Source of the DNA: Verrucomicrobiota bacterium
Lineage (GTDB): Bacteria > Verrucomicrobiota > Verrucomicrobiia > Limisphaerales > UBA11358
Assembly (NCBI GenBank): GCA_049517655.1
Contig: JBEKRQ010000001.1
Coordinates: forward strand, 749,379-813,378
Direction of reading: 5' to 3'
Length of the DNA: 64,000 nucleotides
A model generated the notes under the pieces. It was not told the DNA's origin. It did not search any database and worked only from the letters and a program-made list of their open reading frames with translations. A program made the position numbers and the translations under genes. Positions within the stretch are counted from its first letter, which is position 1; each line of letters starts with the position of its first letter. Shown here piece by piece: positions 1 through 64,000 of the stretch.

Positions 1-93
1 CATATTGAACCCGATTGAGACCTGAACCACATCTTGGGCATTTCATAATTCCATTTAAGATTTTTTATTTACCGCGCGTTGTCACGCTCCAAA

Positions 94-3000
94 TCAGGCT
101 CGCGTTACTAATTGCCGCAATACGCAAGGCAAAATGCCACCGTGCCGGTAGTAATCAATTTCAACCGGCGTATCGATGCGGCAACGGACCGTCACGTTTT
201 CCACTTTACCGTTTTTGCGCGTGATTTTAAGCGTGAGGTCCTGCTGCGGTTTCAGGTTCACGCCAAGGCCGACAACGTCATAGGTTTCAGTTCCGTCCAG
301 CTTCAATGCCCGTGCGGAAACGCCTTCCTTGAATTGCAACGGCAGCACGCCCATGCCGACAAGGTTGCTGCGGTGAATGCGTTCAAAACTCTGCGCGACA
401 ACAACTTTCACTCCGAGCAACGCCGTGCCTTTCGCCGCCCAATCGCGCGAGCTGCCCGCGCCGTATTCTTGGCCGGCAATCACAACCAGCGGCGTCCTGC
501 TCTTCGCGTATTCCATTGCTGCGTCGTAAATCGGCATTTTGTTTGGGAGGGACGGCGTGCCGCCGTCCCCGGATTTGGGACTGCAACATGCAGTCCCCCC
601 CATGAACAACGTATTTCCGCCTTCTTCACCGGCGAGCATGAGGTTCTTGATACGCACATTGGCGAACGTGCCGCGTGTCATCACGCGGTCGTTGCCGCGG
701 CGAGAGCCGTAGCTGTTGAAGTCCGCTGGCTGAACGCCGTGCTCAATCAGGTGCTTGCCGGCTGGTGAAGTTTCCTTGATGGAACCGGCGGGCGAAATGT
801 GGTCGGTCGTAATACTGTCACCGAAAATGGCCAGTGCCCGCGCGCCTTTGATTTCGCGGATTTCACCGGGCTTCATTGAGAAGTTCTCGAAGAACGGCGG
901 TTCCTGGATGTAAGTGGATTCGCGGTCCCATTCATAGACGTTGCCGGCGCTCGACTGAATTTCATTCCACTTTGGATTCTGCGCGACGAAATCCTTGTAA
1001 AGTTTGCGGAACACATCCGGTTGCAATGCGGCCTGCATGAGGTCGCAAATCTCGCGCTGGGTTGGCCAAAGGTCCTTCAGGTAAACCGCCGTGCCGTTTT
1101 TGTCTTTGCCAATCGGTTCATTGGCCATGTCAATGTCCACCCGCCCGGCGAGCGCGAACGCGACGACCAGCGGCGGCGACATGAGGAAATTCGCCTTGAT
1201 GCTCTGGTGGATGCGCGCCTCAAAGTTGCGGTTTCCAGACGATACCGAAGCGGCGATCAGATTGTGTTTATGAATCGCATCCTCAATCGGCGCGGCGAGC
1301 GGACCGGAATTACCGATGCATGTCGTGCAGCCATAACCGACGAGATTGAAACCGAGTTTGTCGAGATACGGCTGCAGCCCGGTCTTGTTCAAATAATCGG
1401 TGACGACGCGCGAACCGGGCGCAAGTGAAGCCTTCACGAGTGGATTCACACTGAGTCCGCGTTCGACCGCTTTTTTTGCAAGCAAGCCGGCGGCGAGCAT
1501 TACGCTGGGATTGCTTGTGTTCGTGCAACTCGTGATGGCGGCAATCAAAACCGAACCATTACGAATTTCGCCTTCCCCCGTCCGTACCGGAGTTGTGACC
1601 GAATCGGGTGTCGGACGATTGTTTGCCATTTCGAGTTCTGTGAACGGATTTGTGTTTTGCGATTTTGCGGCCTGCAATGAAACCGGTTCCTGACTGCCGC
1701 CACCGATCGCAGATTTGCCATTGGCGGAAACGGAAAATATTTTTGCCAAATCCCCAGGCGGTCTGCCAAAGCCATTTTCCGCCACGGATTTGCTGAATGC
1801 TGCGGCGAAATTTTCCTTCAGCTTCGGCAATTCAATTTTGTCCTGCGGGCGTTTCGGTCCGGCGACACTCGGCACGACAGCGCCGAGATCGAGTTCCAAT
1901 TCACGCGAATAGGCAATGTCGCCTTTTTTCGGAATGCCAAACAAGCCCTGCGCCTTGTAATAATTTTCGTAAAGCCTGCAATGTTCCACGCTACGGCCGG
2001 TGGCATGGAGATAATTCACGCACTCGGTGTCAATCGGGAAAAAGCCCATCGTCGCGCCGTATTCGGGCGCCATGTTGGCAATGGTCGCGCGGTCCACCAC
2101 CGGCAACGCCGCCGCGCCCGGCCCAAAAAATTCAACGAATTTGCCGACCACCTTCGCCTTGCGCAGCATTTGCGTGACGGTGAGCGCAAGGTCGGTGGCG
2201 GTAACGCCTTCACGCAACGAGCCGGTCAGGTGCACGCCGACGACATCCGGCGTGAGAAAATAAACCGGCTGGCCGAGCATTCCGGCTTCGGCTTCAATGC
2301 CCCCAACGCCCCAGCCCACGATGCCCAAGCCGTTGATCATCGTCGTGTGCGAATCCGTGCCGACAAGGGTGTCGGGATAAAAGAGTTGAGAGTTGTCGGT
2401 TGAGGGTTGAGCGAGCACGCCCTTGGCGAGGTATTCCAGATTGACCTGGTGGACGATGCCAATGCCGGGTGGAACGACTTTGAACGTGTCGAACGCCTGC
2501 ATGCCCCACTTGAGAAATTGGTAACGCTCGCGGTTGCGTTGGAATTCAATTTCGAGATTGCGTTGGAACGCGTCAGTCGTGCCGTTCACATCCACTTGCA
2601 CCGAATGATCAACCACGAGGTCCACCGGAACGAGTGGCTCGATGATTTTCGCGTTTTTGCCCAGCCGCTGCACCACCGAACGCATCGCCGCCAAATCCAC
2701 CAGTAATGGCACGCCGGTAAAGTCCTGCAGCACGATGCGCGCGACGATAAACGGAATTTCCTCTGTGCGGGTTTCGGTCGGCTTCCAGTTCGCCAGCGCG
2801 CGGACGTTTTGTTCAGTCACTTTTTTACCATCACAGTTCCGCAACACCGATTCGAGCACGAGGCGTATGGAGACCGGCAATTTGGAAATCGGCCCGATGC
2901 CGGCCTTTTCCAACGCGGGCAATGAATAAAACCGGCCGGGCTTCCCGCCGCCGGGATCAAATTCCTGAAGCGTGCCAAATAAATTATGCGGTGTGCTCAT
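94..3000 (-). CDS. acnA: aconitate hydratase A (AcnA/IRP type)
   Basis: 968-aa ORF with aconitase signatures [21 protein letters not shown] and [10 protein letters not shown]. Carries two repeat-derived in-frame inserts (549-597, 2385-2412). Confidence 0.95.
549..597. repeat. twin GGGAC...GTCCC hairpin module, in frame inside acnA
   Basis: gggacggcg-tgc-cgccgtccc (549-569) and gggactgca-aca-tgcagtccc (577-597). Encodes [19 protein letters not shown] in a loop that is about 16 aa shorter in E. coli AcnA as I recall it. Confidence 0.8.
2385..2412. repeat. heptamer array GTTGAGA-type (4 units) inside acnA
   Basis: gttgaga gttgtcg gttgagg gttgagc; encodes [10 protein letters not shown]. The same heptamer occurs in recJ. 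Confidence 0.8.
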
Positions 3001-3105
3001 GCAATTTCAACCTTCGTGAAAATGAAGGCTGCGCACAGATGTGTCAAGCGGGCGTGGACGTTGAACGGGGAATCATGCCGGCGATTATCCAGGGTTGTTC
3101 ACCAA

Positions 3106-3477
3106 TTAAGACTCCCGGTGTAATAAGCCGGTGATGCGGTGTTCGAGTCGCGCGAAATCAAGCGGCTTGGTGAAAAAATCCTCGGCGTGCATCGCCACGG
3201 TGCGTTTGGTCACGTCACCGGAAAGCGCGCTCACGAAAATAATTGGGATTGCTTGCGTGGCCGGCTGACGGCGCAAAATTTCGCAGACGGACAGGCCGTC
3301 GAGATCTGGCAGCAGAATATCAAGCAAAATCAGATCGGGTTTGCATTGCCGCGCCTGGTTTAATGCATGCACACCATCGTTGGCCACAATGAATTCGCAG
3401 CCCAGCCCGGCAAGCCGAAATCGCACCAGTTCAACAAAATCACACTCATCGTCGACAATTAAAATGCGGAATGCCAT
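3106..3477 (-). CDS. stand-alone response regulator receiver (CheY-like)
   Basis: REC hallmarks: IVDDE acidic pair, LILLDILLPDLDG phospho-acceptor region, FTKP lysine. No output domain. Start moved to MAFRILIVDD inside ORF 3106..3501. Confidence 0.85.
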   Translation of the reverse strand: MAFRILIVDDECDFVELVRFRLAGLGCEFIVANDGVHALNQARQCKPDLILLDILLPDLDGLSVCEILRRQPATQAIPIIFVSALSGDVTKRTVAMHAEDFFTKPLDFARLEHRITGLLHRES

Positions 3478-3587
3478 GCTGATTTCATAAGACGGACTCA
3501 CGCCAAGTGCAATGACAGTTCGGTTAAAACTGTGTCACGAATCGGAAACAAAAAAACGCGCCAAAACTTGTTCAGTAAGGACGATTT

Positions 3588-4547
3588 TTGTATCTTTCGG
3601 CAACAATGCCAACACGCCAGGGTTCCATTCGTTTGTTCCGGCTTTTCGGAATTGATGTGTATCTGCACTGGTTGTGGTTTCTGGCCGTCGTGTATTTCGT
3701 CAACGAGGCAAAAGGTTACACTTCCCCAATCTGGAGCGTGCTGGAATGTCTGGCATTGTTCCTGATTGTGCTGATACACGAATTCGGCCATCAACTGGCC
3801 TGCCGTCAGGTGGGTGGAAAAACCAGTGATATCATCCTCTGGCCGCTTGGTGGCGTGGCTTACGTTTCTCCGCCGCAACGTCCCGGCGCGCAACTGTGGA
3901 GCATCGCCGCCGGGCCATTGGTTAACGTCATCCTGTTTCCTATTTTAAGCGCGCTGGCCCTGCTGGGCGGGCATTTGGGATGGGTGGATACCTCGTCCAA
4001 CTTGACCAAATTCCTGAACAACATCTGGTCCATCAATCTCGTTTTGCTGATTTTCAACATGCTGCCAATTTATCCGCTCGACGGCGGACAGATTTTGCGG
4101 TCACTGCTTTGGTTTGTGTTTGGGCGCGCCAATAGTCTTTTGGCGGTGAGCATCATCGGATTCATCGGAGTGGCGGTGCTGATCGGGATGGCAGTGTTGC
4201 TTCTATTTTTTTCGACAGAGCCGACTCAAGGCATCTGGCTCGGCATTCTGTGCGTCTTTATTTTGATGAATTGCTGGGGCGGTTTGATGCAGGCGCGTGC
4301 GCTGTCCAAAATCGCCAAAATACCCCGACGTGCTGGTTTTGCCTGTCCCAACTGCAAAACTCCGCCGCCGCAAGGCGCATTTTGGGTATGCGGCAAATGC
4401 CGGAAGCCTTTTGACACGTTCCAAACGCAGGGTGTTTGCCCGAATTGCGGAGTTCGGTATTCCGCAACGTCCTGCCCGGAATGCGGAAGCTTGCGGCCAT
4501 TCAATGAGTGGATTGCTTCCGGGAACGTTCCGCCGCTGATGCAATAA
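3588..4547 (+). CDS. M50 (site-2 protease family) zinc metallopeptidase with C-terminal zinc-ribbon tail
   Basis: HEFGH motif in a hydrophobic segment and a second M50 motif LPIYPLDGGQ. The tail has four CxxC pairs (CPNC, CGKC, CPNC, CPEC). The true start may be the Met at 3606. Confidence 0.8.
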   Translation: MYLSATMPTRQGSIRLFRLFGIDVYLHWLWFLAVVYFVNEAKGYTSPIWSVLECLALFLIVLIHEFGHQLACRQVGGKTSDIILWPLGGVAYVSPPQRPGAQLWSIAAGPLVNVILFPILSALALLGGHLGWVDTSSNLTKFLNNIWSINLVLLIFNMLPIYPLDGGQILRSLLWFVFGRANSLLAVSIIGFIGVAVLIGMAVLLLFFSTEPTQGIWLGILCVFILMNCWGGLMQARALSKIAKIPRRAGFACPNCKTPPPQGAFWVCGKCRKPFDTFQTQGVCPNCGVRYSATSCPECGSLRPFNEWIASGNVPPLMQ

Positions 4548-4583
4548 CGCCAGTTAAAGTTGCATCACGAAATGGAAACGGAA

Positions 4584-5339
4584 TCAATTGCCGGAATGAA
4601 TCGGATTCCCTATTGCGTCAACAATTGTCGGCGTAATCATTACAACAAGGAATTTTTTTCCTTTCTTCATTTCGGCTTGCGCGATGTGCCGCGTCAGGCG
4701 CTGATCTTGTTCCACATCAGCCTTTGGAAACAATACCAGTGTCTGACCATCATCCAAGGTGCTCTGCGCGGAGGCGCGATCCACTTGAAGAACCGGCAAA
4801 ATTATTGGAAGATTTACTTTTTCTCCGGCGGAATTTGTAGCGAAACGCGAAGGTAAACCTTCGGGATCGGCATAACCAAAAAATCTCACGAGTGACGCCG
4901 TGGTTTTCAGGCCAATTTTTTGACCGTCGCTCGAAATTGTTGGAATGACATCCAAAATCGGACCGCATTCTATTTTTTCTGATTGTGGAACAGCCGATGA
5001 ATTGCCTGAATTTTCCTGAAAGGTGAAATTGGTCACGACGGTTTGGATTTCTGTTGCGCGCATTTGAGTTTGACGACCACTGCTTGTTATCACTTCGGGC
5101 GCAGATAATGATTTCACGTCAGGGTTGGAACGAAGATTTTTAAGTGTCGAATTCATTTGTTCCGGCGTCAGCCGTTCCGTGCCGTCGCTCGCAACTGCAA
5201 AATTCTTTTGCAAAGTTTCCAGTGTCGTTCTTGGGACTTCAAAAAAACTGGCTTTGATGTGAATCTCCTGCGCCCCTGCTCCGGCAGCAAATGCAAGAAT
5301 TCCGACGGTCGCTATTAGTAATTTGACAAGTGTTTTCAT
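4584..5339 (-). CDS. short secreted secretin-domain protein (GspD/PilQ C-terminal-domain-like)
   Basis: Signal peptide MKTLVKLLIATVGILAFAAGAGA. Pattern SAPEVITSSGRQTQM ... GPILDVIPTISSDGQKIGL ... DDGQTLVL matches my memory of the secretin-domain consensus. Only 251 aa, with no N-domains. Confidence 0.5.
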   Translation of the reverse strand: MKTLVKLLIATVGILAFAAGAGAQEIHIKASFFEVPRTTLETLQKNFAVASDGTERLTPEQMNSTLKNLRSNPDVKSLSAPEVITSSGRQTQMRATEIQTVVTNFTFQENSGNSSAVPQSEKIECGPILDVIPTISSDGQKIGLKTTASLVRFFGYADPEGLPSRFATNSAGEKVNLPIILPVLQVDRASAQSTLDDGQTLVLFPKADVEQDQRLTRHIAQAEMKKGKKFLVVMITPTIVDAIGNPIHSGN

Positions 5340-5388
5340 GGAATTAAAGCCGTTATTGCATCAAATCAAAACGGCTGCAACCCTTTCT

Positions 5389-5868
5389 TTACTTCAACTT
5401 CGCCAGCGCCGCTTTGACGGCCTCGAAGTTTGGTAAATCCCTTGGAGTCGGCGTTTGTTCGCTGTATTGCACGACGCCATTTTTATCAATCACGAACGCC
5501 GCACGCGACGCCGTGTCACCCACACCCGCGAGCATCTGGGACACAACGTCATATTTTTTGATGACTTCCTTGTTCAAATCGCTGGCAAGCGTGACGCCGA
5601 TTCCTTCCTTTTCCGCCCATGCCTCTTGCGCAAATGGACTGTCCACACTCACGGCGATGACATCAGCGTCCAGACCGGCATACGCATTGAGGCCGGCAGT
5701 GGTATCGCACATTTCCTTGGTGCAAACGCTTGTGAACGCAAAGGGACAAAAAAGCAGGACGGTGTTCTTCTTGCCGAAGTTGTTGCTAAGTTTCACGTCC
5801 ACCAAACCGGAGATTTGTTTGGATTTGAGAATGAAATCAGGAGCCTTTGAGCCAACTGGAATTGCCAT
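5389..5868 (-). CDS. peroxiredoxin (AhpC/TSA-redoxin family), paralog 1
   Basis: 159 aa with thioredoxin-fold peroxidatic motif PFAFTSVCTKE. Tandem paralog of 6092..6571. Confidence 0.9.
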   Translation of the reverse strand: MAIPVGSKAPDFILKSKQISGLVDVKLSNNFGKKNTVLLFCPFAFTSVCTKEMCDTTAGLNAYAGLDADVIAVSVDSPFAQEAWAEKEGIGVTLASDLNKEVIKKYDVVSQMLAGVGDTASRAAFVIDKNGVVQYSEQTPTPRDLPNFEAVKAALAKLK

Positions 5869-6091
5869 AATTGTTTCTGTTTACTCAGTTCGTTTATTTC
5901 CGTCACAGCTAAATCTTCGGGATTTACAGCGCTCGTGTCAAATAAGGATTACATGCCGCGACAATCTTTATGCCCTTATCCGGCAGCTTTCGCAAAACCT
6001 CCGGTGGCACGGCGCAAAAAAAATCCCGGCCACCCGGCAAATCCGGATTCCAGCCGTGACGGGAGATTTTGCGAGCCTTATCCATTCTCCT

Positions 6092-6571
6092 CTACTTCAA
6101 CCTTACCAGCGCCGCTTTGATGGCGTTGAAATTCGGCAAATCCTTTGGTGTCGGCGTTTGTTCGCTGTATTGAACAATGCCGTTTTTATCAATGACGAAT
6201 GCCGCGCGCGACGCCGTGTCGCCCACGCCGGCCAGCATCGGAAACACGACGTCATATTTTTTGATGACTTCCTTGTTCAAATCGCTGGCGAGTGTGATGC
6301 CGATTTTCTCCTGTTTTGCCCACGCTTCCTGCGCGAATGGACTGTCCACGCTGATGCCAATGACGTCCGCATTCAACCCGGAATACACGTTCAGTCCGGC
6401 GGTGAGGTCGCACATTTCCTTCGTGCAAACGCTGGTGAACGCGAGCGGGAAGAAGAGCAGCACGGTGTTCTTTTTGCCGAAGTTGTTGCTGAGTTTTACA
6501 TTCACCAAGCCGGATGCCTGCTTGGATTTGAGGGTAAAATCAGGGGCCTTTGAGCCAATTGGAATTGCCAT
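6092..6571 (-). CDS. peroxiredoxin (AhpC/TSA-redoxin family), paralog 2
   Basis: 159 aa with motif PLAFTSVCTKE. About 24 differences over 159 aa versus paralog 1 by manual alignment. Confidence 0.9.
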   Translation of the reverse strand: MAIPIGSKAPDFTLKSKQASGLVNVKLSNNFGKKNTVLLFFPLAFTSVCTKEMCDLTAGLNVYSGLNADVIGISVDSPFAQEAWAKQEKIGITLASDLNKEVIKKYDVVFPMLAGVGDTASRAAFVIDKNGIVQYSEQTPTPKDLPNFNAIKAALVRLK

Positions 6572-6680
6572 AATCGTTATTGGTTATTTGGTTAATTCTC
6601 CCTGGTTGCAATGCAAACCTTCGTCGCTCATTGCCCGACTGTCAAATGGGTGTTCCATTGCGCACTTTCCCGGAAAACGT

Positions 6681-7295
6681 TCATCCGTGTTTATCTGTGT
6701 TTATCTGTGGCTCGCTTGCCGAACTGGCCGGATACGAGCCGAGTTGTTTCACACCATCCCAAACGTAAAGCAGTCCCGACACCCCTGTGCACACCGCCGC
6801 GCCAATCGTCCAGACATCAAGCCAGCGCGCGCCCCGGCCTTCATTCCATTCCATCAAAATCCAAATCACAACGGCCATCTGCAGCACCGTCGCGATTTTG
6901 CCGATGATGCGCGGGCGCACGATGACTTTGCCGACGGTGAATCGAACAACGACAATGCCCATGAGTATCAACAAATCGCGCCCGATGATGGTGCCCGTGA
7001 ACCACAACGGAATCTGGGCAAGATACGGCCCATGATTGAAGCTCAACGTGATGATGCCTGACATGAGCAGCAATTTGTCCGCGAGCGGGTCGAGAATGGC
7101 GCCAAGCTCGCTTTTTTGGTTGTAACGACGCGCGATGTAACCGTCCACACCGTCCAAAATGGCCGTGACCGCAAACAAAAGGATCGCCAGCAAGTGGTGA
7201 ATTTCGTTGCCGGTTTCAATGTAATAAATCAGTTCGACGACAAAAAACGGGATCAGCAGGATTCGCAGAATCGTGATTTTATTGGCGGTCGTCAT
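6681..7295 (-). CDS. pgsA: CDP-alcohol phosphatidyltransferase (PgsA-like)
   Basis: Signature [27 protein letters not shown] (DG-x2-AR-x8-G-x3-D-x3-D) in a multi-TM protein. Start moved to [11 protein letters not shown]. The C-terminal codons run into the decamer repeat at 6685-6710. Confidence 0.8.
6685..6710. repeat. decamer tandem repeat GTGTTTATCT x2
   Basis: ccgtgtttatctgtgtttatctgtgg at the 3' end of pgsA. Related to the units in 30592-30681. Confidence 0.75.
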
Positions 7296-7396
7296 CGGTG
7301 GAAAATGTTGACACGAATTTCGCGGGTTTGCACGACCCAATTCCCGTTCATTTTGAAATGATGACTTTCGGCCTTTGGTTGGTTAAACTCCGGCGA

Positions 7397-7900
7397 ATGA
7401 AAACTGGCAAATCCGGCAAACCGCTGGTCGGTATTCTGATGGGCAGTGATTCGGACTGGCCTACGATGAAATCCGCCGCCGACGTGTGCGCGCAATTTGG
7501 AATTCCCTGCGAATCGAAAGTCGTCTCCGCGCATCGCACACCGCGTGACTTGGAGCGATACGCCGGTAAAGCGCGCGAACGCGGCCTGCGCGTCATCATC
7601 GCAGGCGCAGGTGGCGCGGCGCATTTGCCGGGTGTGACGGCGGCGTTCACCACCCTGCCCGTCATCGGCGTGCCGATTGAAGGCAAATCGTTGAAAGGCC
7701 TCGACTCGCTGCTTTCCATCGTGCAAATGCCGCCGGGCGTGCCGGTGGCCACGGTCGGCATCGGCGCGGCGAAAAATGCCGGATTGCTGGCGGTGCAAAT
7801 TCTCGCGGTCGCGGATTCAAAACTTCAGGCGGCATTGTTGAAATTCAAAAAAAAGCTCGCGGTGAAATCACGCGCAAAAAATCAAAACCTCAAAGGCTGA
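7397..7900 (+). CDS. purE: N5-carboxyaminoimidazole ribonucleotide mutase (class I PurE)
   Basis: Motifs [15 protein letters not shown] and GGAAHLPG. Start chosen at [16 protein letters not shown]; upstream Met codons in ORF 7298.. are possible. Confidence 0.9.
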
Positions 7901-7915
7901 AGCGCGCACTGAAAA

Positions 7916-9742
7916 ATGAGCACCAGCCCAAAACAAGGCGAGCTTGCGCCGTCTGATTTTATCCGCGACATCGTCGCCACTCATGTCGCCGAAAAAAAAT
8001 ATCCGCAGATTCACACCCGCTTTCCGCCGGAGCCGAACGGTTATCTCCATATCGGCCACGCCAAGAGCATTTGCCTGAACTTCGGCATCGCGCACGAGTT
8101 CGGCGGCATTTGCAACCTGCGTTATGACGACACGAATCCCGCCAAAGAGGAGGTCGAATACGTGGATTCCATTCTTGAGGATGTTCAGTGGCTGATTGCC
8201 GGCTGGGCTGACAACAAACTGGGCTTGAAGCCAAAAGGTAAAAGACCGGATACAATTACGAGCAACGGCAAGCTCGATTTTTATCTTCCTGCTGTTATCG
8301 GTAGGGCGGGCTCTCCGCAGCCCGCCGCAGAACGGCGCGATGAGACATCGCGCCCTACCATCGAGCCATTTTACGCTTCGGATTACTTCGACCAGATTTA
8401 CGAATACGCCGTGATGCTCGTCAAAAAGGGCAAGGCCTACGTCTGCGACCTGACACCGGACCAGACCGATGAATACCGCCGCCAAGCCAAGGAAAGCCCG
8501 TTCCGCAACCGGCCCGTCGCTGAAAACCTCGACCTCTTCACGCGCATGAAGAACGGCGAGTTTCCCGATGGCAAGCGTTCGCTCCGCGCGAAGATTGACG
8601 TCGCCTCGCCGAATATTTGGATGCGCGATCCCCTGCTCTATCGCATTCGGCACGCCGACCATCATCACACCGGCGGCAAATGGTGCATCTACCCGATGTA
8701 TGACTTCGCCCATTGCTTGAGCGATTACATCGAAGGCATCACGCACAGCATTTGCACGCTCGAGTTCGAGGTGCACCGCCCGCTTTACGATTGGATTCTG
8801 GAAAACCTCGATCTGCCGCGTCCGTTGCCCAAGCAATACGAATTCGCCCGCCTGAGCCTCGGATACACCGTGATGAGCAAACGCAAGCTCATGCAACTCG
8901 TGAACGAAAACCTCGTCACCGGCTGGGACGACCCGCGCATGCCGACCATTTGCGGCATCCGGCGACGCGGCGTCACGGCAGAAGCTCTGCGGGCGTTTGC
9001 CTACAACATCGGCATCACGAAATACAACGGTATCACCGACGTCGCCGTGCTCGAACACGCCATCCGCGAAGACCTGAACAAAATCGCGCTGCGTCGACTC
9101 GCCGTGTTGCGGCCTGTCAAAGTAGTCATCACCAATTATCCTGAAGGCAAAACCGAGGAACTGGATGCCGTCAACAATCCCGAGGACGAAAGTGCGGGCA
9201 AACGGAAGATTCCGTTCAGCCGCGAACTCTACATCGAACAAGACGATTTCAAGGAAGTTGCCGTGCCGAAATTTTTCCGGCTGAAACCCGGCGGCGAAGT
9301 CCGGCTCAAATACGCCTACATCATCAAATGCGACGAAGTGGTGAAGGACGCGAACGGAAAGATTGTGGAACTGCGCTGCACCGCCGACCTCGACAGCAAG
9401 ACCGGCGGCCCGACGGCAAATCGCAAAGTCAAAGGCACGATACATTGGGTGAGCGCCTCGCACGCTATTGACGCCGAAGTGCGCCTCTACGACCGGCTTT
9501 TCACCGAAGCCGAGCCGGAGAAGGACGGTCGCGACTTCAAATCCGTCCTCAACCCGCACAGCCTTGAAGTCGTGACGGCCAAATGCGAACCCGCCGTCGC
9601 TGAAGTTATGGCGGGCAGGCCGAGCGACGTGCGTTACCAATTCGAGCGTTTGGGATATTTTGCGTTGGACAAAGACAGCGCGCCCGGCAAATTGGTTTTC
9701 ACTCGGACGATTGCTTTGAAAGATACTTGGGCAAAAAAATAA
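7916..9742 (+). CDS. glnS: glutamine--tRNA ligase
   Basis: Class I motifs HIGH (LHIGHAKS) and KMSKS variant (VMSKR). Colinear with E. coli GlnRS as I recall it, except for a ~45-aa insert containing the repeat at 8300-8359. Confidence 0.95.
8300..8359. repeat. family-A palindromic element (GGTAGGGCG...CGCCCTACC), 60 bp, in frame inside glnS
   Basis: Terminal 9-bp inverted repeats. The first 28 nt are identical to the reverse complement of the right end of the hypF copy (56904-56931). Encodes [20 protein letters not shown]. Confidence 0.9.
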
Positions 9743-9823
9743 TATGCCAACTACACATGGAATCCCACATCAAGAAGGGACTGTGCGCGGGGGCTAGCGC
9801 AAGCACCCCTCCATCTCCAGAAC

Positions 9824-11218
9824 ATGGTGGCAGAGCTTGTTGACAACGCGCTCGGTGCTGCCAGCACGAATCAGAAAGTGTGGATTGATCTCTCGCTGCA
9901 CCCTGACGGCGGAGATCTTTACATACTTCGAGTGTGGGATAACGGCCCTGGAATTCCGCTTGAACGGCTTGAAAAGGACGTTTTCTCACTGGGACATCCT
10001 CCTGGTGGCACGTCTCATTTGCATGAGCATGGTTTCGGACTGAAGAATGTATTGGCAAAGGCACAGCAGCTTTCAAAGTTGCCTTGGTTTTTTCGAACAC
10101 GGGATTCGGCGGTTCTTGCACAGAACAAATTCTATCAATGTAAACGTCCGTTCTCATTCTCGATGCCAATTGACCCTCTTCCTTCGGCTGATTGGCCAGC
10201 CTATGCCTCCCAAACCACAGGCACGATTTGCGAGATCGTCGTCCCGATGACATATATGCAATCCGTTGCCTTTGGGAGACGTGGAGCGTTGCCTCGCGAC
10301 CTTGGCAAAATCATGGACTATCTGAGAGAACATCTTGGAGTCTTTTATCGCGGCTACTTGGAAGGTGGCGTCAGGGCGAACACGCAGATATTGACATCGA
10401 CGGGTCTCGGAGCACAAGATCATGTGGATCTCGTCGAGCCAGATTTCAAATCTAAAGACACGTTCACATTTAACCTCACACTTTCGGGTCAGCAAGTGAC
10501 AGTCACTGGCATCGTCGGACTTGTTGATAAGGATTCCCCAAAGACTAAGTCTCGTCTTCTCTACTACAAGCATGTGCCTGAATCTCAAGGAATCGATATT
10601 CGAGTCGGGAAGCGCACTGTTGCGACCCGCTTAATCAGTGAGATATGGGAGCGCGACAGACATCCATCTCTAAATGGTATCGCGGGTGAATTCCTAATTC
10701 CCGGCATACGCGGGGTTGCACCACCGACCTTAAATAACAAGACGAGCATCGATTTCGATAGTCCAACTTGGCATGCGGTTGTTGACGGGATTCAGCAACA
10801 ATTGCCTACTGATGACCTGCCGCACGGTGGCGGAAAATCGGAGGACAATCTTCGTGACGAGTTGTTTCAGCACATTAGCGGTTTGAAAAGGCCGACTCAC
10901 ACTCTCGAAAAAGAATTCGACTGCATACATGGTATTGCTGTTGATATTGTGTGGGATCAAACCGCTGCCGCAGGACCAATCGACATCTACGAAGTGAAAA
11001 AAGGCAAAGCTGCACCTATCGACTTATACCAGTTGGTCATGTATTGGGATGCTTTAGCAAGTGTTGGACGACAACCAACGACCGGACATTTAGTTTCAAA
11101 TGGCCGCACAGCGGGAGTGAATACACTCCTTGAATTCCTCAGAGGGCGAAAGGATGCCAACGGCCACCAATACGACTTGGTGGTCGAGGATTGGAGTACG
11201 CATGGCATTATTCCATGA
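9824..11218 (+). CDS. GHKL-type ATPase (HATPase_c_3/MORC-MutL-like N-terminus) fused to a RecB-like PD-(D/E)xK nuclease domain
   Basis: N-box ELVDNALGA (aa 4-12), G1 DNGPGI (39-44), G2 HGFGLKN (69-75), GT motif TTGTICEIVV. The C-terminus has VD374IV ... IYE390VK392 ... Q403LVMY407 (D / ExK / QxxxY). Confidence 0.7.
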   Translation: MVAELVDNALGAASTNQKVWIDLSLHPDGGDLYILRVWDNGPGIPLERLEKDVFSLGHPPGGTSHLHEHGFGLKNVLAKAQQLSKLPWFFRTRDSAVLAQNKFYQCKRPFSFSMPIDPLPSADWPAYASQTTGTICEIVVPMTYMQSVAFGRRGALPRDLGKIMDYLREHLGVFYRGYLEGGVRANTQILTSTGLGAQDHVDLVEPDFKSKDTFTFNLTLSGQQVTVTGIVGLVDKDSPKTKSRLLYYKHVPESQGIDIRVGKRTVATRLISEIWERDRHPSLNGIAGEFLIPGIRGVAPPTLNNKTSIDFDSPTWHAVVDGIQQQLPTDDLPHGGGKSEDNLRDELFQHISGLKRPTHTLEKEFDCIHGIAVDIVWDQTAAAGPIDIYEVKKGKAAPIDLYQLVMYWDALASVGRQPTTGHLVSNGRTAGVNTLLEFLRGRKDANGHQYDLVVEDWSTHGIIP

Positions 11219-11243
11219 TGTGTTTAGGGTATTTACGTCATGC

Positions 11244-11286
11244 CTGACGACTCCTCCAAATAATTTGTGCTGACCCGTTGAGCGTG
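11244..11286. repeat. R-repeat copy a (CTGACGACTC...TTTGTSCTGACCCGTTGAGCG)
   Basis: Aligns by eye with copies at 11480-11538 and 12806-12860. It is the most diverged copy. Confidence 0.7.
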
Positions 11287-11304
11287 CTGTCCCAAAGGGA
11301 CCCC

Positions 11305-11460
11305 GGAAATTAGCCCGGCACATCGTGCCGGGTTGATTGTTCATCTCGCATTTTTCCGTCCTGAGGGGACGGCGGAAATATACGCACACTTTCTACCGTC
11401 CCTCCGGGACGTGACACATTCTTCATGCCAACCGGGGGACGTTGTCCCCGGCTAATTTCC
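11305..11460. repeat. 156-bp hairpin-rich element bounded by 11-bp perfect inverted repeats (MITE-like or structured RNA)
   Basis: ggaaattagcc (11305-11315) pairs with ggctaatttcc (11450-11460). Internal GC hairpins at 11314-11332, 11356-11372, 11397-11411 and 11432-11451. A further GTCCC/GGGAC hairpin lies at 11289-11301. Confidence 0.8.
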
Positions 11461-11479
11461 ACTGCCGCTCCGCGGCTGG

Positions 11480-11538
11480 CTGACGACTCATTTTTGAAAG
11501 AATTTGTCCTGACTCGTTGAGCGCGTTGCCGGAGTTGC
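11480..11538. repeat. R-repeat copy b
   Basis: ctgacgactcatttttgaaagaatttgtcctgactcgttgagcgcgttgccggagttgc, lying 3' of the GH10 gene. Confidence 0.85.
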
Positions 11539-11556
11539 TGCCAAGCCAGCTCCTAA

Positions 11557-12642
11557 TCAATCATTCGACAACACATTAATGACCGCGTCAAATGCCGGCT
11601 TCGCCTGAAGCTTTCGGTCAAACAGCAATGGATAATTCGTGCGGCTTTTCCACAGGTTATAGTTCAGCCACGACTGACCGTCTTCAACCCCCCAGAATGT
11701 AACGCGCGGAATGAGATCGCGGTGTCTCTTGAAAATTGTAAACAATTCCGCATACCGTCCTGCCTCTTCTTTAAGAACTTTAGCAGGGACACCTGCTTTG
11801 TACGGATTGCTTCCATCGCGTGGCAACACATCCACATCCAGCTCCGTCACGATCACCTTGATCCCTTCTTTCCCCAACGCCTCGATCCCCGTTTCGATCA
11901 CGCTCGCATCGGGATACTGCAGGTGCCAATGCCCCTGTATCCCGATCGCGTCCAACCTTATGCCCGCCGCCTTGAGACTGCGAATCAATCGGATCACCTT
12001 CGGAAGCTTCACCGGGTCTTCCACGTTGAAATCGTTGTAATAGAGCGGCACATCCGGATCCGCCGCGTGCGCAAACTCAAACGCCTTCTGCACATAATCC
12101 TCTCCAATCGCCCGCAGTGCCGGCGTATCGCGTAAATACTCCCCAGGCTTGTCACTGATCGCCTCGTTCACCACATCCCAACTGCTCAGTTTCCCCTTGA
12201 AGTGTTTCATCACCGTTTCGATATGGGACTTCAAGTTCGCCAGTGCCTGCTCTCGCGGCAGCGGCTTATGCTTCGCATCCTCAAACATCCACGGGGGCGT
12301 CATCTGATTCCAGCACAGCATATGCCCGGTCACCGGCAATCCATGCTCTTGCCCAAAAGCCACAATCTGATCCGCTGCATTAAACGTAAACTTACCCGGC
12401 TCCGGCTGCAGAGAAGAGGGCATAAATTCGTATTCCCCCGTCAGACAATCAAACTGCTTGAGAATCAATGCTACTGTCGCCGGGTCGTCTAATTGCTTCG
12501 ATCGGATCGCAGCCCCAATCAAGAATTGATTCCCCGCCGCTTTGCGCAAAGTGGCCTTTTGCTTTTCTCCGCCAATAGTCACACAAAAGAAAAGCATCGC
12601 AACCGTCGCGACACCAAGCCATCCTCGCCATCGTAAGTTCAT
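11557..12642 (-). CDS. secreted GH10 endo-1,4-beta-xylanase
   Basis: N-terminal hydrophobic signal. GH10 catalytic motifs WDVVNEA (acid/base Glu) and VIVTELDVDV (nucleophile Glu). Confidence 0.9.
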   Translation of the reverse strand: MNLRWRGWLGVATVAMLFFCVTIGGEKQKATLRKAAGNQFLIGAAIRSKQLDDPATVALILKQFDCLTGEYEFMPSSLQPEPGKFTFNAADQIVAFGQEHGLPVTGHMLCWNQMTPPWMFEDAKHKPLPREQALANLKSHIETVMKHFKGKLSSWDVVNEAISDKPGEYLRDTPALRAIGEDYVQKAFEFAHAADPDVPLYYNDFNVEDPVKLPKVIRLIRSLKAAGIRLDAIGIQGHWHLQYPDASVIETGIEALGKEGIKVIVTELDVDVLPRDGSNPYKAGVPAKVLKEEAGRYAELFTIFKRHRDLIPRVTFWGVEDGQSWLNYNLWKSRTNYPLLFDRKLQAKPAFDAVINVLSND

Positions 12643-12805
12643 TTACCCCCAATATCCCACCAGCCAGCAATACTCAATATCAGAGTAATCCAAAGGGTCG
12701 CCAAGGTTTGCATTGTTTTGGGCCTGCTGTTGTGCTGAATTCGACAAAATGGTTCAACTGGCCAAAGCATATGGCAGCCAGCCTAAATAGTTCACTGGCG
12801 TCAGA

Positions 12806-12860
12806 CTGACGACTCCTTCAAAGAATTTGTCCTGACCCGTTGAGCGCGTTGTGGAGTTGC
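12806..12860. repeat. R-repeat copy c
   Basis: ctgacgactccttcaaagaatttgtcctgacccgttgagcgcgttgtggagttgc. Same orientation as copy b, lying 5' of the GH10 gene. Confidence 0.85.
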
Positions 12861-12914
12861 GCTGATTCATTTTCAACGCCAAGGCGCGAAGAGGATGCCA
12901 AGACGTGACTTCTA

Positions 12915-12969
12915 GTGGCACAGGCCTCCGGCCTGTGAACCCTAAACACAGATCAGAGATCTGTGCCAC
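12915..12969. repeat. family-C double-hairpin element (GTGGCACAG...CTGTGCCAC), intergenic copy
   Basis: Hairpins cacaggcc-tccg-gcctgtg and cacagatc-agagatctgtg, with outer gtggcacag / ctgtgccac complementarity. Confidence 0.85.
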
Positions 12970-13020
12970 GGGTTTGCATTTCAATTTTGTCCGTTTTTCC
13001 CTGTCTGCTACACTACGGTC

Positions 13021-13356
13021 GTGGCTGAGAAAACATTCGGTCCGAATTCGCCGTCCAAAAAGAGTGCGCGACTCAAGGCTATTGGCCTTATCGTGCTCCT
13101 GCTTGGAATCAGCAGTGCGTGCCTTGTTTATTGGACCCGCTCTCCGGATTTAAGCGATGACCTTTCCATGCTGGGATATAACAAAGTGCAACAGCGCCAG
13201 ATGGGGCAGCTTTATGGCAAAATGGGTCTTTTAATTGAGGACTGGTCCAACGACCTTAAACGTCCCGGCACGCAGGCAACTCTCATTGCAACGACTTCAA
13301 TCCTCATCGCGCTTGGGTGTTTTTACTTCGCCCGATTGTTGGAGAATGGCGACTGA
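13021..13356 (+). CDS. hypothetical small membrane protein
   Basis: 111-aa ORF (GTG start) with two hydrophobic helices (IGLIVLLLGISSACLVYW, LIATTSILIALGCFYFA). No recognisable family. Confidence 0.4.
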   Translation: MAEKTFGPNSPSKKSARLKAIGLIVLLLGISSACLVYWTRSPDLSDDLSMLGYNKVQQRQMGQLYGKMGLLIEDWSNDLKRPGTQATLIATTSILIALGCFYFARLLENGD

Positions 13357-13433
13357 ACACACTAGTGTAATCGCAGAAGCAGTGATTTCCCTTTTCATGT
13401 TGTTTTCTGAGTAATGGGTCCATTTACAAGTTT

Positions 13434-13483
13434 GGTGGGGTGAGCGTCCTCGCGAACCGGCTCGTCAATAGCCTCGCCCCACC
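13434..13483. repeat. family-A variant (GGTGGGGTGAG...CTCGCCCCACC)
   Basis: Terminal inverted repeats ggtggggtgag / ctcgccccacc. Intergenic. Confidence 0.8.
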
Positions 13484-13547
13484 TAAACTAATCTACCATT
13501 GTTTTCTACTTTTCTTTCACTGAAAACTGAGTCAACATCGTTTCATT

Positions 13548-14258
13548 ATGAAACGAATTTTTGTCCTCGTTGCTCTTGTTTTCACCATCGTTGCCGCGCG
13601 CGCTGATCTTGTCATGGAACAAAAGATTGAGAGTCCAATGGTCAACGGCAATATCACAACCAAAATCAAAGGTGACAAAGTCCGCCTGGACATGCCCGCC
13701 ACTCCGCAAGGCGCCATCAGCACGATTATGGATGTGAAGACGGGTGATTCGATTACACTGATGCATGGACAGAAGGCGGTGATAAAAATTTCCGGCACGG
13801 AGATCAGGCAAATGGCCGAGAACATGAAAAAGGCGCGGGCTAATGGCGCCGCCACGAACACCAAACCGCCAAAATTCCATGACACGGGCAAAACTGAGAA
13901 GGCGGGCGATTACGACACGGAAATTTACACCTGGTTGAGTCCCGATGGCGCAACCCAGACCGTTTGGGTGGCAAAGAACTTTCCGAATTACGCCGGGATC
14001 AAGGTTCAAATGGACAAGCTGAACAATTCACCCGTCGCCCAAATGTCCAAAGACACGTCGCCAGACGTCGGCGCACTGCCGGGCATGGTGGTAAAAACAC
14101 AAATGGAAATGAACGGACAGAAAGTCACTTCCACTTTGGTGTCAGCCAAAGAAGAATCTGTTGACGCGTCAGTCTTTGAAGCGCCGAAAGATTATCACGA
14201 AATGGTTCAGCCGGCGATGTCCAAACAACCTGCCCTTGGAACAGCGACAAACAGGTAA
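13548..14258 (+). CDS. secreted hypothetical protein (DUF4412-like by recollection)
   Basis: Signal peptide MKRIFVLVALVFTIVAARA followed by a beta-rich sequence. The family assignment is tentative. Confidence 0.5.
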   Translation: MKRIFVLVALVFTIVAARADLVMEQKIESPMVNGNITTKIKGDKVRLDMPATPQGAISTIMDVKTGDSITLMHGQKAVIKISGTEIRQMAENMKKARANGAATNTKPPKFHDTGKTEKAGDYDTEIYTWLSPDGATQTVWVAKNFPNYAGIKVQMDKLNNSPVAQMSKDTSPDVGALPGMVVKTQMEMNGQKVTSTLVSAKEESVDASVFEAPKDYHEMVQPAMSKQPALGTATNR

Positions 14259-14333
14259 TTGCCGATGCCAGCGCTCATTCCGCGCTTGATAAAAAGGCTT
14301 TGCCTGCCCTGGAAGACAATTCCGATTGCGAAT

Positions 14334-15158
14334 ATGAAAAATAAACTTTCAGTTATTCTTGCCATTGCGGTGTTTTTGCTTTCCAGCCCGTGCATTTTTG
14401 CCGCGGAAACCAACGACCCCACCGTCGAGTTCAAAGCTTTGGTCACAAAAATCAATGCCGACATTCGTGCGGGCAATAGGACGGAAACAGCCCTGGCCGA
14501 TGACCTGAAGCAATTCGATGTCCTGCTGGCCGAGCACAAGGGCGAAAAGACCGATGCCGTCGCCCGGATTTTATATATGAAAGCCGTGTTGTATGGCGAA
14601 GTTCTCCACAACGACGCAAAAGCCGCCGAACTCAAGAAACAACTCAAGACCGATTTCAAAGGCACCAAATTCGTAGCTTCCCTTGAAAAGCAGGAGGCAA
14701 GGCAGGCCGAGGCGAAAAAGATTCAAGCTGGCTTGGTGGAAGGGATGAAATTTCCCGACTTCAACGAGAAGGACACGGCGGGCAAACCGCTTTCCATTGC
14801 CAACTACAAGGGCAAGGTGGTGCTCGTGGATTTCTGGGCGACCTGGTGCGGGCCGTGTCGCGCCGAACTGCCCCATGTCATTGCCACCTATAAAAAATAC
14901 CACGACCAGGGATTTGAAATCATCGGCATCAGCCTAGATCAGGATCAGGCAAAACTCACCGGGTTCACCAAATCCATGAACATGACGTGGCCGCAATTTT
15001 TCGACGGCCAGGGCTGGCAAAACAAACTGGCCGTCAAATATGGCATCCAAAGCATCCCGGCGACCTTCCTGCTCGATGGCGAAGGGAAAATCATCGGCAA
15101 GGATTTGCGCGGCAAAGAATTGGAGCAAGCCGTCGCAAAAGCAGTGGCAAACAAATAA
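14334..15158 (+). CDS. TlpA/ResA-family periplasmic thiol:disulfide oxidoreductase
   Basis: Signal peptide (MKNKLSVILAIAVFLLSSPCIFA) and thioredoxin motif WATWCGPC. Start moved inside ORF 14259..15158. Confidence 0.85.
   Translation: MKNKLSVILAIAVFLLSSPCIFAAETNDPTVEFKALVTKINADIRAGNRTETALADDLKQFDVLLAEHKGEKTDAVARILYMKAVLYGEVLHNDAKAAELKKQLKTDFKGTKFVASLEKQEARQAEAKKIQAGLVEGMKFPDFNEKDTAGKPLSIANYKGKVVLVDFWATWCGPCRAELPHVIATYKKYHDQGFEIIGISLDQDQAKLTGFTKSMNMTWPQFFDGQGWQNKLAVKYGIQSIPATFLLDGEGKIIGKDLRGKELEQAVAKAVANK
14760..14857. repeat. 98-bp tract 100% identical to 17040-17137
   Basis: Base-by-base comparison of the two TlpA-module genes. The flanks are clearly diverged. Confidence 0.9.
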
Positions 15159-15230
15159 TAACCCCAAGAAGCAACACCACACAGAAAGATTCACCCGACA
15201 ATTTGTCCGTTTCCCCTATAGAGAAAATGT

Positions 15231-17438
15231 ATGAAATTTCCCTCCTCGGCTTCCAAGACATGGATTCAGCCTTTGCTCGTAACCTGCTTGATTTTTGTGT
15301 CAGTCGTGGGGTGTAATAAAATAAATTCATCTTCCTCGGGGAAAAAACTCGAATCTTCACCCCCTATTTCCGCCAATGACAAGGCAAGACAGGAACGGTT
15401 AAATTGGAACCTTCAAACTCTTGTAATGGCGTATGAAAAGGCAGGCCATACCGGCCGACCATGGGATACGTCAGCTAAAAACGCTTTGACTGAGTTCGCC
15501 CGCTTGAGATCACAAGTGACTGAAACTAACGAGCGCGGGGCACAAATTATTGCGACAAATTGCGAAGCTGCCGTCAAAGCCGGATGCGATGACCCGCTGA
15601 TTGCCTATCTCCACACGCGTTTCGTTCTGGACCAGACCAACACACCCAAGATTTTCGCCGACGCGTTTTTGAAAAACGCACAGGATATCCAACAAAGCAC
15701 ATATCCAAGTATCCGGAAGTTTTATGTTTCGTTACGGGCAGTACAACAGATTTACTACACATTTGGCACAAATGCAGACAGCCAAGAGATCCAAGCCGCT
15801 GGCGGCCGGCTCTTGGAATATCTTATGGGCGCCCTTAATGACAAAACGACGCCACCCGGCGAAGTTTACGAAGCATGTCTTGAAGGTCTCAATGCATACC
15901 AAGGGGACAAGAATCTGTATGAGCAATTTTACAACCGCATCGAAAAGCCCTTATTCGAGAACTGGCCGGATGAATCCGAATCCTGGTTATTAAAAGGAAA
16001 AGCCCATATCGAAATGGCATGGCATGACAGGGGCTTTAGTTACGCTGATAAAGTCAGCGAAGAAGGCTGGGAAGGGTTCGAAAAGCATCTCAAGACCGCC
16101 GAAGAAGCACTGAATCAGGCATGGACACTCAACCCCAAAGACTTGCGCATTGCCAACACAATGCTCGTGTTGGAATTAGGACAAGGGAAAGGTCGCGACC
16201 GGATGGAATTGTGGTTCAAGCGGGCAATGGCACTGGATCCCAACTCCTACGAAACTTGCGACCAAAAACGGTACTACTTGGAACCCAAGTGGTACGGCTC
16301 GGATGAGGACATGCTGGCGTTTGGCTGGGAGTGCACCGAGAGCACCAATTGGGGCGGGAAAGTGCCATTGGTGCTATTGGACGCCCACGAGGCCATCCAG
16401 CGTCACCTCGACAAATCTGATCAGGACAATTATTGGACACGTCCTGAGGTATGGTCCGATATACAAATGGCATTTGAAAAGTTTTTTCAACTCAACCCGG
16501 ATGCCACCAGTTGGTATCACAATTACGCCTGGTATGCCTATCACTGCGGACAATGGCGCAAGTTGAATGAGTTGATTCCCAAACTCGGTCCGGTCAATTA
16601 CTCCTACTTTGGAGGCAAGGCCGAGTTCGACAAAATGGTGAGCCTCGCCAGAGAGCATGCTGGTGAAACCAACGCAGAGATCAACACTACGCTGATCGAA
16701 ATCTATCGTTTGAATACAAAAATCGACGCCAAGGTGCATGAAGGCAAACAGACGGAAAACGATTTCGCGGACTTGTTGCAACAATGCGACACCTTACTTG
16801 CAAAACATAAGGACGAGAAAACTGATGAGGTGGCTCAAATTCTTTTTGCCAAAGCCAGCTTGTACTTGCAGGTTTTTGACAACGCGCAGAAAGGCCGGGA
16901 ATTGATTCTCCAACTTAAGCAAGATTTTCCCGAGACCAAACTAGGCAGGAACGCGGATAAAATTCTCGCTTTGATCGAACGTCAGGAAGAGGTCAAAAAG
17001 ATCAACCATGCACTAGCTGAAGGAATTCAATTCCCCGAGTTCAACGAGAAGGACACGGCGGGCAAACCGCTTTCCATTGCCAACTACAAGGGCAAGGTGG
17101 TGCTCGTGGATTTCTGGGCGACCTGGTGCGGGCCGTGCGTGGCTGAGTTGCCCAATGTGCAGGCAACTTACCAGAAACATCATGCGCAGGGTTTCGAGAT
17201 CATCGGTGTCAGCCTGGATGCAGATCAGCAAAAGTTCGAAAGCTTCATCAAACAGAAAAATATGACCTGGCGGCAATACTTCGACGGACAGGCTTGGAAC
17301 AATAAACTGGCCATAAAATACGGGATTGAAAGCATCCCGGCGACCTTCCTGCTCGACGGCGAAGGGAAAATCATCGCCAAGGATTTGCGTGGTGAAGAAT
17401 TGGAGCAAGCCGTGGCCAAGGCACTGGCTAAAAAATAA
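15231..17438 (+). CDS. lipoprotein: ~460-aa helical-repeat N-terminal module fused to a complete TlpA-like thioredoxin module
   Basis: Lipobox-like LIFVSVVGC. The C-terminal ~270 aa are homologous to the whole mature product of 14334..15158, including WATWCGPC. The N-terminal part is W/Y-rich and helical (DUF4034-like by recollection). Confidence 0.8.
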   Translation: MKFPSSASKTWIQPLLVTCLIFVSVVGCNKINSSSSGKKLESSPPISANDKARQERLNWNLQTLVMAYEKAGHTGRPWDTSAKNALTEFARLRSQVTETNERGAQIIATNCEAAVKAGCDDPLIAYLHTRFVLDQTNTPKIFADAFLKNAQDIQQSTYPSIRKFYVSLRAVQQIYYTFGTNADSQEIQAAGGRLLEYLMGALNDKTTPPGEVYEACLEGLNAYQGDKNLYEQFYNRIEKPLFENWPDESESWLLKGKAHIEMAWHDRGFSYADKVSEEGWEGFEKHLKTAEEALNQAWTLNPKDLRIANTMLVLELGQGKGRDRMELWFKRAMALDPNSYETCDQKRYYLEPKWYGSDEDMLAFGWECTESTNWGGKVPLVLLDAHEAIQRHLDKSDQDNYWTRPEVWSDIQMAFEKFFQLNPDATSWYHNYAWYAYHCGQWRKLNELIPKLGPVNYSYFGGKAEFDKMVSLAREHAGETNAEINTTLIEIYRLNTKIDAKVHEGKQTENDFADLLQQCDTLLAKHKDEKTDEVAQILFAKASLYLQVFDNAQKGRELILQLKQDFPETKLGRNADKILALIERQEEVKKINHALAEGIQFPEFNEKDTAGKPLSIANYKGKVVLVDFWATWCGPCVAELPNVQATYQKHHAQGFEIIGVSLDADQQKFESFIKQKNMTWRQYFDGQAWNNKLAIKYGIESIPATFLLDGEGKIIAKDLRGEELEQAVAKALAKK
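17040..17137. repeat. 98-bp tract 100% identical to 14760-14857
   Basis: See the partner tract. It covers FNEKDTAGKPLSIANYKGKVVLVDFWATWCGPC. Confidence 0.9.
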
Positions 17439-17444
17439 TTTTTG

Positions 17445-18296
17445 TTACGTGCTCGCGCTGGTGTAACGGCGGATGGAGAAGCGCCAGAACCATTCGGAAA
17501 TGAGCGCCCAAATAACACCCAAGCCGAACAGCGCCGACAAAGCGGCGGGCGATGTCAATTTGTCCGCCAGCACGCGCACGGGCACGTTGGACACCAGCAA
17601 CACCGGCAAGGCGAAGGTGAACACGGCCTTGAACACGCCGCGAAACGCTTCATCCGGCATCCGCGCGATGTTGAACAGATTGTAGTAGCCCCACACGATG
17701 CCTTGCGCGCGCACGGTCCAAAAACTCACCGAGGCAAGCATGAACATGAGCGAGTAATGCACCAAAAGCCCGACAACGCACAAAGCGGCAAAGACGAGCA
17801 ACTGCGCGGTGGTTGGGTGCAAATGTAATTTCCCTGCCGCAAAAACCATGACGCACACGGCGAACGCGGCGTTGGCAAATGACGGCAGGTCCACCTGTCG
17901 CATTGAAACGAGGAAACGCGTGTTGACCGGCAGCAGCAGCAGGAAATCCATTTTGCCCGTGCGGACGAGTTCGGAGAGGTTCGTGCAGTTCACGAGAAAG
18001 AACGCCTGGTAAATTTCCTGGATAAAATTGCTCGTGCCGGTGAGTAGCACCACCTGCCACACCGTCCACGTGCCGACGGTGCTGGTTTGACTGAAAAGAA
18101 CGCCGACAAAGGCGAGTTGCAGTCCGAACCACAGCAATTCGACGACAATCCAAAGAATAAAGTTGCCCTTGAACGACATTTCGCGCGTCACGGAAGTTTT
18201 CCACAACGCAGCGTAAATGGTGAGATAACGAGCGACGCCGGATACGAGTTGCGTGACGCCCGTTTCTGCCTTCTGTCTTCTGCCTTCTGCCTTCAT
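17445..18296 (-). CDS. ABC-2 type transporter permease (PF06182-like), second of pair
   Basis: Multi-TM protein typical of ABC-2 family permeases. Start moved to MKAEGRR, immediately after the stop of the upstream permease. The first codons are encoded by the heptamer array 18264-18294. Confidence 0.6.
   Translation of the reverse strand: MKAEGRRQKAETGVTQLVSGVARYLTIYAALWKTSVTREMSFKGNFILWIVVELLWFGLQLAFVGVLFSQTSTVGTWTVWQVVLLTGTSNFIQEIYQAFFLVNCTNLSELVRTGKMDFLLLLPVNTRFLVSMRQVDLPSFANAAFAVCVMVFAAGKLHLHPTTAQLLVFAALCVVGLLVHYSLMFMLASVSFWTVRAQGIVWGYYNLFNIARMPDEAFRGVFKAVFTFALPVLLVSNVPVRVLADKLTSPAALSALFGLGVIWALISEWFWRFSIRRYTSAST
18264..18294. repeat. heptamer array TTCTGCC x4
   Basis: ttctgcc ttctgtc ttctgcc ttctgcc at the junction of the two ABC-2 permease genes. 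Encodes MKAEGRRQKAE. Confidence 0.85.
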
Positions 18297-18300
18297 TTCA

Positions 18301-19110
18301 TCATCCTCCAAACGCGGCGTATTTCTTAATGCCGCGCCGCCACGCAAATCGCGCAAGCGCATAACCAATCAACACCCAACCCGCTTGCACAAACATTCCA
18401 CGCAGCAAATCCGCACCCGCAATTTCGCCAGTGTAAATGCCGATGGGGAAATAAAGCATATACGGAAACGGCGTGAAGAAGAGCGCGTGTTCCAGCGCGG
18501 GACTTATAGTATGCAATAGGGGGAGTGGAAATAGATGGCCGCTGGCGATGTATTCGAACGCGAACAAAATGAAAATGAACGTGGAAATTTCCAGCACCCA
18601 AAACGCGAGCATCGCCATCGCGTAGGAAATGAAAAATTGCAACAGCGCCGTCAGCACCAGCGAAATCAGGAAGGCCGCCAGCGCCAAGCCGTCCGGCGGG
18701 AAAATAAAATAACCGCGCAAACAAAAAACGAAAATCGCCAGCGGCACGACGGCCACGGTCATATACGCGACGCGCCCGGAAAAAAACAGGCACAGCCGAT
18801 ACCATAAATAATCAATCGGCTTGAGCAGGAACTGGCTGATGTTGCCTTCGCGAATGTCGGCGGCGATCTGCCAGTCGTCCTCGTTTACCGCCGTGAGCAC
18901 GTCCACAACGGCGACAAGCAGATAATAGGAAATCATTCCCGACAGGGTGTAACCGGAAATTGTCGCGCCCTTCGCCGCGTAAATGGTGCGCCAGAGCGAC
19001 AGCATGGCGAACAGCGGGATGAAGCTGAACAGCGTTCGCGTCAGGTAATTGAAGCGATACGTCAGGTTGTTTTGAATCCCGATGCCGATGACATGCCAGT
19101 ATTTTTTCAT
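18301..19110 (-). CDS. ABC-2 type transporter permease (PF06182-like), first of pair
   Basis: Multi-TM protein with N-terminus MKKYWHVIGIGIQNNLTYRFNYLTR. Start moved inside ORF 18301..19170. There is no cognate ATPase gene upstream. Confidence 0.6.
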   Translation of the reverse strand: MKKYWHVIGIGIQNNLTYRFNYLTRTLFSFIPLFAMLSLWRTIYAAKGATISGYTLSGMISYYLLVAVVDVLTAVNEDDWQIAADIREGNISQFLLKPIDYLWYRLCLFFSGRVAYMTVAVVPLAIFVFCLRGYFIFPPDGLALAAFLISLVLTALLQFFISYAMAMLAFWVLEISTFIFILFAFEYIASGHLFPLPLLHTISPALEHALFFTPFPYMLYFPIGIYTGEIAGADLLRGMFVQAGWVLIGYALARFAWRRGIKKYAAFGG

Positions 19111-19112
19111 TC
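18980..19112. repeat. 133-bp direct repeat, copy 1 (5' end of the ABC-2 permease gene)
   Basis: Three mismatches versus 21663-21795 by manual alignment. Weaker similarity continues for ~30 bp beyond. Confidence 0.9.
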
Positions 19113-19262
19113 CTATGCAGACACGCTGGAAATTTAGTTGCGATAGACCGGAACGCGAAGGGAAAATCAAAGCGATGAAATTTGAAAATCATTACTTTTC
19201 TACTTGTCATTGCAGCGTTCCGTTGCTAAACTTTTAGCTTAGCTTTCAACCGAGGTGACCTG

Positions 19263-21665
19263 ATGAAAAGATGTTTTTCACTCGTTTTGGCGGGGTGCGC
19301 AATGTTTATGTTTTCTCCTTCTTCGGCACGCGCCGTTCCCGGCGACGAGCATTGGGACCCGCAATTCAACTGGCCGGGCACGACGAATATCATCATGGGC
19401 ATTGGAATCGGCGGCGGAAAAATTTATGCGGGCGGCGAGATCAGCGCCGGCACGCTGACCAATGCGCCGCTGGAAGTGTGGGACGGTTTGCAGTGGTCCA
19501 CGATAGGTGCTTTTACCGGCAGCCCCGCAGTCATCGAAGATATTGCCGTTGCAGGCGGCACGCTGTATGTCGGCGGAGTTTTCACGACTGTCAATGGCGC
19601 AGCGATCAACGGGCTTGCCAAATGGGACGGGACAAGCTGGAGCGGAATTGGCTTTTCCGGCATCGTTTACGGGTTGGCCGTGAACGGCAATAATCTTTAT
19701 GTGGCCGGCTCATTCACCAATACCGACGCTGGCGGCGTGATGATGACCAACATCGGTTATTGGGATGGGAGCGCCTGGCACGCTTTGGGTGGTGGCCTCG
19801 GAACACCGGGCACCGGCTCGGCAAGGGTGGTCGCCGTCAACAACGGTCTGGTTTACGCAGGCGGTTCTTTCACCAATTCCGGCTCGCAACTCATCACGAA
19901 CCTCGCGGTGTGGAATGGTTCCGGTTGGTCGGCGGTCGGCGGTGGAGCCAATTCAGTTGTTTATGCCCTGACATTCAACGGAACTGATCTTTACGTCGGC
20001 GGCTCCTTCACGCAGGCTGGCCCCACGCTGGCGACGAACATTGCCAAGTGGGATGGCGTGAACTGGTCGGCGGTCGGCGGCGGTTTGACCGGCACGGGCA
20101 GCAGCGTGAACAGCCTCGCTGTTTTCAATGGCTCGGTTTGCGCGACGGGCGTGTTCACCAACGCCGGCGGGTTGATGGTGGCCAACTTCGCGGTTTGGAA
20201 CGGCTCGTCATGGTCGGTGGCCAACGGCGGCATCAGCGCGACCGGCTACCGCGTCGTCAACAACGGCACAAACGTTTATGTCGGCGGCAATTTTATTTCA
20301 GCAGGCAACAAATTGATGAACGGCATCACGGCCTGGGATGGCGTGAATTGGAACCCCATTGGAACCGCCGGCCGAATCAACGGCATTTATGCCACCGTCC
20401 GGGCTTTGGCCGGCGATGGGACAAATTTATACACAGGCGGAAGCTCGTTTTATTGGGCGGGACAAACCAACGTGAACCTGATCGGCCGCTTCGACGGCAC
20501 GAATTGGTATCCGCTCGGCACCGGCATCAGCGGGTCAAGCGTCATCAGCGGCCCCATCGGCACCGGTATTCTCACCATCGCCCTCACCAATAATTACGTT
20601 TATGCCGGCGGCTATTTCACAAACGCCGGCGGTGTGCCAGTAACCAACATCGCTTCCTGGAACGGGTCAAACTGGTCTGCGATGGGCAGCGGCCCCGGCG
20701 GCGTGGTGGCTTCCATTCTCGTCCGCCCGGACGGCGTTTATGCGGTGGGCGCGCCGTTTTACAATGTCAGCTATTACAACAGCCCGTTTTTCTCCCGTTG
20801 GGACGGTTCGAGCTGGCAGGGTGTTACCATCAACTTTCCGCCTTATACCGATTGGGAAACTTCTATTAGTCCCAACCTTGGCATGGCCGCGTTGGCCTGT
20901 ATCGGCACCAACATTTTCATCGGCGGCTATTTCTACCTTGGTGAATATACCAATCCACCTTCCGGCTATGTCGGCTGCAACAATATCATGCGCTTCGACG
21001 GCACATACGGGTGGGTCATGGGCATGGGACTCAGCAGCAACGTCACCGCCATGGCCGTCATCGACACCAATCTTTTTGTCGCAGGACAGTTCACGAATGC
21101 CAGCGGCGTGGCGGCCAGCAAGATTGCCCTGTGGAATGGCAATTACTGGACGAATCTTGGCAGCGGGCTGGTTGGCAGCGGCGTTATCAACGGGCTGGCG
21201 ACCATGGGCGGGAATCTTTACGTCGGCGGCACGTTCACCAACATGGGCGGCACACCGGTTAATCGCATCGCCAAATGGGACGGTACAAATTGGTCCGCGC
21301 TCGGCAACGGCGCCACTTATCCCGGCTTGAGCAGCGCCTCCATCTTCGGTCTCGGTGTTTTGGGCAACAGCCTTTATGCCAGCGGAAGTTTCCGAATGAT
21401 GGGTGACAAGCCGTCGTTCTACATCGCGCGTTGGAACGAGCAGAAGAATTTCGACACGCCGCAAATCAGCCCCCTCTTCGTGACCAACGGTCTGTTTCGC
21501 ATGCGGCTTTTCGGAGTCAGCGGCATGACCAACCTCATTCAGGCTACTACCAATTTTACCACTTGGACGCCGATACTGACCAACAGTGCCGGTATCTACG
21601 ACTTCAGCGACCCGAACTCTTCAAGTTATCCCTTCAGATTTTACCGCGCGGTTCTTGGCCCATAA
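19263..21665 (+). CDS. secreted beta-propeller-type repeat protein
   Basis: Signal peptide, then about 14-16 units of ~50 aa with the pattern W(D/N)G..W..(L/V)G.G....V.AL...G..LYVGG.FT..GG....NIA.W. C-terminal domain ends ...YPFRFYRAVLGP. Confidence 0.7.
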   Translation: MKRCFSLVLAGCAMFMFSPSSARAVPGDEHWDPQFNWPGTTNIIMGIGIGGGKIYAGGEISAGTLTNAPLEVWDGLQWSTIGAFTGSPAVIEDIAVAGGTLYVGGVFTTVNGAAINGLAKWDGTSWSGIGFSGIVYGLAVNGNNLYVAGSFTNTDAGGVMMTNIGYWDGSAWHALGGGLGTPGTGSARVVAVNNGLVYAGGSFTNSGSQLITNLAVWNGSGWSAVGGGANSVVYALTFNGTDLYVGGSFTQAGPTLATNIAKWDGVNWSAVGGGLTGTGSSVNSLAVFNGSVCATGVFTNAGGLMVANFAVWNGSSWSVANGGISATGYRVVNNGTNVYVGGNFISAGNKLMNGITAWDGVNWNPIGTAGRINGIYATVRALAGDGTNLYTGGSSFYWAGQTNVNLIGRFDGTNWYPLGTGISGSSVISGPIGTGILTIALTNNYVYAGGYFTNAGGVPVTNIASWNGSNWSAMGSGPGGVVASILVRPDGVYAVGAPFYNVSYYNSPFFSRWDGSSWQGVTINFPPYTDWETSISPNLGMAALACIGTNIFIGGYFYLGEYTNPPSGYVGCNNIMRFDGTYGWVMGMGLSSNVTAMAVIDTNLFVAGQFTNASGVAASKIALWNGNYWTNLGSGLVGSGVINGLATMGGNLYVGGTFTNMGGTPVNRIAKWDGTNWSALGNGATYPGLSSASIFGLGVLGNSLYASGSFRMMGDKPSFYIARWNEQKNFDTPQISPLFVTNGLFRMRLFGVSGMTNLIQATTNFTTWTPILTNSAGIYDFSDPNSSSYPFRFYRAVLGP

Positions 21666-21793
21666 ATCGTGCGCCAGAGCGACAGCATGGCGAACAGCGG
21701 GATGAAACCGAACAGCGTTCGCGTCAGGTAATTGAAGCGATACGTCAGGTTGTTTTGAATCCCGATGCCGATGACATGCCAGTATTTTTTCAT
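21641..21793 (-). pseudogene. 5' fragment of the ABC-2 permease gene (duplicate of 18980-19112)
   Basis: Encodes MKKYWHVIGIGIQNNLTYRFNYLTRTLFGFIPLFAMLSLWRTIY, then runs antisense into the end of the propeller gene and stops after 50 codons. Confidence 0.7.
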
Positions 21794-21795
21794 TC
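21663..21795. repeat. 133-bp direct repeat, copy 2
   Basis: Begins exactly at the stop codon of the beta-propeller gene and includes a duplicated permease start codon. Confidence 0.9.
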
Positions 21796-21936
21796 ATTCA
21801 CAAACGTTTGGAAATTTATCTGCGCAAAATGGAATTGCGATTCAATTTTTATTGCCGAACAACGCGTCCGCAATTAGTGTTAGCGCCGGTGATTGCCATT
21901 TGTGCCAGTCAACGCAACATTTAGGACCAAAGACGT

Positions 21937-24114
21937 ATGACAAGGAAACCTCTCGCAGGCGCGGAATTGAACGGGCTGGTTGCGGGCTTGAACAAGTTGT
22001 CCCGCAATTTGTGGTGGAGCTGGGATCAGGAGGCGCAGGATTTATTTCAGGAACTCTCGCCGCGCAGTTGGCAAAATCTTTATCATAACGCCGCCGCCAT
22101 TTTGCGCGAAGTCTCGGAATACGAACTGCGCGTGCGCCTGCAAGACGCTGACTTTGAGCAACACGCGCGCGCGGTCTTGCACGATTTCGAGGCGTATCTC
22201 GCCTGCAAAAGCACCTGGGGACACGTGAATGCTCCGCAATTACTCCAAAATCCCGTCGCGTATTTTTCCGCCGAATTTGGTTTTCACGAGTCGCTGCCGA
22301 TTTCGGCGGGCGGCCTCGGCATCCTGGCCGGTGACCACGCAAAATCCGCCAGCGACCTTGGCCTCGGCTTCGTCGGCGTCGGTTTATTTTACCGCGAAGG
22401 TTATTTCCAGCAGGCCATTGACTCGAACAACTGGCAGACCGAATTCTACAATCTGGTGGATCCGCAAAACGTGCCGCTCGAACCCGTGCTGGACGCCAAT
22501 GGCCAGACGCTCGTGTGCGACGTGGAAATTGACATGAATCACGTCTTCTTTCAGGCGTGGCGCGTGAACGTCGGGCGCGTGCCGGTATATTTGCTCGACG
22601 CCAACCGCCCGGAAAACGCCGAGCATTTCCGCGATTTGACGGCGCGCGTTTATGGCGGCGACGGCACAATACGCATCATGCAGGAAATCCTGCTCGGCAT
22701 CGGCGGGGTTCGCCTGCTGCACAAGCTCGGCGTGCAGCCGTCGGTCTTTCACATGAACGAGGGTCATGCGGCCTTCCTGACGCTGGAATTGATCCGCGAA
22801 AAACTGGCCACCGGACAAAAATTTACTGACGCGCTCGCCGCGACCCGGGCGCAATGTATTTTCACCACCCACACGCCGGTTGAAGCCGGACACGACCGCT
22901 TCGCCCCCGAATTGATGGACTACGCGTTCCTGCTTTACCAGCACCAATTGCCCGTGCCGTTTCAGGACATCATGCCGTTGGGCCGCGTGCATCCCGAGAA
23001 CGCGCACGAGCCGTTTTGCATGACTGTGCTCGCGCTCAAGCTGTCGCGCGCCGCCAACGGCGTGAGCGAACTGCACGGCGACACCAGCCGCCGCATGTGG
23101 CAATCCCTTTATCCCGGCACCCCCGTCGAAAAAGTCCCCATCGGCCACATCACCAACGGCATTCACCTGCTCGGCTGGATGAAAGGTTCGGTGCGCCAGT
23201 TCTGGCGGGAAAAAATGAAGGACAAGAGGGCGGGCGTGGTCAAGATGTGGGACGAAAAATATGGACACGATTGGGCGTCGGCGATTCACCACCATGAATT
23301 CTGGAAAAAAATGGCCGACGCGTCGTTCGTTTCCGATGAGGAACTTTGGGCGCTGCGCTACAAATTGCGGCGCGAGATGATTGAATTCATCCGCCGCCGT
23401 CTGTCGCACCAAACCCAGCGCATCACGCCCGGCGATTACATCCGCTTCGATCACCTGCTGAATCCCGATGCGCTGACCATTGGCTTCGCGCGCCGCTTCG
23501 CCACTTACAAACGCGCGCCGCTGATTTTCCAGCAATTTGACAACATCGTGAAACTCGCGCACGACAAACAGCGGCCGGTGCAGTTTATTTTCGCCGGCAA
23601 GGCGCATCCGCGCGATGACGAAGGCAAACGCTTCATCCAGCAAATCATTTGCCTCAGCAAACAGGGTGAATTGGCGGGTAGTGTGGTGTTTGTCGAAAAC
23701 TATGACATTCACATCGCGCGGCAGATGGTTTCCGGCTGCGACGTGTGGCTGAACAACCCGCGCCGCCCGCTGGAAGCCTCCGGCACCAGCGGCATGAAGG
23801 CCGGCTGCAATGGCTGTTTGAATTTCAGCATTCTGGACGGCTGGTGGCGCGAAGGCTACGACGGCACCAACGGTTTTGCCATCGGCGGCGATTCAAATCC
23901 GGACAACGTCGAGGAACAGGATCGCGTGGACAGCGCCAATCTTTACCAGACGCTCACCGAACAGGTCATTCCAATGTTCTTCGACCGCGACGAACAAGGT
24001 ATTCCGCGCCAATGGATTCAGCGCATTCGCCGCGCGATGGTCACGCTTGTGCCGCAATTCACCACCGACCGCATGGTCAAGGAATACACGCGGAAGTATT
24101 ATCTGGCGAAATAA
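21937..24114 (+). CDS. glgP: alpha-glucan phosphorylase (GT35)
   Basis: 725 aa with the PLP-site motif EASGTSGMKAGCNG. Overall organisation matches the alpha-glucan phosphorylase family. Confidence 0.9.
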   Translation: MTRKPLAGAELNGLVAGLNKLSRNLWWSWDQEAQDLFQELSPRSWQNLYHNAAAILREVSEYELRVRLQDADFEQHARAVLHDFEAYLACKSTWGHVNAPQLLQNPVAYFSAEFGFHESLPISAGGLGILAGDHAKSASDLGLGFVGVGLFYREGYFQQAIDSNNWQTEFYNLVDPQNVPLEPVLDANGQTLVCDVEIDMNHVFFQAWRVNVGRVPVYLLDANRPENAEHFRDLTARVYGGDGTIRIMQEILLGIGGVRLLHKLGVQPSVFHMNEGHAAFLTLELIREKLATGQKFTDALAATRAQCIFTTHTPVEAGHDRFAPELMDYAFLLYQHQLPVPFQDIMPLGRVHPENAHEPFCMTVLALKLSRAANGVSELHGDTSRRMWQSLYPGTPVEKVPIGHITNGIHLLGWMKGSVRQFWREKMKDKRAGVVKMWDEKYGHDWASAIHHHEFWKKMADASFVSDEELWALRYKLRREMIEFIRRRLSHQTQRITPGDYIRFDHLLNPDALTIGFARRFATYKRAPLIFQQFDNIVKLAHDKQRPVQFIFAGKAHPRDDEGKRFIQQIICLSKQGELAGSVVFVENYDIHIARQMVSGCDVWLNNPRRPLEASGTSGMKAGCNGCLNFSILDGWWREGYDGTNGFAIGGDSNPDNVEEQDRVDSANLYQTLTEQVIPMFFDRDEQGIPRQWIQRIRRAMVTLVPQFTTDRMVKEYTRKYYLAK

Positions 24115-24117
24115 GTT

Positions 24118-24190
24118 GGTAGGGACATCCTGCCGGGATGTCCGCCACGGTCGCCCCGGCGGTGCGTTTCTACAAAGACGTCAGCCCTAC
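24118..24190. repeat. family-A variant directly 3' of glgP
   Basis: ggtagggac...cagccctac ends with an internal hairpin ggacatcc-tgcc-gggatgtcc. Confidence 0.7.
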
Positions 24191-24280
24191 GGGCTCGAAA
24201 AAATTCGCGCTCAATCCGCCCCGATTAATTTCCTTCCTTGCGCTCCTCTGCCCCGGTCGTAACCTTTCCGCCGGTCTAAT

Positions 24281-25456
24281 ATGAATTATCGTATTTCTCA
24301 ACGCGCCGCTTCACTGTCACTATCGCTCACGCTCGCCATTGACGCGAAAGCCAAAGCCATGAAGGCCTCGGGCGAGGACGTCGTTGGTTTCGGTGCAGGC
24401 GAACCGGATTTCGACACGCCGCAACACATCAAGGACGCCGCCGCCAAGGCGCTCGCCGCCGGGTTCACCAAATATACGCCGTCCAGCGGCATGCCGGAAT
24501 TGCGCCAGGCCATCGCCGACAAGTTCAAGCGCGAAAACGGCCTCACTTATAAACCGTCGCAAATCATCGTCTCCTGCGGCGGCAAACACTCGTGTTACAA
24601 CGTCATCATCACCACCTGCCAAGAAGGCGATGAAGTGCTCATTCCTGCGCCGTATTGGTTGAGCTACCCGGAAATGGTCAAGCTCGCCAGTGCCAAGCCG
24701 GTATTTCTGCAAACCACCGACAAGACCGAATTCAAAGTGACACCGCAACAGTTGCGCGCCGCGATCACGCCCAACACGCGGCTTTTCATTCTCAACTCGC
24801 CGAGCAATCCGACCGGCAGCGTTTATTCACCTGAAGAAAGCAAGGCGCTGGGCGATGTCTGCATTGAGAAGGGCGTGCTCATCATGAGCGACGAAATTTA
24901 CGAGCACCTGCTTTACGACGGCGCGGTGCACAAGAGCGTTGCCAGCTTCTCGCCTGCGCACCAGGAACACACCGTCATCGTCCACGGTTTTGCGAAGGCA
25001 TGGAGTATGACGGGCTGGCGTCTCGGTTTCCTTGCTGCGCCAGAACCGATTGCCAAGGCCATTGACGCCGTGCAAAGCCACAGTACAAGCAACCCGACGT
25101 CGTTCGCGCAAAAGGGCGCGCTGGCTGCGATTACCGGCTCAATGGATCATTTGAAGGCGTGGATTGCCGAATTTGACAGGCGCCGCCGGTTCGCATATCA
25201 GAAATTGAACAGCATTCCAGGCATTTCCTGCGTGAATCCGAAGGGCGCGTTCTATTTGTTCCCGAATATCTCGAAGACCGGCCTCAAAAGCACCGAATTC
25301 TGCGCGAAGCTTCTTGACGCGGAAAAGGTCGCCGCCGTGCCCGGCATCGCATTCGGCGCGGATGATTACATCCGTTTGAGCTATGCGACGAGCATGGCAA
25401 ACATCGAAAAAGGCCTGAAACGGATTGAGAAATTTGTGCGCAGTCTAAAAAAGTAA
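24281..25456 (+). CDS. aspC: aspartate/aromatic aminotransferase (class I)
   Basis: Motifs GEPDFDTP, NSPSNPTG and FAKAWSMTGWRLGF (PLP lysine). Confidence 0.9.
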   Translation: MNYRISQRAASLSLSLTLAIDAKAKAMKASGEDVVGFGAGEPDFDTPQHIKDAAAKALAAGFTKYTPSSGMPELRQAIADKFKRENGLTYKPSQIIVSCGGKHSCYNVIITTCQEGDEVLIPAPYWLSYPEMVKLASAKPVFLQTTDKTEFKVTPQQLRAAITPNTRLFILNSPSNPTGSVYSPEESKALGDVCIEKGVLIMSDEIYEHLLYDGAVHKSVASFSPAHQEHTVIVHGFAKAWSMTGWRLGFLAAPEPIAKAIDAVQSHSTSNPTSFAQKGALAAITGSMDHLKAWIAEFDRRRRFAYQKLNSIPGISCVNPKGAFYLFPNISKTGLKSTEFCAKLLDAEKVAAVPGIAFGADDYIRLSYATSMANIEKGLKRIEKFVRSLKK

Positions 25457-25475
25457 CACAGGCCTCTGGCCTGTG
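25457..25475. repeat. family-C half element (single hairpin) directly after the aspC stop
   Basis: cacaggcc-tct-ggcctgtg. Same hairpin as the first half of 12915-12969. No U-tract. Confidence 0.75.
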
Positions 25476-25510
25476 AAATTCAACAAGGTAGGAACGCGCG
25501 TCCCTCTGCC

Positions 25511-26542
25511 TCATGCCAACTCCCAACTTGGATTAATTTCCTGATCGAGTGATGTCGGCTCAACGTCAGCTAGCAGTTTTCGCTCGGCCAAAATGCCAAT
25601 CATCGCCGCGTTGTCGGTGCAGAGATTTTTTTCTGCAAGCCGCAGCGCAAAACCTTCGCGTTTGCAAGCTCGCGCCAACTCGTGTCGCAACGCGCGGTTG
25701 CACGTCACGCCACCGGACGCGGTCACACAACGAACGTGGTTTCGTTTTGCTGCACGAATTGTTTTTGCAACGAGAACGTCCACAATTGCCGCCTGGACAC
25801 TCGCGCACAAATCGCATATTTGCTGTTTATCATTCAACAAATTCGGGTTATCGCGCAAAAAATAGCGCACGGACGTTTTTAATCCGCTGAAACTGAAGTC
25901 GTCACTGGCGTCATTCAGCAACGGTCGGGGGAAATCAAATGCCTTGGGATTCCCCTGCTCTGCCAGCCGGTCAATCTCCGGGCCGGCGGGATACGCCAGT
26001 CCCATCAACTTTCCGGCCTTGTCAAAACATTCGCCGCCGGCGTCATCCACCGTCGAACCGAGAACGCGATGTTTTAATTCGGATTCCACCAAAGCCAAAA
26101 TCGTGTGGCCGCCGCTGACAATCAACGAGACGTTTGGTTGAAAGACGGCAAAGTCGGCGGCGAGGGCGCCGCCGCCGCACACAATCCACGGCGAATATAA
26201 ATGCGCTTCGTGATGGTTGATGCCGACGAATGGTTTCCGCAAGGCAAACGCGATGGTTTGCGCCGCCTTGAACCCGATGAGCAGCGCAGTCGGCAATCCC
26301 GGCCCTTGCGTGGCGGCGACGGCGTCGAGTTGTTCCGGCTGCACGCCTGCTTCGCTCAACGCGGCTTGCGCGACGGGAATCAGGTTCCGCAAATGTTCGC
26401 GTGCGGCCAGCTCCGGCACCACGCCGCCGTATTCGGCGTGCAATTCGATTTGTGAAGAAACAACACTGGACAGGATTTTGCCATCGCGCACAACAGCGGC
26501 GCTGGTTTCATCGCAGGAAGTTTCAAGGGCGAGCAAAATCAT
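25511..26542 (-). CDS. tsaD: tRNA N6-adenosine threonylcarbamoyltransferase
   Basis: Motifs ETSCDETSAAV, GINHHEAHLYS and SGGHT. Start moved to MILLALETS. The ORF-track N-terminal extension is encoded by the inverted repeat 26545-26595. Confidence 0.9.
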   Translation of the reverse strand: MILLALETSCDETSAAVVRDGKILSSVVSSQIELHAEYGGVVPELAAREHLRNLIPVAQAALSEAGVQPEQLDAVAATQGPGLPTALLIGFKAAQTIAFALRKPFVGINHHEAHLYSPWIVCGGGALAADFAVFQPNVSLIVSGGHTILALVESELKHRVLGSTVDDAGGECFDKAGKLMGLAYPAGPEIDRLAEQGNPKAFDFPRPLLNDASDDFSFSGLKTSVRYFLRDNPNLLNDKQQICDLCASVQAAIVDVLVAKTIRAAKRNHVRCVTASGGVTCNRALRHELARACKREGFALRLAEKNLCTDNAAMIGILAERKLLADVEPTSLDQEINPSWELA

Positions 26543-26544
26543 TG

Positions 26545-26595
26545 GAATGTCGAATTTTAAGTTGCGAATTACGAACGATTCTTCATTCGACATTC
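26545..26595. repeat. 11-bp perfect inverted repeat in the ctp-tsaD intercistronic spacer
   Basis: gaatgtcgaat (26545-26555) pairs with attcgacattc (26585-26595). The spacer contains cgaatt/acgaa heptamer-like units. It ends 2 nt from the tsaD ATG. Confidence 0.85.
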
Positions 26596-26603
26596 ACAAT
26601 CCG

Positions 26604-27950
26604 TCATTTACCTGCCGTCATTTTTTCGGGCGTTTTGCCGAGTTCGCTGTAAAGCAACAGGCCTTTGATCAAATCCTCGGCGCGTTCGAGTTGCGCGTCT
26701 TGAATGCCTTTGACACGGGCACGATCTTCCGGACGAAGCGATTCGAGCCCGCCGGGTGCGCGCTTGAATATCAACGCGGCTTCTTCTTCATCGCTCATGG
26801 GGACGGTGATGTCGGGCGTGATGCCTTGTTCCTGAATGACTTTGTGGCTGGGCGTGTAATATTTGGCTGTGGTCAGCTTGAGCGCGGAACCATCGTCGAG
26901 AGGAAAAATGCTTTGCACGGAACCTTTGCCGAAGGTTTTTTCGCCGAGAATGATGGCGCGATGCAAATCCTGCAAACAGCCGGCGACAATTTCCGACGCG
27001 CTTGCGCTGCCCAAATTCACGAGCACGACAATGGGCATGCTTTTCAATACATTGCCGTGACTCCCGGCGCGCCGGATTGTATTTTGACCCGGATCGCGTC
27101 CTTCAGTGGTAACAACAAGTTCTCCACGGGGCAAAAATTCACTGCAAACCTCAACCGCCTCGTCGAGCAAACCGCCGGGATTCCAGCGTAAATCAAGAAT
27201 CAACGCCTTCATGCCCTGTGCTTTCAATTTATTCAGCGCAGTTTTAAGCTCGTCGTCTGTCTTGTCGCCAAATTGCGTGACACGGATATAGCCAATTTTG
27301 TCGGCGCCGAGCGGGAATTCCTTTTTGCCGTTGATGTCCTTGACCATGTCCATCTTGACAATCGCGCGGGTGAGCGTGAAATCCCTCACCATGCCCGACG
27401 AAGGCCGCTGAATGGTCACGGTCACTTGCGTGCCCGGTTCGCCGCGAAGCAGTTTCACTGCGTCCGGCAAAGACATTCTTTCCGCGCTCTTGCCGTTGAT
27501 TTTGACAATGCGGTCGCCGGACAAAATACCCGCGCGAAATCCCGGCGTATCCTCCATCGGCGTGACTACCGTGACATAATTGTTTTTCATCGTCACCACC
27601 AAACCGAGTCCTCCGAACGCGCCTTCCGTGTCACTTTGCAATTCCCGATACTCGTCCGGGTCCATGAACTCGCTGTGCGGGTCGAGCGAACCGATCATGC
27701 CCTTGAGCGCCGCGTAAACCAGGTCGCGATACGTCAAGTTCTGGCCGTTCACGTATTCCGTCCGGACTTTTCCCAGCACGCCGGCAAAAAGCTCCAGGTT
27801 TGGTTCAGCCGAATCTTTCCGTTCCGCCGCGTGGGCCGAACTTAAATAAATTCGCGCGCCGACGATCAAATTCACCGTCAGCGCCATAATCACAAATCCA
27901 TAAATCAAACGTCGTTTCATAAAGGGAGGAAAGCTAGCACAGGCGTGCAA
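26604..27950 (-). CDS. ctpA: carboxy-terminal processing protease (S41)
   Basis: PDZ region plus S41 motifs GSASASEIVAG and TFGKGSVQ. The start may be the Met at 27920 (MKRRLIYGF). Confidence 0.9.
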   Translation of the reverse strand: MHACASFPPFMKRRLIYGFVIMALTVNLIVGARIYLSSAHAAERKDSAEPNLELFAGVLGKVRTEYVNGQNLTYRDLVYAALKGMIGSLDPHSEFMDPDEYRELQSDTEGAFGGLGLVVTMKNNYVTVVTPMEDTPGFRAGILSGDRIVKINGKSAERMSLPDAVKLLRGEPGTQVTVTIQRPSSGMVRDFTLTRAIVKMDMVKDINGKKEFPLGADKIGYIRVTQFGDKTDDELKTALNKLKAQGMKALILDLRWNPGGLLDEAVEVCSEFLPRGELVVTTEGRDPGQNTIRRAGSHGNVLKSMPIVVLVNLGSASASEIVAGCLQDLHRAIILGEKTFGKGSVQSIFPLDDGSALKLTTAKYYTPSHKVIQEQGITPDITVPMSDEEEAALIFKRAPGGLESLRPEDRARVKGIQDAQLERAEDLIKGLLLYSELGKTPEKMTAGK

Positions 27951-27959
27951 AATTTCGAA

Positions 27960-28682
27960 TCAAGTTTTATTTCGCAGCAGCATTTCGACGAACGGCAAAT
28001 CACCCGCCATCGTAATCTTGGGATTTGGCGCGATGCTCGACACAAGCCGGACCGGCTGGCCAATCAATTCGCACGCCGCCGTATCGTCCGTGAAAACGAG
28101 CTTGCGGCGGCGCGCTTCGGTCAGCGCGCGGCGAATCACCTCCACGCGAAACGTCTGCGGCGTTTGCACCGCCCATAGGCGCGACCGGTCAAGCGTGCAT
28201 CGAATCAATCCGCCTTCCGTCGATTCCTTGATTGTGTCCGTCACCGGCTGCGCCGCCACCGCCGCGCCGGTTTCGTCCGCCGCCTTGACCGTCGCCGCGA
28301 TCAATTCCCTGCTCGTGCAAGGCCGCGCCGCGTCGTGAATCGCCACGATTTCCGCCGTCGGCGACAATGCTTCCAGACCGTTCCAGACCGAATCCTGCCG
28401 TTCCGCTCCGCCAACGACAATGCGGAACGGTTTTTTAAAAAGGAATTTCGCCGCCAGTTCCCTGAAAGCCTCCTGCATTCCGTCGCGCACGACGAGAATG
28501 ATTTCATCGATGTATTTTACCTCATCGAACCGCAGCCATGTGTGCGCCACGACCGGACGCCCGGCCACTTCCAGAAACAATTTATCCGCCCCAGCTTGTG
28601 TGGCCGAAGCTTCTCCAGCCCGGCGAAGGCCCGCGCCCATGCGGACACCTTTGCCGGCAGCGACCAGAATGGCTGAAACCAT
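27960..28682 (-). CDS. ispD: 2-C-methyl-D-erythritol 4-phosphate cytidylyltransferase
   Basis: Motifs AAGKGVRMG and IHDAARP. Start moved to MVSAILVAAG. The upstream part of ORF 27960..28703 lies in the heptamer array. Confidence 0.85.
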   Translation of the reverse strand: MVSAILVAAGKGVRMGAGLRRAGEASATQAGADKLFLEVAGRPVVAHTWLRFDEVKYIDEIILVVRDGMQEAFRELAAKFLFKKPFRIVVGGAERQDSVWNGLEALSPTAEIVAIHDAARPCTSRELIAATVKAADETGAAVAAQPVTDTIKESTEGGLIRCTLDRSRLWAVQTPQTFRVEVIRRALTEARRRKLVFTDDTAACELIGQPVRLVSSIAPNPKITMAGDLPFVEMLLRNKT

Positions 28683-28690
28683 GGGAACCA

Positions 28691-28725
28691 GTCTAAAGTC
28701 CAAAGTCCAAAGTCCAAAGTCTAAA
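28691..28725. repeat. heptamer array GTCCAAA x5
   Basis: gtctaaa gtccaaa gtccaaa gtccaaa gtctaaa, with the complementary cagactttggac at 28749-28760. Lies in the recJ-ispD spacer and abuts the ispD start. Confidence 0.9.
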
Positions 28726-28769
28726 ATGTTCGTGACCGCTTTGAACTTCAGACTTTGGACCCTGGATTA

Positions 28770-30584
28770 TTACGCCGCCCGCCAATCCAAAACTTTCAAT
28801 TGCACCGTGCGGCGGCCGTTGAACTCGTTGATTTGCGGCGCGAACGCCAGGTCAAATTTTCCGATGGGCAATGACGCTTCACCACCATTCCACCAAACAG
28901 CTTCCAACACCGTGCCGCCCGCAGCGCCGTAGCCGCCTTGCGGCGAAGGCGTGTCCGTCACCCACATCTTGACGTGCCGCCTGTCCGCGCCGATGCGCTG
29001 GAGCGGTCGCGCGTGGGTGAGATTGCGCGCGCAGAATCGCACGCCGGGATTTCCCTGCCCCGTTGGTTTCAAACGCGCCAGCTCGTTCAGCGTTTCAAAA
29101 TTCATTTCGTCCAGGCCGACTTCCGCATCGAGGCGCAATGACGGTTGCAAATCCTCCGGTTTCAATTCGCGGCGCGCCAATTCGTTCAATCGCTCCCGCA
29201 GCGCGTCAATTTTGTCCGATTGAATGCTCAAGCCCGCGGCCATTGCGTGCCCACCGTGGCGCACCAGCAAATCGTCGCATTCGCGCAATGCGGCGGCCAG
29301 ATCGAAACCCGCGATGCTGCGTCCCGATCCACGCCATTCATCGCCCTCACCACCAATGATGATGGTGGGCCGGTAAAACTCCTGCAACACACGCGACGCG
29401 ACGATGCCGACAACGCCGATGTGCCAGAGTAATTGTCCTTCGACGATGACGAAGTCTTTCCCCGGGTCAAACTTCGCACGTAATGTGCCGACAACTTCCT
29501 CGACGATGTCACGCTCGATTTTTTGGCGTTCGCGATTCCGCGCATCGAGACTTTGTGCCAGCGGCATGGCTTCGGCCTGACTGCGGACGAGCAGCAGATG
29601 CAGCGATTCCTCGGCTGATTCGAGCCGACCGGCGGCGTTGAGGCGCGGCGCAAGTTGAAAACCGACTTCGTGTGTGCCCAACATGGCGGGCGATTGCGCG
29701 GCCTTTTTCAACGCGATGAGACCGGGCCGTTTCGTCGTGTTCAGCCGCTGCAAACCGGCGGAAACAAGAATGCGGTTTTCGCCGATGAGTAGCACGAGGT
29801 CGGCGATGGTGCCCAGTGCGACCAAATCGAGCAGCGGGCGCAAATCGAATTCCGCAGCGCCGGGCAGATTCATCTCGCGTCCGCGTTTGACCAGGGCGTG
29901 CGCGAGTTTGAAAGCGAGACCAACGGAGCAGAGTTCGGTAAAAACGGTTGAGGGTTGAGAGTTGCCCGCCTTCACTTCGTTTCGGCGCGGTCGCGCCGGA
30001 GCTTCCAGCGGAGGCGGAAGAGTTGAGAGTTGTGGATTGACCAGCGCGACTGCCTCCGGCGCGGGCGAAGAAATCTGATGATGATCGAGAACAACCACAT
30101 CCACACCGCGTTCACGCAGCCATGAAATGGTTTCTACGGCGGTCGAGCCGCAATCCACGGCCAGCAAGAGGGTTACAGGAAATTTTTTGAGGCAATTTTC
30201 GACGCCGTCCTGGCTCAGGCCGTAGCCTTCGTCCATGCGATTCGGCAGATAAAAATCCACCTTCCAGCCCAGCGTGCGCAAAACTTCAACAAGCAGCGCG
30301 GTGGAAGTGACACCGTCCGTGTCGTAATCGCCAAAAATCACGAGCGGTTCGTTTTGCTCCCGAGCATGGAGCAATCGCCCGACAGCGGCGTCCATGTTCG
30401 GCAGTAAAAACGGGTCGGCGAGATTTTTAAGGCGCGGCTGCAAAAAATCACGGATGGCAATCGGCTCACTGAAGCCGCGATTCAGCAGGCATTGGGCAAG
30501 CAGCGGCGGGATTTTGAGTTGCGCGGCCAGTTGACCGGCGAGCAGAGGTTGCGGTGGCGCGAGCGACCAGTGAAATTTCATCAT
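28770..30584 (-). CDS. recJ: single-stranded-DNA-specific exonuclease RecJ
   Basis: DHH motifs (FGDYDTDG, VVLDHHQ) and DHHA1 motif GGHAMAAG. Start moved to MMKFHW. Contains the repeat-derived insert 29947-30035. Confidence 0.9.
   Translation of the reverse strand: MMKFHWSLAPPQPLLAGQLAAQLKIPPLLAQCLLNRGFSEPIAIRDFLQPRLKNLADPFLLPNMDAAVGRLLHAREQNEPLVIFGDYDTDGVTSTALLVEVLRTLGWKVDFYLPNRMDEGYGLSQDGVENCLKKFPVTLLLAVDCGSTAVETISWLRERGVDVVVLDHHQISSPAPEAVALVNPQLSTLPPPLEAPARPRRNEVKAGNSQPSTVFTELCSVGLAFKLAHALVKRGREMNLPGAAEFDLRPLLDLVALGTIADLVLLIGENRILVSAGLQRLNTTKRPGLIALKKAAQSPAMLGTHEVGFQLAPRLNAAGRLESAEESLHLLLVRSQAEAMPLAQSLDARNRERQKIERDIVEEVVGTLRAKFDPGKDFVIVEGQLLWHIGVVGIVASRVLQEFYRPTIIIGGEGDEWRGSGRSIAGFDLAAALRECDDLLVRHGGHAMAAGLSIQSDKIDALRERLNELARRELKPEDLQPSLRLDAEVGLDEMNFETLNELARLKPTGQGNPGVRFCARNLTHARPLQRIGADRRHVKMWVTDTPSPQGGYGAAGGTVLEAVWWNGGEASLPIGKFDLAFAPQINEFNGRRTVQLKVLDWRAA
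29947..30035. repeat. GTTGAGA-heptamer-flanked insert inside recJ
   Basis: gttgagg gttgaga gttgccc (29947-29967) and gttgaga gttgtgg (30022-30035) bracket a GC-rich core with the palindrome ggcgcggtcgcgcc. Encodes ...LSTLPPPLEAPARPRRNEVKAGNSQPST.... Confidence 0.8.
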
Positions 30585-30591
30585 TAAATCG

Positions 30592-30681
30592 AACCACGAA
30601 TAAACACCAATGGACACGAACTTTTTTTGGCACGGATGCCGCGGATTTTTGATTCGTGTTTATTCGTGTTCATTGGTGGTT
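30592..30681. repeat. inverted pair of decamer-repeat arms in the terC-recJ spacer
   Basis: Left arm aaccacgaataaacaccaatggacacgaa; right arm ttcgtgtttattcgtgttcattggtggtt. The same 10-bp units appear in opposite orientation, but complementarity is imperfect. Confidence 0.7.
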
Positions 30682-31637
30682 GCCATTTTTTCATGCTGCG
30701 CGGCGGAAACGGAAAGCACGATGGAAATTAAAAGAATCGCAGCCACGATGAGCAATGAAACGCCTGTTGGAATCTCAATTTGAAACCAGCGGGACGGCGG
30801 GCCGTGCGGCTCGACCAGCATTTTTGCGCCGACAAAAGCGAGCACAATGGAGAGTCCAATTTTCAAATAGCGGAAGTTGCCGAGCGCACCGGCAAGCAGG
30901 GAATACAGCGAGCGAAGGCCGAGAATCGCAAAGATGTTCGAGGTGAAAACAATGAAAGGCTGACGCGTCACGGAAAACACCGCCGGAATGGAATCCGTGG
31001 CGAAAATCAAATCGGTTGTTTCGACCAACAACAGCACCAAAGCCAGCGGCGTGAGCGCAAGACGACCATCAAACCGCGTGAAAAACCTCTGGCCGTCGAA
31101 ATTTTGAGAGACAGGAAAGAGTTTTTGCGCCAGGCGCAGCGCGAGATTTTTTTCCGGATGCACCGCCTCCTGTTTCGAGAAAAACATCCTTGCACCGGCA
31201 AAGATGAGAAACGCCCCGAACACGTAAAGCACCCAGTCGAATTGGTGAATGAGCGCCGCGCCGACTGCGATCATCGCGCCGCGCATCACCAGCGCGCCGA
31301 GGATACCCCAAAAGAGCAGCCGATGTTGAAATTCCAGCGGCACGCGAAACCACGCGAAGATGAGCGCGATGAATAGAATGTTGTCCAGCGAAAGTGAAAG
31401 TTCGATGACGTAGCCGGCGGCAAATTCAGTCGCTTCCTCGCGACCGCGCCAATGCGCCATTGCCCCGGCAAAAAGCATGGCCAGCACGAACCACAACGCG
31501 CTCCAGGCAAGCGCTTCGCCAAATTTGATGACGCGCGCGCGGCGATGAAATGCGCCCAGGTCGAGCGCAAGAAAAAACAGGACACAAAGAATGAAGCCAG
31601 CCCAATGCCACGGGGTGATTTCAATGAAACCGGGCAT
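30660..31637 (-). CDS. TerC-family integral membrane protein
   Basis: 325-aa polytopic protein with the TerC-like pattern (ELSLSLDNILFIALIF, TDLIFATDSIPAVF). Confidence 0.85.
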   Translation of the reverse strand: MPGFIEITPWHWAGFILCVLFFLALDLGAFHRRARVIKFGEALAWSALWFVLAMLFAGAMAHWRGREEATEFAAGYVIELSLSLDNILFIALIFAWFRVPLEFQHRLLFWGILGALVMRGAMIAVGAALIHQFDWVLYVFGAFLIFAGARMFFSKQEAVHPEKNLALRLAQKLFPVSQNFDGQRFFTRFDGRLALTPLALVLLLVETTDLIFATDSIPAVFSVTRQPFIVFTSNIFAILGLRSLYSLLAGALGNFRYLKIGLSIVLAFVGAKMLVEPHGPPSRWFQIEIPTGVSLLIVAAILLISIVLSVSAAQHEKMATTNEHE

Positions 31638-31649
31638 GGTTTTGAGTCA

Positions 31650-34157
31650 TCAGATCTTCGCCGGCGCCACGTTTTGCATCGTCACTTGCGACGCGCCAAT
31701 ATTCGGGCGTTCGCCTTTGTGCCACCACCACACGAACGCGCTGGCGATGTAGATGCTCGAATATGTGCCGGTGATGATGCCGATGAGGAATGTAAACGCG
31801 AAGTCGTTGATGACGCCGCCGCCGAAAAGATAGAGCGACATCGTGGCCAAAAACACCGTGCCGCTGGTGATCAGCGTTCGGCTCAAGGTCTGATTCACCG
31901 CTTGATTGATGATTTCCTTGAACGAGCCGCGCACGCCGAGTTTCAGGTCTTCGCGGATGCGGTCAAAAATCACGATGGTGTCATTGGTGGAGAAGCCGAT
32001 GATGGTCAGAACCGCCGCAACGACTGTAGCGTTGAATTCGCGGCCCGAAACGCCGTTGGCAATGCAGTAACAGCCAATGGTCATAAACACGTCGTGAATG
32101 ACCGCGACGACCGCGCCGACAGCGAACGAAAATTCGTAACGGAACGCGACATAAACCAAAATGCCGAAGAGCGACAGCAAACAGGCAACAATGGCCGATT
32201 GCAGAATCTCCCTGCCAACAACCGCGCCGACGCGCTGCTGGCTGCCGACTTTGAAGTTCGCCTGCGGAAATTTGTCGGCGAGCGCCTGTTGGACTTTTTC
32301 GGCGGAGCCGGGTAAGGTTGTCACGCGGAGCGTTTCAGTGCCGCCGGCCACGTCCTTTTGATATTGGATTTGCGAATCCTTTTCACCGGTTTGCACGAGC
32401 ACGGCGCGGATCTGTTCCACGTCAACTCGTTGCTGGAAACTGAATGTCGTGCTGTCACCGCCCATAAAGTCCACTCCGAACACCTTTGAACCGCGATGAT
32501 AGCCGTAGATCAAGCCGACGAGAATAATCACCCATGACAAAACGAATGCGGGCCTAGCCAGTTTCATGAAATCGAGCTTGGTGGCGCGAATGAGATGGAA
32601 CATCCGGAGCGATTTGATCCAATCGTGGTCGAGCAGCCAGTTGAAAATCAGCCGCGTCACCACGAGCGCGGTGAACAAACTTGCCGCCACACCAATGGTC
32701 AGTGTCACGCCGAAACCTTTGACTTCACCGGTGCCCATGAAAATCAGGATGACCGAGGCAATGAGCGTGGTGACGTGTGAATCGAAAATCGTGCCGAACG
32801 CCCGGGCGTAACCGGCGGCGATTGCGCCCCGCAGGGATTTGCCCTTGGCCAATTCCTCGCGGATGCGTTCGTAAATCAGCACGTTCGCGTCCACCGCCAT
32901 GCCGACGGTGAGCACCACGCCCGCGATGCCCGGCAAGGTGAGCGTCGTGCCGATGGAACACATGACGCCGAGCAAAATGATGATGTTCGTGACCAGCGCG
33001 ATGTTTGCCACAACGCCCGCGAGCAAGTAATAGCACAGCATGAACGCGGAAACCAAAACAACGCCGGCGATGGACGCGCGAACACCGCTGCGAATTGAGT
33101 CTCTGCCGAGAGTTGGGTCAACGTCGCTGGAATAGACAGGAATCAACGGGGCGCGCAGCGGATTTTGGAGGACGTTCGCCAATTCCAGCGCTGCTTGGAT
33201 GGTATAGCGTCCCGTGATCTGACCGTTGCCGGTTTCAATCGGACTCTGGATATTTGGCGCTGAATACAACTGGCCGTCCAAAACGATGGCCAGCCGGTGG
33301 TTAACGTTGTTGCGGGTGACGTCGGCAAACCTTTTTGCGCCGTTGTCATTGAGCGTGAAATCAATTTGCGGTTCCCCCAAATTGCCGCGCACCACCATCG
33401 CACTTTTTATGATGTCGCCGGCCAGGCCATTCTCCGGCTTTTTCTTTACGATGACCTGCTCAATTCTCGGCGGACCATTTGGTTGCAGTTCCACGTGCTT
33501 GAGCAGTTCATAACCCGGCGGAATCGGTTCATTGTTATTGATGATTTCATCGCTGTCATCCTTCACCATCCGGAATTCAAGATACGCGGCTTTTTGGATT
33601 TGTTCCTTGGCGCTTTCCTTGTCGGCCTCGGACAGGCCGGGCAACTGAATCAAAATGCGATTACCGCCCGCCGGTTGAATGACCGGCTCGGCCACGCCAA
33701 AACGGTCAATGCGTTTGCGCAACACCTCAACCGCCTGCGAAAGCGCCCCGCCCGCATCCGACGGATTGGACAGCTTGTTCGTTTCCATCTCGACGAGAAA
33801 GGACGTGCCGCCCTGCAAATCGAGACCAAGTTTGATGCGTCCGGATGCATCGCGCTGAAGCTGGTTCAAAATGAACGTCGTTGGATACAACTCGTTCTCC
33901 GCGTTGACGAACGGAAAGTAGGGCCGAATGTCATTCGTGCCGATGGCTCCCTGTAAATTGGCGAACTCACGGTCGGGGCGCGCCTTTTGCAACGGTTCAA
34001 GCCGTTGCAAAATGTCCTTGAACGCGGCGTCCCGCTTGACCGCGCGCGATGAAAATTGCTGCACCAGATCGCGCGACGTCGGCGGGTAAGTCTGATAAAG
34101 CGACCAGCAAATGATGAAGACAACAAAGACGAATTTCCAGAAATCGTTTTTTTTCAT
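31650..34157 (-). CDS. secDF: protein translocase subunit SecDF (fused)
   Basis: About 835 aa with SecD and SecF halves, each with RND-like TM bundles and periplasmic domains. Start moved to MKKNDFWKF just downstream of yajC. Confidence 0.9.
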   Translation of the reverse strand: MKKNDFWKFVFVVFIICWSLYQTYPPTSRDLVQQFSSRAVKRDAAFKDILQRLEPLQKARPDREFANLQGAIGTNDIRPYFPFVNAENELYPTTFILNQLQRDASGRIKLGLDLQGGTSFLVEMETNKLSNPSDAGGALSQAVEVLRKRIDRFGVAEPVIQPAGGNRILIQLPGLSEADKESAKEQIQKAAYLEFRMVKDDSDEIINNNEPIPPGYELLKHVELQPNGPPRIEQVIVKKKPENGLAGDIIKSAMVVRGNLGEPQIDFTLNDNGAKRFADVTRNNVNHRLAIVLDGQLYSAPNIQSPIETGNGQITGRYTIQAALELANVLQNPLRAPLIPVYSSDVDPTLGRDSIRSGVRASIAGVVLVSAFMLCYYLLAGVVANIALVTNIIILLGVMCSIGTTLTLPGIAGVVLTVGMAVDANVLIYERIREELAKGKSLRGAIAAGYARAFGTIFDSHVTTLIASVILIFMGTGEVKGFGVTLTIGVAASLFTALVVTRLIFNWLLDHDWIKSLRMFHLIRATKLDFMKLARPAFVLSWVIILVGLIYGYHRGSKVFGVDFMGGDSTTFSFQQRVDVEQIRAVLVQTGEKDSQIQYQKDVAGGTETLRVTTLPGSAEKVQQALADKFPQANFKVGSQQRVGAVVGREILQSAIVACLLSLFGILVYVAFRYEFSFAVGAVVAVIHDVFMTIGCYCIANGVSGREFNATVVAAVLTIIGFSTNDTIVIFDRIREDLKLGVRGSFKEIINQAVNQTLSRTLITSGTVFLATMSLYLFGGGVINDFAFTFLIGIITGTYSSIYIASAFVWWWHKGERPNIGASQVTMQNVAPAKI

Positions 34158-34164
34158 TGTCAGC

Positions 34165-34515
34165 CTACGATTCAGTCGTGCCGCCGGATTCAATAATTTC
34201 CACCACTGAAGACTTGGTGATTTCCATTTTGGCGTCAGCCGACCGGAGTGAAACAGTCTTGTCCTTCACGGTGATGACAATGCCGACGATGCCGCCGGCT
34301 GTGACCACCTTGTCGCCCGATTTGAGGTTTTTGAGCAATGCCGCGTGCCGGGCGCGCTGCTGCTGTTGTGGCCGAAACAGGAGGAAATACATCATTACCC
34401 CCATCAAAACCAACAAGATAAGGGGGCTGCCAAAGAGAGCTTGGAAGCCTGTTGGCTGTTGTGGTTGTCCGGATTGCGGCGATGCCGCCTGTGCCAGAAT
34501 TTCGTTCAAGTGCAT
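34165..34515 (-). CDS. yajC: preprotein translocase subunit YajC
   Basis: Single TM followed by LKSGDKVVTAGGIVGIV (YajC signature). Lies upstream of secDF. Confidence 0.85.
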   Translation of the reverse strand: MHLNEILAQAASPQSGQPQQPTGFQALFGSPLILLVLMGVMMYFLLFRPQQQQRARHAALLKNLKSGDKVVTAGGIVGIVITVKDKTVSLRSADAKMEITKSSVVEIIESGGTTES

Positions 34516-34596
34516 AAATTGAAAAATGGGTGTTCACTTTATGAAAGCAGGCGCATCGGGGCAAGCGTTTTGGCTGCCGAAATTGCTATAATTTCA

Positions 34597-36423
34597 CTAT
34601 TTTAAAGTTTCAACTTTAGCTTCCGGCTCGACCCACTTGTTATGTTCCTTGATAAGGTCAACGAGTCGTTCCACAGCTTCGGCTTCGGGGATGTTGAACT
34701 TGATCGCCTGCTTGCCGACGTAAAGGTTGATCTTGCCGGGCGCGCCGCCAACGTATCCGAAGTCGGCATCTGCCATTTCACCCGGGCCGTTCACGATGCA
34801 GCCCATGATGGCGATTTTAACACCCTTGAGATGCTCCGTCCGAGCCTTGATGCGAGCCATCACGGTCTGCAAGTTGAACAGCGTCCGCCCGCACGACGGG
34901 CACACCACGTAATCGGTCTTGAACGAACGGCAGCCCGCTGCCTGCAAAATATTGTAAGCCAGCCGCAGCGATTGTCCGCTGTCGGACTCCCCGCGAATCA
35001 AAATCGCATCGCCAATGCCGTCCGCCAGCAGCGAACCGATTACAACGGACGCGCGCAGCAAGACGATTTTGGGTTCCAGTGGCACAGACCTCTGGTCTGT
35101 GTTCGCCCTTTCATTCACAGGCTGGAAGCCTGTGCCACATAAACAATCCTTGAGTAGAATCGGATTGTTGCGACCAAGTCTCTTCAATTTCGCCACGAGC
35201 AGACGGAATGCAGTAATCGCGGGTAAATTCACACCATCTTTTACAGTCACGAGTTGCGTGTCACTGTTAATGTTGAAATCCTTTGTTGGGTCGAGTTCCG
35301 CAACATTCAAGTCTTCATAGACTGCCTCCGGTTTCACGTCGTCCCTCAGGCGAATCTTCGGAGTAACCTTGTCCCACGTGGCGCGAGTGACGACGACGCG
35401 GATGAGCTGTTCGCCGCCGCACTTGAAATTTTCGCTTGGAGAAATTCCCGGCGTTTTGCGACGCTCGAAGTGGAAGGGGTCGAACGGAAATTCCGAATTC
35501 GGAATTCGGAATTCGGAATTCGACAGTTTGGGAATTTGCGCCAGCAAATCGCGGCAGACCTCGACTTCGCGCGGCGAATCTTCCGTGAGTGAAACTCGGA
35601 TCGTGTCGCCCAACCCGTCGCACAGCAACGAGCCGATGCCGATGGCGGATTTGATGCGGCCGTCCTCGCCCCCGCCCGCCTCGGTCACACCCAGGTGGAT
35701 CGGATAATTCCAGTCCGGCCCTTCCTGTTCCAGCCGCGCGACGAGCAGCCGATAACATTCGATCATCACCTTGGGATTGCTCGCTTTCATCGAGAATTTG
35801 AAGTTGTGGAAATCGTGCATGCGGCAGATGCGGGCGAATTCCAACGCGCTCTCGACCATGCCAAGCGGCGTATCACCGTAACGGTTCATGATGCGGTCGG
35901 AAAGCGAGCCGTGGTTCGTGCCGATGCGCAACGCGCGCTTCAGGCGTTTGCACTCGATGACCAGAGGCGTGAATTTTTCCTCAATGCGCTTTAATTCGGC
36001 GGCGTATTGCCCATCGGTGTATTCCTTGCCGGCAAATTTCTTGGAATCGGCGTAGTTGCCCGGATTGACACGCACGACTTCGACCCATTTCACCGCTTCC
36101 ATCGCCGCCTCCGGTTTGAAATGGATGTCGGCGACGATAGGCACGTTGCAGCCGCGCTTGCGAAGCCCGGCGACAATGTTTTTGAGATTCGCCGCGTCTT
36201 TGACTGTCGGCGCGGTGATGCGGACGATCTGGCAGCCGACGGCGACGAGGTCGAGCGTTTGTTTCACGCACCCGGCGGTGTCCATCGTGTCGCATGTAAT
36301 CATGGACTGTATGACGACCGGATGGTCGCCACCAATGACGATGCCGCCGCGCGCCGGATCGCCGATGACAATTTCGCGGCTCTTCCGCCGCTGATGAAAA
36401 AATGGTGATTCGCAGTAGCGCAT
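34597..36423 (-). CDS. ispG: 4-hydroxy-3-methylbut-2-en-1-yl diphosphate synthase (long-form IspG/GcpE)
   Basis: TIM-barrel N-terminus (VIQSMITCDT) and C-terminal Fe-S motifs CPSCGRT and GCIVNGPGE. Start moved to MRYCESPFF directly after the rseP stop. Two repeat inserts (35079-35138, 35486-35521). Confidence 0.9.
   Translation of the reverse strand: MRYCESPFFHQRRKSREIVIGDPARGGIVIGGDHPVVIQSMITCDTMDTAGCVKQTLDLVAVGCQIVRITAPTVKDAANLKNIVAGLRKRGCNVPIVADIHFKPEAAMEAVKWVEVVRVNPGNYADSKKFAGKEYTDGQYAAELKRIEEKFTPLVIECKRLKRALRIGTNHGSLSDRIMNRYGDTPLGMVESALEFARICRMHDFHNFKFSMKASNPKVMIECYRLLVARLEQEGPDWNYPIHLGVTEAGGGEDGRIKSAIGIGSLLCDGLGDTIRVSLTEDSPREVEVCRDLLAQIPKLSNSEFRIPNSEFPFDPFHFERRKTPGISPSENFKCGGEQLIRVVVTRATWDKVTPKIRLRDDVKPEAVYEDLNVAELDPTKDFNINSDTQLVTVKDGVNLPAITAFRLLVAKLKRLGRNNPILLKDCLCGTGFQPVNERANTDQRSVPLEPKIVLLRASVVIGSLLADGIGDAILIRGESDSGQSLRLAYNILQAAGCRSFKTDYVVCPSCGRTLFNLQTVMARIKARTEHLKGVKIAIMGCIVNGPGEMADADFGYVGGAPGKINLYVGKQAIKFNIPEAEAVERLVDLIKEHNKWVEPEAKVETLK
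35079..35138. repeat. family-C double-hairpin element, 60 bp, in frame inside ispG
   Basis: The reverse complement aligns along its whole length with 12915-12969. Encodes GTGFQPVNERANTDQRSVPL. Confidence 0.9.
35486..35521. repeat. heptamer array GGAATTC x4-5 inside ispG
   Basis: ggaaattc cgaattc ggaattc ggaattc ggaattc, each unit carrying GAATTC. Encodes SNSEFRIPNSEFPF. Confidence 0.9.
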
Positions 36424-36427
36424 GAAA

Positions 36428-37813
36428 TTATCTGGCCGGCACCGGTACAGTTTCTGCGGGTGGCTGGGTTGTTTGTTCGATTTGCACGTTGTTATTGAAC
36501 ATCGCTCGGAACAGTGGAATCCGTTTGATGTCAAAGAACGAGACATAGAGCATGAACGAAATCACGAGCACCGCGAAGCAGGTCGTGGTGTATTCGACGA
36601 ACCTGATGTCCAAAGGCCGGCGGCGGATTTTTTCGATGATTGCCATCAAAATGTGGCCGCCGTCGAGCACGGGAACCGGCAGCAAATTGATAATTGCAAG
36701 GTTGATGTTGAGCAACACAAGAAAACTCAAGGCGAGGCGATAGTCCGCGTTCACATACACGGCAAGAATCGAAAGGATGCCCAATGGGCCGCTCAAATCG
36801 CTCGCTTTCACGCCTGTCTGCCGCGTATGAATGAGGGCCGAGATAACTCCGAAGGTTTGTTTTGTGACTTCCTGAATCTGGACCCACGGCAAAGGACCGG
36901 GCTTTTTCACCTCGTAGACACCTTCACTGAAAACGACGCCGATGCGGGCACGCTCGTTGACCGGGTCGTATTGCGGCGTTACGGTCGTGCTCCTTTTTTC
37001 ATTCTGACGGTTGAACACGATTATACACGGTTTGCCTTCGGATTTGGAAATGACCTCGATCATCCGGTCTCTGCTGGGGACCGGGATTCCATTTACCGAC
37101 AGGATTTTATCGCCACTCATCAAACCAGCCGCCGCTGCGGGCATGCCACTTTCGACGGCACCGACGACTGGATGCTCACGTGGATCGAGATCCAGCCACT
37201 TGCCACCCGCGGGGTTCGCCTTGGCCGTCAGATAGTAGGTTTTCTGTTCACCACTCCGTTTGATGACTACGGGAAAGACATTGGTCTTGGCCGTCATCGT
37301 CTCGAATACAACATCCTGCCAGGATTCCACCGCATGCCCGTTGACTATCACGATACGGTCGCCTTCCGTGATCCCAAGTTTTCCTTCCGGCGAATTCGGA
37401 TTGACTTCGCCAATCACCGACGGGTTTACCAATATGGGCAATCCGACAAAATAAATCACCGTGGCAATGGCGAAGGCGAACACGACGTTCATGAACGGTC
37501 CGGCAAAAGCAACAAGTATTTTGCGCAACGGAGGCGCAGGCGGGACCTTTTCGGTGGACTGACCTTCCAGCGCTTCGGAGGTAATCATTTGCGGCAGCTT
37601 CACAAAACCGCCGGCGGGAATCCAACGCAGCGAATATTCGACGCCGTTGCGCTTCCGACTGCAAATTTTTGGGCCAAACCCGACGGCAAATTCGTCCACT
37701 TTCATTCCCAGCCGGCGCGCGACCCAAAAATGGCCAAACTCATGGACAAAAATGGCCGCGCCAAACAACGCCAACACGGCGGCAATCACGTAAATGATGT
37801 TTAAAATGGTCAT
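36428..37813 (-). CDS. rseP: RIP zinc metalloprotease RseP (M50 with PDZ)
   Basis: Motifs HEFGHF and NLLPVPVLDGGH with PDZ segments between them. Start moved to MTILNIIYV. Confidence 0.9.
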   Translation of the reverse strand: MTILNIIYVIAAVLALFGAAIFVHEFGHFWVARRLGMKVDEFAVGFGPKICSRKRNGVEYSLRWIPAGGFVKLPQMITSEALEGQSTEKVPPAPPLRKILVAFAGPFMNVVFAFAIATVIYFVGLPILVNPSVIGEVNPNSPEGKLGITEGDRIVIVNGHAVESWQDVVFETMTAKTNVFPVVIKRSGEQKTYYLTAKANPAGGKWLDLDPREHPVVGAVESGMPAAAAGLMSGDKILSVNGIPVPSRDRMIEVISKSEGKPCIIVFNRQNEKRSTTVTPQYDPVNERARIGVVFSEGVYEVKKPGPLPWVQIQEVTKQTFGVISALIHTRQTGVKASDLSGPLGILSILAVYVNADYRLALSFLVLLNINLAIINLLPVPVLDGGHILMAIIEKIRRRPLDIRFVEYTTTCFAVLVISFMLYVSFFDIKRIPLFRAMFNNNVQIEQTTQPPAETVPVPAR

Positions 37814-37848
37814 GCAAAAACCAGCTTTTAAGAATGTAATAGTAAAAA

Positions 37849-38994
37849 TTAAATTGTGGCTTCGTGCCGCGCCCAAGCGTCGGCTTCCAAAATTTGTTCG
37901 AGTGTCGGATGCAGAACGACTTTGTGCCGTTCCATGGTGCGCCGCACTGTTTCCGCGATTTGCGGGAAATTGATTTTGCGATCTACGAACGCTTTGACCG
38001 CGACTTCGTTGGCCGCGTTCAATACCGCCGGCAGCGTGCCGCCCATCTCCCCTGCCCTGCGCGCAAGATTCAGCGCCGGAAAGCGTTCCACGTCAGGTTC
38101 TTCAAACGTGAGGCTGCCGAGTCTGGTGAAATCGGTTTGCACGCGTCCGCTCGGCGCGCGATCGGGATACGTTAATGCGTATTGAATCGGCAAACACATG
38201 TCCGGCGTGGACAACTGCGCGAGCATTGAGCCGTCCACAAACTCGACCATTGAATGAACGATGCTCTGCGGATGCACCAGCACGCCGACGCGTTCCATGC
38301 CAATATTGAACAACCACCGCGCTTCGATCATCTCCAGTCCTTTATTGAACAGCGTGGCCGAATCAATTGTAATTTTGCGGCCCATGACCCACGACGGATG
38401 TTTGAGCGCGCACTCTACCGTGATTTCCGAGAATTTTTCCTTCGGCCAGATTTTTTTGTCGCGAAACGGCCCGCCGGAAGCGGTCAACCAAAGTTTGCGG
38501 ACTGAACTCGGAGGCTTTCCATCGAGACATTGGAAAATCGCCGAATGTTCGCTGTCCACGGCGAGAACGCGGACGCCGTGTTTGCGCGCTTCTTCCATGA
38601 CGATTTCGCCGGCCATGACCAGGATTTCCTTGGACGCGACGGCGATGTCCTTGCCGGCGCGAATCGCGGCGAGCGCGGGTTTTAGTCCCGCCGTGCCAAC
38701 AATCGCAATCAACACAATGTCCGCCGACGGCAACGTGGCGAGTTTGATCAAACCTTCGTCGCCTGAATAAACCTGCGTGGTTGCGCCGAAGAATTTTCCC
38801 AGTTTGCGGGCTTTTTCCGGATTACCGATGCAAATTGCCTCGGGCCGGTGTTTGCGGGTTTGCTCAAGAAGCAACTTAGCGTTATTGCCCGCAGCCAGGC
38901 CAACCAGCCGGATCCGATCCGGCAAATCCCCGGCGACTTTGACGGTGCTGGTGCCGATGGAACCGGTGCTGCCAAGGAGAACGACGTTTTTCAT
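37849..38994 (-). CDS. dxr: 1-deoxy-D-xylulose 5-phosphate reductoisomerase
   Basis: N-terminal GSTGSIGT NADPH motif. Full-length Dxr pattern in the classic cdsA-dxr-rseP synteny. Confidence 0.95.
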   Translation of the reverse strand: MKNVVLLGSTGSIGTSTVKVAGDLPDRIRLVGLAAGNNAKLLLEQTRKHRPEAICIGNPEKARKLGKFFGATTQVYSGDEGLIKLATLPSADIVLIAIVGTAGLKPALAAIRAGKDIAVASKEILVMAGEIVMEEARKHGVRVLAVDSEHSAIFQCLDGKPPSSVRKLWLTASGGPFRDKKIWPKEKFSEITVECALKHPSWVMGRKITIDSATLFNKGLEMIEARWLFNIGMERVGVLVHPQSIVHSMVEFVDGSMLAQLSTPDMCLPIQYALTYPDRAPSGRVQTDFTRLGSLTFEEPDVERFPALNLARRAGEMGGTLPAVLNAANEVAVKAFVDRKINFPQIAETVRRTMERHKVVLHPTLEQILEADAWARHEATI

Positions 38995-39902
38995 GGAACC
39001 AGGATATGCCGTAAATAGAGATACATGATGGGCGCGTTGAACAAAAGACTGTCGAGCAAATCGAGAATGCCGCCGATGCCGGGGAAAAAACTGCCGGAGT
39101 CTTTCACGCCGGCCCCGCGTTTGAACAACGACTCAATCAAATCGCCGACGACGGCAGTCATACCGAACAAAACGCCGAGCAGAACGGCGTGGAACCAGTT
39201 CATGTCCGCCATTTTATCTCCAAAAAAACCTGCAAACAGGGCGCTCGACGCCGTCGAAAATAAAATCGCGCCGCCAAAGCCCTCCCAGGTTTTGCCGGGG
39301 CTGATGCGCGGCATCATCTTGTGCCTGCCGATGAGCGAGCCGACGGCATACGCGCCGGTGTCGCTGAACTTTGTGACCAGCACGAAGTAGAGCAGAAAAA
39401 ATTTGCCATCCACGCCTGGGAAAAAATTGATTTTTTGAATGAAGTTCAACAGCCACGGCACATACATGAGACCGAAGAGTGTCGTCGCAATGGCCACGAT
39501 TCCCACCGCGTTGGACTTTGACAATAATTGTCGCAGACACAAACCGAGCACGAACAAGATAAGAAAGCCCGTTTCAAAATCGTTGACGCGCGCCGGGGAA
39601 CCCGAAGTGCCAAGATGACCGGTTAAATTCAAAAATGTCCCAACCATCAGCAGCACGCCGCCGAGCAGACCGCACCACTTGAAGCAAACAAGGCCGCATT
39701 TTTCGGCGAGTCCATAAAATTCCGCGAGGCCGGCCAGCGCGAGAAAGACAATGATGAGAATGAATACGCCATTGGAAATCAACGCGTTGCCGGAAAACAA
39801 AGCGGTGATGATCACCGTCCAGAGAATCACCGAGGTGATTAACCGGCGGAGAAAAACCTGCGCCTTCGAGGGCGTTTGCGCTGCCGCAGCTGCGTCGGAC
39901 AT
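38991..39902 (-). CDS. cdsA: phosphatidate cytidylyltransferase
   Basis: Polytopic protein with a C-terminal CDS signature region SLFKRGAGVKDSGSFFPGIGGILDLLDS. This deviates from the HGG / DR positions I recall. Start moved to MSDAAAAAQ. Confidence 0.8.
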   Translation of the reverse strand: MSDAAAAAQTPSKAQVFLRRLITSVILWTVIITALFSGNALISNGVFILIIVFLALAGLAEFYGLAEKCGLVCFKWCGLLGGVLLMVGTFLNLTGHLGTSGSPARVNDFETGFLILFVLGLCLRQLLSKSNAVGIVAIATTLFGLMYVPWLLNFIQKINFFPGVDGKFFLLYFVLVTKFSDTGAYAVGSLIGRHKMMPRISPGKTWEGFGGAILFSTASSALFAGFFGDKMADMNWFHAVLLGVLFGMTAVVGDLIESLFKRGAGVKDSGSFFPGIGGILDLLDSLLFNAPIMYLYLRHILVP

Positions 39903-40124
39903 GCGCGCGCAAGGTAACAGACGTGGCGGCGATTGCCAACACCGACTTCTGTCGCGCAGAATGAAGTTCTTAATTGCATTGTAGCGGCGCTCTGTGAGCG
40001 CCGACGTTGGCAATTCGGATATTGCGGCGGTCACAGACCGCCGCTACAGCCAAGTTGGATTCACTTAACAATTGCGCGGCGCGCGTTTTTGTGCAAAAGC
40101 TGTTGTCGCACGAACGGCAAGGCT

Positions 40125-40200
40125 GGGGTCGTAGCTCAGTTGGTAGAGCGGCTGGTTCGCAATCAGCAGGTCAGGGGTTCGAATCCCCTCGGCTCCACCA
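40125..40200 (+). tRNA. tRNA-Ala (anticodon CGC), CCA encoded
   Basis: Manual cloverleaf: acceptor GGGGTCG/CGGCTCC with the G3:U70 alanine identity pair; D arm GCTC-AGTTGGTA-GAGC; anticodon loop TTCGCAA; T arm AGGGG-TTCGAAT-CCCCT; terminal ACCA. Confidence 0.9.
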
Positions 40201-40220
40201 GCCCCGAAAGCTTTCGGGGC
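40201..40220 (+). other. perfect 20-nt palindrome directly 3' of tRNA-Ala
   Basis: gccccgaaagctttcggggc forms a 10-bp stem but has no U-tract. It could be a processing or termination hairpin. Confidence 0.4.
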
Positions 40221-40327
40221 TGCCGCGCCGGAGCACGAAGTGCGAAGGCGGGCCGACACCAGCCAAGTGCAATACGCTCCGAGCTACGGATGGCAAGCCA
40301 ATTCATATTTTGACAAACTCATTCTAT

Positions 40328-41131
40328 ATGAAATCACCGCTGGAAAATAAATTGGTTTTGATCACCGGCGCATCGAGTGGATTTGGCGCAGCAGCAGCGC
40401 AGGCGTTTGGCGTCACGGGCGCAAAACTACTGCTGGGCGCGCGGCGCGTTGACCGTCTGAAAATAACAGCGGCAGAATCGCTCAAGGCCGGCGCAGCAGC
40501 AGCGCATTTTCACGAACTGGACGTATCAAAAACTTCGAGCGTTGAATCATTCATTGCATGGGCGCGAGAGAAAATTGGAAGCCGGAAGTCAGAAACCGGA
40601 GGTCTGCATGTTTTGATCAACAACGCCGGCGGCGCGCACGGCGTGGACACAATTGCCGAAGGCAAGGACGCGGATTGGGAAGCGATGATCCAGACAAACG
40701 TCCTCGGCCTGTTGCGCGTGACGCGCGCGGCGTTGCCGCTCATGCCGCGCAACGCGGGCGCTAGCATTATCAACATCGGCTCGGTCGCCGGCCACACGGC
40801 TTACGAAGGCGGTGCGGTATATTGCGCGGCGAAAGCGGGCGAACTGCAAATCACCGGCGCGCTGCGGTTGGAATTGCTCGGCACAGGTATTCGCGTCGGC
40901 ACGGTGGATCCTGGTCTGGCAAAAACGGGATTTTCACTCGTGCGTTTCAAAGGCGACGCGGCGAGCGCGAAAAAGGTTTATGAAGGTACAAACCCGTTGA
41001 CCGCTGAAGACATTGCGGAAATTTTGGTCTGGGTCGCCAGCCGCCCACCGCATGTGAACATAGATGAACTGATTGTCAAACCCGTTGACCAAGCGGCGAT
41101 TGGCAAAGTGTATCGGCGGTTGAAACGCTAA
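40328..41131 (+). CDS. short-chain dehydrogenase/reductase (SDR)
   Basis: Motifs TGASSGFG (TGxxxGxG), NNAG and YCAAK (YxxxK). ORF 40007.. reads through the tRNA, so the start was moved to MKSPLENK. Confidence 0.85.
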
Positions 41132-42333
41132 ATCCCGCGATTTGCGCGCCAAAGCAGCACCGCGCCGACGGCCTGAAAAATGAAATTCGGCACCCAGAAA
41201 ATCAAGTGCGGCGCAAATTCCGGACGCGCGGACAATGATTCGCCAAGAATTACGAAGCTGTAGTAAATCAGCACCAGCACGAGGGCCATGGCAACGCCAA
41301 CGTTCGTCTCGCGCCGATGCACGCGAATGCCCAGCGGAATGCCAATGAGCGTAAATCCGAAACATGCAAAGGAAAACGCGATTTGCCGGTGCATTTCCAC
41401 ATGAATCGGCTCGGTCAAATCGGTTTGTTGCTTCGCGACCTCGCGAAGTTGCGCTTGTAATTCCGACGGCGATGCAGAAGCGGCAGGCGGCAGGCTGAAT
41501 CGCTGTTCCAAGTCGCGCAGTTCATCCTGCAATTGCCAGAACGTCATGTCGCTGATTTTGGGTTTTAAAACCCGGTTTGTAGCCGCGTTCAGGTCAAAGT
41601 TCAACGTCAACATCGGGAATGAGGTGATTCCCACATGTGATCCATTCAACGTTACACTGCGGGCGTCGAACAAATGCAAAACGAGTTGTTTGTTTTTTGC
41701 GTCCGTCTCGAACTGGCCACGCGGCGCGCGCAAGGTTGTTTCCACGTTTGTCCCATTTTCGAGTTTGAAGATCATCACGCCCTGCAAATTGCCGTCGTGA
41801 TTTTTTTCCACGTAAAAAATATAACCCGGAAAATCGCGGATGAACCGGCCTTCAGGCAATCGGACGTTCATCAATTCAGAACGCGCGCGGGAGAGAAGCT
41901 TCTTGTAAGCGACGCGACAATGGGGGCCAATGTCCATGTTGATCCAGGCGCTCACGCAGCAGCAAAGCAAACTCAGGAGCAAAATGGGCGTGATGAGTGA
42001 CAGCAAACTGATGCCGCTGGCGCGCACAGCGGTAAGTTCCTGGTCGGCGCTGAAACGACCGAACACCAGCAGTGTCGCGGTGAGCAAACCCATTGGCAGC
42101 GCATATACCCAGACGAATGGAATTAACAAGCCGATTGCTTTGAACGCTGTGCTGGGGCGCACCTGACCGTTGACAATCAACTTGAGGATTTCCTGGAGCA
42201 CGTTGCCGAGTAACAACACAAAGGTGAATACCGCCACGGTCAACAACAATGAAGCGATCACCTGATACGTCAGATATTTCTGCAATGTTTTCACATTTGT
42301 CCGGCGCGGACGCGCAAACCCTAAAACGAACAC
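41128..42333 (-). CDS. LptF/LptG-family (YjgP/YjgQ) permease
   Basis: Six-TM architecture with a large periplasmic beta-jellyroll-like insert. The start may be the GTG at 42294 ([11 protein letters not shown]). Confidence 0.75.
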
Positions 42334-42481
42334 GCAAAATCTGAAATGTTAAAATACGATGGTGACCGGGATGGAATCATGCATCGCCACCGAATTTCCC
42401 TATCTATCTGGTGGTTTTCCAACGTATGCAACCGGATGGAAAATAATTGCAAGAATGATGTTCTTCGGTTAAATTGCTGTC

Positions 42482-43540
42482 GTGCAGACAATATTTGCTA
42501 AGCAAGACTTGGGCGACCATTCCGCTCAACTTCCTTTGCGCCAAGATGTTATTACTGCACCACGACTCCGACCGGCAATCACAGGCTCCGTTCTAACAAC
42601 AAACAGATTTGTTTCCAAAGACAAAACCCCTGTTGCCGCCCCGAATGGCAATGGTAACGGCAACGGCAACCATGCGTTGATCGAGGCGCTCCTCGGTTCA
42701 AAAATCTACCAGGATTACGAGCGTGCCTTCGGCGACATGACCGGATTGCCGGTGTCGTTGCAGCCGGTTGAAACATGGCAACTGCCGTATCATGGCCGGC
42801 GGAATGAAAATCCGTTTTGCGCCTTGATGGCGCAAAAAAGCCACGCTTGCGCGGCGTGTTTGCAGGTGCGCGAGCGGCTTTGTGAAAACGCCTCAACCGA
42901 ACCGTGTACCATCATTTGTTCCTCCGGGCTCTGCGAGACGGCCGTGCCGGTGCGATTGAGCGATCGGTTGATTGGATTTCTCCAAACCGGACAGGTCTTC
43001 CGCAAAAAACCGGGCAGAGCGCAGTTTGAGCGGGTCGCCAGACAGGTCGCCGAATGGGGTTCAGACGTGGAACATGATGTTTTGAAGAAGGCCTACTTTT
43101 CCGGCAAGGTGGTGTCGCCCAAACAACATGAGTCAGTGGTGAAACTGCTCGCCATTTTTGCCCAGCACCTAGCAATGGTGAGCAATCAGGTCATCATCCA
43201 GCAGGAAAACGCCGAATCGCCGGTCATCACGCGCGCCAGGGATTACATTCGCGAACATCAGTCTGAAAAACTTTCGCTCGGCCAGGTCGCCAAAGCGGTC
43301 AACATGAGCGCCTTCTACTTTTGCAAAATGTTTAAAAAAGTCACCGGGGTCAATTTCACCGACTATCTTTCGCGCGTGCGCATCGAGAAAGCGAAAAACC
43401 TGCTGCTCAATCCCAACCTGCGCGTCAGTGAAATCGCATTTGAAGTCGGATTCCAATCACTCACGCATTTCAACCGCGTGTTCAAAAAGCTTCTGGGCCA
43501 ATCCCCCACCGATTACCGCGCGCAATTGCTCGCCTATTGA
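42482..43540 (+). CDS. AraC-family transcriptional regulator with PocR-like sensor domain
   Basis: C-terminal AraC HTH (LSLGQVAKAVNMSAFYFCKMFKK ... FQSLTHFNRVFKK). The N-terminal Cys-rich region resembles PocR. Contains a (GNG)n tract at 42646-42672. Confidence 0.8.
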   Translation: MQTIFAKQDLGDHSAQLPLRQDVITAPRLRPAITGSVLTTNRFVSKDKTPVAAPNGNGNGNGNHALIEALLGSKIYQDYERAFGDMTGLPVSLQPVETWQLPYHGRRNENPFCALMAQKSHACAACLQVRERLCENASTEPCTIICSSGLCETAVPVRLSDRLIGFLQTGQVFRKKPGRAQFERVARQVAEWGSDVEHDVLKKAYFSGKVVSPKQHESVVKLLAIFAQHLAMVSNQVIIQQENAESPVITRARDYIREHQSEKLSLGQVAKAVNMSAFYFCKMFKKVTGVNFTDYLSRVRIEKAKNLLLNPNLRVSEIAFEVGFQSLTHFNRVFKKLLGQSPTDYRAQLLAY

Positions 43541-43767
43541 ACGCTGCGGCGATGCGAAAACACCTTTTCGCTGGTGTTCCGGGAGAATTCTCCTGTCACG
43601 CCGTGTTGAATGCCATCAACACAAAAAAGGGAAAGGATTTGCCAAAGTCAGCGAAGCCGAACCGGTCTGGAACTGGCAATTTTTAAGTGTGAAATGAGTT
43701 GGTTGCCACCGACAAGTTTGAGATTATGATTTATGATTTGTAACCCATCTTAAGACCCCGGCATTCC

Positions 43768-46530
43768 ATGCAGACCATGACAACAAGCCCAACTTCAAAG
43801 CGTCCAGAATCCGCCCGCGACATTTTACAGCAGACACGACAGCATCCACTTAAAGCCATTCTTGCACCCAAAACCGTCGCGGTCATCGGCGCGACGGAAA
43901 ACCCGGGCACCGTCGGACGCACGGTGTTTCAAAATCTCGGCCGCGGCGGGTTTGCAGGGACCGTTTATCCGGTCAACCCGAAGCGTCCCTCCGTGTTGGG
44001 TGTAAAGGCGTATCCTAATATCGCCTCCGTGCCGGAAAAGGTGGACCTGGCGGTTATCTGCACGCCGGCGAAAACGGCGCCGAACCTCATCCATGAGTGC
44101 GTCGAGGCAGGTGTGCCGGGTGCTGTCATTATTTCCGCCGGCTTCAAGGAAACCGGTGCGGAAGGTGCCAAGCTTGAACAACAGATTCTCGCCGAGGCGC
44201 GACGCGGCGGGATGCGCATCGTCGGCCCGAACTGCCTCGGTATCATGATGCCGGGGATCGGGTTGAACGCCACGTTCGCCGCCGCCATTGCCAAGCCGGG
44301 CAATGTCGGTTTTCTAAGCCAAAGCGGCGCGCTGTGCACCGCGGTTCTCGACTGGAGTCTGAAGGAAAACGTCGGCTTCAGCGCGTTCATCTCCATCGGC
44401 TCCATGCTGGATGTCGGCTGGGGCGATTTGATTTATTATCTTGGCGATGATCCAAACACCAAGAGCATCGTCATTTACATGGAGACCATTGGCGATGCGC
44501 GTTCGTTCCTGTCCGCAGCCCGCGAAGTGGCGCTGACCAAGCCGATCATTGTCATCAAGCCCGGTCGCACCGAAGGCGCCGCCAAGGCGGCCGCTTCTCA
44601 CACCGGTTCGCTGACCGGGAGCGACGACGTTCTTGAAGCCGCTTTCAAGCGTTGCGGCGTGCTGCGCGTGAACGACATCTCCGACCTGTTCCACCTATCG
44701 GAAGTGTTGGATCGACAACCCAGGCCCCGGGGCAACCGCATGACTATGATCACGAACGCCGGCGGCCCGGGCGTGCTGGCCACTGACGCGCTTATTACCA
44801 GTGGCGGCGCACTCGCTGAAGTTTCCAAAGACACCATTGAGGAACTGAACAAAATTCTTCCTGCAGCCTGGTCGCACAACAATCCCATTGATGTGTTGGG
44901 CGACGCCAGCGCCGAGGTTTACGCCAAAACGCTGGAAATCGCGGGACGCGATCCGAACAGCGACGGTTTGCTTGTGATTCTGACGCCGCAGGCCATGACC
45001 GATTGCACCGGCACCGCGGAAAAGCTGGCAGCGTTCGGCCACATCGAAGGCAAGCCGGTGCTCGCGAGTTGGATGGGCGGCACCGACGTCGCCGCCGGTG
45101 TGCAGATCCTCAATGCCGCGGGCATTCCGACCTTCCTGTATCCCGACACCGCCGCACGAATGTTTACTTCCATGTGGCGCTATGCGGACAACCTCCGGGC
45201 GCTCTACGAAACCCCGGTGCCATCCGCCAATCCCGCCGATCTCGAATCAGGCCGCGCCAGAGCCGGGGCTTTGATTGAATCGGTGAAAAAAGCCGGCCGC
45301 ACAATCTTCACCGAGGCCGAATCCAAGGAATTGCTTGCCTGCTATAATATTCCGACGGTGGTCACGAAGGTTGCCAGGACGGAAGTCCAAGCGGCCAAAC
45401 TGGCCAGGGAAATCGGTTTTCCAACGGTACTGAAGCTTTATTCCGAAACCATCACTCACAAGACCGACGTAGGCGGCGTGCAGTTGAACCTGAAAGACGA
45501 GGCCGAGGTCTGCAAGGCGTTCAACGCGATCAAAACCGCCTGTACCGAAAAAGCCGGCGCCAAACATTTCCAAGGCGTCACCGTCCAGAAGATGATCAAT
45601 TTGAGCGAAGGGTACGAAATCATCCTCGGCAGCAGCATTGACCCGCAATTCGGGCCGGTGCTCCTCTTCGGCATGGGCGGCCAACTCGTCGAAGTGTTCA
45701 AGGACAAAGCCCTCGCCCTGCCGCCGTTGAACACCACGCTCGCACGCCGCATGATGGAGACGACGAAAATTTATCACGCGCTCAAGGGCGTCCGCGGCCG
45801 CAAGCCTGTGGACCTCGCCGCGCTGGAAAAACTGATGGTCGGCTTCAGCCAGCTCGTCGCCGAGCAACGCTGGATCAAGGAAATTGACATTAATCCGTTG
45901 TTCGCCTCCGCCGAGGATCTCGTAGCGCTGGACGCCCGCGTCATCCTGCACGATCCGAAGACGACGGAAGACAAACTGCCCCGGCTCGCCATCCGACCGT
46001 ATCCGACGCAATACATGGCGCCGTGGAAGTTGAAAAACGGCACGGCGGTCATGATCCGCCCGATCCGGCCCGAAGACGAACCGCTGCTGGCGAAGTTTCA
46101 CGAAACACTTTCCGAAGAGAGCGTTTATCGCCGCTATTCCAACCAGATCAAACTGGACCAGCGCATCGCGCACGAGTGGCTGACGCGCATTTGCTTCAAC
46201 GATTACGACCGCGAAATCGCGCTCGTTGTCGAACGCAAGGATCCGCAAACCGGCCAATTAGAAATTCTTGGCGTAGGTCAGTTGAGCAAGGCGCGTGGTC
46301 TGAACGAAGCGGAATTCACGCTTTTGATCAGTGACCGTTGGCAGAAGCAGGGTTTCGGCACCGAGTTACTCAAGCGTCTCGTGCAAATTGGGCGCGACGA
46401 AAAGCTCGATCGCATTTTCGCGCATATCCCCCCTGACAACCACGCGATGATTCACGTGAGCAAAGAAGCCGGGTTCAAAATTGCACATGAGGCTGACAAT
46501 CACGGTTCCACCGCTGAATACATTCTTTAA
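43768..46530 (+). CDS. ADP-forming acetyl-CoA synthetase family protein fused to a GNAT acetyltransferase (Pat-like)
   Basis: CoA-binding N-terminus ([14 protein letters not shown]), succinyl-CoA-ligase-like and ATP-grasp regions, and a C-terminal GNAT motif ([16 protein letters not shown]). Confidence 0.85.
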
Positions 46531-46534
46531 TTTT

Positions 46535-50203
<3,669 letters not shown>

Positions 50204-50225
50204 GCTGGATAGTTCCAACACCAAA

Positions 50226-50280
50226 GGTAGGGCGCGATGTCCCCATCGCGCCGCGGCGGGCTGAGACAGCCCCCCCTACC
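50226..50280. repeat. family-A element in the PFOR / DHOD-like spacer
   Basis: ggtagggcgcgatgtccccatcgcgccg...cccccctacc. The first 27 nt match the copy at 59047 with one mismatch. Confidence 0.85.
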
Positions 50281-50294
50281 AACTGAAAAAAATT

Positions 50295-51290
50295 ATGGAC
50301 CTAACAACGACTTATCTCGGTTTGAAACTGCGCACACCACTGGTGCCGTCGGCCTCGCCGCTATCGGAGGAAATTGACAGCATCAGAAACATGGAAGACG
50401 CCGGTGCGTCGGCGGTGGTGCTTTATTCCCTGTTTGAGGAGCAACTGCGCCAGGACCGTCTTGAACTGGCCCACCATCTCGAGCAAGGCACCGAAAGTTT
50501 CGCGGAGGCGCTCTCCTATTTTCCGAAATCCGAGGACTATCGCCTCGGTCCGGAGGAATACCTCAAACACATTGCCAATGCGAAGAAAGCCGTACGCATT
50601 CCCATCATCGCGAGCTTGAACGGCTCATCCGCAGGCGGCTGGACGCACTACGCGAAACTGATCCAGCAGGCGGGCGCAGACGCATTGGAATTGAACATTT
50701 ACCAAATTCCCACCGACACAAGTGTTCCGGCGGAAAAGATTGAACAAGGTTATCTTGAAATTCTGAAAGCGGTGAAATCCGAGGTCACGATTCCAGTAGC
50801 GGTGAAACTCAGCCCGTTCTTCACCAATTTTGCCCACATGGCCAAGCAACTTAACGAGGCCGGCGCGGACGGGCTGGTGCTGTTCAACCGGTTTTACCAG
50901 CCGGACATCGATCTGGATACACTTGAGGTCAAACCCAACATTTTGTTGAGCACGCCGATGGCCATGCGCCTTCCACTGCGCTGGATTGCCATCCTTTACG
51001 GTCGTCTCCAGACCAGCTTGGCGGCCACCAGTGGCATCCATCGCGCAACCGACGTTTTGAAAATGCTCATGGCCGGCGCGGACGTGACAATGCTCTGCTC
51101 CGTGCTGATCCGGAACGGCGTCCAACAAATCAGCGTCATCGAACGCGAACTCGCCACGTGGATGGAAGAGCATGAATATGAATCCGTCTCGCAACTCAAG
51201 GGCAGTTTAAGCCAGAAAAAATGCCCTGCGCCCAGCGCCTTCGAACGCGCACAATATATGCGGGCGCTTTCCAGTTATTCGGTGTCGTAA
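50295..51290 (+). CDS. dihydroorotate dehydrogenase-like TIM-barrel flavoprotein
   Basis: 331 aa, PyrD-like pattern, directly downstream of PFOR. Confidence 0.75.
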   Translation: MDLTTTYLGLKLRTPLVPSASPLSEEIDSIRNMEDAGASAVVLYSLFEEQLRQDRLELAHHLEQGTESFAEALSYFPKSEDYRLGPEEYLKHIANAKKAVRIPIIASLNGSSAGGWTHYAKLIQQAGADALELNIYQIPTDTSVPAEKIEQGYLEILKAVKSEVTIPVAVKLSPFFTNFAHMAKQLNEAGADGLVLFNRFYQPDIDLDTLEVKPNILLSTPMAMRLPLRWIAILYGRLQTSLAATSGIHRATDVLKMLMAGADVTMLCSVLIRNGVQQISVIERELATWMEEHEYESVSQLKGSLSQKKCPAPSAFERAQYMRALSSYSVS

Positions 51291-51489
51291 TCAAGTCTGC
51301 CTGGAGGAAAAACGCGGATTTTCTCAACGCAAAGACGCAGAGTGCGGAGTGAACCGCGAAGCGCAATCGCGCTGAAGGCGCGTGAAATCAGGGAATGGCG
51401 ATACGCTGTCCCTCCCGGAAATCTGTGGTTCAATTCTTTGTGTTCCTTTGCGGCAAGAGAGATTCGGAGGGACGCGTTCAAGCGCGTTT

Positions 51490-52419
51490 TTAAAAAACTT
51501 CTGCTTTCAAACCGGTCACCTGCCGCACGGTCTGGGCAATGTTGGAAAGCGTTTTCAACGGCAGATGCCCGCACTCCGCGTGGGCCATGGGGCGCGTGGC
51601 GGAATAAATCTGCACCAGCGGAATTTGCGCACCGTTGTCCTTCAGTTCCTTGAGCCGCTGCACATATTGCACGATTTCTTCCGGCGACGGTTCTTCGCCG
51701 TTGATGGCGGGGAAAAGACTTTGAATGACCACCGGACGCTGGCGGGCGAGCTGAAGAATGTTGGAGAGGATTTTTTCCAGCGACGTATTTTTCAAACGGC
51801 AAACCTTGTTCAAATACTCCTGCGTGCCGCCGTCGAGCTTTACCCAAACTTCGTCGGACTTGGTAAAATGCCTCAAACTTTCCTGGATCTGCGGATGATC
51901 CAGTCCGGTGGCGTTCGTGATCAACACAATTTTGAAAAATGGAAGTCCGCCCATCGCCCTGATATGAATCACTGCTTGCACCGCCTCGGCGAAATTCGGT
52001 GATAACGTCGGCTCCCCATCGCCGCTCAATGCCACGTGGCTCAACTGCAACAACTCATTCGGCAACGATTGATATTGCGGACGTTCGTGCAACCGGTTTT
52101 GCAGGACAAACGCCAGAGTCCTGTGCAGTTCCGTCGCCATGACGCCCGCGTCCAGTTTCATCTCCAGCGGCGGCGTGCGCCGATCCACCTCGCAGTATAA
52201 ACAGTCGAAGTTGCAGTGTTTGTCCGGGTTCATGTTCACGCCCAGCGACAGGCCGCGCGCGCGCGACGAGAGGACCGCATAAACAAAGCGGTTGTTCAGA
52301 AAATCACGGGGCCGGTCGAAAGCGGCTTCGCGCGATGGTGCGTGCCTTTTCTTTTCCGGCAGTCCGGCTGCAGTCACGGTTTTGGCATGAATCTCTCCCA
52401 TAATTCCTGTCTGGCACAT
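51490..52419 (-). CDS. radical SAM protein, function unknown
   Basis: CX3CX2C motif CNFDCLYC near the N-terminus, plus a GDGEPTL glycine-rich SAM motif. Confidence 0.75.
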   Translation of the reverse strand: MCQTGIMGEIHAKTVTAAGLPEKKRHAPSREAAFDRPRDFLNNRFVYAVLSSRARGLSLGVNMNPDKHCNFDCLYCEVDRRTPPLEMKLDAGVMATELHRTLAFVLQNRLHERPQYQSLPNELLQLSHVALSGDGEPTLSPNFAEAVQAVIHIRAMGGLPFFKIVLITNATGLDHPQIQESLRHFTKSDEVWVKLDGGTQEYLNKVCRLKNTSLEKILSNILQLARQRPVVIQSLFPAINGEEPSPEEIVQYVQRLKELKDNGAQIPLVQIYSATRPMAHAECGHLPLKTLSNIAQTVRQVTGLKAEVF

Positions 52420-52698
52420 TAAACGCGCACCGACGAGGGAGCTACACGGTTATTGCCAAAAATTCGACATGCCTTGCAGGCGCAAAAGCAAGATTTCACA
52501 GGGCGATTCAACATCGCGAACCACAACCGTCCCGTTTCGTAAATTTTGGCAAAGTAGAGACATCTTTTGGAAAAATCGCTCATCAATTGTTGGATAAAGA
52601 AACAATTTGTTATAAGCTGCGGGCGCATGGGTAAAAAAAATGACCGGGTGTCCTGGATTAAAGGCGGCAATGCGCTTTGCTCAAATCCACCGCGCACA

Positions 52699-53382
52699 AT
52701 GCCGGATCGAGTCTGGCGACTGGTGCTTTTGGGCGCACCGGGCGTCGGCAAGGGAACGCAGGCGAAATTGCTGCATGAACGATTGGGCGCCTGTCACCTT
52801 TCCACTGGCGACATCTTTCGCGCGGCCAAAATCTTGTCAGACCGTGAAAGAAGCCCCGCGTTAAATGACGCGTTGGAATACATGCGGCTCGGCAAGCTCG
52901 TGCCGGACGAAACCGTGCTGGACATGGTACGCGAGCGTTTGCATTGCTTGCATTGCGCCAACGGTTTCCTGCTCGACGGCTTTCCGCGCACCGTCGCCCA
53001 AGCCGAAGCTTTGGAGAAAATTCTGCGGGAGGAAAAACTGCCGTTGACTGCGGTGCTTAATTACGAGTTGCCGCTCGAAACAATTCTGTCACGGCTCGGT
53101 GGACGGCGTACTTGCTCTGGCTGCAAGGCGGTCTTTCACATCGTCAATATGCCGCCGCGAGTTGAAGGTGTTTGTGATTCTTGCGGCGCCAAACTTATCC
53201 TGCGCGAAGATGACCGCCCGGAATCGATCCGTGTGCGAATGGAAGCTTATGAAAAAAGCACCCGGCCGCTGATCGAATTCTACCAAAAACGCGGTGTGCT
53301 GGTTTCAATCACTGCGAAAGGCTCACCGGAAGAAATTTACCGGAGCACGATGAGCAAACTCGATGGTGTCATCGCAGCCTGA
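52699..53382 (+). CDS. adk: adenylate kinase (zinc-lid type)
   Basis: P-loop GAPGVGKGTQ and LID cysteines CSGC ... CDSC. Start moved to MPDRVWRLVLLG. Confidence 0.9.
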   Translation: MPDRVWRLVLLGAPGVGKGTQAKLLHERLGACHLSTGDIFRAAKILSDRERSPALNDALEYMRLGKLVPDETVLDMVRERLHCLHCANGFLLDGFPRTVAQAEALEKILREEKLPLTAVLNYELPLETILSRLGGRRTCSGCKAVFHIVNMPPRVEGVCDSCGAKLILREDDRPESIRVRMEAYEKSTRPLIEFYQKRGVLVSITAKGSPEEIYRSTMSKLDGVIAA

Positions 53383-53388
53383 CTTGAA

Positions 53389-54453
53389 TCAACAAATCCG
53401 CGGCAGTTGCTCGCCGCTTGGCATGTCGAGGATCCGGTTCACGCCAATCGTGCTTTTTAACGTGACCAGCGGCGAAGCGCTCTCAATGACTTTGCCGATG
53501 GCCGCCACGCCCGCACCTGTCGCGTAGCCGTGCATGATTTGCAATGCGCGCTCCGCGTCCTTTTCCGCGACAAACACGATGAATCGTCCTTCGCACGCAA
53601 CGTGCAACGGGTCGAGTCCCAGCATCTCGCAGGCGGCATGAACGTCTTCGCGCACCGGCACGGCTTTTTCCTCAACGTCAATTTGCAGGTGCGCCGCTTC
53701 GGCAATTTCGTTGAGCGCGCTGGCCAGGCCGCCGCGCGTGAGGTCGCGCAGACAATGAATTTCAATCCCGACTTTAAGCAACTGCAAAACAATTTCGTGA
53801 ACGGGCGCGGAATCACTTTCAATGGCGCTTTCAAATTGCAATCCCTCGCGCATGGCCATGATTGCCATGCCGTGGCGGCCCAAATCGCCATTGACCAAAA
53901 TCACATCGCCGGGTTGCACATTTTGCGGCGCGATTTTTTGGTCATGCTCGATGACGCCGATGCCAGCGGTGTTGATGAACAAACCATCGCCCTTGCCTTT
54001 ATCCACCACTTTCGTATCGCCGGTGATGATCTGCACGCCGCAGCGTTGCGCCGCGTCGCGCATCGAGCAAACAATTTTCCAAAGCGTTTCCATTGGCAGC
54101 CCTTCTTCCAAAATGAACGCCGCACTTAAATAAAGCGGACGCGCGCCGGCCATGGCCAGATCATTGACTGTGCCATGCACGGCCATTGAACCGATGTCTC
54201 CGCCGGGGAAAAATAATGGCCGAACGACATAGGAATCTGTCGTGAATGCGATTCGTTTTCCGGTTAATTCAACGACTGCCGCGTCGTGTTGCGTCTCCAG
54301 AATGGGATTGTGAAACGCAGTCAGAAACATTTTGCCGATGAGCTGGTGCATCAGCCTGCCGCCACCGCCATGCGCGAGCAGGACATGCGGGTATTGCTGA
54401 ATTGGAATGGGGCAAACCGGCGTGAAATCTTTGGCGGAATTTTTCCTGCTCAT
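53389..54453 (-). CDS. hypE: hydrogenase maturation protein HypE
   Basis: PurM-like fold pattern and the C-terminal PRIC signature. Start moved to MSRKNSAKD, overlapping the hypD stop. Confidence 0.9.
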
Positions 54454-55562
54454 ATTGTTTTGCCGGTTTCTGCGGGCACATGCCGGCGATAACGGTAATA
54501 CGCGGCGCACGTCCCTTCGGATGAAACCATCGTCGCACCAAGCGGATGCTCCGGCGTGCAACGTGTGCCGAACATCGGACATTCGTGCGGTTTGATTTTT
54601 CCCTGCAAAACGAGGCCGCTGAGACATTCGGCGGGTTCGTCAACATGACGGTCGGCCAGGCCGAATTTCTTCTCGGCGTCAAACGCGGCATAGGTGTCGT
54701 TCAAACCGAGGCCGCTTTGCGGAATTTCCCCGACACCGCGCCATTTGCGGGGCACGACCTTGAAAACCTTGTGAATCAACTCCTGCGCCGGCTGGTTGCC
54801 TTCGCGGCGCACGGAACGAACGTATTGGTTTTCGACCTCGGCGCGGCCGGATTCGAGTTGCTGCACGACCATCAGCACGCCCTGCAAAATATCGAGCGGC
54901 TCGAAGCCGGTGACGACAATCGGCACGCGATATTTCGCCGCAATGGGGAAATATTCTTCATAACCCATGACGGTGCAAACGTGACCGGCGGCGAGAAAAC
55001 CCTGCACGCGGCAGTTCGGCGACGACAGCAACGCCTTCATCGCGGGCGGCACGAGCACGTGCGAAATGAGCATGGAAAAATTATTCAATCTCTTGTGCGC
55101 GGCCTGGTAAATGGCCATTGCTGTTGCGGGCGCCGTCGTCTCAAACCCGACACCGAAGAAAACGACTTCTTTCTTCGGATTTTCCTGCGCGAGTTTCATC
55201 GCGTCGAGCGGCGAGTAAACAATGCGCACATCGCCGCCTCTGGCTTTGACGCTGAGCAAATCCGTCGTGCTGCCGGGTACGCGCAACATGTCGCCGAATG
55301 AGGTGAAAATGACGTCTGGCCGGGCGGCGATTTCGAGCGCCTTGTCGATGATTTCCAGCGGCGTGACGCAGACCGGACAACCCGGTCCGTGGATGAGCGT
55401 GATTTGTTTGGGCAACAGTTCATCAATGCCGAACTTCACGATGGCGTGCGTCTGGCCGCCGCAAACTTCCATGATGTTCCAGGAACGGGTTGTGATGCGG
55501 TGAATCTCCCGCGCGAATTGCCGCGCGGGTTCCGCGTCACGATATTCATCAAGATATTTCAT
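54450..55562 (-). CDS. hypD: hydrogenase maturation protein HypD
   Basis: Motifs [10 protein letters not shown] and [10 protein letters not shown]; 370 aa. Confidence 0.95.
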
Positions 55563-55571
55563 GGTTTATTT

Positions 55572-55646
55572 GGTGGGGCGAGGCTACTGACGAGCCGTCT
55601 CCGCTTCGCCGCGCTAAGGTCGGCTCGCGAGGACGCTCGCCCCACC
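55572..55646. repeat. family-A variant in the hypC-hypD spacer
   Basis: ggtggggcgag...ctcgccccacc terminal inverted repeats. Confidence 0.85.
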
Positions 55647-55657
55647 GGTTCAAATTG

Positions 55658-55936
55658 TCAGCCGCTTTGTGTAGGAGGAACGCCTGCACCAGTTGTTCCC
55701 AGTTCGCCGAGTTCCTCCATCTCTTTCAAATAATCGAAGACCTTGTGCGCTTCGTCTTCGTCAAGCCGGCTGAGGGCAAAGCCGACGTGGACGATGACGT
55801 AGTCGCCCACTTTCACCTCCGGCACATAGGCCAGACTGACTTCCTTGAGGATGCCGCCAAAGTTGACCTTGCCAATCCGCAACAACGAATCGTTGCCGCT
55901 GATGCTTTCAATTTTTCCTGGGATTGCGAGACACAT
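55658..55936 (-). CDS. hypC: hydrogenase maturation chaperone HypC
   Basis: N-terminal MCLAIPGKI (essential Cys2). 92 aa with a C-terminal extension. Confidence 0.9.
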   Translation of the reverse strand: MCLAIPGKIESISGNDSLLRIGKVNFGGILKEVSLAYVPEVKVGDYVIVHVGFALSRLDEDEAHKVFDYLKEMEELGELGTTGAGVPPTQSG

Positions 55937-55947
55937 TGTCCCCTACT

Positions 55948-58488
55948 TTACTCCTTCCTCCGCAAGGCAGCAACGACTTGTCCCAGTGCAATCCCGCCGT
56001 CGTTCGGCGGCACGCGCTGATGCCAATAGGGTCGAAAACCCTCCGCCAGCAAACGCCGCACCGCGCGCTCCGTCAAATAACGATTCTGAAAACAACCACC
56101 GGAAAGCACAACCCGGTTTTGGCCGACGCGTTTTGCAATGGCGATAATGGCCTCGACCAATGCGTTGTGAAATTTTGCGGAAATTTTGCCGACCGAAACA
56201 CCACGCTTAACATCCGCCAAAATGGCTTCAATCATCGGCGACCAATCCAAAATAATTGCGGATTGCGGACCCCGGCTTTGCCGGAGGCTTCGCCGAGGCG
56301 AGTTGTGGATTGCGAATTGGCTGCTAATCCGCAATTCATAAGCTTCCTCGGTTTCAACGCCCTCCAGCGCGAATTCCAGTTCCATCGCCGCCTGACCTTC
56401 AAATCGGATGTGCTGACGAAGATTGGTGAGTGAAGCGACGGCGTCGAAAAGCCGGCCCACACTGGAACAAAGCGGCGAATTCAATTTTTTGGCCAGCATT
56501 GTTTTCAGCGTGGTCATTTCTGCTGCCGAAAAAGCGGTGATTGTTGCCAGTTTTTCCTGTTTAAAAACTTTGTCGCCGGAAATTTCGTAAAGCAGTCCGA
56601 GCGCGGTTCGGCGCGGTTCCTTCACGGCCTTGTCGCCGCCCGGCAGATGGAACGGACGCAAATGCGCGACGCGTTCGATGTTGTTATCGGTGACGATAAA
56701 AAATTCGCCGCCCCAAATCGTGCCGTCCAAACCGTAACCTGTTCCGTCCCACGACACGCCGAGCATGGGCGGCGCGATTTCATTTTCGGCCATGCAGGAC
56801 AGGACGTGGGCGATGTGATGCTGGACGCCGACGTGGCACACTGTGGTGGGGTGCGATGCTCGCCTGGGCGAAGCCTCGCGAAGACCGGTCCCTATCGCGT
56901 CGTCGGCGGGCTGCGGAGAGCCCGCCCTACCTGTCATTTCATTGGCATACTTTGTCGAGAGATAATCCGGATGCAAATCGGCGGCAATGATTTGCGGCTC
57001 GGCCTCGTAAAGCTTTTCGAAATCCGCGATGACATGGCGGAAGGCGGCGTGCGCCTGTTCGGTTTCCAAATCACCGATGTGCTGGCTGATGAAAACCTGA
57101 TTACCGACAGAAAGCGCCACGGTGTTTTTTAAATGAGCGCCAACGGCCAATACAATTGCGGATTGCGGATTGCGGATTGCGGATTTCAGAGTTTTGGTGG
57201 GGCGAGCGTCCCCGCGAGCCGCATTCCGCATTCTGCATTCCACATTCTGCATTTGAATGGGCAGCGGTGCATAACCGCGGGCGCGGCGCAAAACCAATTC
57301 GCGGTCGAGCATCACGCGCACAACCGAATCGTCCACATGCCGGACAATGGGGCGGTTGTGGACCAAAAATAAATCCGCGATGCCGCCGAGACGCTCCAAG
57401 GCTTCATGTTCATCCGTGCAAATCGGCTCATCACTCAGGTTGCCGCTTGTGGCGATGACAGGAAAACCGAGTTCGGTCATCAACAGATGATGCAACGGCG
57501 TGTAAGGCAGCATCACGCCGAGATTAGGATTGCCGGGAGCCACCGAATTTACGATTTGCGATTTGCGATTTGCGATTTTCTTGAGCAGGACGATGGGTGC
57601 TTCGGATGAGTGCAACAGTCGCTTTTCCAAAGGCGAGACTTTGCATTCCACCTTGATGACCTTCAATGAAGGAAACATCAGCGCGAACGGTCTTTCTTCG
57701 CGATGTTTCCGCTCGCGTAAAAGTCGAACTGCTTTGTCGTTGCGGGTATCCGTCATCAGGTGAAACCCGCCGAGTCCCTTGACTGCGACGATTTGTCCCT
57801 GTCGGATGGCTTCGGCAGCAGCGAGCAAAGCGTCGGCATTCTGGAGTGCGCGGACATGTCCGCGCTTTGAAAGCGGCGACACGTCGCCGCATTCCCACAA
57901 TTCCAAATGCGGGCCGCAGACCGGACACGCATTTGGCTGCGCGTGAAAACGGCGGTCGCGCGGGTCATCGTATTCAGCCTGACATTGCGGACACATCGTG
58001 AACTTGCGCATCGAAGTGTTCGCGCGGTCGTAAGGCAGGGATTCAATGATGCTGAAGCGCGGGCCGCAATGGGTGCAATTGGTGAATGGATAACGGTAAC
58101 GACGATTGGCAGGATCAAAAACTTCGTGTAGACAATCCGGACAAGCGGCAATGTCCGGCAAAATCAGCGCGGTTTTGCCGCCGCCGGTTTGACTTTCGCG
58201 GATTTCAAATTTCTTGTAACCGGCGGCGTCAAGCCACGAGCTTTCGAGGCTTTGGATGAAACTGCGCGGCGGTTTCTCGGTGTCGAGACGGAGAAAAAAT
58301 TGTTCGAGCGCGGCGCGCGGACCTTCAACTTCGATGAAAACGCCTTGCGAAGAATTATTGACCCATCCGGAAAGGTGGAGTTCGGCGGCGAGGCGGAAGA
58401 CGAACGGGCGAAAGCCGACGCCCTGCACCGCGCCGCGAACGGAAAGTTTCAGGCGCGTGCATCGGCTGGTTTGGCTGGCTTTGTTCAC
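55948..58488 (-). CDS. hypF: carbamoyltransferase HypF
   Basis: Acylphosphatase domain (VRGAVQGVGFRPFV), two zinc-finger pairs (CPDC..CTHCGPR, CPQC..CPVCGP), and YrdC and Kae1-like domains. 846 aa, including about 100 aa of repeat-derived inserts. Confidence 0.95.
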   Translation of the reverse strand: MNKASQTSRCTRLKLSVRGAVQGVGFRPFVFRLAAELHLSGWVNNSSQGVFIEVEGPRAALEQFFLRLDTEKPPRSFIQSLESSWLDAAGYKKFEIRESQTGGGKTALILPDIAACPDCLHEVFDPANRRYRYPFTNCTHCGPRFSIIESLPYDRANTSMRKFTMCPQCQAEYDDPRDRRFHAQPNACPVCGPHLELWECGDVSPLSKRGHVRALQNADALLAAAEAIRQGQIVAVKGLGGFHLMTDTRNDKAVRLLRERKHREERPFALMFPSLKVIKVECKVSPLEKRLLHSSEAPIVLLKKIANRKSQIVNSVAPGNPNLGVMLPYTPLHHLLMTELGFPVIATSGNLSDEPICTDEHEALERLGGIADLFLVHNRPIVRHVDDSVVRVMLDRELVLRRARGYAPLPIQMQNVECRMRNAARGDARPTKTLKSAIRNPQSAIVLAVGAHLKNTVALSVGNQVFISQHIGDLETEQAHAAFRHVIADFEKLYEAEPQIIAADLHPDYLSTKYANEMTGRAGSPQPADDAIGTGLREASPRRASHPTTVCHVGVQHHIAHVLSCMAENEIAPPMLGVSWDGTGYGLDGTIWGGEFFIVTDNNIERVAHLRPFHLPGGDKAVKEPRRTALGLLYEISGDKVFKQEKLATITAFSAAEMTTLKTMLAKKLNSPLCSSVGRLFDAVASLTNLRQHIRFEGQAAMELEFALEGVETEEAYELRISSQFAIHNSPRRSLRQSRGPQSAIILDWSPMIEAILADVKRGVSVGKISAKFHNALVEAIIAIAKRVGQNRVVLSGGCFQNRYLTERAVRRLLAEGFRPYWHQRVPPNDGGIALGQVVAALRRKE
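56254..56336. repeat. ATTGCGG-type inverted-repeat element inside hypF
   Basis: aattgcggatt (56254-56264) pairs with aatccgcaatt (56326-56336). The core shares ctcgcctNggcgaagcctc with 56858-56878. Encodes ...SSQFAIHNSPRRSLRQSRGPQSAII.... Confidence 0.85.
56845..56931. repeat. family-A element, 87 bp, in frame inside hypF
   Basis: ggtggggtg...cccgccctacc. The reverse complement starts with the same 28 nt as the glnS copy. Encodes [29 protein letters not shown]. Confidence 0.9.
57154..57187. repeat. heptamer array ATTGCGG x4 inside hypF
   Basis: attgcgg units at 57155, 57162, 57169 and 57176. Confidence 0.9.
57196..57220. repeat. family-A half element inside hypF
   Basis: ggtggggcgagcgtccccgcgagcc, matching the left ends of 13434 and 55572. 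Confidence 0.75.
57221..57255. repeat. heptamer array GCATTCY x5 inside hypF
   Basis: gcattcc gcattct gcattcc acattct gcatttg. Confidence 0.85.
57553..57580. repeat. heptamer array GATTTGC x4 inside hypF
   Basis: gatttgc x3 plus gattttc. Encodes KIANRKSQIV. Confidence 0.9.
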
Positions 58489-58585
58489 GGGGGGATTTTG
58501 TCCGAAGCAGCTTCGAATTCAAAGCGGAAGAGACGGGAAAAACCAGTGCTGTCGCCGCTCGGAGCGTTTTTGCACTGGAAATAAA

Positions 58586-59029
58586 TCAAAATTTGCCGCT
58601 GCGGACGATTTTGACGATTTGTTTCACGACTTCGCGCGCGGCTTGTTCGACTTCCGGGGAAAGGGTTGTGCCAAAATTAAAATCACGGCCGCGGATGCTG
58701 AAAAGGATGGCGCGCGGCTCGCGGCCATGAAGTGTTTTGCACAGCGATAGCACATCAGCCGGAGTCAGATAATGGGCGACGGCGTGGCTTCGGAAACGCG
58801 GTGTGACGACGGTGCGTTGGATTGGCTCCGGCGCTTCGGGAATTGCTGCGTCTACGAAGATGACGGTGTCGAAACGGCTGATGGTCTCGGCAGCTTCGAT
58901 TTCAAGCTGTTGATCGGTCTCCAATTCCACCTCAGGCAGGTTCAGCGCAGCCAGTTGTTCGATGACGAACCAGCCGACGCCGTCGTCGCGACGGCTGCGG
59001 TTGCCATAGCCAATAACAAGGGTTTTCAT
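58586..59029 (-). CDS. hoxW: hydrogenase maturation endopeptidase (HoxW/HycI family)
   Basis: Motif VIGYGNRSRRDDGVG (GxGNxxxxDDGxG); 147 aa; lies between hoxH and hypF. Confidence 0.8.
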   Translation of the reverse strand: MKTLVIGYGNRSRRDDGVGWFVIEQLAALNLPEVELETDQQLEIEAAETISRFDTVIFVDAAIPEAPEPIQRTVVTPRFRSHAVAHYLTPADVLSLCKTLHGREPRAILFSIRGRDFNFGTTLSPEVEQAAREVVKQIVKIVRSGKF

Positions 59030-59046
59030 GAGTTACAACACGTATT

Positions 59047-59128
59047 GGTAGGGCGCGATGTCCCTATCGCGCCGTGGCTGGCCGCCGGTTTTCGCACGAG
59101 CGGCGCGCTGGGGACAGCGCGCCCTACC
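59047..59128. repeat. family-A element in the hoxH-hoxW spacer
   Basis: ggtagggcgcgatgtccctatcgcgccg...gggacagcgcgccctacc. Confidence 0.9.
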
Positions 59129-59138
59129 TAAAAATGAG

Positions 59139-60566
59139 TTACGAATTGCGTTGCAGTGTTTGCAACACTTTCCCGTCCGCGTCCACCAGTTCGACGTGTA
59201 TCGGCATCTGGCCCATGGCGTGGGTGGCGCAGCTCAAGCAGGGATCGTAGCAGCGGATGAGCGCCTCGACGCGGTTGAGCATGCCTTCCTTGAGTTTCTT
59301 TGCCTTGACGTATTTCCGTGCAATGGCCTGCACGCCGCGGTTCATCGCCAGGTTGTTATGGCCGGTGGCAACAATCAGGTTGGCTTTCTCAATCCGGCCA
59401 TCGGCGTCCACCCAATAATGATGGATTAACGTGCCACGCGGCGCCTCGATCACGCCCACACCCTCCCGTTGGGTCGGCTGGTTCGGCACCAGAATATCGG
59501 TGCTGGTGATGTCGGGGCTTTCCAGCAACTGCTGCGCGCGTTCCAGTCCGTAAAGTATCTCAATCAACCGCGCCCAGTGATAGTAGAACGAACTGGTCTG
59601 CACACGGCCCTTGGCGCGCCAAACTTTCAACTCCGCGTTGGCCTTCGGTGTCGCAATATGGCTGCAGAGGTTCACGCGCGCGAGCGGTCCCACGCGATAC
59701 ATACCCCGTGGATAACCGAGCTTTGAGATGAATGGGAACTTCATGTAAGACCACGGTTCGACCGCCTCGCTGATGTAATCCAGATATTTCGCCGGTGAAA
59801 TCTGGTCATGCACAATCCCGCCCCTGGCATCACAGAAGCGCAGATTGCCGTCGTATAACTCCAGCGCGCCGTCCGGCTGGACCAGTCCCATGTAGTTGGA
59901 ATCGAAGTTGGCGAAGTCTTCGACTTCCGCAAGATGCTGACGATGGTAGCCCTTGAGCAAATCAAGGGCGAACCGCGCGTGCTCGAACGCTTCGGGCAGA
60001 CCGCGCAGAATTTCGTCGCGTTGCGCCATTGTGAGGACCTTATTCACACCGCCGGGCACCGTGAAGTCCGCATGTATCTTGCGTCCGCCGACCGACTTGA
60101 TCAGTTCCTGGCCGAATTTGCGCAGCCGCACGCCTTTGATTGCAATGTCAGGCTTCAGCTGGATCAGACCGACAATATTGCGGATGGCCGGGTCGGCGTC
60201 GTAGCCGAGCAACAGGTCGGGTGCGCTCAAATGGAAGAAGCTAAGCGCGTGGGATTGGATGACTTGTCCCATGTGTATCAGTTCGCGCAGCATCTTCGCC
60301 GTGCGCGGAATCTCGCGGCCGACGATGACGTCGCAGGCCTTGGCGCTGGCCAGCAAATGGCTGACGGGGCAGATGCCGCAGACGCGCGGCGTGATTTGCG
60401 GCATCTCGGTGAAATGCCGGCCTTCGCAGAACTTCTCAAAACCGCGAAATTCCACGACATGGAAGCGGGCGTCGTCCACCTCGCCGCGGCTGTCGAGATG
60501 GATGGTGATCTTCGCGTGACCTTCGATGCGGGTTACGGGGTTGATGATGATGGTTTTGATCGTCAT
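59139..60566 (-). CDS. hoxH: [NiFe]-hydrogenase large subunit, bidirectional Hox type (group 3-like)
   Basis: RIEGH; N-terminal Ni-binding motif [10 protein letters not shown]; C-terminal [10 protein letters not shown]. Confidence 0.9.
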
Positions 60567-60567
60567 G

Positions 60568-61167
60568 TCAGTCGTATCTTAAATTCTTTTCATTCCATTG
60601 CGGCGTGCGGCCAGCCAGCAATTCCGTCAGGACATACCAAATCACGTCCGCATCCGGCGGACAGCCGGGGATACTGAAATCAACCTTCACCACCTCTTGA
60701 AGCGGCCGCGCCTTCGGGCACAGCCCCGGCACGACAGGGTCATTGGGGATGCAACTGATGCGGTTGCTTTCAGCCTGCTCGTAAGCGCGCGCCAGGCAGT
60801 CCTTCAACGGAAACTGATTACGCAGCGCCGGGATGTTGCCTGTGATGGCGCAATCGCCAAGCGCAATGAGAATTTTGCAGCGGTCGCGCAGCATCTTCAG
60901 CTCATGTTCCTGATCGGTGTTGTTCACGCAACCCTCGACAATACCGACGTCCACCTGTGGCATATCCTTTACCTTGGTGTCCACGATTGGGCTGAACAGG
61001 ATGTCAATCAGCTTGAACAAATCCACCAGGCGCTCGTCCAGATCGAGGAATGACATGTGACAACCCGAGCAGCCGCTCAGCCACATTGTCGCCACGCGCA
61101 CCTTGGCGGGAGCCTTTGCAGTCGATACACTTGCTGATTTCTTCGTTGTTTTCCGTGTCTTGTTCAT
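60568..61167 (-). CDS. hoxY: [NiFe]-hydrogenase small subunit HoxY (NuoB-like)
   Basis: Proximal-cluster motif SGCSGCHMS plus further Cys ligands. About 199 aa, as in Hox-type small subunits. Confidence 0.85.
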   Translation of the reverse strand: MNKTRKTTKKSASVSTAKAPAKVRVATMWLSGCSGCHMSFLDLDERLVDLFKLIDILFSPIVDTKVKDMPQVDVGIVEGCVNNTDQEHELKMLRDRCKILIALGDCAITGNIPALRNQFPLKDCLARAYEQAESNRISCIPNDPVVPGLCPKARPLQEVVKVDFSIPGCPPDADVIWYVLTELLAGRTPQWNEKNLRYD

Positions 61168-62987
61168 GCAAATACGTTCTCCAAAATCGCCGCGTCTTCG
61201 CGCGCCTCGCCGCTGACTGGCAGCACGGGCCGCAGAGATAACTTGCGTCCTTCAAAATTGGTAATCGTGCCGGACTTCTCGCACCAGATGGTTGCGGGCA
61301 ACACAATCGCCGCCTTTTCGGTGAGCGCCGAACGGTAACTGGCCTGCACCACCACACAAGGAATTTGCTCCAATAGCTCCGGCACGCGCTCCTCTTCCAG
61401 AATCCGCGCACCGCCATCGGGCGCGTCGCTGGCGATGATGTGCAGGAGTTTCAATGGTTTGGCGTCCAGCCACGGGCCGATGTTTTCAATCGCCCCAATG
61501 CCGGCACCCGCCAAGGCGAGGCTGTTGCTGCTCACCGGCAAGCCGATATGTACGAGTTTCTGGCCGCCCGGATTATTTTCAAAAATCCGGATGAGCCGTT
61601 CCATCACAGTCATGCCGACCGGGGTCGTCGCGTCAAGGCCATACACCAATACGGGTCGTTGCGCGCCTTCGAGCACTTCGGCCACCCGATCCCAGAGTTT
61701 GCCCTCCAAACTGACGGCATGGGCGCAGACATTCGCATACTTGTCGAGGTCGCTTTTGTGCGCGTGGAGTATCAGCAATTTCGCACCGCGCTTGCGGACG
61801 GTGGTTCGGATGCGCGCAGCCACAACCCCATTGTCGCGGGATGGCTGGGCGCCGACGACGATGATGGCGTCTGCGTCTTCCAGGTTCCGCAACGCGTCGG
61901 CGCTAAAAGACGGCTTGTTGCAGAGCGCCGCCTCATTGGCGGCTACATACATACCAATGCGGTCAATCTTGCCGGCGAATTTTTTGATTGTTTGCGCTGT
62001 TTCGTTGGTCACGCGCGGGGCAACAAGCATCGCCATTTCCGCCTTTTGCGCGTCTTTTGCGGCCTTGCGAATGGCGGCAATCGCCTTGTCCCACGTGGTG
62101 GGTTGCAGTTTGCCGTTCTTATCGCGAAGCATCGGTTGGGTGATGCGTTCGCGCGGTTCAGCCCACGTCTCATACCGGCCTTTCACGCAGAGATGGCCGC
62201 GGTTGACGGGCGAATCCGGGTCGCCCCAAACGCTCACGATGCGGTCTTCCTTGACGAACACCTTCAGGCCACAGCCAACCGGACATTCGGTGCATGTTGT
62301 TAAGACCTGCTGGCAACTCGCGAGCGGCCCACGGAACGCGGCGGCCTTGTCAAACAACGCGCCAGTCGGGCAACTGGCAACGCACGCACCGCAAGACGTG
62401 CATGTCTCGGACGCGCCGAATTTCTTCAGCATGTCCACGATGATTAGGTTTTTGATGCCGCGATTGGCGACGTCGAGCGTGTGCACGCCTTCAATCTCAT
62501 CGCAGGTGCGAACGCAGCGCGTGCACAGGATGCAGCGGTTGTGGTCCAGCCCGAAATACCTGCCGGTAAGGTCAACCGGCAACGCCGGGTATAAATACTG
62601 ATACCTGATGCCAGTGATACCGTGGAGGTAACCCTGATGCTGCAGGCCGCAGTCGCCCTTGTTATACGGGCACATCGGGCAGATGTGGTTGCGTTCGCTA
62701 AAAAGCAACTCCAGTGTGGCCTTCCGCAAGTCCTGCAAACGCGGGCTGTTGGTGATGATTTTCGAACCGTTCACCGCCGGTGTGGCGCAAGACGGCACGA
62801 CCTTCGGACTGCCCTCAATTTCAACGATGCACATCCGGCAGCCGCCCCATGCAGTCAGTCCATCCAGATAGCACAGCGTTGGGATGTAAATGCCGTTGGC
62901 ACGGGCGATTTCCAGGATGGTCTGTCCAAGCTCGCCGTTGCAGGCTTTGCCGTTGATGGTGAGGGAAATTTTCTTGGTGGCAATCAT
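61164..62987 (-). CDS. hoxU: diaphorase Fe-S subunit: HoxU-like N-terminus fused to a NuoG/molybdopterin-oxidoreductase-like domain
   Basis: 2Fe-2S region (CYLDGLTAWGGCRMC) and 4Fe-4S motifs (HICPMCPYNKGDC, CILCTRCVRTC, CTSCGACVASCP). These are followed by a CTECPVGCG cluster and about 330 aa of molybdopterin-oxidoreductase-like sequence. Start set at MIATKK, with GGAG 7-8 nt upstream. Confidence 0.75.
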   Translation of the reverse strand: MIATKKISLTINGKACNGELGQTILEIARANGIYIPTLCYLDGLTAWGGCRMCIVEIEGSPKVVPSCATPAVNGSKIITNSPRLQDLRKATLELLFSERNHICPMCPYNKGDCGLQHQGYLHGITGIRYQYLYPALPVDLTGRYFGLDHNRCILCTRCVRTCDEIEGVHTLDVANRGIKNLIIVDMLKKFGASETCTSCGACVASCPTGALFDKAAAFRGPLASCQQVLTTCTECPVGCGLKVFVKEDRIVSVWGDPDSPVNRGHLCVKGRYETWAEPRERITQPMLRDKNGKLQPTTWDKAIAAIRKAAKDAQKAEMAMLVAPRVTNETAQTIKKFAGKIDRIGMYVAANEAALCNKPSFSADALRNLEDADAIIVVGAQPSRDNGVVAARIRTTVRKRGAKLLILHAHKSDLDKYANVCAHAVSLEGKLWDRVAEVLEGAQRPVLVYGLDATTPVGMTVMERLIRIFENNPGGQKLVHIGLPVSSNSLALAGAGIGAIENIGPWLDAKPLKLLHIIASDAPDGGARILEEERVPELLEQIPCVVVQASYRSALTEKAAIVLPATIWCEKSGTITNFEGRKLSLRPVLPVSGEAREDAAILENVFA

Positions 62988-62991
62988 GGTT

Positions 62992-64000
62992 TCACTCCGC
63001 ATCAATGTGACTTCCTTTCGTCGCCGCCGATTTTGACGGTGAAAGGCGCAGATTGCCGCACACACCCGCCACGCAATGGTGCTCGCGGATGTGCTGCTCG
63101 TATTCGTGCCGGAAATACTTCAACGTTGTCAGCACCGGATTCGGCGCCGCCTGGCCGAGACCGCAGAGGCTGGCGTCACGGACGACGACGCAAAGAGCCT
63201 CGAGTTTGTCGAGGTCGGTAAGCTCGCCTTCGCCTCGGCAGATTTTCTCCAGCAGATTCAGCATCTGCTTGGTGCCGACGCGGCAGGGCGGACATTTGCC
63301 GCAGGATTCGTCGCAGCAAAACTCCAGGAAAAACCGGGCGACGTCCACCATGCAGGAATCCTCGTCCATGACAACCATGCCGCCGGAACCCATGATGGAG
63401 CCAAGTTTCTGAAGCGTCTCGTATTCGACCGGGGTGTCGAGATGTTGAGCAGGGATGACTCCCCCGGATGGACCGCCGGTCTGGACGGCCTTGAATTGTT
63501 TGCCGTCAGGAATGCCGCCGCCGATTTCGTAAATGATGTCGCGCAACGATGTGCCAAACGGAACTTCAACCAACCCGGTGTTTTTGATCTTGCCCGCGAG
63601 CGCGAAGACTTTGGTGCCCTTGGTCTTCTCGGTGCCGAATGTGGAATACCACGCGGCGCCTTTGCGGATGATGACCGGTACGGCGGCCCAGGTTTCGACA
63701 TTATTGATGTTGGAGGGTTTGCCCCAAAGGCCGCGTTGTGCCGGGAACGGCGGACGCGGCATCGGTTGGCCGCGCCGGCCTTCGATGGAACGCATGAGCG
63801 CGGTTTCCTCGCCGCAAACGAATGCGCCGGCGCCGATGCGGAGTTCGAGGCCGAAATCGAATCCTTTCTCAAAGAGGTTTTTGCCGAGCAAACCGTGTTC
63901 GTAGGCTTGATTGATGGCGATCTGGAGGCGTTTGATGGCCAGCGGATACTCGGCGCGGATGTAAATGAACCCGCGGTTGGCGCCCATCGCGTAACCGCCG
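62992..64000 (-). CDS. hoxF: NAD(P)H-binding diaphorase subunit HoxF (NuoF-like), 5' end outside the window
   Basis: Motifs [19 protein letters not shown] and [10 protein letters not shown]. The reading frame stays open to the window edge. Confidence 0.85.

Follow-up and report, generated by a model that had tools for sequence, protein, structure and literature searches.

Results

The acnA gene of a peat/soil Verrucomicrobiota bacterium contains two segments that are in all likelihood widely scattered passenger repeats and not aconitase-specific adaptations, namely a doublet of REP units (site 1) and an array of heptamers (site 2). Both are located in the 64-kb stretch of DNA analyzed here, which we refer to as the window (Table 1). 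The assignment of the host gene to the aconitate hydratase A/IRP family is based on a full-length match to the NCBIfam model TIGR01341 (1308.7 bits, cut-off 945) and on the motifs GTDSHTTM and CTTCIGNSG, both of which are present. The protein is 53% identical to E. coli AcnA (BLASTP) and matches human IRP1 (PDB 2b3x) with E = 7e-281. An AlphaFold2 model of AcnA (pLDDT 51, pTM 0.35) was too poor to place the inserts or to judge their surface exposure.

The initial annotation had described the segments as two different repeat-derived inserts. A repeat origin holds for both, but site 2 differs from E. coli AcnA by only one residue and is not an insert relative to that protein. Moreover, both are better seen as the outcome of a single habit that this lineage shows throughout the genome, with nothing specific to aconitase.

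Table 1. Coordinates of acnA, its two repeat sites and related elements in the window
Feature	Position	Strand	Sequence and context
acnA, aconitate hydratase A, 968 aa	94..3000	-	Host gene of both repeat sites; basis: ORF and TIGR01341
REP doublet (REPIN-like), 59 bp	544..602	.	In frame, AcnA domain 4; encodes 20 residues
REP unit 1	549..569	.	GGGACGGCGtgcCGCCGTCCC = GGGAC-GGCG-tgc-CGCC-GTCCC; 9-bp stem, loop TGY
A/T-rich spacer, 7 nt	570..576	.	CGGATTT; A/T-rich and 7-19 nt in other copies
REP unit 2	577..597	.	GGGACTGCAacaTGCAGTCCC = GGGAC-TGCA-aca-TGCA-GTCCC; 9-bp stem, loop RCA
Decayed heptamer array (site 2)	2385..2412	-	Coding strand CTCAACC CTCAACC GACAACT CTCAACT; 10 residues, 8 before GTDSHTTM
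GTAG-tagged REP doublet, 60 bp	8300..8359	+	GGTAGGGCG...CGCCCTACC; in frame in GlnRS, 20 residues
Heptamer GGTTGAG x2.7	29946..29964	-	GGTTGAGGGTTGAGAGTTG; in frame in RecJ (28770-30617, minus strand), encodes GNSQPST
GTGG-tagged REP doublet, 60 bp	35079..35138	-	GTGGCACAG...CTGTGCCAC; in frame in IspG/GcpE
Two decayed GGAG-tagged REP units	51392..51490	.	GGGAATGGCGataCGCTGTCCCTCCC and CGGAGGGACGCGttcaaGCGCG; between convergent genes, outside genes; relatives of the acnA element

Site 1 is a hairpin doublet in frame within AcnA

Two perfect hairpins had been reported within positions 549-597, and both are present as described, with 3-nt loops; unit 2 is inverted relative to unit 1. New to the present analysis is their combination with terminal inverted repeats into a single 59-bp unit. 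These 10-bp repeats (TGGGAGGGAC...GTCCCYCCCA) have one mismatch in the window (TGGGAGGGAC / GTCCCcCCCA) and are perfect in orthologs. With three mismatches allowed, chance matches in shuffled sequences amounted to 0.12 for unit 1 and 0.03 for unit 2. Folding of a 78-nt stretch yielded -43.8 kcal/mol for RNA (z = -5.3) and -26.5 kcal/mol for DNA (z = -5.35), values that none of 200 shuffles reached, and the minimum-energy RNA fold of the doublet is a single long hairpin. A search of Rfam gave no match, even at E = 1.

Reading of site 1 on the minus strand results in a Gly/Thr/Ser/Pro-rich peptide of 20 residues (a net gain of 16), which lies between EEGGNTLF and a further 10-residue segment. 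The corresponding loop of E. coli AcnA had been described as about 16 residues shorter, and the BLASTP gap is exactly 16 residues; human IRP1 lacks 17. An alignment of orthologs had been proposed as a check, with sharing of the segment by aconitases from unrelated lineages counting against its being a repeat-derived insert. The segment is absent from both E. coli AcnA and human IRP1; among orthologs of 78-88% identity its distribution is patchy, with only a subset carrying it.

Indel variation within populations had likewise been proposed for study and was followed in assembled contigs only. In each of the four peat metagenome runs compared, the main contigs matched the site-1 region identically and contained no indel. 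At site 2, one low-depth contig skips positions 2381-2412. The length of this gap (32 nt) suggests a diverged relative and not an allele. All sampled words of the site-1 region were present in 16 further runs, and the insert was also found in independent assemblies (L083-L086, L169, L205). RNA runs contained just 5-7% of the region's words, too few to judge transcription.

The site-1 element belongs to a dispersed family

Among the matches listed from a scan for GGGAC-N11-GTCCC doublets (one genome per species), Verrucomicrobiota MAGs far outnumber all else, and several of these MAGs contain at least 2-3 loci each. Selection by end tags only in the loci read retrieved at least 54 doublets, at least 30 of which are of the acnA type, with the ends GGAGGGAC...GTCCCTCC and the same architecture. 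The inner stems of the acnA-type doublets are perfectly complementary in 48 of 60 hairpins and comprise 14 different inner sequences. Unit 1 of the window has the commonest unit sequence of its family, the inner stem GGCG being found in 22 of the 60 hairpins. Unit 1 keeps the loop TGY in 24 of the 30 doublets, and unit 2 the loop RCA in 27.

One MAG, LacPavin_61_7, carries a copy in acnA (L169) and another one elsewhere (L113). In-frame copies reside in other confirmed genes, encoding an N6 DNA methylase (L111), an aminotransferase (L178) and Mfd (L189), and acnA-type elements are also found between genes in Verrucomicrobiota genomes. A doublet of a sister family lies inside the zinc-finger region of LigA (L136). 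For the genome studied here, 74 kb were examined and contain one intact copy of the acnA family, the one in acnA, together with three decayed relatives. Membership of site 1 in a multi-copy family of hairpin doublets dispersed in Verrucomicrobiota genomes is supported by these copies.

The window is rich in such structures: hairpins with stems of at least 8 bp gave 43 matches compared to 4-11 in shuffles, and a G[TG][AG]G tag marks almost every strong hairpin. The GTAG family of the GlnRS element has intergenic copies at 50228-50252 and 59048-59128, and a GTAG-tagged doublet is also in frame in HypF. The GTGG family represented in IspG recurs as an intergenic copy (12915-12969) and a single unit (25457-25475). 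Besides the decayed GGAG-tagged units listed in Table 1, a further decayed relative is located near 11380-11450. That the 64-kb window has only the acnA copy and three decayed relatives speaks, taken by itself, against the family view.

The tag of the acnA element is GGAG (TGGGAG|GGACGGCG), whereas classical REPs have GTAG. Judged by its sequence, the acnA element is best described as a GGAG-tagged relative of the GTAG REPs and not as a member of the GTAG superfamily.

Period-7 arrays are common in the lineage, site 2 among them

A four-unit heptamer array upstream of GTDSHTTM had been proposed at 2385-2412, and TRF detects it with period 7 (4.3 copies, 78% matches, weak score of 32). The forward strand reads GTTGAGA GTTGTCG GTTGAGG GTTGAG at 2385-2411, and the chance expectation of this spaced heptamer pattern is 0.00. 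No secondary structure is apparent at site 2 (z = -0.6). The occurrence of the heptamer and of the related peptide NSQPST in recJ, which the initial annotation had pointed out, was confirmed (Table 1). Site 2 exceeds IRP1 by 5 residues and the short form of close orthologs (LEANGVYYPDT) by the same number; the usual long form among orthologs has 7 residues (three units) more than a 9-residue short form.

The site-2 DNA of 35 orthologs shows an identity of 0.56 at lag 7 versus ~0.28 at other lags, and orthologs have different heptamer units at this position. Related DNA of 1.2 Mb contains 109 tandem arrays with at least three copies, 59 of which have period 7; shuffled sequences gave 1. About half of the heptamer arrays fall within long ORFs, where they are translated. 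Site 2 is a decayed CTCAACY array and one of many period-7 arrays of the lineage. We found no literature on heptamer arrays in Verrucomicrobia, and those of the Verrucomicrobiota appear to be undescribed.

Two loops of AcnA tolerate many fillers

Only two positions are hypervariable in length among 121 orthologs, aa 198-204 and aa 800-819, with 16 distinct lengths each. At least six kinds of insert occupy the site-1 loop among orthologs. Fillers read at the DNA level include REP-like hairpins, tagged GTGG in L007 and GTAG in L051 and with a 10-bp stem in L020, as well as heptamers (L063). Many close orthologs have a short site-1 loop, a truncated insert or a different one, and a different filler is found in the nearest relative of each carrier (91-95% identity outside the loops). 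The carriers of the site-1 element were collected singly; a metagenome scan for acnA relatives (80 loci, 65-81% identity) returned none with it. Target mimicry was considered and dropped, as nothing clearly resembling the REP tag could be recognized in the short-form loops (CAG CCN GGC GGC GAG CAG).

The repeats probably survive in acnA because these loops are tolerant of length, the frame is kept and no stop codon is introduced.

Conservation of the insert and alternative explanations

Across eight carriers, identity at third codon positions is 0.87 in the insert versus 0.59 in the gene. For four-fold-type codons of the same residue, the third position is identical at 10-13 of 12-15 sites, compared to ~55-60% gene-wide. 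A recent recombination tract, unless a very short one, was rejected, since the 100 codons on each side of the insert show the divergence typical of the gene elsewhere (third-position identity 0.52-0.60). Conserved synonymous sites coexist with a patchy distribution on the gene tree. The conservation of the insert, its peptide included, exceeds what would be expected of a neutral passenger, an observation against the passenger view.

This conservation is an argument that the doublet is retained because its hairpins act in place as nucleic acid, whether as a binding or cleavage site for RAYT or gyrase on the DNA or as an mRNA structure with an effect on stability or on translation speed before the last domain folds. 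Such a role would add to the repeat origin without replacing it, and we regard it as rather unlikely. It is in line with the strong predicted fold and with stem cells that are paired at 96% across the eight genes. These include one double change from A-U to G-C. The closing A-T pair of window unit 2 is a G-C pair in L084 and L082, and the L084 hairpin is still perfect. Two C-to-U changes in stems retain a G-U pair, which is tolerated by RNA only. However, covariation support is thin because most pairs never vary, and a score as high as the observed one arose in 17 of 500 shuffles. Many close orthologs do well without the insert or with a truncated or other one, Rfam offers no match, and re-homogenization by other copies or short-tract recombination could also conserve the insert.

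A further alternative is that the 20 residues are an adaptive feature of this aconitase, for instance a loop for interactions or a site at which the two Cys residues serve metal binding or redox chemistry, and that the palindromes are incidental. The peptide is indeed 80-100% identical in ~20 listed orthologs of ~80% overall identity. But the Cys pair varies (CC, CR, CG), near-identical peptides come from copies of the element outside confirmed genes, in seemingly spurious antisense ORFs (GGTACCRPKS...TASLP in L113, GGTACCRPICC...GGTPSLP in L117), confirmed genes use other reading frames of the element, and the different fillers in the closest relatives of carriers also argue against it. Selection at the protein level would, in addition, leave the constraint on synonymous sites unexplained, and we consider this explanation improbable. 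Hardly credible is a local origin of the palindromes by template switching or quasi-palindrome correction, by chance or as an assembly artifact, without any dispersed repeat. The single intact copy of the exact family in the window would fit it, but the same 25-nt units and tags are found at dozens of unrelated loci, so that the multi-locus family already refutes it. An artifact is also contradicted by the identical peat runs, the words in further runs and the independent assemblies, and a chance origin by the expectation of at most 0.12.

Discussion

The preferred explanation is that of passenger repeats. As an intragenic REP doublet, site 1 comprises two 21-nt palindromic units in inverted orientation (TGY, then RCA), with an A/T-rich spacer between them and GGGAGGGAC / GTCCCTCCC at the borders. 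Such REP units may have been moved as single-stranded hairpins by RAYT proteins, IS200/IS605-like Y1 enzymes, and the site-1 peptide would be a by-product of the element. The site-2 array probably grew by slippage.

Homologues of Y1_Tnp (30.3 bits, cut-off 23) are encoded directly downstream of acnA in four relatives (L084, L020, L086, L005), and REP doublets of the GGAGCGC type flank such homologues where flanks were read (L084, L020, L136). Neither the window nor the adjoining 10 kb past acnA in the same genome yielded a RAYT gene. The transposase link for the acnA family rests on analogy, since GGAGGGAC units were not encountered beside any RAYT and the Y1_Tnp flanks of the relatives are of the GGAGCGC type.

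A more far-reaching picture can be put forward only tentatively. The AcnA loops may be long-lived landing pads on which heptamer arrays built from many different units and REP doublets with three or more types of tag have repeatedly replaced each other; one intragenic doublet may be under DNA or RNA selection across species in which synonymous sites are otherwise saturated; and the period-7 arrays may form a second, undescribed class of translated repeats in Verrucomicrobiota. If this is true, the lineage provides a natural experiment on how repeats drive the evolution of loops in proteins.

What looks like a lineage-specific "insertion" in a conserved enzyme of a Verrucomicrobiota MAG can in fact be selfish DNA that is translated, with consequences for annotation, alignments, trees and the functional reading of such loops. 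The acnA gene is a compact example, with two loops, 16 length classes each and dozens of independent fillers; in this case, REP-type elements and heptamer arrays reshape a protein without breaking it. The combination of synonymous conservation and patchiness raises the testable question of selection on intragenic REP doublets.

Comparison with known systems

Rickettsia palindromic elements (RPE) are reportedly palindromic selfish DNA inserted in frame into housekeeping genes. The acnA doublet resembles them in being in frame in a housekeeping gene, translated, tolerated and patchy among orthologs. RPE-1 measures ~100-150 bp and belongs to Alphaproteobacteria. In contrast, the acnA element, with two 21-nt hairpins in 59 bp and a Verrucomicrobiota host, has no sequence similarity to RPEs and is not one of them.

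REPIN/RAYT systems are said to occur in Pseudomonas and E. coli. The acnA element shares with them 21-nt units with perfect 9-bp stems, dispersed copies and the pairing of two inverted REP units that can fold into one long hairpin, and relatives have REP-flanked RAYT homologues. To our knowledge, classical REPINs are almost always extragenic; the acnA doublet, by contrast, is intragenic, and no RAYT could be tied to its family here. MITEs comprise 70-300 bp, with terminal inverted repeats of 15-30 bp and a target-site duplication; the acnA element, with 59 bp, 10-bp inverted ends and no flanking direct duplication, was rejected as one of them.

STRR heptamers have reportedly been described in heterocystous cyanobacteria. 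Site 2 agrees with them in its tandem 7-nt unit and in the recurrence of the same unit elsewhere in the genome, and the lineage as a whole in its many different 7-nt units, each present as short tandem arrays at dispersed sites. The two cases are set apart by phylum and by unit, and here about half of the arrays are found within long ORFs; the likeness is one of description.

The closest precedent are the GTAG REPs, whose intragenic copies, usually dimers that code for 20-30 aa, reach their highest number in Opitutus terrae of the Verrucomicrobia (Di Nocera, De Gregorio & Rocco 2013, BMC Genomics 14:522, PMC3733652). Like these, the elements studied here are short palindromes with stems of 6-9 bp and a tetranucleotide tag on the 5' side, frequently arranged as inverted dimers and intragenic. 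The tag variants listed for the superfamily are GYAG, GYRG, GTRG, GTMG and GTGG, and hits in DNA ligase and tRNA synthetases are also recorded (PMC3733652). The GTGG doublet in IspG, the GTAG elements in GlnRS and HypF, and the LigA doublet of a relative parallel these records. By their tags, the GlnRS, HypF and IspG elements fit the superfamily, whereas the GGAG-tagged acnA element does not; GGAG is absent from that paper, and the main text makes no mention of aconitase (PMC3733652). The acnA-type inner stems also differ from GTAG REPs in varying among copies while complementarity is kept, and the host order is another one than that of O. terrae (Limisphaerales or Verrucomicrobiia in the records). 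Taken together, the acnA doublet clearly adds a new case to what has been described for intragenic REP dimers and RPEs, and is not a new type of system.

Structure and host gene of the site-1 insert

The two adjacent perfect hairpins reported by the initial annotation are indeed present in acnA (see the table). With three mismatches permitted, only 0.12 (hairpin 1) and 0.03 (hairpin 2) matches are expected by chance, and the fold of the segment differs from that of shuffled sequences with a z of about -5.3, both as RNA and as DNA. The hairpins are enclosed by a 59-bp unit (544-602, site 1), the ends of which, TGGGAGGGAC and GTCCCTCCCA, are inverted repeats with one mismatch in the window and none in the orthologs. 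The segment is read in frame as 20 residues of AcnA. The host protein scores 1308.7 bits against NCBIfam TIGR01341 (cut-off 945), shares 53% identity with E. coli AcnA and matches human IRP1 with E = 7e-281. At site 1 of the alignment, E. coli AcnA lacks exactly 16 residues, in agreement with the loop difference given initially, and human IRP1 has 17 residues fewer. The nearest database proteins originate from peat and wetland metagenomes and, where named, belong to Limisphaerales, Verrucomicrobiae or Verrucomicrobiota MAGs.

AcnA carries a third insert of ∼45 residues (GGGSQEPVS..., window 1570-1750, aa ∼421-475) in the linker region. It is absent from E. coli AcnA and IRP1 and kept in most of 120 orthologs, being missing in eight (P0039, 53, 65, 68, 70, 73, 74, and 91). 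This insert is clade-specific and does not look repeat-derived.

Repeat elements and related features. Positions are those of the window unless a locus from a relative (L-number) is named.
Feature	Position	Strand	Remarks
acnA, aconitate hydratase A	94-3000	-	968 residues; ORF and NCBIfam TIGR01341
Hairpin 1	549-569		perfect 9-bp stem, 3-nt loop
Hairpin 2	577-597		perfect 9-bp stem, 3-nt loop
GTAG doublet in GlnRS	8300-8359		60 bp, exact, in frame; host by Pfam on both sides
GTGG doublet in IspG	35079-35138		60 bp, exact, in frame; host by Pfam
GTAG-type unit in HypF	∼56890-56935		in frame, related to GlnRS doublet; host by Pfam
Intergenic copies, GlnRS/HypF/IspG families	12915-12969, 25457-25475, 50228-50252, 59048-59128
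Decayed GGAG-tagged remnants	near 11380-11450; 51392-51490		outside genes
GTAG doublet (TGTAGCGGCGCTCTGTGAGCGCCG...GCGGCGGTCACAGACCGCCGCTACA)	39980-40050		apparent overlap of two divergent ORFs
IspG array AATTCGG x5	35489-35522		translated as SNSEFRIPNSEF
HypF array ATTGCGG	57155-57185		in frame
HypF array CCGCATT	57219-57253		in frame
HypF array ATTTGCG	57547-57578		in frame
Y1 homologue	L084 10125-10871		directly downstream of acnA
Y1 homologue	L086 12864-13701		directly downstream of acnA, frameshifted
Y1 homologue	L020 3587-4438		directly downstream of acnA
Y1 homologue	L005 2986-3282		directly downstream of acnA

A dispersed family of REP doublets

By its anatomy, the site-1 element is a REP doublet, a pair of inverted palindromic units. 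It is similar to the GTAG-tagged REPs (e.g., GGTAG followed by GGACATCC...GGATGTCC at window position 24118), with GGAG replacing GTAG as the tetranucleotide 5' of the stem. One genome per bacterial species was scanned for pairs of GGGAC-N11-GTCCC units separated by 3-20 nt, which returned at least 118 stretches; among the matches listed, Verrucomicrobiota MAGs are heavily over-represented and several MAGs contributed more than one locus. Doublets were then chosen by their end tags alone (GGAGGGAC...GTCCCTCC), resulting in at least 54 doublets in two groups among the matches listed. The units of the 30 acnA-type doublets are palindromic individually: the inner 4-bp stems are perfectly complementary in 48 of 60 cases, despite 14 inner sequences. 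Loop 1 is TGY and loop 2 RCA, which makes one unit the inverted copy of the other; between them lies an A/T-rich spacer of 7-19 nt. In the sister type (CGGAGGGACGAG..., 24 doublets), one half complements the other, as in a classical REPIN. MAG LacPavin_61_7 harbors the same acnA insert (L169) and a second copy on another contig (L113). Furthermore, loose contig ends in peat runs begin within hairpin 1 and run into other spacers or units, which shows further copies in the same community.

Within the window, 43 perfect-hairpin matches with a stem of at least 8 bp were found, compared to 4-11 in shuffled sequences, and nearly all of these hairpins carry a GTAG, GTGG, or GGAG tag. In relatives, acnA-type doublets lie in frame in an N6 DNA methylase (L111), an aminotransferase (L178), and Mfd (L189), and the zinc-finger region of LigA (L136) holds a sister-type doublet in frame. 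Repeat insertion is a genome-wide habit that extends beyond acnA.

Two proteins carry several such segments. HypF (55948-58488, minus strand) contains at least four, namely three heptamer arrays and the GTAG-type unit, and a GDARPT-type peptide near 57190-57215. Mfd of MAG SPRUCE 441 (L189, 2424-6095) combines the doublet with several heptamer-type and REP-type peptides (NSKLKTQNSKL, KSKVQSPESKV, EPSTFNLQPST, RNRRDACPT, and two GERxGARGA segments) and is an extreme example among repeat-decorated housekeeping proteins. For the divergent ORFs 38991-40034 (minus) and 40007-41131 (plus), the annotation probably places the starts too far upstream; with later starts, the GTAG doublet between them would be intergenic.

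REP-associated tyrosine transposases (RAYTs) belong to the IS200-like Y1 family, and homologues (30.3 bits; Pfam cut-off 23) were detected in relatives, both downstream of acnA and elsewhere (L136, L074). In L084, L020, and L136, where flanks were read, the homologues are bordered by GGAG-tagged doublets of the GGAGCGC type (GGAGCGCCG... in L084 and L020), and single GGAGCGC units adjoin the homologues in L005 and L074. The transposase genes of L084 and L020 themselves contain such a doublet in frame (ERRAPPRCESEPASNVPRRCSALR in L084). Neither the window nor the adjoining 10 kb past acnA in the same genome (L205) contains a Y1 homologue, and none flanked by GGAGGGAC units was seen among the loci read. 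Mobilization of the acnA family by a RAYT is therefore only inferred from the class of element. At ∼3 kb past acnA, outside the window, the same genome also has a ParE-toxin family gene preceded by a small partner (L205 16046-16512).

Conservation and distribution of the site-1 element

Eight acnA genes with the element share 75-80% DNA identity; their third-codon identity is 0.59, and 0.87 within the insert. At four-fold-type codons for the same residue in the insert, third positions are identical at 10-13 of 12-15 sites. Pairing is retained at 96% of stem positions; both bases of one A-U pair have changed to give G-C (L084, L082), and two C-to-U substitutions leave a G-U pair. Carriers are nonetheless dispersed across the gene tree. 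Most are closest to an ortholog (91-95% identical outside the loops) with a different insert or an apparent truncated version (GGSAGKSAATGE) and are less similar to their nearest fellow carrier; for the AcnA of the window, these two orthologs are P0007 (91.2%) and P0012 (84.7%), respectively.

This combination of conservation and patchiness does not fit a simple passenger. Candidate explanations are selection on the hairpins, re-homogenization of the insert by other copies, short-tract recombination, or repeated loss and re-insertion. The acnA region is complete in 20 peat or wetland runs. In the population check for indels suggested initially, site 1 is covered by the main contigs of four peat runs (depth 18-85), which span 1-2074 and show zero differences and zero indels. 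The insert is thus fixed at the contig level, at which rare alleles could escape, since assembled contigs drop rare variants.

Site 2 and translated heptamer arrays

At site 2 (2385-2412), the coding strand reads CTCAACC, CTCAACC, GACAACT, and CTCAACT. The TRF score is weak (32), but the spaced heptamer pattern is unexpected by chance; folding of the segment revealed no secondary structure. Both repeat-derived segments proposed initially are confirmed, with the correction that the site-2 loop differs from that of E. coli AcnA by 1 residue and is not longer. It exceeds both IRP1 and the short form of many close orthologs (LEANGVYYPDT) by 5 residues. In the DNA of 35 long-form orthologs, identity at lag 7 is 0.56, compared to ∼0.28 at lags 3, 6, 8, and 9, and the units vary by ortholog (CTCAACY, CAGAGGT, ATCTCAA, CATCCAG, and others). 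The usual long form has 16 residues and the short forms 8 or 9, so that the long form corresponds to the 9-residue form plus three units.

Among tandem arrays of at least three copies in 1.2 Mb of related DNA, 59 of 109 have period 7 (44 units; shuffles, 1). About half of these lie well inside long ORFs, a share inflated because the loci were picked for acnA. In the window, period-7 arrays occur in IspG, HypF (three), and RecJ, where the unit GGTTGAG encodes GNSQPST, as stated initially. A further array, AGTCCAA x5 (28690-28725), closely adjoins recJ on its downstream side and is located at, or ahead of, the start of ORF 27960-28703; on the coding strand, the acnA element has a spacer (AGTCCCAAATCCGG) that resembles a heptamer unit of this kind. 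Very long arrays of 14.9 and 11.9 copies (L039 18129-18232 and 20648-20730) sit within putative genes, reading frames that run for 787 and 906 codons without a stop.

Across 121 orthologs (78-100% identical), internal length is highly variable only at aa 198-204 and aa 800-819, with 16 distinct lengths at each; these loops coincide with the two sites singled out initially. At least six kinds of filler occur at site 1. Where DNA was available, they include REP-like hairpins (GTGG-tagged in L007, GTAG-tagged in L051, with a 10-bp stem in L020) and a heptamer array (L063). The multi-locus REP family and the period-7 units across orthologs support a repeat origin of both segments. Our reading is that permissive loops filter a constant rain of insertions, and a REP already in the loop may draw in more REPs.

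Relation to known elements

No paper on translated heptamer arrays in Verrucomicrobia was found, and aconitase is not mentioned in the main text of the study describing GTAG- and CGTC-tagged REPs (Di Nocera et al. 2013; PMC3733652). New are the aconitase case, the GGAG-tagged family, the two hot-spot loops, the synonymous-site conservation, and the abundance of translated heptamer arrays. The kind of element is already known from the intragenic REP dimers of that study: dimers or groups that encode 20-30 residues account for more than half of the insertions within genes, DNA ligase and tRNA synthetases are hosts in various species, and the verrucomicrobium Opitutus terrae, which also has the GTGG tag variant, contains the most intragenic GTAG REPs. 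The authors related these inserts to the Rickettsia palindromic elements (PMC3733652).

What the first reader, a model, noticed from the sequence alone, without database searches (positions are those of the whole stretch)
8300..8359. Palindromic repeat element inserted in frame inside glutaminyl-tRNA synthetase
A 60-bp element (20 codons) with 9-bp terminal inverted repeats GGTAGGGCG / CGCCCTACC lies inside glnS and is translated as [20 protein letters not shown]. Elements with the same termini occur in spacers at 24118, 50226 and 59047. The first 28 nt are identical to a copy inside hypF, which yields the same peptide GRAGSPQPA in an unrelated enzyme. In E. coli GlnRS as I recall it, the sequence runs WLGFHWSGNVRYSSDYFDQ at this position. 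Here about 45 extra residues sit between WL and YASDYFDQ. This is the pattern established for Rickettsia palindromic elements: selfish palindromic DNA tolerated in surface loops of essential proteins.
Basis: partly seen in the sequence, partly recalled or inferred. Interest (0 to 1): 0.7.

Follow-up and report, generated by a model that had tools for sequence, protein, structure and literature searches.

The report
Mobile palindrome inside glutaminyl-tRNA synthetase
A 60-base palindromic repeat of the bacterial "REP" type sits in frame inside an essential enzyme gene of a Verrucomicrobium. The same spot in related bacteria holds a different repeat in almost every lineage, so the site is a fast-changing landing pad, not a one-off insertion.

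Summary
Window 8300-8359 is a 60-bp element with the termini GGTAGGGCG/CGCCCTACC. It lies in frame in glnS (7916-9742) and is read as [20 protein letters not shown]. Its first 28 nt recur exactly inside hypF.

It is not a Rickettsia palindromic element. It is a doublet of GTAG-tagged REP hairpins, like a REPIN. This kind is already known to decorate proteins, most of all in the verrucomicrobium Opitutus terrae (PMC3733652).

- **Where it sits.** The element lies in a low-confidence loop of a ~50-residue, clade-specific insertion between the Rossmann half and the acceptor-binding domain.
- **Different occupants.** In 120 orthologues (80-100% identical) the same site holds at least 8 different repeat families or 7-nt tandem arrays.
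- **Fast turnover.** The occupant is fixed within the species (>99% identity). It is already close to random at 93-97% GlnRS identity and at chance level below that.
- **Conserved DNA.** The element is 90-100% identical in DNA (98-100% among four of the five genomes) while their glnS genes are 82-85% identical.
- **Other genes.** hypF (six variable sites across orthologues, four occupied here) and ispG show the same thing.
- **Transposase link.** A RayT gene flanked by GTAG REPs lies 1 kb from glnS in a relative. None is visible in this window.

This is a new member of a known kind, with a new hot-spot and turnover aspect.

The parts
8300..8359 (+). 60-bp doublet of GTAG-tagged REP hairpins (REPIN-like), in frame in glnS. 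It encodes residues 129-148, [20 protein letters not shown].
   Evidence: As single-stranded DNA it folds to -22.5 kcal/mol, z = -4.18, into a Y shape. The terminal stem pairs 8300-8304 with 8355-8359.
8300..8326 (+). Left REP: tag G-GTAG, then a hairpin with stem GGCGGGCT (8305-8312), loop CTCCGC, and stem AGCCCGCC (8319-8326).
   Evidence: The identical 28-mer occurs in hypF. The exact 26-mer was found in 18 stretches, 17 titled as Verrucomicrobia MAGs or close relatives.
8327..8333 (+). Spacer GCAGAAC between the two REPs.
   Evidence: The spacer differs in non-glnS copies of the family.
8334..8359 (-). Right REP in inverted orientation. On the minus strand it reads G-GTAG-GGCGCGATG-tct-CATCGCGCC.
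   Evidence: Stems of this half-site class covary across copies: 5 of 9 pairs are compensatory.
7916..9742 (+). glnS, encoding glutaminyl-tRNA synthetase (608 aa), the host gene.
   Evidence: The AlphaFold2 model has mean pLDDT 92.9. Foldseek against E. coli GlnRS-tRNA 4jxz gives a target-normalised TM-score of 0.95.
8213..8371 (+). Clade-specific ~50-residue insertion of GlnRS (about residues 100-152). It consists of a conserved part ([28 protein letters not shown] ... EPF), predicted as three short strands, plus the hypervariable repeat-encoded loop.
   Evidence: Block pLDDT is 82-89 for residues 101-130, 59 for 131-140 and 72 for 141-150.
56845..56931 (-). 87-bp copy of the same family, in frame in hypF. 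It encodes [29 protein letters not shown]. Its far terminus is degenerate (GGTGGGGTG).
   Evidence: This site is hypervariable among HypF orthologues.
50226..50280 (+). 55-bp intergenic doublet of the same family, between a pyruvate:ferredoxin oxidoreductase gene and a DHODH-like gene.
59047..59128 (+). 82-bp doublet of the same family, in the gap between ORF 58586-59029 and the NiFe-hydrogenase large-subunit gene.
35079..35138 (-). Doublet of a second family (GTGGCACAG...CTGTGCCAC), in frame in ispG/gcpE (34597-36546). It encodes LCGTGFQPVNERANTDQRSVPLE. The same family occupies the glnS site in other genomes, as VAQTSGLC...EHRPEACAT.
   Evidence: peptide match.

Best explanation
The element is a non-autonomous doublet of REP hairpins from the GTAG-tagged superfamily. 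Two hairpins, each headed by GTAG, face each other, as in a REPIN or REP dimer.

It sits inside a loop of a clade-specific surface insertion of GlnRS. It is transcribed and translated with the enzyme as a 20-residue peptide that is probably disordered. Only copies that keep the frame and avoid reading the tag's TAG as a stop codon can survive in an essential gene.

The site is not a single old insertion. It is a hot spot that is always occupied, and the occupant is exchanged among the REP families and heptamer arrays present in each genome. The inferred mechanism has two routes. One is cutting and rejoining at the GTAG/CTAC tags of hairpinned single-stranded DNA by RayT-type Y1 (HUH) transposases. 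The other is hairpin-driven template switching or gene conversion from other copies.

Shown here: the element's anatomy, its repetition, hairpin covariation, in-frame placement, the hot spot, the turnover, the nucleotide hyper-conservation, and RayT genes flanked by GTAG REPs in relatives.

Inferred: translation of the insert, mobilisation by RayT, and the mode of replacement.
For: **Anatomy and repetition.**
- GTAG...CTAC termini and two hairpins.
- The tag 9-mer occurs 6 times against 0.18 expected.
- There are 19 GTAG/GTGG-tagged hairpins in the window, against 2-9 in Markov controls.
- Stems covary under an invariant GGTAGGGC head: 92% of cells paired, 5 of 9 pairs compensatory, score 0.50 against 0.16 in shuffles, reached by 0 of 500.

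**Orthologous DNA.** In the syntenic purE-glnS loci, five other genomes carry the following:
- GTAGGACAGGC...CTAC in L002 and L026.
- GTAGCGCAGGC...CTAC in L003.
- GTAGCCGCAGGC...GGCTAC in L028.
- A CGTAC/GGCACG-tagged doublet in L027.
- (TCCGAAC)4 in L004.

The GTAG doublets end at the same 3' junction.

**Turnover.**
- About 16 occupant classes occur in 120 orthologues.
- Pairs share a class in 9 of 9 cases at >=97% identity, 18 of 78 at 93-97%, and 11-14% below that, which is about chance.
- Pairs 94-97% identical carry unrelated occupants.
- The occupant is fixed within the species.

**Conservation.** The element is 90-100% identical between genomes whose glnS is 82-85% identical, with third codon positions 64-71% identical.

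**Structure.** The model has mean pLDDT 92.9, and the insert lies in blocks of 59 and 72. The core superposes on E. coli GlnRS with TM 0.95.

**RayT.**
- L024 5045-5545 hits a recalled E. coli RayT at 2e-9 by tblastn. It scores 22 bits on Pfam Y1_Tnp, and its homologues are named RayT.
- It is flanked on both sides by GTAG REPs.
- 79 of 80 metagenomic homologues have GTAG hairpins within 400 nt. One clade has GTAG(A/G)GGCGCGTGTCCTCACGCGC, close to this family.

**Prior description.** Intragenic GTAG REP dimers encoding 20-30 aa are most numerous in Opitutus terrae (PMC3733652).
Against: - No RayT gene lies in the 64-kb window.
- The RayT next to glnS in L024 is flanked by another REP family, so the cognate transposase of this family is not identified.
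- The L024 RayT is 1 bit below Pfam's gathering score.
- The exact left half occurs only once or twice per genome in representative genomes. This is far below the hundreds of copies of classical REPs.
- The two halves of the doublet have different stems. The whole element therefore does not form the single long hairpin of a textbook REPIN.
- No transposition of REPs has been shown here. To my knowledge none has been shown experimentally anywhere.
- Translation of the insert is inferred from frame and stop-codon avoidance only.
- Surface exposure is inferred from low pLDDT, not from solvent accessibility.
Confidence: 0.75

Rival explanations
1. The element is a member of the Rickettsia palindromic element (RPE) families.
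For: It shares the phenotype: palindromic repeat DNA inserted in frame in essential genes.
Against: Its termini are GTAG/CTAC. According to PMC3733652, the short RPEs (RPE-4 and RPE-6) are CGTC-tagged REPs and RPE-1 is a much longer element. All 18 stretches holding the exact half-element come from MAGs, 17 of them titled Verrucomicrobia or close relatives, and none from Rickettsiales.
Confidence: 0.03
2. Replacement happens without a transposase. The resident palindrome stalls replication, and the nascent strand switches template to another REP copy, or gene conversion occurs. The occupant is overwritten by whichever family is abundant in that genome.
For: - The 3' junction is fixed and the 5' junction drifts by 0-4 codons.
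- Some orthologues carry composite occupants, for example P0015, P0090 and P0067.
- The same 28-mer is shared by glnS and hypF within one genome.
- The family-S doublet occurs in both glnS and the aconitase gene of L003.
Against: - The different families share little beyond GTAG/CTAC, which is very short homology for conversion.
- In MAG MFD03044.bin.1.108 the glnS copy is the only match to the left half, so no donor is visible.
- Heptamer arrays also replace REPs at the site.
Confidence: 0.3
3. The hairpins are kept in place because they do something for the host at this position, such as a translational pause at a domain boundary, mRNA stabilisation, or a protein-binding site. Any strong GTAG hairpin pair would serve.
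For: - The site is never empty in 120 orthologues.
- The element's DNA is much more conserved than synonymous sites of the host gene.
- Compensatory changes keep the stems paired.
- The site lies at the seam between the Rossmann half and the acceptor-binding domain.
Against: - 39 of 120 orthologues carry only short heptamer arrays, and the one read as DNA (L004) has no GTAG-tagged doublet.
- Distant GlnRS lack the whole insertion.
- A distant relative has only PAVVGSHAAPVEPF at the site.
- The same turnover occurs at six sites in hypF, where no common functional logic is apparent.
Confidence: 0.15
4. The segment is an ordinary fast-evolving, low-complexity protein linker. Its resemblance to repeats is coincidental.
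For: It lies in a variable-length loop.
Against: - An exact 28-nt match occurs in an unrelated gene, with 0 expected.
- The same tags and hairpins occur in intergenic copies.
- All 20 third codon positions are identical between genomes whose genes are 66% identical at third positions.
- The element folds with z = -4.2.
Confidence: 0.02
5. The insert is removed or skipped (by RNA processing, ribosomal bypass, or protein splicing), so the mature enzyme lacks it.
For: No direct evidence. GC-rich palindromes that are bypassed by the ribosome are known in yeast mitochondria (my own knowledge).
Against: - Every sequenced occupant keeps the frame and avoids the TAG frame of GTAG. That would be unnecessary if the segment were removed.
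- There are no intein or intron signatures and no Rfam match.
Confidence: 0.03

Closest known systems
Intragenic GTAG-tagged REP dimers, most numerous in Opitutus terrae (Di Nocera, De Gregorio & Rocco 2013, PMC3733652)
   Same: - Same phylum.
- Same GTAG head plus a 6-9-bp stem.
- Two units in opposite orientation.
- In-frame dimers that encode 20-30 residues inside known enzymes, aminoacyl-tRNA synthetases among them in other species.
- Several families coexist in one genome.
- GTAG mutated to GTGG in some families.
   Different: - The sequence family differs. The O. terrae peptides VGPALAAG, GTGVPPV and others have no GRAG match in the paper's supplements.
- The host gene (glnS) and the order of bacteria differ.
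- That paper notes only one case of different REPs at about the same site (recB in two Xanthomonas species).
- Here a single site is followed through 120 orthologues, with at least 8 repeat families and measured turnover.
REPIN-RAYT systems (Bertels & Rainey 2011, PMC3116915; Nunvar et al. 2010, PMC2817692; Messing et al. 2012, PMC3479197)
   Same: - Two inverted REPs with a short spacer.
- A GTAG tag next to the hairpin.
- RayT genes flanked by cognate REPs in relatives.
- Element sequence conserved over long evolutionary times.
   Different: - The two halves have different stems, so the fold is Y-shaped and not one long hairpin.
- The copy number of the exact unit is low.
- The location is intragenic and translated.
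- No RayT is seen in the window.
Rickettsia palindromic elements (Ogata et al. 2000; summarised in PMC3733652)
   Same: Palindromic repeats inserted in frame in essential genes, thought to be tolerated in loops.
   Different: - The tag differs (CGTC for RPE-4 and RPE-6), as do the length (RPE-1 is much longer), the sequence and the phylum.
- To my knowledge, RPEs are not reported to be replaced by other families at the same codon.
MITEs (for example Correia/NEMIS, ERIC, Nezha)
   Same: Short, non-autonomous, and able to form a hairpin. Some copies overlap ORFs.
   Different: - MITEs have 15-30-bp terminal inverted repeats and target-site duplications made by DDE transposases.
- Here the terminal repeat is 9-10 bp.
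- No consistent duplication is present. ATC/ATC flanks the copy in this genome only and is absent in L023-L025.

Membership tests
GTAG-tagged REP / REPIN (RAYT-associated) | Short (20-40 bp) imperfect palindrome that forms a stem-loop | tested here: met
   There are two hairpins, of 8 and 9 bp. The DNA fold is -22.5 kcal/mol with z = -4.18. Stems covary across copies.
GTAG-tagged REP / REPIN (RAYT-associated) | Conserved GTAG (or GTRG) tetranucleotide at the 5' foot of the hairpin | tested here: met
   GGTAGGGCG is present at both ends in inverted orientation. The head is invariant in 10 half-site variants.
GTAG-tagged REP / REPIN (RAYT-associated) | Two REPs in inverted orientation separated by a short spacer | tested here: met
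   The tags at 8300-8308 (+) and 8351-8359 (-) are separated by a 7-nt spacer between the hairpins. Three further doublets lie at 50226, 56845 and 59047. The two stems differ, so this is a heterodimer.
GTAG-tagged REP / REPIN (RAYT-associated) | Repeated many times in the genome | tested here: inconclusive
   The window holds 6 tags against 0.18 expected, and 19 GTAG/GTGG hairpins of several families against 2-9 in controls. The exact left half occurs only once or twice per representative genome. The whole genome of this organism was not available.
GTAG-tagged REP / REPIN (RAYT-associated) | A cognate RayT (Y1/HUH transposase) gene flanked by the same REPs in the same genome | tested here: inconclusive
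   - None lies in the window.
- A RayT lies 1 kb downstream of glnS in relative L024, flanked by a different GTAG family.
- A metagenomic RayT clade is flanked by GTAG(A/G)GGCGCGTG...CACGCGC, close to this family.
GTAG-tagged REP / REPIN (RAYT-associated) | Extragenic location | tested here: not met
   This copy and the hypF copy are inside ORFs. The copies at 50226 and 59047 lie between ORFs. Intragenic members are documented for this superfamily (PMC3733652), so this feature is not strictly defining.
Rickettsia palindromic elements | In-frame insertion in protein-coding genes | tested here: met
Rickettsia palindromic elements | Family sequence or tag: CGTC head for RPE-4 and RPE-6, or the much longer RPE-1 consensus | tested here: not met
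   The termini are GTAG/CTAC and the length is 60 bp. The RPE tags are taken from PMC3733652. No RPE consensus was aligned directly.
Rickettsia palindromic elements | Placement in a surface loop of the host protein | tested here: inconclusive
   Most of the insert lies in blocks with pLDDT 59 and 72, in a model with mean pLDDT 92.9. It is absent from solved GlnRS structures, which otherwise superpose with TM 0.95. Solvent exposure was not computed.
MITE | Terminal inverted repeats of 15-30 bp and a target-site duplication | tested here: not met
   The terminal repeat is 9-10 bp. The flanks differ among genomes carrying the same element, and no consistent duplication is present.

The most novel reading that the evidence does not exclude
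Conserved proteins of this verrucomicrobial order contain fixed, always-occupied 'landing pads': one in GlnRS, six in HypF, and others in IspG and aconitase. At these sites, REP doublets and heptamer arrays of unrelated families are swapped like cassettes on a timescale shorter than 5% protein divergence. Each occupant keeps a near-invariant nucleotide sequence across genomes.

If the swapping is done by RayT-type transposases acting at the GTAG/CTAC tags, these sites are a natural record of REPIN excision and insertion junctions. That process has never been observed directly.
Probability: 0.4. Interest if true: 0.72.

Novelty: new member of a known kind. Interest (0 to 1): 0.55.

Why it matters
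REPs and REPINs are among the commonest bacterial repeats. How they move, and whether they are parasites or partners of the host, remains unsettled.

A site in an essential single-copy gene that is always occupied gives a clean comparative system. Its occupant changes family between close relatives while each family stays almost invariant in DNA. The junctions can be read in hundreds of metagenomic alleles, replacement can be dated against the host gene, and the frame constraint reports which insertions are viable.

There is also a practical point. These inserts inflate and diversify the protein sequences of conserved enzymes in Verrucomicrobia. They create spurious 'hypothetical' ORFs and can mislead alignments, phylogenies and domain annotation.

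The element itself is not a new kind of thing. Intragenic GTAG REP dimers were catalogued in 2013.

Tried and rejected
- **First AlphaFold2 job.** With only close orthologues it gave mean pLDDT 40 and was discarded. A second job with diverse GlnRS sequences worked.
- **RayT in the window.** tblastn with a recalled E. coli RayT and with the L024 RayT found nothing in the window.
- **Rfam.** At gathering thresholds there is no family at the element, only a tRNA at 40125.
- **Exact pattern scan of genomes.** An exact or near-exact 26-mer scan of representative genomes gave only 18 stretches. This is too few to estimate copy number or to find the cognate RayT.
- **Target-site duplication.** The ATC on both sides in this genome is absent in L023-L025.
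- **Import by recombination.** Homologous recombination of a glnS segment was rejected, because the bases flanking the element are as diverged as the rest of the gene.
- **Vertical descent.** Descent of each occupant type was tested and not supported. Hosts sharing subtype A1 are 88.0% identical to each other and 87.8% identical to all others.
- **Missing DNA.** DNA for P0034 (the AAVPAAA family) could not be fetched. That family was not checked for GTAG tags. The VAQTSGLC family is identified only by its peptide match to the GTGGCACAG doublets in this window.
- **Weak tree test.** The NJ/Fitch test (62 changes against 70 when permuted) is weak, because the tree is star-like. The pairwise-identity bins are the firmer statement.
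Full report
**1. The observation**

Window 8300-8359 reads GGTAGGGCGGGCTCTCCGCAGCCCGCCGCAGAACGGCGCGATGAGACATCGCGCCCTACC. It lies in frame in ORF 7916-9742 (608 aa). That ORF is glutaminyl-tRNA synthetase (GlnRS) by homology and by comparison with solved GlnRS structures. The 20 codons give [20 protein letters not shown].

- **Repetition.** The terminal 9-mer GGTAGGGCG occurs six times in the 64-kb window, against 0.18 expected, and no shuffle reached six. The six sites form three complete inverted pairs (8300/8351, 50226 with a degenerate partner, 59047/59120) plus one end inside hypF.
- **Copy in hypF.** The first 28 nt recur exactly at 56904-56931 on the minus strand, with none expected. That copy lies inside the 846-aa HypF ORF, where the same frame gives GRAGSPQPA.
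- **Correction at 24118.** The copy claimed there is only a single, different hairpin (GGTAGGGAC...), with no right terminus.
- **Correction to the excess.** The excess over E. coli GlnRS is about 50 residues. E. coli runs from residue 95 straight to 98 where this protein has residues ~100-152. Among diverse GlnRS representatives, 44 of 46 have 22-24 residues between TNPxKE and YASDYF, against 73 here.
- **Not an artefact.** Nine other sequences in the protein's cluster, with 2-5 substitutions among the eight full-length ones, carry the identical insert. One of them is seen on 59 contigs.

**2. Anatomy**

As single-stranded DNA the element folds into a Y shape. A 5-bp terminal stem (GGTAG/CTACC) closes two hairpins, GGCGGGCT-ctccgc-AGCCCGCC and GGCGCGATG-aga-CATCGCGCC. 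The energy is -22.5 kcal/mol with z = -4.18.

Each hairpin is headed by GTAG on its own strand, so the two heads face outward as GTAG...CTAC. A scan for GTAG/GTGG followed by a stem of at least 7 bp finds 19 such units in the window, against 2-9 in Markov controls. They fall into several families:

- GTAGGGCG (this family).
- GTGGCACAG.
- GTAGCGGCG.
- A GGTGGGGCGAGC family, seen as repeat families.

Across half-sites that share the GGTAGGGC head, the stem sequence changes but the pairing is kept. Of the cells, 92% are paired and 5 of 9 pairs have compensatory changes. The covariation score is 0.50 against 0.16 in shuffles, reached by 0 of 500. A conserved GTAG head on a variable, covarying hairpin, arranged in inverted pairs, is the definition of GTAG-type REPs and REP dimers/REPINs (PMC3733652; PMC3116915).

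**3. The host protein**

A second AlphaFold2 run with a diverse alignment gave mean pLDDT 92.9. Residues 101-130 have no counterpart in E. coli but are conserved in this clade. They are modelled as three short strands with block pLDDT of 82-89. The repeat-encoded residues 129-148 lie mostly in the blocks with pLDDT 59 (131-140) and 72 (141-150).

The rest of the model superposes on E. coli GlnRS-tRNA complexes with a target-normalised TM-score of 0.95 at 2.5-2.6 Å. The element therefore sits in a loop of a clade-specific excursion. That excursion lies at the seam between the first Rossmann half and the acceptor-binding domain, away in sequence from the HIGH motif (residues 45-48) and the MSK motif (residues 320-322). 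Surface exposure is inferred and was not computed.

**4. The same site in relatives**

The organism is a Verrucomicrobium. The named relatives are Verrucomicrobiota, Verrucomicrobiia and Limisphaerales MAGs.

In the 120 best GlnRS hits (80-100% identity), everything up to DFYLPAV and from [10 protein letters not shown] onward aligns. The 10-45 residues in between differ in kind. Examples:

- [21 protein letters not shown]
- VGRAGSPLPADGAHGVTRPT
- VGQASRLSPS...DRQDACPT
- SAGVSPA...SRDGCAT
- VAQTSGLC...EHRPEACAT
- AAVPAAA...APETGAL
- SGILPE...ADKMSAAR
- VAAGFSLRR...NLKVAAT
- Short forms such as SELRTPNSG, SEIGNRKSEM and TLDSRPSTG

DNA from ten orthologous loci was read. Nine of them keep purE directly upstream of glnS; in L026 one gene lies between the two. 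It shows what these inserts are:

| Locus | Occupant at the site |
|---|---|
| L001, L023, L024, L025 | This family |
| L002, L026 | GTAGGACAGGCgtccCGCCTGTC ... GACAGGCaagaTGCCTGTCCTAC |
| L003 | GTAGCGCAGGCGTCTCGCCTGC ... GCAGCCGGGACGGCTGCGCTAC |
| L028 | GTAGCCGCAGGCtttaGCCTGCGGC ... GCCGCAACCtgaaGGTTGCGGCTAC |
| L027 | A two-hairpin element with CGTAC/GGCACG ends |
| L004 | A tandem array, (TCCGAAC)4 |

Further points:

- VAQTSGLC...EHRPEACAT is the exact translation of the GTGGCACAG...CTGTGCCAC doublets seen at 12915 and 35079 in this window.
- All GTAG families end at the same 3' junction: CTAC, one base, then the LEPF codons. The 5' junction varies by 0-4 codons.
- In every case the tag is read as xGT-AGx or GTA-Gxx, never in the frame that would give TAG.
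- No orthologue has an empty site.
- A distant relative has only PAVVGSHAAPVEPF at the site.

**5. Turnover and conservation**

Occupant class against GlnRS identity outside the insert:

| GlnRS identity of the pair | Pairs with the same occupant class |
|---|---|
| >=97% | 9 of 9 |
| 93-97% | 18 of 78 |
| Below 93% | 11-14% (21% in the small <84% bin) |

My estimate of chance from the class frequencies is about 0.13.

- **Close pairs with different occupants.** These include P0035/P0088 (97.3% identical, different right half), P0087/P0115 (96.2%), and P0071 against P0108, P0115, P0087, P0084, P0114 and P0104 (94.4-95.6%).
- **No grouping by host.** Hosts carrying the [11 protein letters not shown] subtype are 88.0% identical to each other and 87.8% identical to all other hosts.
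- **Parsimony.** A Fitch count on an NJ tree gives 62 changes, against 70 for permuted labels. This is weak, because the tree is star-like.
- **Conserved DNA.** The element is 60/60 identical between this window and L023, 58-59/60 in the other pairs among the window, L023, L024 and L025, and 54-55/60 against L001. The glnS genes are 82-85% identical, and only 64-71% identical at third codon positions.
- **Local conservation only.** The codons touching the element are as diverged as the rest of the gene. Import of a gene segment by homologous recombination therefore does not explain the conservation.
- **Selection is not on the peptide.** All 20 third codon positions are identical between the window and L023.
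- **Decay in one lineage.** The L001 copy has uncompensated stem mismatches and a GTGG head. Its MAG has no other match to the left half.
- **A compensatory change.** Between L002 and L026 one stem pair has changed on both sides, G:C to T:A.

**6. Other genes**

The pattern is general in this genome and clade.

- **HypF.** It is 846 aa here and 789-953 aa in 120 orthologues. It has six sites of variable, repeat-derived sequence. The window's protein carries repeat-derived sequence at five of them, and four are confirmed as DNA (GTAG/GTGG-tagged hairpins). One of these is the GRAGSPQPA site, where relatives carry other families.
- **IspG/GcpE.** It carries an in-frame GTGGCACAG doublet (35079-35138) and a heptamer array.
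- **Aconitase in L003.** The gene carries the same doublet family as that genome's glnS.
- **The 18 genomic stretches.** Of those holding the exact left half, about seven lie inside long ORFs. In the six whose translation was printed, the frame reads GRAGSPQPA (GAGSPQPA in the glnS copy of L012).

**7. Link to RayT**

- No RayT gene lies in the window.
- In L024, the locus of a GlnRS with this same element, a 166-aa gene lies 1 kb downstream of glnS.
- That gene matches a recalled E. coli RayT at E = 2e-9. It scores 22 bits on Pfam Y1_Tnp against a cut-off of 23. It has the HxH and WQPGF/Y motifs, and it has thousands of homologues, several named 'REP element-mobilizing transposase RayT'.
- It is flanked on both sides by clusters of GTAGCGTTGAGCC and GTAGTGTCGAGC hairpins.
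- Of 80 metagenomic homologues, 79 have GTAG hairpins within 400 nt, and each clade has its own stem sequence.
- One clade (~52% identity; L061-L066, L068, L074, L077) is flanked by GTAG(A/G)GGCGCGTGTCCTCACGCGC and GTAGAGGCGGCTGTCCCCAGCCGC. These are close to the family studied here.

REP-RayT systems of this architecture therefore exist in the clade. The cognate enzyme of this family in this genome was not identified.

**8. Interpretation**

The element is a GTAG-type REP doublet, translated as a tolerated and probably disordered loop of GlnRS.

The site behaves as a hot spot. It is always occupied, and the occupant is exchanged among families more quickly than the enzyme diverges by ~5%. The 3' boundary is fixed and the occupant's DNA is near-invariant. 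The exchange could be done by RayT acting on the hairpinned tags, or by hairpin-driven template switching or gene conversion. A host function for the hairpins cannot be excluded, but it is not needed and it fits the heptamer-only alleles poorly. These mechanistic steps are inference.

**9. Comparison with what is known**

Di Nocera et al. 2013 (PMC3733652) defined the GTAG and CGTC REP superfamilies. Their relevant findings:

- Intragenic GTAG REPs are most numerous in the verrucomicrobium Opitutus terrae.
- Over half of the intragenic units are dimers or grouped repeats, encoding 20-30 residues.
- Some intragenic units lie in aminoacyl-tRNA synthetase genes.
- In one case, different REPs lie at about the same site (recB of two Xanthomonas species).
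- RPE-4 and RPE-6 of Rickettsia belong to the CGTC class.

The finding is therefore a new member of a known kind and not an RPE. Three things appear to go beyond that description:

- The scale and speed of family replacement at one codon-level site of an essential gene.
- Its recurrence at several sites in other genes.
- The contrast between hyper-conserved element DNA and a diverged host gene.

I found no paper describing this in four full-text searches. That is not proof of absence.

**10. Verdict**

- The element is a new member of a known kind, with a hot-spot and turnover aspect worth following.
- Interest is 0.55.

Noticed in passing
window 55948-58488 (hypF, minus strand); variable sites near 56305, 56845-56931, 57155-57253, 57547-57578 and 57869-57898: HypF is 846 aa here and 789-953 aa in 120 orthologues. 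It has six sites where different lineages carry different repeat-derived peptides. The window's protein carries repeat-derived sequence at five of them, four confirmed as DNA (GTAG/GTGG-tagged hairpins).
   Followed up: partly
window 35079-35138 and 35489-35522, inside ispG/gcpE (34597-36546, minus strand): There is an in-frame GTGGCACAG...CTGTGCCAC REP doublet (LCGTGFQPVNERANTDQRSVPLE) and a separate in-frame heptamer array (AATTCGG x4.9, read as SNSEFRIPNSEF). The same doublet family occupies the glnS hot spot in other genomes.
   Followed up: partly
window 2382-2411, 18264-18294, 28690-28725, 35489-35522, 57155-57185, 57219-57253, 57547-57578; L004 at the glnS hot spot: Heptanucleotide tandem arrays of 4-5 copies occur inside coding regions. 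At 57155-57253 two inverted arrays (ATTGCGG and CCGCATT) flank a GTGG-tagged hairpin. Short occupants of this kind fill the glnS site in 39 of 120 orthologues (read as DNA only in L004). A period of 7 inside an essential ORF would shift the frame on any single-unit slippage.
   Followed up: partly
L024 4900-5640, 1 kb downstream of glnS in a relative: This is a complete REPtron. A 166-aa RayT gene is flanked on both sides by clusters of GTAGCGTTGAGCC and GTAGTGTCGAGC hairpins. 79 of 80 metagenomic homologues show the same layout, each with clade-specific stems.
   Followed up: yes
window 11244-11290, 11483-11529, 12806-12852; L024 about 4836-4885: A ~47-nt conserved motif, CTGACGACTCCTCCAAAGAATTTGTCC.GACCCGTTGAGCGCGTTG, occurs three times within 1.6 kb here. 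It occurs again just upstream of the RayT REPtron in L024. Its nature is unknown, and it has no Rfam match at gathering thresholds.
   Followed up: no
window 8213-8299 and 8360-8371 (GlnRS residues ~100-128 and 149-152): The conserved part of the insertion ([28 protein letters not shown]...EPF) is itself clade-specific. It is absent from 44 of 46 diverse GlnRS and is modelled as a three-stranded meander with pLDDT 82-89. Its origin is unknown.
   Followed up: partly
window 39981-40047 and 40125-40197: A GTAGCGGCG-type REP doublet lies directly upstream of a tRNA gene, which is the only Rfam hit in the window.
   Followed up: no
window 18980-19112 and 21663-21795; 5387-5686 and 6090-6389: There is a 133-nt direct repeat at 98% identity, 2.7 kb apart. 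There is also a 300-nt repeat at 82% identity that corresponds to tandem peroxiredoxin (AhpC/Redoxin) paralogues.
   Followed up: no
L003 3868-3927 and L002 5912-5933 (aconitase genes of relatives): The aconitase gene of L003 carries the same GTAGCGCAGGC doublet family as that genome's glnS. Aconitase length varies from 951 to 992 aa among four relatives, with several indel blocks.
   Followed up: partly

Follow-up and report, generated by a model that had tools for sequence, protein, structure and literature searches.

Heptanucleotide tandem arrays in a Verrucomicrobiota genome: a repeat class between and inside genes, with a possible link to S23p cassettes

Genes and arrays of the window

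The stretch of DNA analysed here, the window, is 64 kb long and belongs to soil and peat Verrucomicrobiota of subdivision 3. Pfam bears out the gene names given in the first-pass annotation, namely aconitase, two ABC-2 permeases, IspD, RecJ, IspG (GcpE) and HypF, and tandem arrays of 7-nt units lie within these open frames or at gene starts, as had been noted (Table 1). The arrays had been likened to the short tandemly repeated repetitive (STRR) heptamers of cyanobacteria. The closest IspG relatives (80-86% identity) are, however, metagenome-assembled genomes of Verrucomicrobiota subdivision 3 / Limisphaerales, and the host is not a cyanobacterium.

Table 1. Positions of the heptamer arrays and associated elements in the window. 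Repeat units and copy numbers in the fourth column are those of Tandem Repeats Finder.
Feature	Position	Strand	Unit, copies	Context
acnA array (gene 94-3000)	2382-2411	-	AGAGTTG, 4.3, imperfect	Sense CTCAACC/CAACTCT, ~4.3 units; encodes 11 residues, aa 197-207
Array at second ABC-2 permease start	18264-18294	-	TTCTGCC, 4.4	Sense (GAAGGCA)4.4, directly 3' of ATG (18296-18294); encodes MKAEGRRQKAE
Upstream ABC-2 permease stop codon	18303-18301	-		GGAGGA 8 nt ahead of second permease ATG
Two-copy arrays	19927, 20065, 41480, 43724, 56255		two copies	
recJ-ispD spacer hairpin	28699-28766	-		Array right arm and degenerate inverted left arm
Hairpin right arm	28690-28725	-	AGTCCAA, 5.1	Sense (GACTTTG)3-GACTTTA-GACT; ends 8 nt before ispD ATG (28682)
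Hairpin left arm	~28741-28766	-		Degenerate inverted copy of the array
RecJ loop insert	29943-30032	-		In frame, aa 196-225
recJ right array remnant	29943-29963	-	GGTTGAG, 2.7 (29946-29964)	CAACTCT/CAACCCT type
recJ palindromic insert	29964-30017	-		54 nt, splits the array
recJ left array remnant	30018-30032	-		CAACTCT/CAACCCT type
ispG array (gene 34597-36546)	35489-35522	-	AATTCGG, 4.9	Sense (CGAATTC)4.9; encodes SNSEFRIPNSEF, aa 342-353
Array before acetyl-CoA synthetase gene	43724-43739	+		(GATTTAT)2.3, 28 nt upstream of ATG (43768) of the ADP-forming acetyl-CoA synthetase/GNAT gene
hypF decayed composite copy (gene 55948-58488)	56247-56340	-		aa ~716-746; includes AIHNSPRRSLRQSRGPQSAI and a 2.1-unit ATTGCGG array (56255-56269)
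hypF composite insert	57155-57253	-		In frame, aa 412-445
hypF composite, 3' array	57155-57185	-	ATTGCGG, 4.4, 100% matches	Sense (AATCCGC)4.4
hypF composite, middle	57193-57221	-		GC-rich REP-like element
hypF composite, 5' array	57219-57253	-	CCGCATT, 5.0	Sense (GAATGCG)~5
hypF third array	57547-57578	-	ATTTGCG, 4.6	Sense (AAATCGC)4.6; encodes KIANRKSQIVN, aa 304-314, loop of Sua5/YrdC domain

The arrays were also counted with a scorer of our own, on which a score of at least 11 was the strong cut-off and of at least 9 the looser one. Six period-7 arrays in the window are strong, whereas the other periods from 4 to 13 gave none except for a single period-10 array, and 20 dinucleotide shuffles gave 0.0; at the looser cut-off ten period-7 arrays compare with 0.22 in block shuffles. 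The heptamer arrays are thus a real repeat class, enriched over shuffled sequence. The same holds for relatives: in the ispG neighbourhoods of 80 relatives (1.2 Mb) period 7 is the sole enriched period, with 71 arrays versus at most 13 for any other, and 0.7 Mb around ispD of 80 metagenome relatives contain 73 period-7 arrays versus at most 15. Judging from sequence depth and contig breaks, the arrays of the window recur at many other loci in the community.

It had been recognised correctly that the class is dispersed, keeps a period of 7 nt and has a partly common core, but the NTTGNGR core proposed at the time fits less well than GA(T/C/A)T followed by three free bases. Of 150 arrays in relatives, 67% contain the GA(T/C/A)T core where 16% would be expected; in the window GAYT is absent from two of the eight arrays, the acnA and recJ ones of the GTTGAGA/CAACTCT type. 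The units are AT-rich, with a mean GC of 0.43 compared to 0.57 genome-wide, and have no G-runs. The copy-number histogram of period 7 is bimodal (146 arrays at 2.0, 21 at 3.0, 43 at 4.0, 50 at 4.5 and 8 at 5.0 copies), while those of other periods decay monotonically. A typical member has approximately 4 to 4.5 tandem units, or 28-32 nt. Array density is approximately 11 times higher in intergenic than in coding DNA, so that colonisation of coding sequence concerns a tolerated minority only.

Arrays inside enzyme genes

The arrays in AcnA, RecJ, IspG and HypF (three arrays in the latter) are in-frame loop or linker insertions, and Pfam domains flank each of them on both sides. Reading frames and alignments to solved structures likewise bear out the earlier claim that several arrays are translated inside ORFs. 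The acnA array is a 5-residue insertion in the alignment with human IRP1, and RNA folding gave no hairpin at this site (z -0.04). The recJ array reported previously is real, but it is only the right half of an array of approximately 33 nt, which a palindromic insert has split. The orthologous RecJ loop has 23 aa in three relatives and 30 aa in 15 others, the additional 7 aa (+21 nt) being heptamer-coded. The IspG array lies within the linker that follows the TIM-barrel domain; part of it is self-complementary, with GAATTCCGAATTCGGAATTC as a perfect palindrome (RNA fold z -2.25). A further in-frame array, (AAGTCAG)5.3, is located in ProS just outside the window.

HypF carries the most complex arrangement. 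The two arrays of its composite are near reverse complements of each other, and the composite (RNA fold z -2.9) adds approximately 25 residues between the YrdC-like and Kae1-like domains when compared to the solved HypF 3VTH. Word depth is raised 5- to 30-fold here, and the edges of the arrays coincide with contig breaks. In other species the same composite of approximately 100 nt is found at another HypF loop (aa 712-752). The third array adds three residues relative to 3VTH; in this loop relatives have other heptamer-coded peptides and outgroups a short loop. Outgroups have short loops at all five HypF insert sites.

Within the IspG array unit identity is 0.86, compared to 0.67 between orthologous units across species and 0.75 for the flanking coding DNA. 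The linker is exactly 39 nt in 54 of 81 orthologues, and its peptides vary freely between species (NSEF, NHES, NRQS, NLQP, TSDF). The unit sequence is turned over by concerted evolution or wholesale replacement, while a length near 28-32 nt and the frame, as in the +21 nt of RecJ, are kept. Either the units of an array homogenise one another, or a different array of equal length takes its place.

Location of every in-ORF array in a loop or linker would also be expected if the repeats were selected at the protein level as flexible or disordered linkers. This has been proposed for the tandem repeats of Borg elements, which according to the title of PMC9879509 create new intrinsically disordered regions in proteins. 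We find such an adaptation scarcely credible here. The period is 7 nt and not 21 or another multiple of three, which makes the peptide an accident of one DNA unit read in three frames; the IspG peptides vary at will from species to species; and arrays are commoner outside genes.

Arrays at gene starts and in spacers

As the first-pass annotation had it, arrays occupy the first codons of the second ABC-2 permease and the spacer before the ispD start. In two relatives (L082 and L084, with 92% and 89% protein identity) the place and length of the ABC-2 array are equal, and the unit is a different one, (AGTCCAA)4.5. The ispD array is part of a hairpin with a predicted RNA folding energy of -36.8 kcal/mol (z -4.9; none of 200 shuffles was as good). 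The array, often with the inverted arm, is kept upstream of ispD in many of 80 relatives regardless of the upstream gene, and four units plus AGACT recur in many lineages at IspD identities of 67-90%. Hairpin partners were absent in RNA folding of four window arrays, those of acnA, ABC-2 and recJ and the third one of hypF, and among 77 arrays in relatives only 14 are accompanied by an inverted partner at 600 nt or less.

Such conservation of the ispD leader in sequence, copy number and distance to the ATG, together with its strong hairpin, raises the question whether boundary arrays are functional cis-elements that control translation or mRNA processing, either as targets of Csp-/S1-type single-strand binders or as RNase III stems, with the coding copies as by-products. 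The downstream arms of the S23p cassettes described below run into the ATG of the next gene in 23 of 59 cases, and TAACTGA repeats of Beggiatoaceae are found directly ahead of start codons. On the other side, no recognition sequence is shared, since the units vary from gene to gene and from lineage to lineage; the ispD element has no promoter or terminator consensus and no Rfam family match; and the arrays inside enzymes are left unexplained. As a full account this is improbable, but it is compatible with the explanation preferred below and not opposed to it.

Length stability

Since 7 is not divisible by three, every single-unit change shifts the frame, and the first-pass annotation therefore suggested that the arrays are contingency loci in which slippage toggles genes, especially at the ABC-2 permease start (array within the first 11 codons) and the ispD leader (array 8 nt ahead of the start codon). 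Heptamer number does differ among Coxiella strains, in the 23S rRNA intervening sequence (IVS), and among Cyanothece strains. Unit-number polymorphism was looked for in the contigs of related assemblies and none was seen. Across the ABC-2, recJ, ispG and hypF arrays, contigs from independent metagenomes of peat and wetlands (years 2017-2025, four for each stretch) contained SNPs but no indel of 7 nt or any other length, although rare length variants within populations could escape a reading from assembled contigs. Alignment of three independent assemblies over 13-23 kb gave 99.97-100% identity and 0 gaps, and 88 blocks of the assembly collection index an AcnA protein identical to this one, array included. 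Even between species, the ispD leader, IspG linker and ABC-2 start keep their unit number. Arrays of only 4-5 units should have low slippage rates, and the hosts are mostly essential single-copy enzymes (IspG, IspD, ProS, AcnA), not surface or restriction genes. The phase-variable SSR loci of Haemophilus and Neisseria likewise have a unit length that is not a multiple of three and a position at the 5' end or leader of a gene; length polymorphism is absent here, the tracts have few units and the hosts are housekeeping genes. Phase-variation switching is thus not supported, we regard it as very unlikely, and the arrays look like stable passengers.

Association with S23p genes and origin of the arrays

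Several units of the window are also found beside genes of the S23p or "23S rRNA-IVS" family (PF05635). A sample of 80 such genes covered Verrucomicrobia, Acidobacteria, Bacteroidetes, Planctomycetes, Chloroflexi and others. A strong array flanks 69 of them, and at a looser cut-off 72 have a flanking period-7 or period-8 array, on both arms in 42. Their near flanks (41 kb) contain 76 period-7 and 23 period-8 arrays versus 17 and 8 in 142 kb further out, an approximately 15-fold difference in density. GATT occurs in 56 of the 76 flanking units, and once one arm is reverse-complemented, 14 of 19 arm pairs agree in 6 or more of the 7 unit positions; the flanks are usually inverted arms of GATTNNN-type units. 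In loci centred on ispG all 12 S23p genes have heptamer arrays on one or both arms, the main type being (ATTTACG)n upstream and (CGTAAAT)n downstream. Units shared with the window are GATTGCG, GAATGCG, GGAATTC, TTCTGCC/AAGTCAG and the AAATCGC type (rotation GATTTGC, other strand), and the GATTTAT unit at 43724 is also of the S23p-flanking type. The cdsA-dxr junction presents a graded series: empty, with a solo array, with a gene-less array hairpin and with the full cassette. The entry for 2RLD, a solved S23p family member, contains five chains, and in PMC4990558 the Xanthomonas homologue is cited as a homopentamer.

No S23p gene was found in the window or in the 10 kb past its left end, and the arrays are therefore tied to the cassettes only by common unit type, size and architecture. 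These suggest that the arrays of the window are gene-less derivatives of the S23p cassette family. The complete form would consist of two inverted arrays bracketing a small S23p four-helix-bundle gene (Avd fold), placed exactly between two host genes. Gene-less forms may originate when hairpin or cassette arms are inserted or copied and parts are subsequently lost; in the window these forms would comprise solo arrays, array-array hairpins (at the ispD leader and in ispG, whose array is quasi-palindromic) and one array/REP-like/array composite (hypF). Neither transposases nor target-site duplications nor other mobility signatures were found. Copies in coding DNA would survive when stop-free in all three sense frames, adding a multiple of 3 nt and located in tolerant loops or linkers, and would for these reasons appear as short 7-residue-periodic peptides in AcnA, RecJ, IspG, HypF and ProS. 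Such copies would be passengers whose number is frozen, since single-unit slippage would destroy an essential gene and be purged. At gene boundaries paired arms could form long stems which, as in the Coxiella IVS, might plausibly be cut by RNase III or serve in mRNA processing. When the arms were tested for RNA-specific G-U pairing, no signal emerged (47 versus 44).

Alternatively, the arrays might be ordinary replication-slippage SSRs with a polymerase-determined preference for 7 nt, a hypothesis that PMC4679880 attributes to Mrazek 2007, and the S23p cassettes would merely occupy slippage-prone AT-rich spacers. Heptanucleotide SSRs are reported in excess for many bacteria, the units are diverse, mixed-unit arrays such as CAACTCT grading into CAACCCT resemble slippage plus mutation, and the majority of arrays are solo. 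Slippage does not, however, account for a copy-number distribution that is not geometric but has its maximum at 4-4.5 units and an abrupt end at 5, for the excess of the GAYT core, for the density and inverted symmetry of arms beside S23p genes, for wholesale unit replacement at constant length at the ABC-2 start or for the same composite at two different HypF sites. We consider it unlikely. With moderate confidence we favour a lineage-wide repeat class, probably spanning several phyla, whose forms in the window are gene-less S23p-cassette derivatives and whose coding copies are passengers of frozen copy number, not switches.

In the literature searched no paper treats heptamer arms as a general feature of the S23p family. 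The most interesting lead is this little-studied cassette of many phyla, an S23p four-helix-bundle gene bracketed by inverted heptamer arrays.

Comparison with known repeats

Rickettsia palindromic elements (RPE) were reportedly found by Ogata et al. in 2000 inserted in frame in protein genes. They resemble the in-ORF arrays in being short selfish repeats that persist in frame at structurally tolerant sites of conserved functional proteins. They are palindromic, about 100-150 nt long and with one conserved sequence per family, not tandem heptamers, and close resemblance is limited to the hypF composite and the REP-like inserts.

The 23S rRNA IVS of Coxiella burnetii and Leptospira (Warrier 2016, PMC4990558) has an S23p (PF05635) ORF and complementary termini, which in Coxiella form a stem of approximately 28 bp cut by RNase III, with 2-3 tandem GACAGAT heptamers on the 5' side. 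The cassettes of the relatives follow the same plan. Unlike the IVS, the elements described here lie between or inside protein genes and not in 23S rRNA, the copies of the window have no ORF, the units are of the GATTNNN type and RNase III sites are candidates only.

The STRR of heterocystous cyanobacteria and the repeats GGGNATC / GGGGAYT known from Xanthomonas and Nostoc (Rehm 2015, PMC4692102) are also dispersed tandem heptamers with a preference for about four units, mostly intergenic near ORF ends. By our own reading of the sequences GGGAATC is the reverse complement of GATTCCC, which fits GATTNNN. The present arrays differ from them in phylum, in AT-rich units and in a much larger in-gene share in the window, and the G-quadruplex explanation of the four-unit preference is inapplicable to units without G-runs.

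Heptamers in coding sequence had been taken for a novelty, but TAACTGA repeats inside ORFs were already described (MacGregor 2015, PMC4679880). These repeats of marine Beggiatoaceae, Microcystis and some Bacteroidetes (2-6 units) form arrays ending just before start codons, as here, and their in-ORF minority, which is restricted to the orientation without stop codons and yields a 7-residue repeat in translation, is similar to the arrays of the window. Of the earlier interpretation, then, the repeat class and its translation in ORFs stand, and the STRR attribution, the novelty and the switch are not supported. The TAACTGA system has one dominant unit, with in-ORF copies mostly in hypothetical proteins or at protein ends; the arrays of the window are set apart from it by their many units, conserved-enzyme hosts, orthologous sites across species and concerted evolution.

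Excess of period-7 arrays and the organism

The first-pass annotation had pointed to tandem arrays of 7-nt units in the window, and because period 7 stands out against both other periods and shuffled sequence, these arrays are real and far above chance. Tandem Repeats Finder detected eight period-7 arrays of 2.7-5.1 units, at the positions given in that annotation, and five two-unit arrays. A match-run test for exact arrays with a minimum length of 18 nt counted five at period 7 and none at periods 6 and 8-12, and a scoring test returned six arrays at period 7, one at period 10 and none at all other periods from 4 to 13. Twenty dinucleotide-preserving shuffles of the window contained no arrays by the same scoring test; with a less strict threshold the window has 10 period-7 arrays compared to 0.22 expected.

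The G+C content of the window is about 55%. The closest relatives of its IspG (80-86% identity) are exclusively metagenome-assembled genomes labelled Verrucomicrobiota, Verrucomicrobia subdivision 3 or Limisphaerales, many of them from peat. The host is thus a member of Verrucomicrobiota subdivision 3, and the initial framing of the arrays by the short tandemly repeated repeats (STRR) of cyanobacteria was wrong in this respect. Some twenty metagenomes from peat and wetlands contain about 99% of the words sampled from the window DNA. An exact search of the GTDB genomes with the ATTGCGG array and its flanks gave no match, the source species being absent from the representative genomes, and the best matches of an IspD-based metagenome scan for near-identical strains were 90% and 86% identical.

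Arrays and their host genes

The gene names assigned earlier agree with Pfam (see Table). All host ORFs in the window are open straight through their own arrays, and programmed frameshifting at the arrays was therefore rejected. In structure alignments each array located in an ORF lies in an insertion compared to the solved homologue, the inserts being placed in loops, and the array peptides show a 7-residue period, as expected of a 7-nt unit read across three frames. The array-coded segment of IspG is SNSEFRIPNSEF. The ABC-2 array comprises codons 2-11 after the ATG, which is preceded by GGAGGA; in the case of ispD, 8 nt separate the end of the array from the ATG. Just beyond the window, (AAGTCAG)5.3 in the gene for prolyl-tRNA synthetase (ProS) encodes QKSEVRSQKSEV.

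Table. Host genes, array-coded insertions and dispersed palindromic elements of the window
Feature	Position	Strand	Extra residues	Remarks
Aconitase A (acnA)	94-3000	minus		Pfam
Two ABC-2 permeases	17445-18368 and 18301-19170	minus		Pfam
IspD, RecJ, IspG, HypF		minus		Pfam
AcnA array peptide (11 residues)			+5	Compared to IRP1
RecJ array			about 22	Within the loop having the extra residues; compared to solved homologue
HypF KIANRKSQIVN			+3	Loop of YrdC domain
HypF composite peptide NVECRMRNAARGDARPTKTLKSAIRNPQSAI			about +25	Between two domains
REP-like GC-rich element GGTGGGGCGAGCGTCCCCGCGAGCCG	13434-13486, 55569-55646, 57193-57221			
Second REP-like family GGTAGGGCG(C/G)G...CCGCC	8300-8335, 50226-50261, 59047-59129, 56888-56931			
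Two-palindrome dispersed element (gcgcggacatgtccgcgc and gcggcgacacgtcgccgc)	57842-57895			Contig depth raised 5-10x
54-nt palindromic insert CCGCCTCC...GAAGGCGGGC	29964-30017			Splits recJ heptamer array

Several other features of these regions can be mentioned. AcnA has two more insertions compared to human IRP1, of about 46 (aa 412-476) and about 17 residues (aa about 800-822). HypF, with at least five repeat-derived inserts, has the most insertions among the window genes; its hydrogenase neighbourhood (53389-63065) encodes a HypE-like (AIRS) protein, HypD, HypF, the NiFe hydrogenase large subunit and a NuoG-like molybdopterin/Fe-S protein. In HypF of a Candidatus Manganitrophaceae locus (Nitrospirota; L267), heptamer-coded SAIRNPQSEI / QSEIRNPKSAI are located at two loops shared with Verrucomicrobiota, suggesting an independent gain in another phylum. 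A 133-nt direct repeat (18980-19112 and 21663-21795, 98% identical) flanks an 800-residue ORF (19263-21665) with only a weak beta-propeller match, and the first ABC-2 permease gene overlaps one of the repeat copies with its 5' part. Tandem paralogues are found for AhpC/TSA peroxiredoxins (5387-5868 and 6090-6571; 82% DNA identity) and for thioredoxin-like/redoxin-domain proteins (14259-15158 and 15231-17438), the latter having a common stretch of 300 nt at 76% identity.

Length stability

The arrays had been proposed to act as contingency (phase-variation) switches. Those at the ABC-2 start and in the ispD leader are positioned as such switches would be; the others are in the middle of genes. 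Among the hosts, AcnA, RecJ, IspG, IspD, HypF and ProS are not of the dispensable or environment-facing kind, and the ABC-2 permease alone arguably is. Stability was followed in assembled Logan contigs and in contigs retrieved by the protein they encode. No indels were found over the ABC-2, recJ, ispG and hypF arrays in assembled contigs of independent metagenomes (2017-2025, four per stretch), which may hide rare variants; 24 SNP positions were counted within one 10.7-kb stretch of the same comparison. Three independent assemblies are 99.97-100% identical to the window over 13-23 kb with no gaps, and this agreement rejects an assembly artefact. An AcnA identical over its 968 residues occurs in 88 indexed blocks of the assembly collection.

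Array length is also conserved between species. The IspG linker is exactly 39 nt in 54 out of 81 cases, the ispD leader (GACTTTG)3-GACTTTA-GACT is kept in many lineages with IspD identity of 67-90%, and at the start of the ABC-2 gene the window and two relatives have 4.4-4.6 units. The polymorphism in unit number that a switch would show was not seen among the contigs and assemblies. With the unit number unchanged there and conserved between species, and with mostly housekeeping hosts, the switch idea was abandoned.

Unit turnover at fixed length

The arrays of the IspG linker are near-perfect and differ by species (CGAATTC, CGAACTC, CAAATTC, CGCATTC, CGAGTTC, CGGACTT, CGAATCA, CGCCAAT, CAACCTT and others); some species have a decayed array of equal length and others a 72-117-nt hairpin insert at the same place. 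Unit identity is 0.86 within an array and 0.67 between orthologous units across species, compared to 0.75 in the flanking coding DNA, and significant 7-nt periodicity is kept in 85% of the 39-nt linkers. Since identity is higher within arrays than between species and the periodicity is kept, the linker units evolve in concert. Period-8 arrays, e.g. AATTCAAC, replace the heptamer array in the IspG linker at three loci of relatives (L005, L026, L046).

The minimal state of the RecJ loop is 23 residues, and in 15 species it has 30 residues (+21 nt, i.e. three units), for which arrays of the CAACTCT type or others code. At the ABC-2 start, proteins that are 89-92% identical have unrelated units (GAAGGCA and AGTCCAA) at equal length and position, and this resembles a replacement more than it does point mutation with later homogenisation. 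The main rival to reading the arrays as members of a cassette-associated class (see below) is plain slippage with a 7-nt bias, and it accounts for the diversity of the units.

The array class across relatives

Around ispG (1.2 Mb, 80 related genomes) there are 71 period-7 arrays and at most 13 at any other period; around ispD (0.7 Mb, 80 metagenome contigs) the numbers are 73 and at most 15. Among 150 arrays in 1.96 Mb, 83% of which is called ORFs, 62 are well inside ORFs, 15 near ORF 5' ends, 22 over ORF edges and 51 intergenic. Intergenic density is about 11x the coding density in the ispD-centred sample. The earlier description of the arrays as colonisers of coding sequences therefore fits a tolerated minority of copies, though the window is rich in them.

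The units are AT-rich (GC 0.43 vs 0.57), and GATT, GACT or GAAT on either strand is present in 67% of them, compared to 16% expected. Period-7 copy numbers have a bimodal histogram whose second mode is at 4-4.5 units and which stops sharply at 5, a pattern absent at every other period. Slippage with a 7-nt bias leaves both this size mode and the common core unexplained. A G-quadruplex as the cause of the four-unit preference was rejected because the units have no G-runs. In metagenomes, contig word depth increases 5-30x over the hypF arrays, and the contigs stop at the edges of the arrays, where their continuations differ; hypF-type arrays are therefore present at many other loci.

Hairpins, composites and REP-like elements

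In the ispG sample, an inverted two-unit partner was found within 600 nt for 14 of 77 arrays and a direct partner for one, with none in controls. For a long stem of inverted tandem heptamers, such as would be expected of the intervening sequences (IVS) of 23S rRNA, the arrays of the window gave a mixed picture. At the ispD leader, the array and a degenerate inverted arm fold as RNA at -36.8 kcal/mol (z -4.9); RNA folding is moderate for the hypF composite (z -2.9) and for the ispG array, which is quasi-palindromic (z -2.25). The acnA, ABC-2, recJ and third hypF arrays are solo and gave no fold in the RNA test. As DNA, the hypF composite does not fold significantly (z -0.46). An Rfam search of the window gave only one tRNA and no rRNA. 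Scanning of the ispD element for promoters and terminators found nothing, and a candidate promoter read there by eye (TTGGAC-N16-TAGACT) was dropped as unsupported.

The hypF composite consists of (GAATGCG)n, a REP-like GC hairpin and (AATCCGC)n, in this order, and encodes ECxMRNAAR(G/E)DARPTKT.KS(A/E)IRNP.S. Its location is about residues 405-450 in the HypF of the window and of some relatives, and about residues 712-752 in others; HypF outgroups have short loops at both sites. The presence of the same composite of ~100 nt at two HypF sites argues for its movement. Slippage does not explain the shared composite.

The two intergenic copies of the GGTGGGGCGAGCGTCCCCGCGAGCCG element are inverted pairs without heptamer arrays, and the third, a single copy, is nested between the two hypF arrays of the composite and translated (ARGDARPTKT). 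Two more HypF inserts coincide with other dispersed repeats in the alignment to the solved structure. At the GGTAGGGCG family copy inside hypF (56888-56931) the protein has about 30 residues (aa 521-552) that solved HypF lacks, and the two-palindrome element encodes a 14-residue in-frame insert in HypF (aa 203-216), at the loop of which relatives have unrelated inserts. The recJ array of the window (about 33 nt) is split by the 54-nt palindromic insert, and this suggests that other small elements in turn insert into heptamer arrays. In several relatives, a REP-like hairpin has taken the place of the IspG and RecJ arrays.

S23p cassettes

The cdsA-dxr spacer is 390-536 nt long in 16 relatives and, where a gene was detected, encodes a 119-127-residue protein of the 23S_rRNA_IVP family (Pfam, E 2.5e-16; PF05635, here S23p). 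The S23p/IVS family is related to Avd, the accessory protein of DGRs. All twelve S23p genes of these loci are flanked by heptamer arrays, (ATTTACG)n upstream and its reverse complement (CGTAAAT)n downstream, the latter often extending into the dxr ATG, and a second S23p paralogue has the arms AATGACG/CGTCATT. We refer to the gene together with its inverted arrays as a cassette. The cdsA-dxr junctions form a graded series: the window and 11 relatives have nothing there, a few have a solo array, and two (L003, L069) have a gene-less hairpin of inverted arrays built of a different unit. No tblastn match to the S23p ORF was obtained in the window, the ispD-centred loci or 10 kb beyond the window (L279-L281). 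A single cassette unit is present inside cdsA ~30 nt upstream of the insertion point, ATTTACG in the window (38991-38994) and ATTTGCG in the relative L002 (6499-6972); it may be a coincidence, or a seed or target.

A protein-alignment scan yielded 80 S23p genes from Verrucomicrobia, Acidobacteria, Bacteroidetes, Planctomycetes, Chloroflexi, Lentisphaerae, Ignavibacteria, Desulfobacterales and others. A strong array is located within 260 nt of 69 of them; with a looser cut-off an array is found at 72 and both arms at 42. The near flanks (41 kb) contain 76 period-7 and 23 period-8 arrays, compared to 17 and 8 further out (142 kb). GATT occurs in 56 of the 76 S23p-flank units, the logo being G-A-T-T-[T/G]-N-N, and acidobacterial cassettes have 8-nt units. 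Units shared with the window include GATTGCG, GAATGCG, GGAATTC, TTCTGCC/AAGTCAG and the AAATCGC type (other-strand rotation GATTTGC). S23p genes are placed exactly between neighbouring host genes with inverted heptamer arrays flanking them (L002 6505-6971 and ten other loci; also L161-L240), the downstream arm supplying or abutting the ATG of the next gene in 23 of 59 cases, and a few of the associated arrays reach 9-10 units (L178, L237, L232). The units of the two arms are at least 6/7 identical after reverse-complementing in 14 of 19 pairs, a symmetry around S23p genes that slippage leaves unexplained. Sense and antisense duplex energies of the arms, compared for G-U selection at the RNA level, gave no usable signal (47 vs 44; control -57 kcal/mol), long flanks giving spurious duplexes.

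Interpretation

The best-supported reading is that the window arrays are gene-less members of the cassette-associated repeat class. Such arrays would be tolerated in frame within protein loops, their length would be frozen by selection against frameshifts, and their sequence would turn over at the frozen length. Beyond what is directly observed, namely that the arrays exist, their context, their stability and the way they evolve, and the association of S23p genes with arrays in other genomes, we infer that the orphan arrays derive from cassettes; a mechanism that would make or replace arrays, and any role in RNA processing, can likewise be proposed only conditionally.

A further-reaching proposal, which we consider unlikely, is that the arrays are cis-acting sites of a widespread, uncharacterised system built around pentameric, Avd-like S23p proteins. 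One pentamer would read about five 7-nt units, giving the sharp limit of 4-5 units, and arrays would be written or overwritten as ~30-nt blocks by a templated process, giving unit replacement at constant length. The system would also be the hidden cause of the heptanucleotide excess in bacteria, including STRR, Xanthomonas GGGAATC and Beggiatoa TAACTGA repeats, and would be active enough in this lineage to paste arrays in frame into essential enzymes.

Among long simple repeats, those with 7-nt units have been reported as the most over-represented in many bacteria. To our knowledge the S23p/IVS family has no known function, and the polymerase-footprint guess is the only explanation we know of for the heptanucleotide excess. 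The bracketing of S23p genes by inverted heptamer or octamer arrays (72 of 80, from many phyla) suggests that the two puzzles are linked, and it makes both testable, as binding of S23p to arrays, setting of their length or their movement. The window also provides clean examples of non-triplet repeats that are stable and in frame within essential enzymes, in the same loop of many species and with the sequence turning over; they are useful for studying the co-evolution of selfish DNA and protein loops. Annotators should take such arrays neither for frameshift errors nor for phase-variation switches.

Comparison with known systems

STRR1-3 have the units CCCCAGT, TTGGTCA and CAACAGT. The window arrays resemble STRR as tandem heptanucleotides dispersed in the genome and differ in that the host is not a cyanobacterium and no window unit equals an STRR unit. 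An excess of heptamers in bacterial genomes, STRR and the GGGNATC repeats of Xanthomonas and Nostoc, which prefer four units, have been described (PMC4692102), as have TAACTGA arrays ahead of start codons and at times within ORFs in the stop-free orientation, together with the idea that 7 nt reflects polymerase contact (PMC4679880). Our literature search found no paper on heptamer arrays in Verrucomicrobia and none tying the S23p family in general to such arrays.

In the Coxiella IVS the S23p ORF is enclosed by a terminal stem of 28 bp, which RNase III cuts, and 2-3 tandem GACAGAT heptamers are present, their number differing among strains (PMC4990558). The Xanthomonas S23p homologue is cited as a homopentamer (PMC4990558), and the entry of a solved family member, 2RLD, has five chains. 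S23p genes have also been seen inserted in cas operons (PMC3936711). The window differs from IVS in having no PF05635 ORF, which is present at the cdsA-dxr junction of relatives and missing from the empty junction here, and the copies are in or between protein genes instead of helix 25 or 45 of the 23S rRNA gene. Similarly to the Rickettsia palindromic elements (RPE), the arrays are dispersed repeats in conserved proteins, with the frame kept and at sites absent from homologues. Heptamer simple sequence repeats and IVS elements are the known kinds closest to the window arrays, and the link between S23p and arrays is a testable lead that is potentially broader than the repeats of the window.

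Follow-up and report, generated by a model that had tools for sequence, protein, structure and literature searches.

A 133-nt direct repeat in a 64,000-nt stretch of a genome of the Verrucomicrobiota (hereafter the window) brackets a gene for an 800-aa putative beta-propeller protein, which separates the ABC-2 permease gene perm1 from glgP. We consider the repeat likely to be the scar of one old duplicative insertion, of which the glgP-side copy was later refreshed by gene conversion. The ancestral gene order is still found in five relatives, other species share the junction and carry decayed remnants of the spare fragment, its preservation in the source genome is non-neutral, and the inserted segment carries no mobile-element genes. 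The locus provides a clean, datable example of a gene that entered a very tight space between divergent promoters and left neither neighbour disabled. It is tidy but ordinary genome evolution, and implies no new mechanism or function.

The repeat and its surrounding genes

A repeat search of the window returned positions 18980-19112 (copy 1) and 21663-21795 (copy 2), 133 nt each and spaced by 2683 nt, which match at 130/133 positions (98%). The original prediction of a 133-bp repeat with 3 mismatches was thus correct, and blastn against the whole 2.29-Mb genome found these two copies only. Copy 1, on the minus strand, comprises codons 1-44 of perm1, its ATG (19110), and 2 nt upstream, confirming that the repeated sequence is the start codon and first 44 codons of a permease gene (PF06182). 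Copy 2, also on the minus strand, begins exactly at the TAA stop codon (21663-21665) of the propeller gene, as had been noted before, and contains a 50-aa ORF (21793->21641). This ORF had been described as a decapitated permease fragment facing glgP, which is wrong: what has been left is the head, with promoter, ATG, and codons 1-44, and what is lacking is the body. The fragment diverges from glgP, and its reading direction leads into the 3' end of the propeller gene. The right junction (21663-21666) has at most 4 nt of microhomology, TAAA, which occurs both around the propeller stop codon and on the antisense strand at perm1 codon 44, with patchy similarity (~15/23) to the left of it. On the other side, upstream of the ATG, the copies abruptly become less alike, with an identity of about 70%. 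The ~30 bp of weak similarity that had been reported upstream of both starts, and taken to mean that the promoter region was duplicated as well, was recovered by blastn, which extended the homology to about 18970-19142 at 91-92%, with ~32 nt upstream of the ATG common to both copies. The weaker homology upstream of both ATGs covers about 30 nt, perhaps 70 nt.

The intact perm1 (18301-19110, minus strand, 269 aa) matches PF06182 with E=3.8e-18, and full-length orthologs with 55-81% identity were present in 34 of the 41 genomes searched (40 relatives and the source genome). The second ABC-2 permease gene, perm2 (17445-18296, minus strand; PF06182, E=6.6e-45), likely starts at the ATG at 18296, 4 nt after the perm1 stop codon. 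The longest ORF extends to 18368, and relatives align from about residue 33-47 of this long ORF, while gene callers give 283 aa. A perm1 promoter, read by eye, is predicted at 19131-19159 (minus strand), with TAAATT as -10 box (reverse complement of 19131-19136), a 17-nt spacer, and TTCGCG as -35 box (reverse complement of 19154-19159). The same spacing of the predicted motifs was seen upstream of perm1 in G016, G045, G004, and G003, and in copy 2. The propeller gene (19263-21665, plus strand) encodes a secreted repeat protein with about 15 internal repeats, whose sole domain match was a weak one to the Rax2 propeller, and no match was found in PDB or NCBIfam. Its C-terminus, FYRAxLGP followed by the stop codon, is native, being the same as in paralogs at other loci. 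A consensus scan predicted a propeller promoter at 19204-19232 (plus strand; TTGTCA, 17 nt, TAAACT), and orthologous intergenic regions have conserved an equivalent motif, TTGCC-N17-TAxxxT.

Downstream of the repeat, glgP (21937-24114, plus strand) encodes a GlgP-like alpha-glucan phosphorylase (TIGR02094, E=2e-246; PF11897, PF00343) and is the ancestral divergent neighbour of perm1. The region between copy 2 and glgP (21796-21936) aligns with the spacer between perm1 and glgP in G003 and G017, and in G016 with the spacer next to glgP. Judged from sequence motifs, it would hold two promoters: a spare perm1 promoter on the minus strand, with the -10 box at 21813-21818 and the -35 box ATCGCA at 21836-21841 (both as reverse complement), and a glgP promoter on the plus strand, with TTGCCG (21852-21857) as -35 box and TAGTGT (21875-21880) as -10 box. 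The two predicted -35 boxes are 10 nt apart. Terminator-like hairpins were no commoner than in shuffled sequences. Among the 26 loci searched, no duplicated fragments of the perm1 3' part or of perm2 were found, and perm1 5' heads were the only duplicated type.

Age of the insertion and preservation of the second copy

It had been proposed to compare synteny with relatives, and this showed that glgP divergently adjoins the permease operon in five of them, with perm2-perm1 directly divergent from glgP in G017, G003, G020, and G008, which belong to the same genus, and in G028, which belongs to another family. It follows that the propeller gene was inserted between perm1 and glgP. It lies beside perm1 in 8 species, and these orthologs are 56-81% identical, as diverged as the flanking genes. 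The copy-2 spacer aligns with ancestral perm1/glgP spacers, and the copy-1 spacer with the perm1/propeller spacers of other species. A decayed relic of the perm1 5' end directly follows the propeller stop codon in G128, G105, and G101, with the same junction to the nucleotide, and a stop-A(T/C)CGTGC sequence recurs at the junction across species. The relics of G128 and G105 have kept perm1 codons 1-25 (tblastn E about 1e-10), share an internal deletion of ~52 nt, and are separated from glgP by two kinase genes. The relic of G101 has collapsed to 17 nt, with a score that was reached in 0/2000 shuffles. Propeller paralogs at other loci end with the same terminal residue, followed by unrelated downstream sequence. 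The junction common to these three genomes indicates that the insertion predates these species. The propeller-bearing species do not form a single clade on one unlinked marker tree (ATPase), thus a single gain would have had to be followed by losses, or by recombination that spread the gene. Paralogs of the propeller gene are numerous within the genus, and when their upstream regions were compared for the origin of the inserted promoter, these were too diverged to show a source.

An old event combined with 98% identity means that a second explanation is needed for the identity. The full 133 nt of the perm1 head has been kept in the source genome only. Copy 2 differs from its own perm1 at 3/131 positions, with 0/84 in the ATG-proximal part and 3/47 further in, and from perm1 of other species at 6-30/131 positions, with at least 3-6 differences in the ATG-proximal part. 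The relics of G128 and G105 differ from each other at 8/85 nt, although these are the closest species pair, and neutral decay of the relic is thus fast. The G105 relic, in turn, is identical to its own perm1 at 62/63 positions. Concerted evolution through intrachromosomal gene conversion is seen for bacterial tuf or rRNA genes, as well as for genes paired with a pseudogene. As in concerted evolution, paralogous tracts within a genome were more alike than orthologous tracts between genomes, despite a duplication older than the species; here too a non-functional copy tracks a functional one, and the tract boundary is sharp where the flanking similarity ends. A second tract nearby, 2 kb away, also looks conversion-like: a perfect 98-nt match (14760-14857 = 17040-17137) links two TlpA genes that are otherwise 30-70% identical. 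What differs from the known cases is that the converted partner is a 133-nt gene head, and that the evidence here is indirect, consisting of non-neutral identity. Most likely, copy 2 has been kept near-identical to the live perm1 by gene conversion, in which the live 5' end would have repeatedly overwritten the spare fragment, and this would be why the fragment still looks new, with 98% identity, a 50-codon ORF, and an apparently intact predicted promoter. Gene conversion can keep a useless gene fragment new-looking for a long time, and for genome scans this means that a duplication cannot be dated from how closely a gene matches a fragment near it. Direct evidence of conversion is thin, in that the nucleotide states common to copies 1 and 2 (CAT, CAA, TTC, and CGA) also occur in some other species, and could be retained ancestral states instead of derived states inherited together.

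Selection could also have maintained copy 2, as a promoter with a 50-aa membrane mini-protein, by way of an antisense transcript into the 3' end of the propeller gene, or as upstream regulatory DNA for glgP. This would fit with the undamaged ATG, ORF, and promoter-like -10/-35 pair, with the stability of the exact ORF in many assemblies, and with the position of copy 2 beside the predicted glgP promoter, with merely 10 nt between the -35 boxes. We nevertheless regard it as unlikely, since all other species that carry the fragment have it in truncated or decayed form, in G128 and G105 the kinase genes part it from glgP, and zero synonymous differences over 84 nt would not be expected under protein-level selection in a duplication older than the species. 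There was also no Rfam match at E<=1 to a structured RNA in or around the repeat (positions 17000-24500). The fragment is most likely functionless.

The 98% identity and the undamaged ORF do look young, and could suggest that the duplication is recent and private to the source genome, in which case similar junctions elsewhere would be independent or due to chance. Candidate relics in G016, G004, and G049 were seen by eye, and as they were not individually significant compared to shuffles, they were not counted as evidence. However, the junction is the same, nucleotide for nucleotide, in G128, G105, and G101, which also have decayed and significant perm1-derived sequence there, and the propeller orthologs beside perm1 have diverged like the flanking genes. 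The shared junction largely refutes a recent or private origin, which we consider very unlikely.

Proposed recombination mechanism and recurrence at the site

In the ancestor, perm2-perm1 and glgP would have diverged from a ~140-nt spacer holding two back-to-back promoters. A single illegitimate event may then have inserted the propeller gene, along with a promoter of its own, in this spacer, likely by a microhomology-mediated process, either replication template switching or one-sided homologous capture. About 170-200 nt, comprising the perm1 promoter and codons 1-44, would have been duplicated in this event, leaving one duplicate on the intact perm1 and the other on the glgP side, abutting the propeller stop codon. 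Several species would have inherited this arrangement, or acquired it by homologous recombination, and in most of them the spare fragment would have decayed. The absence of transposase and integrase genes and of terminal inverted repeats, together with a microhomology of at most 4 nt (TAAA) at the right junction, points to such an illegitimate or microhomology-type event duplicating the perm1 promoter and 5' end, in support of the illegitimate recombination suggested originally.

Two known mechanisms resemble this reconstruction. In homology-facilitated illegitimate recombination, reportedly described in 2002 by de Vries & Wackernagel and by Prudhomme et al., the perm1 5' end could be the homologous anchor, and the other end may have joined at the 3-4-nt TAAA, joints of this kind having a microhomology of 3-10 nt. 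The difference is that the anchor was duplicated here, rather than being part of a replacement or deletion, and that the event is ancient, so that no donor can be named, the event being older than the sampled species, and the mechanism can only be inferred. The FoSTeS/MMBIR models of microhomology-mediated template switching, said to go back to Hastings et al. in 2009, likewise give a templated insert flanked by a duplication of the exit/re-entry site, with microhomology at the joint, and a propeller paralog within the genome could be the source; as a difference, the left junction here cannot be placed to the nucleotide. Homology-facilitated illegitimate recombination has been used to account for gene remnants displaced within Vibrio T6SS arrays (PMC5361080). 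At the present locus, a displaced remnant of a resident gene likewise lies beside a newcomer, comparable to the orphan 3' ends and immunity genes of Vibrio and Rhs arrays.

In Verrucomicrobia of peat and soil, the perm1-glgP interval is a gene-turnover hotspot. Across the genus, the site holds varying cargo, and G128 contains a second, independent duplication of the perm1 5' end, around a gene for a 218-aa secreted protein. The inner junctions of the perm1-head duplications differ (codon 44 versus codon 61). It is conceivable, if rather doubtful, that the highly conserved perm1 promoter and 5' end form a recurrent landing pad for gene gain in this genus of the Limisphaerales (the propeller gene, and the 218-aa gene in G128) by duplicative, anchor-dependent recombination, with the spare head as a working antisense or divergent promoter module.

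Recurrence could also suggest a mobile or site-specific element with the propeller gene as its cargo, which would target perm1 at its 5' end or promoter and bring along a replacement for this part, like tRNA-gene islands. The variable cargo, the second duplication in G128, and three independent junctions that coincide to within a few nt, just past the perm1 -35 box, are in line with this. However, neither a transposase, an integrase, nor terminal inverted repeats were found in the bracketed segment, whose only gene is the propeller gene, and no integrase or recombinase was found in this segment of the window or in the orthologous loci of the 8 species. Moreover, the inner junctions differ, and the outer junctions can coincide simply because selection maintains both of two promoters that lie 10 nt apart. 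Such an element is therefore highly improbable. A transposon with a target-site duplication, which likewise leaves direct repeats bracketing the inserted segment, was rejected because there is no transposase, there are no inverted repeats at the segment ends, and the repeat of 133 nt, or ~170-200 nt with the diverged promoter part, is, as had been argued originally, too long compared to the 2-14 bp of such target sites. An integrative element with a duplicated att site was rejected since no integrase or recombinase is present in or beside the inserted DNA. A foreign composition of the insert was rejected as well; the comparison of base composition with the flanks that had been suggested showed that the propeller gene (GC 0.577, GC3 0.705) matches its neighbours.

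Independent assemblies and the permease ATPase

The 133-nt repeat is real and no artefact of assembly. A JGI contig is 100% identical over 935 nt spanning the end of the propeller gene, copy 2, and the start of glgP, the fragment's 50-aa ORF occurs in exactly this form in 108 indexed blocks of public assemblies, and the gene order glgP, fragment, propeller, perm1, perm2 was found in 23/23 contigs read. The source is a metagenome-assembled genome and one short-read contig (L091) stops within copy 2, but the two copies differ at 3 positions, and with these independent contigs and the same architecture in relatives, the chance of an assembly or polishing artefact is negligible. The strains found do not differ anywhere between perm2 and glgP, both genes included, which makes them uninformative as to polymorphisms that co-vary in the two copies, and none of the contigs read had an excised form with perm1 directly beside glgP.

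The original prediction considered the lack of an ATPase gene next to the permease pair atypical for ABC-2 systems. This is not a consequence of the insertion, as the ATPase is an unlinked orphan throughout the order; no ATPase gene was present beside the main perm1 copy in any fetched locus. A search elsewhere in the genome, as had been proposed, found a candidate, an orphan DrrA-like ABC-2 ATPase gene at G000:C3:395857-396831, without membrane-protein neighbours. This gene and perm1 are either both present or both absent in 38 of the 41 genomes searched, and perm1 and perm2 provide the two ABC2_membrane_6 permeases of an ABC-2 system. The orphan ATPase would be the cognate partner of perm1/perm2, which settles the question of the missing ATPase. 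In G038:C45, a paralogous ATPase-perm1 pair is contiguous.

Duplication of the perm1 head and its junctions

A repeat search of the window returned a direct repeat of 133 nt at 18980-19112 and 21663-21795 (98% identity, spacing 2683), in agreement with the original prediction of a 133-bp repeat with three mismatches. These were the only two copies found by blastn in the whole 2.29-Mb, 7-contig genome, and in this search the homology reached out to about 18970-19142 (91-92% identity). Copy 1 (18980-19112, minus strand) comprises the ATG (19110) and first 44 codons of perm1 (18301-19110, minus strand), the PF06182 ABC-2 permease gene that is paired with perm2. Copy 2 (21663-21795) begins, as had been predicted, at the TAA stop codon of the 800-aa propeller gene (19263-21665), which encodes a putative secreted beta-propeller, and contains a 50-codon ORF (21793->21641) divergent from the alpha-glucan phosphorylase-like gene glgP (21937-24114). 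The joint of propeller and copy 2 lies inside TAAA, a microhomology of at most 4 nt. Since the ORF holds the head of perm1 and reads into the 3' end of the propeller gene, its earlier description as a decapitated permease fragment used the wrong word. The expected similarity upstream of both start codons was also present, as ~32 nt there retain about 70% identity. Conservation of the perm1 head is unusually high for its DNA: among 19 species, mean pairwise identity is 0.86 for codons 1-44 (third positions 0.74) and 0.75 for the remainder (third positions 0.59). A hypervariable loop (codons 46-60) comes next, and the repeat ends exactly at the boundary between the two.

The duplicated structure is real and not an assembly artefact. 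Over 21097-22031, one JGI metagenome contig shows 100% identity, all three copy-2-specific bases included, the index of public assemblies lists the exact 50-aa ORF in 108 blocks, and the order glgP, fragment, propeller, perm1, perm2 was found in 23 of the 23 contigs examined, which were retrieved via the fragment or via glgP. The first 186 nt of one metagenome contig, L084 (JGI Ga0208036_1026566, positions 1-186), have no match in the genome, after which it joins the propeller at window position 21097; it is either chimeric or derived from a strain whose propeller gene is disrupted.

Ancestral gene order and age of the insertion

About 17 kb around perm1 was taken from 18 relatives, and the window genes were placed on each; the related contigs belong to peat and soil MAGs of Limisphaerales or Verrucomicrobiia. 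The predicted divergent adjacency of glgP and the permease operon was found in four genomes of the same genus (G017, G003, G020 and G008) and in one of another family (G028), with perm1-glgP spacers of 133-484 nt, and this is therefore the ancestral order. The DNA separating copy 2 from glgP can be aligned with these ancestral spacers, and the alignment takes in the promoter-like TTGCCG-N17-TAGTGT of glgP; the DNA from copy 1 to the propeller aligns with the perm1-propeller spacers of other species. The core of the original proposal stands, namely that an illegitimate insertion separated glgP from the permease operon and duplicated the promoter as well. Various genes have been inserted between perm1 and perm2 in the genus, without duplications there. 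Elsewhere in the genus, the perm1-glgP interval also contains MBOAT/AlgX genes.

Propeller orthologs (56-81% amino-acid identity) adjoin perm1 in G128, G105, G016, G101, G045, G049 and G004. In G128 and G105, the propeller stop is followed by A(C/T)(C/T)GTGC and then perm1 codons 1-25 (tblastn E about 1e-10), a decayed relic of the spare head with a common ~52-nt internal deletion relative to copy 2. In G101, the stop is followed by TCCGTGCCAGTATTTTTTCGT, whose score was reached by 0 of 2000 shuffles; this relic is the junction joined to the ATG-proximal end, the DNA between two TGC(G)CCAG repeats having been deleted. Weaker look-alikes at this position in G049, G004 and G016 were individually not significant and were left out of the evidence. 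Propeller paralogs at other loci have the same ...FYRAxLGP* end followed by unrelated DNA, and therefore the post-stop sequence is perm1-derived and the stop is at its native position. These junction relics show that the insertion is ancient and common to several species rather than recent. Of note, the propeller is tandemly duplicated in G101 (L035 1708-6475), and in G004 it is duplicated and frameshifted (L037 7836-12595), perm1 being frameshifted too.

The perm1-adjacent propellers group in a single clade of the propeller tree, which also takes in two relocated copies. In the tree of the unlinked ATPase gene, the propeller-bearing species fall in four lineages and are not clearly monophyletic, and therefore a single gain requires either subsequent losses or spread through homologous recombination. 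Interspecies recombination at the locus is visible: the glgP protein is 93% identical to that of G105 and G017 and only 79% to that of G128, though G128 is the sister of G105, and one strain differs from this genome in the aminotransferase gene only, by 11.6%. That strain, L085/L090 (ENA ERZ27250117), is identical from perm2 through glgP, has 130 differences in the aminotransferase gene (window 24281-25456) and carries different downstream genes, which looks like a sharp recombination import boundary.

Candidate insertion mechanisms and probable gene conversion of copy 2

No transposase, integrase or terminal inverted repeats were found in the inserted segment or the orthologous loci, and the suggested comparison of composition with the flanks gave no anomaly, the propeller (GC 0.577, GC3 0.705) matching its neighbours. 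The duplicated unit, about 170-200 nt long, extends from perm1 codon 44 to just past the predicted -35 box of perm1. Such a product would result from any process that departs from the locus at the promoter spacer, copies or introduces the propeller gene together with its own promoter, and rejoins at TAAA inside perm1. Replication template switching and one-sided homologous capture with an illegitimate second joint are both candidate processes, neither being preferred; the latter has been put forward to explain the displaced remnants of Vibrio T6SS arrays (PMC5361080). The locus is a well-documented instance of known processes.

G128 carries a second duplication, independent of the first, in which the perm1 promoter and the initial 61 codons are repeated (L033 10611-10820 versus 11774-11981; ~65 nt of upstream DNA through codon 61, with 92% identity over 211 nt), bracketing a ~1-kb insert with a gene for a 218-aa secreted protein that has no Pfam match. 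Genes for a PAS sensor kinase and a hybrid histidine kinase were inserted between the relic and glgP in G128 (L033 3717-7765) and G105 (L034 2921-7764), and the pair also lies between perm1 (or its relic) and glgP in G023 (L015 9484-12641), inverted relative to the other two. All three outer junctions are within a few nt of one another, just past the perm1 -35 box. A site-specific system could produce such coincidence, but survivorship is the simpler explanation, since the predicted -35 boxes of perm1 and glgP, as read by eye, are only 10 nt apart, and both genes would stay expressed only if an insertion falls in this gap or duplicates a promoter.

Neutral decay at the relic position is rapid: even in the closest species pair, G128 and G105, the two relics differ at 8 of 85 nt, and relic deletions occur in every other lineage. 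Copy 2 differs from its own perm1 at 0 of 84 ATG-proximal positions and 3 of 47 further in, and from perm1 of other species at 6-30 of 131 nt; upstream of the ATG, identity between the copies falls abruptly. Gene conversion from the live perm1 best accounts for this high identity, since protein-level selection on the fragment would leave synonymous differences. Conversion is plausible here, as the G105 relic is identical to its own perm1 at 62 of 63 nt, and a perfect 98-nt tract (14760-14857 and 17040-17137), which looks like a product of conversion, is common to two TlpA/redoxin genes that lie 2 kb from the perm1 repeat and are only 30-70% identical elsewhere. A weakness of the conversion reading is that states common to both copies are also found in some other species. 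The available strains of this species do not differ from one another at the locus, hence there is no co-varying polymorphism to observe. Two other close direct repeats in the genome, on C1 (658767-659120 versus 661255-661607; 354 nt, 98.3%, spacing 2488) and C2 (751554-751738 versus 754238-754422; 185 nt, 97.3%, spacing 2684), may be further tandem paralogs or conversion.

A probable unlinked ATPase for the permease pair

None of the fetched loci has an ABC ATPase gene beside its main perm1 copy, which confirms the absence noted in the original prediction, and the recommended search elsewhere in the genome gave a candidate. Among the 22 ABC ATPase domains of this genome, one belongs to a DrrA-like 325-aa ATPase outside the window (contig C3, 395857-396831) that is without membrane-protein neighbours. 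Its orthologs are 66-91% identical, and in 38 of the 41 genomes searched they are present or absent in agreement with perm1. G038 has a paralogous ATPase gene (C45:16993-17964) directly upstream of a perm1 paralog (C45:16116-16913). The C3 ATPase is therefore the likely partner of perm1 and perm2, and the matching distribution and the contiguity in G038 suggest that the transporter is complete but split. This split arrangement is the norm for the order. Aside from this, the genome measures 2.29 Mb at 96% completeness, with same-genus relatives mostly at 3-5 Mb, and may represent a streamlined lineage.
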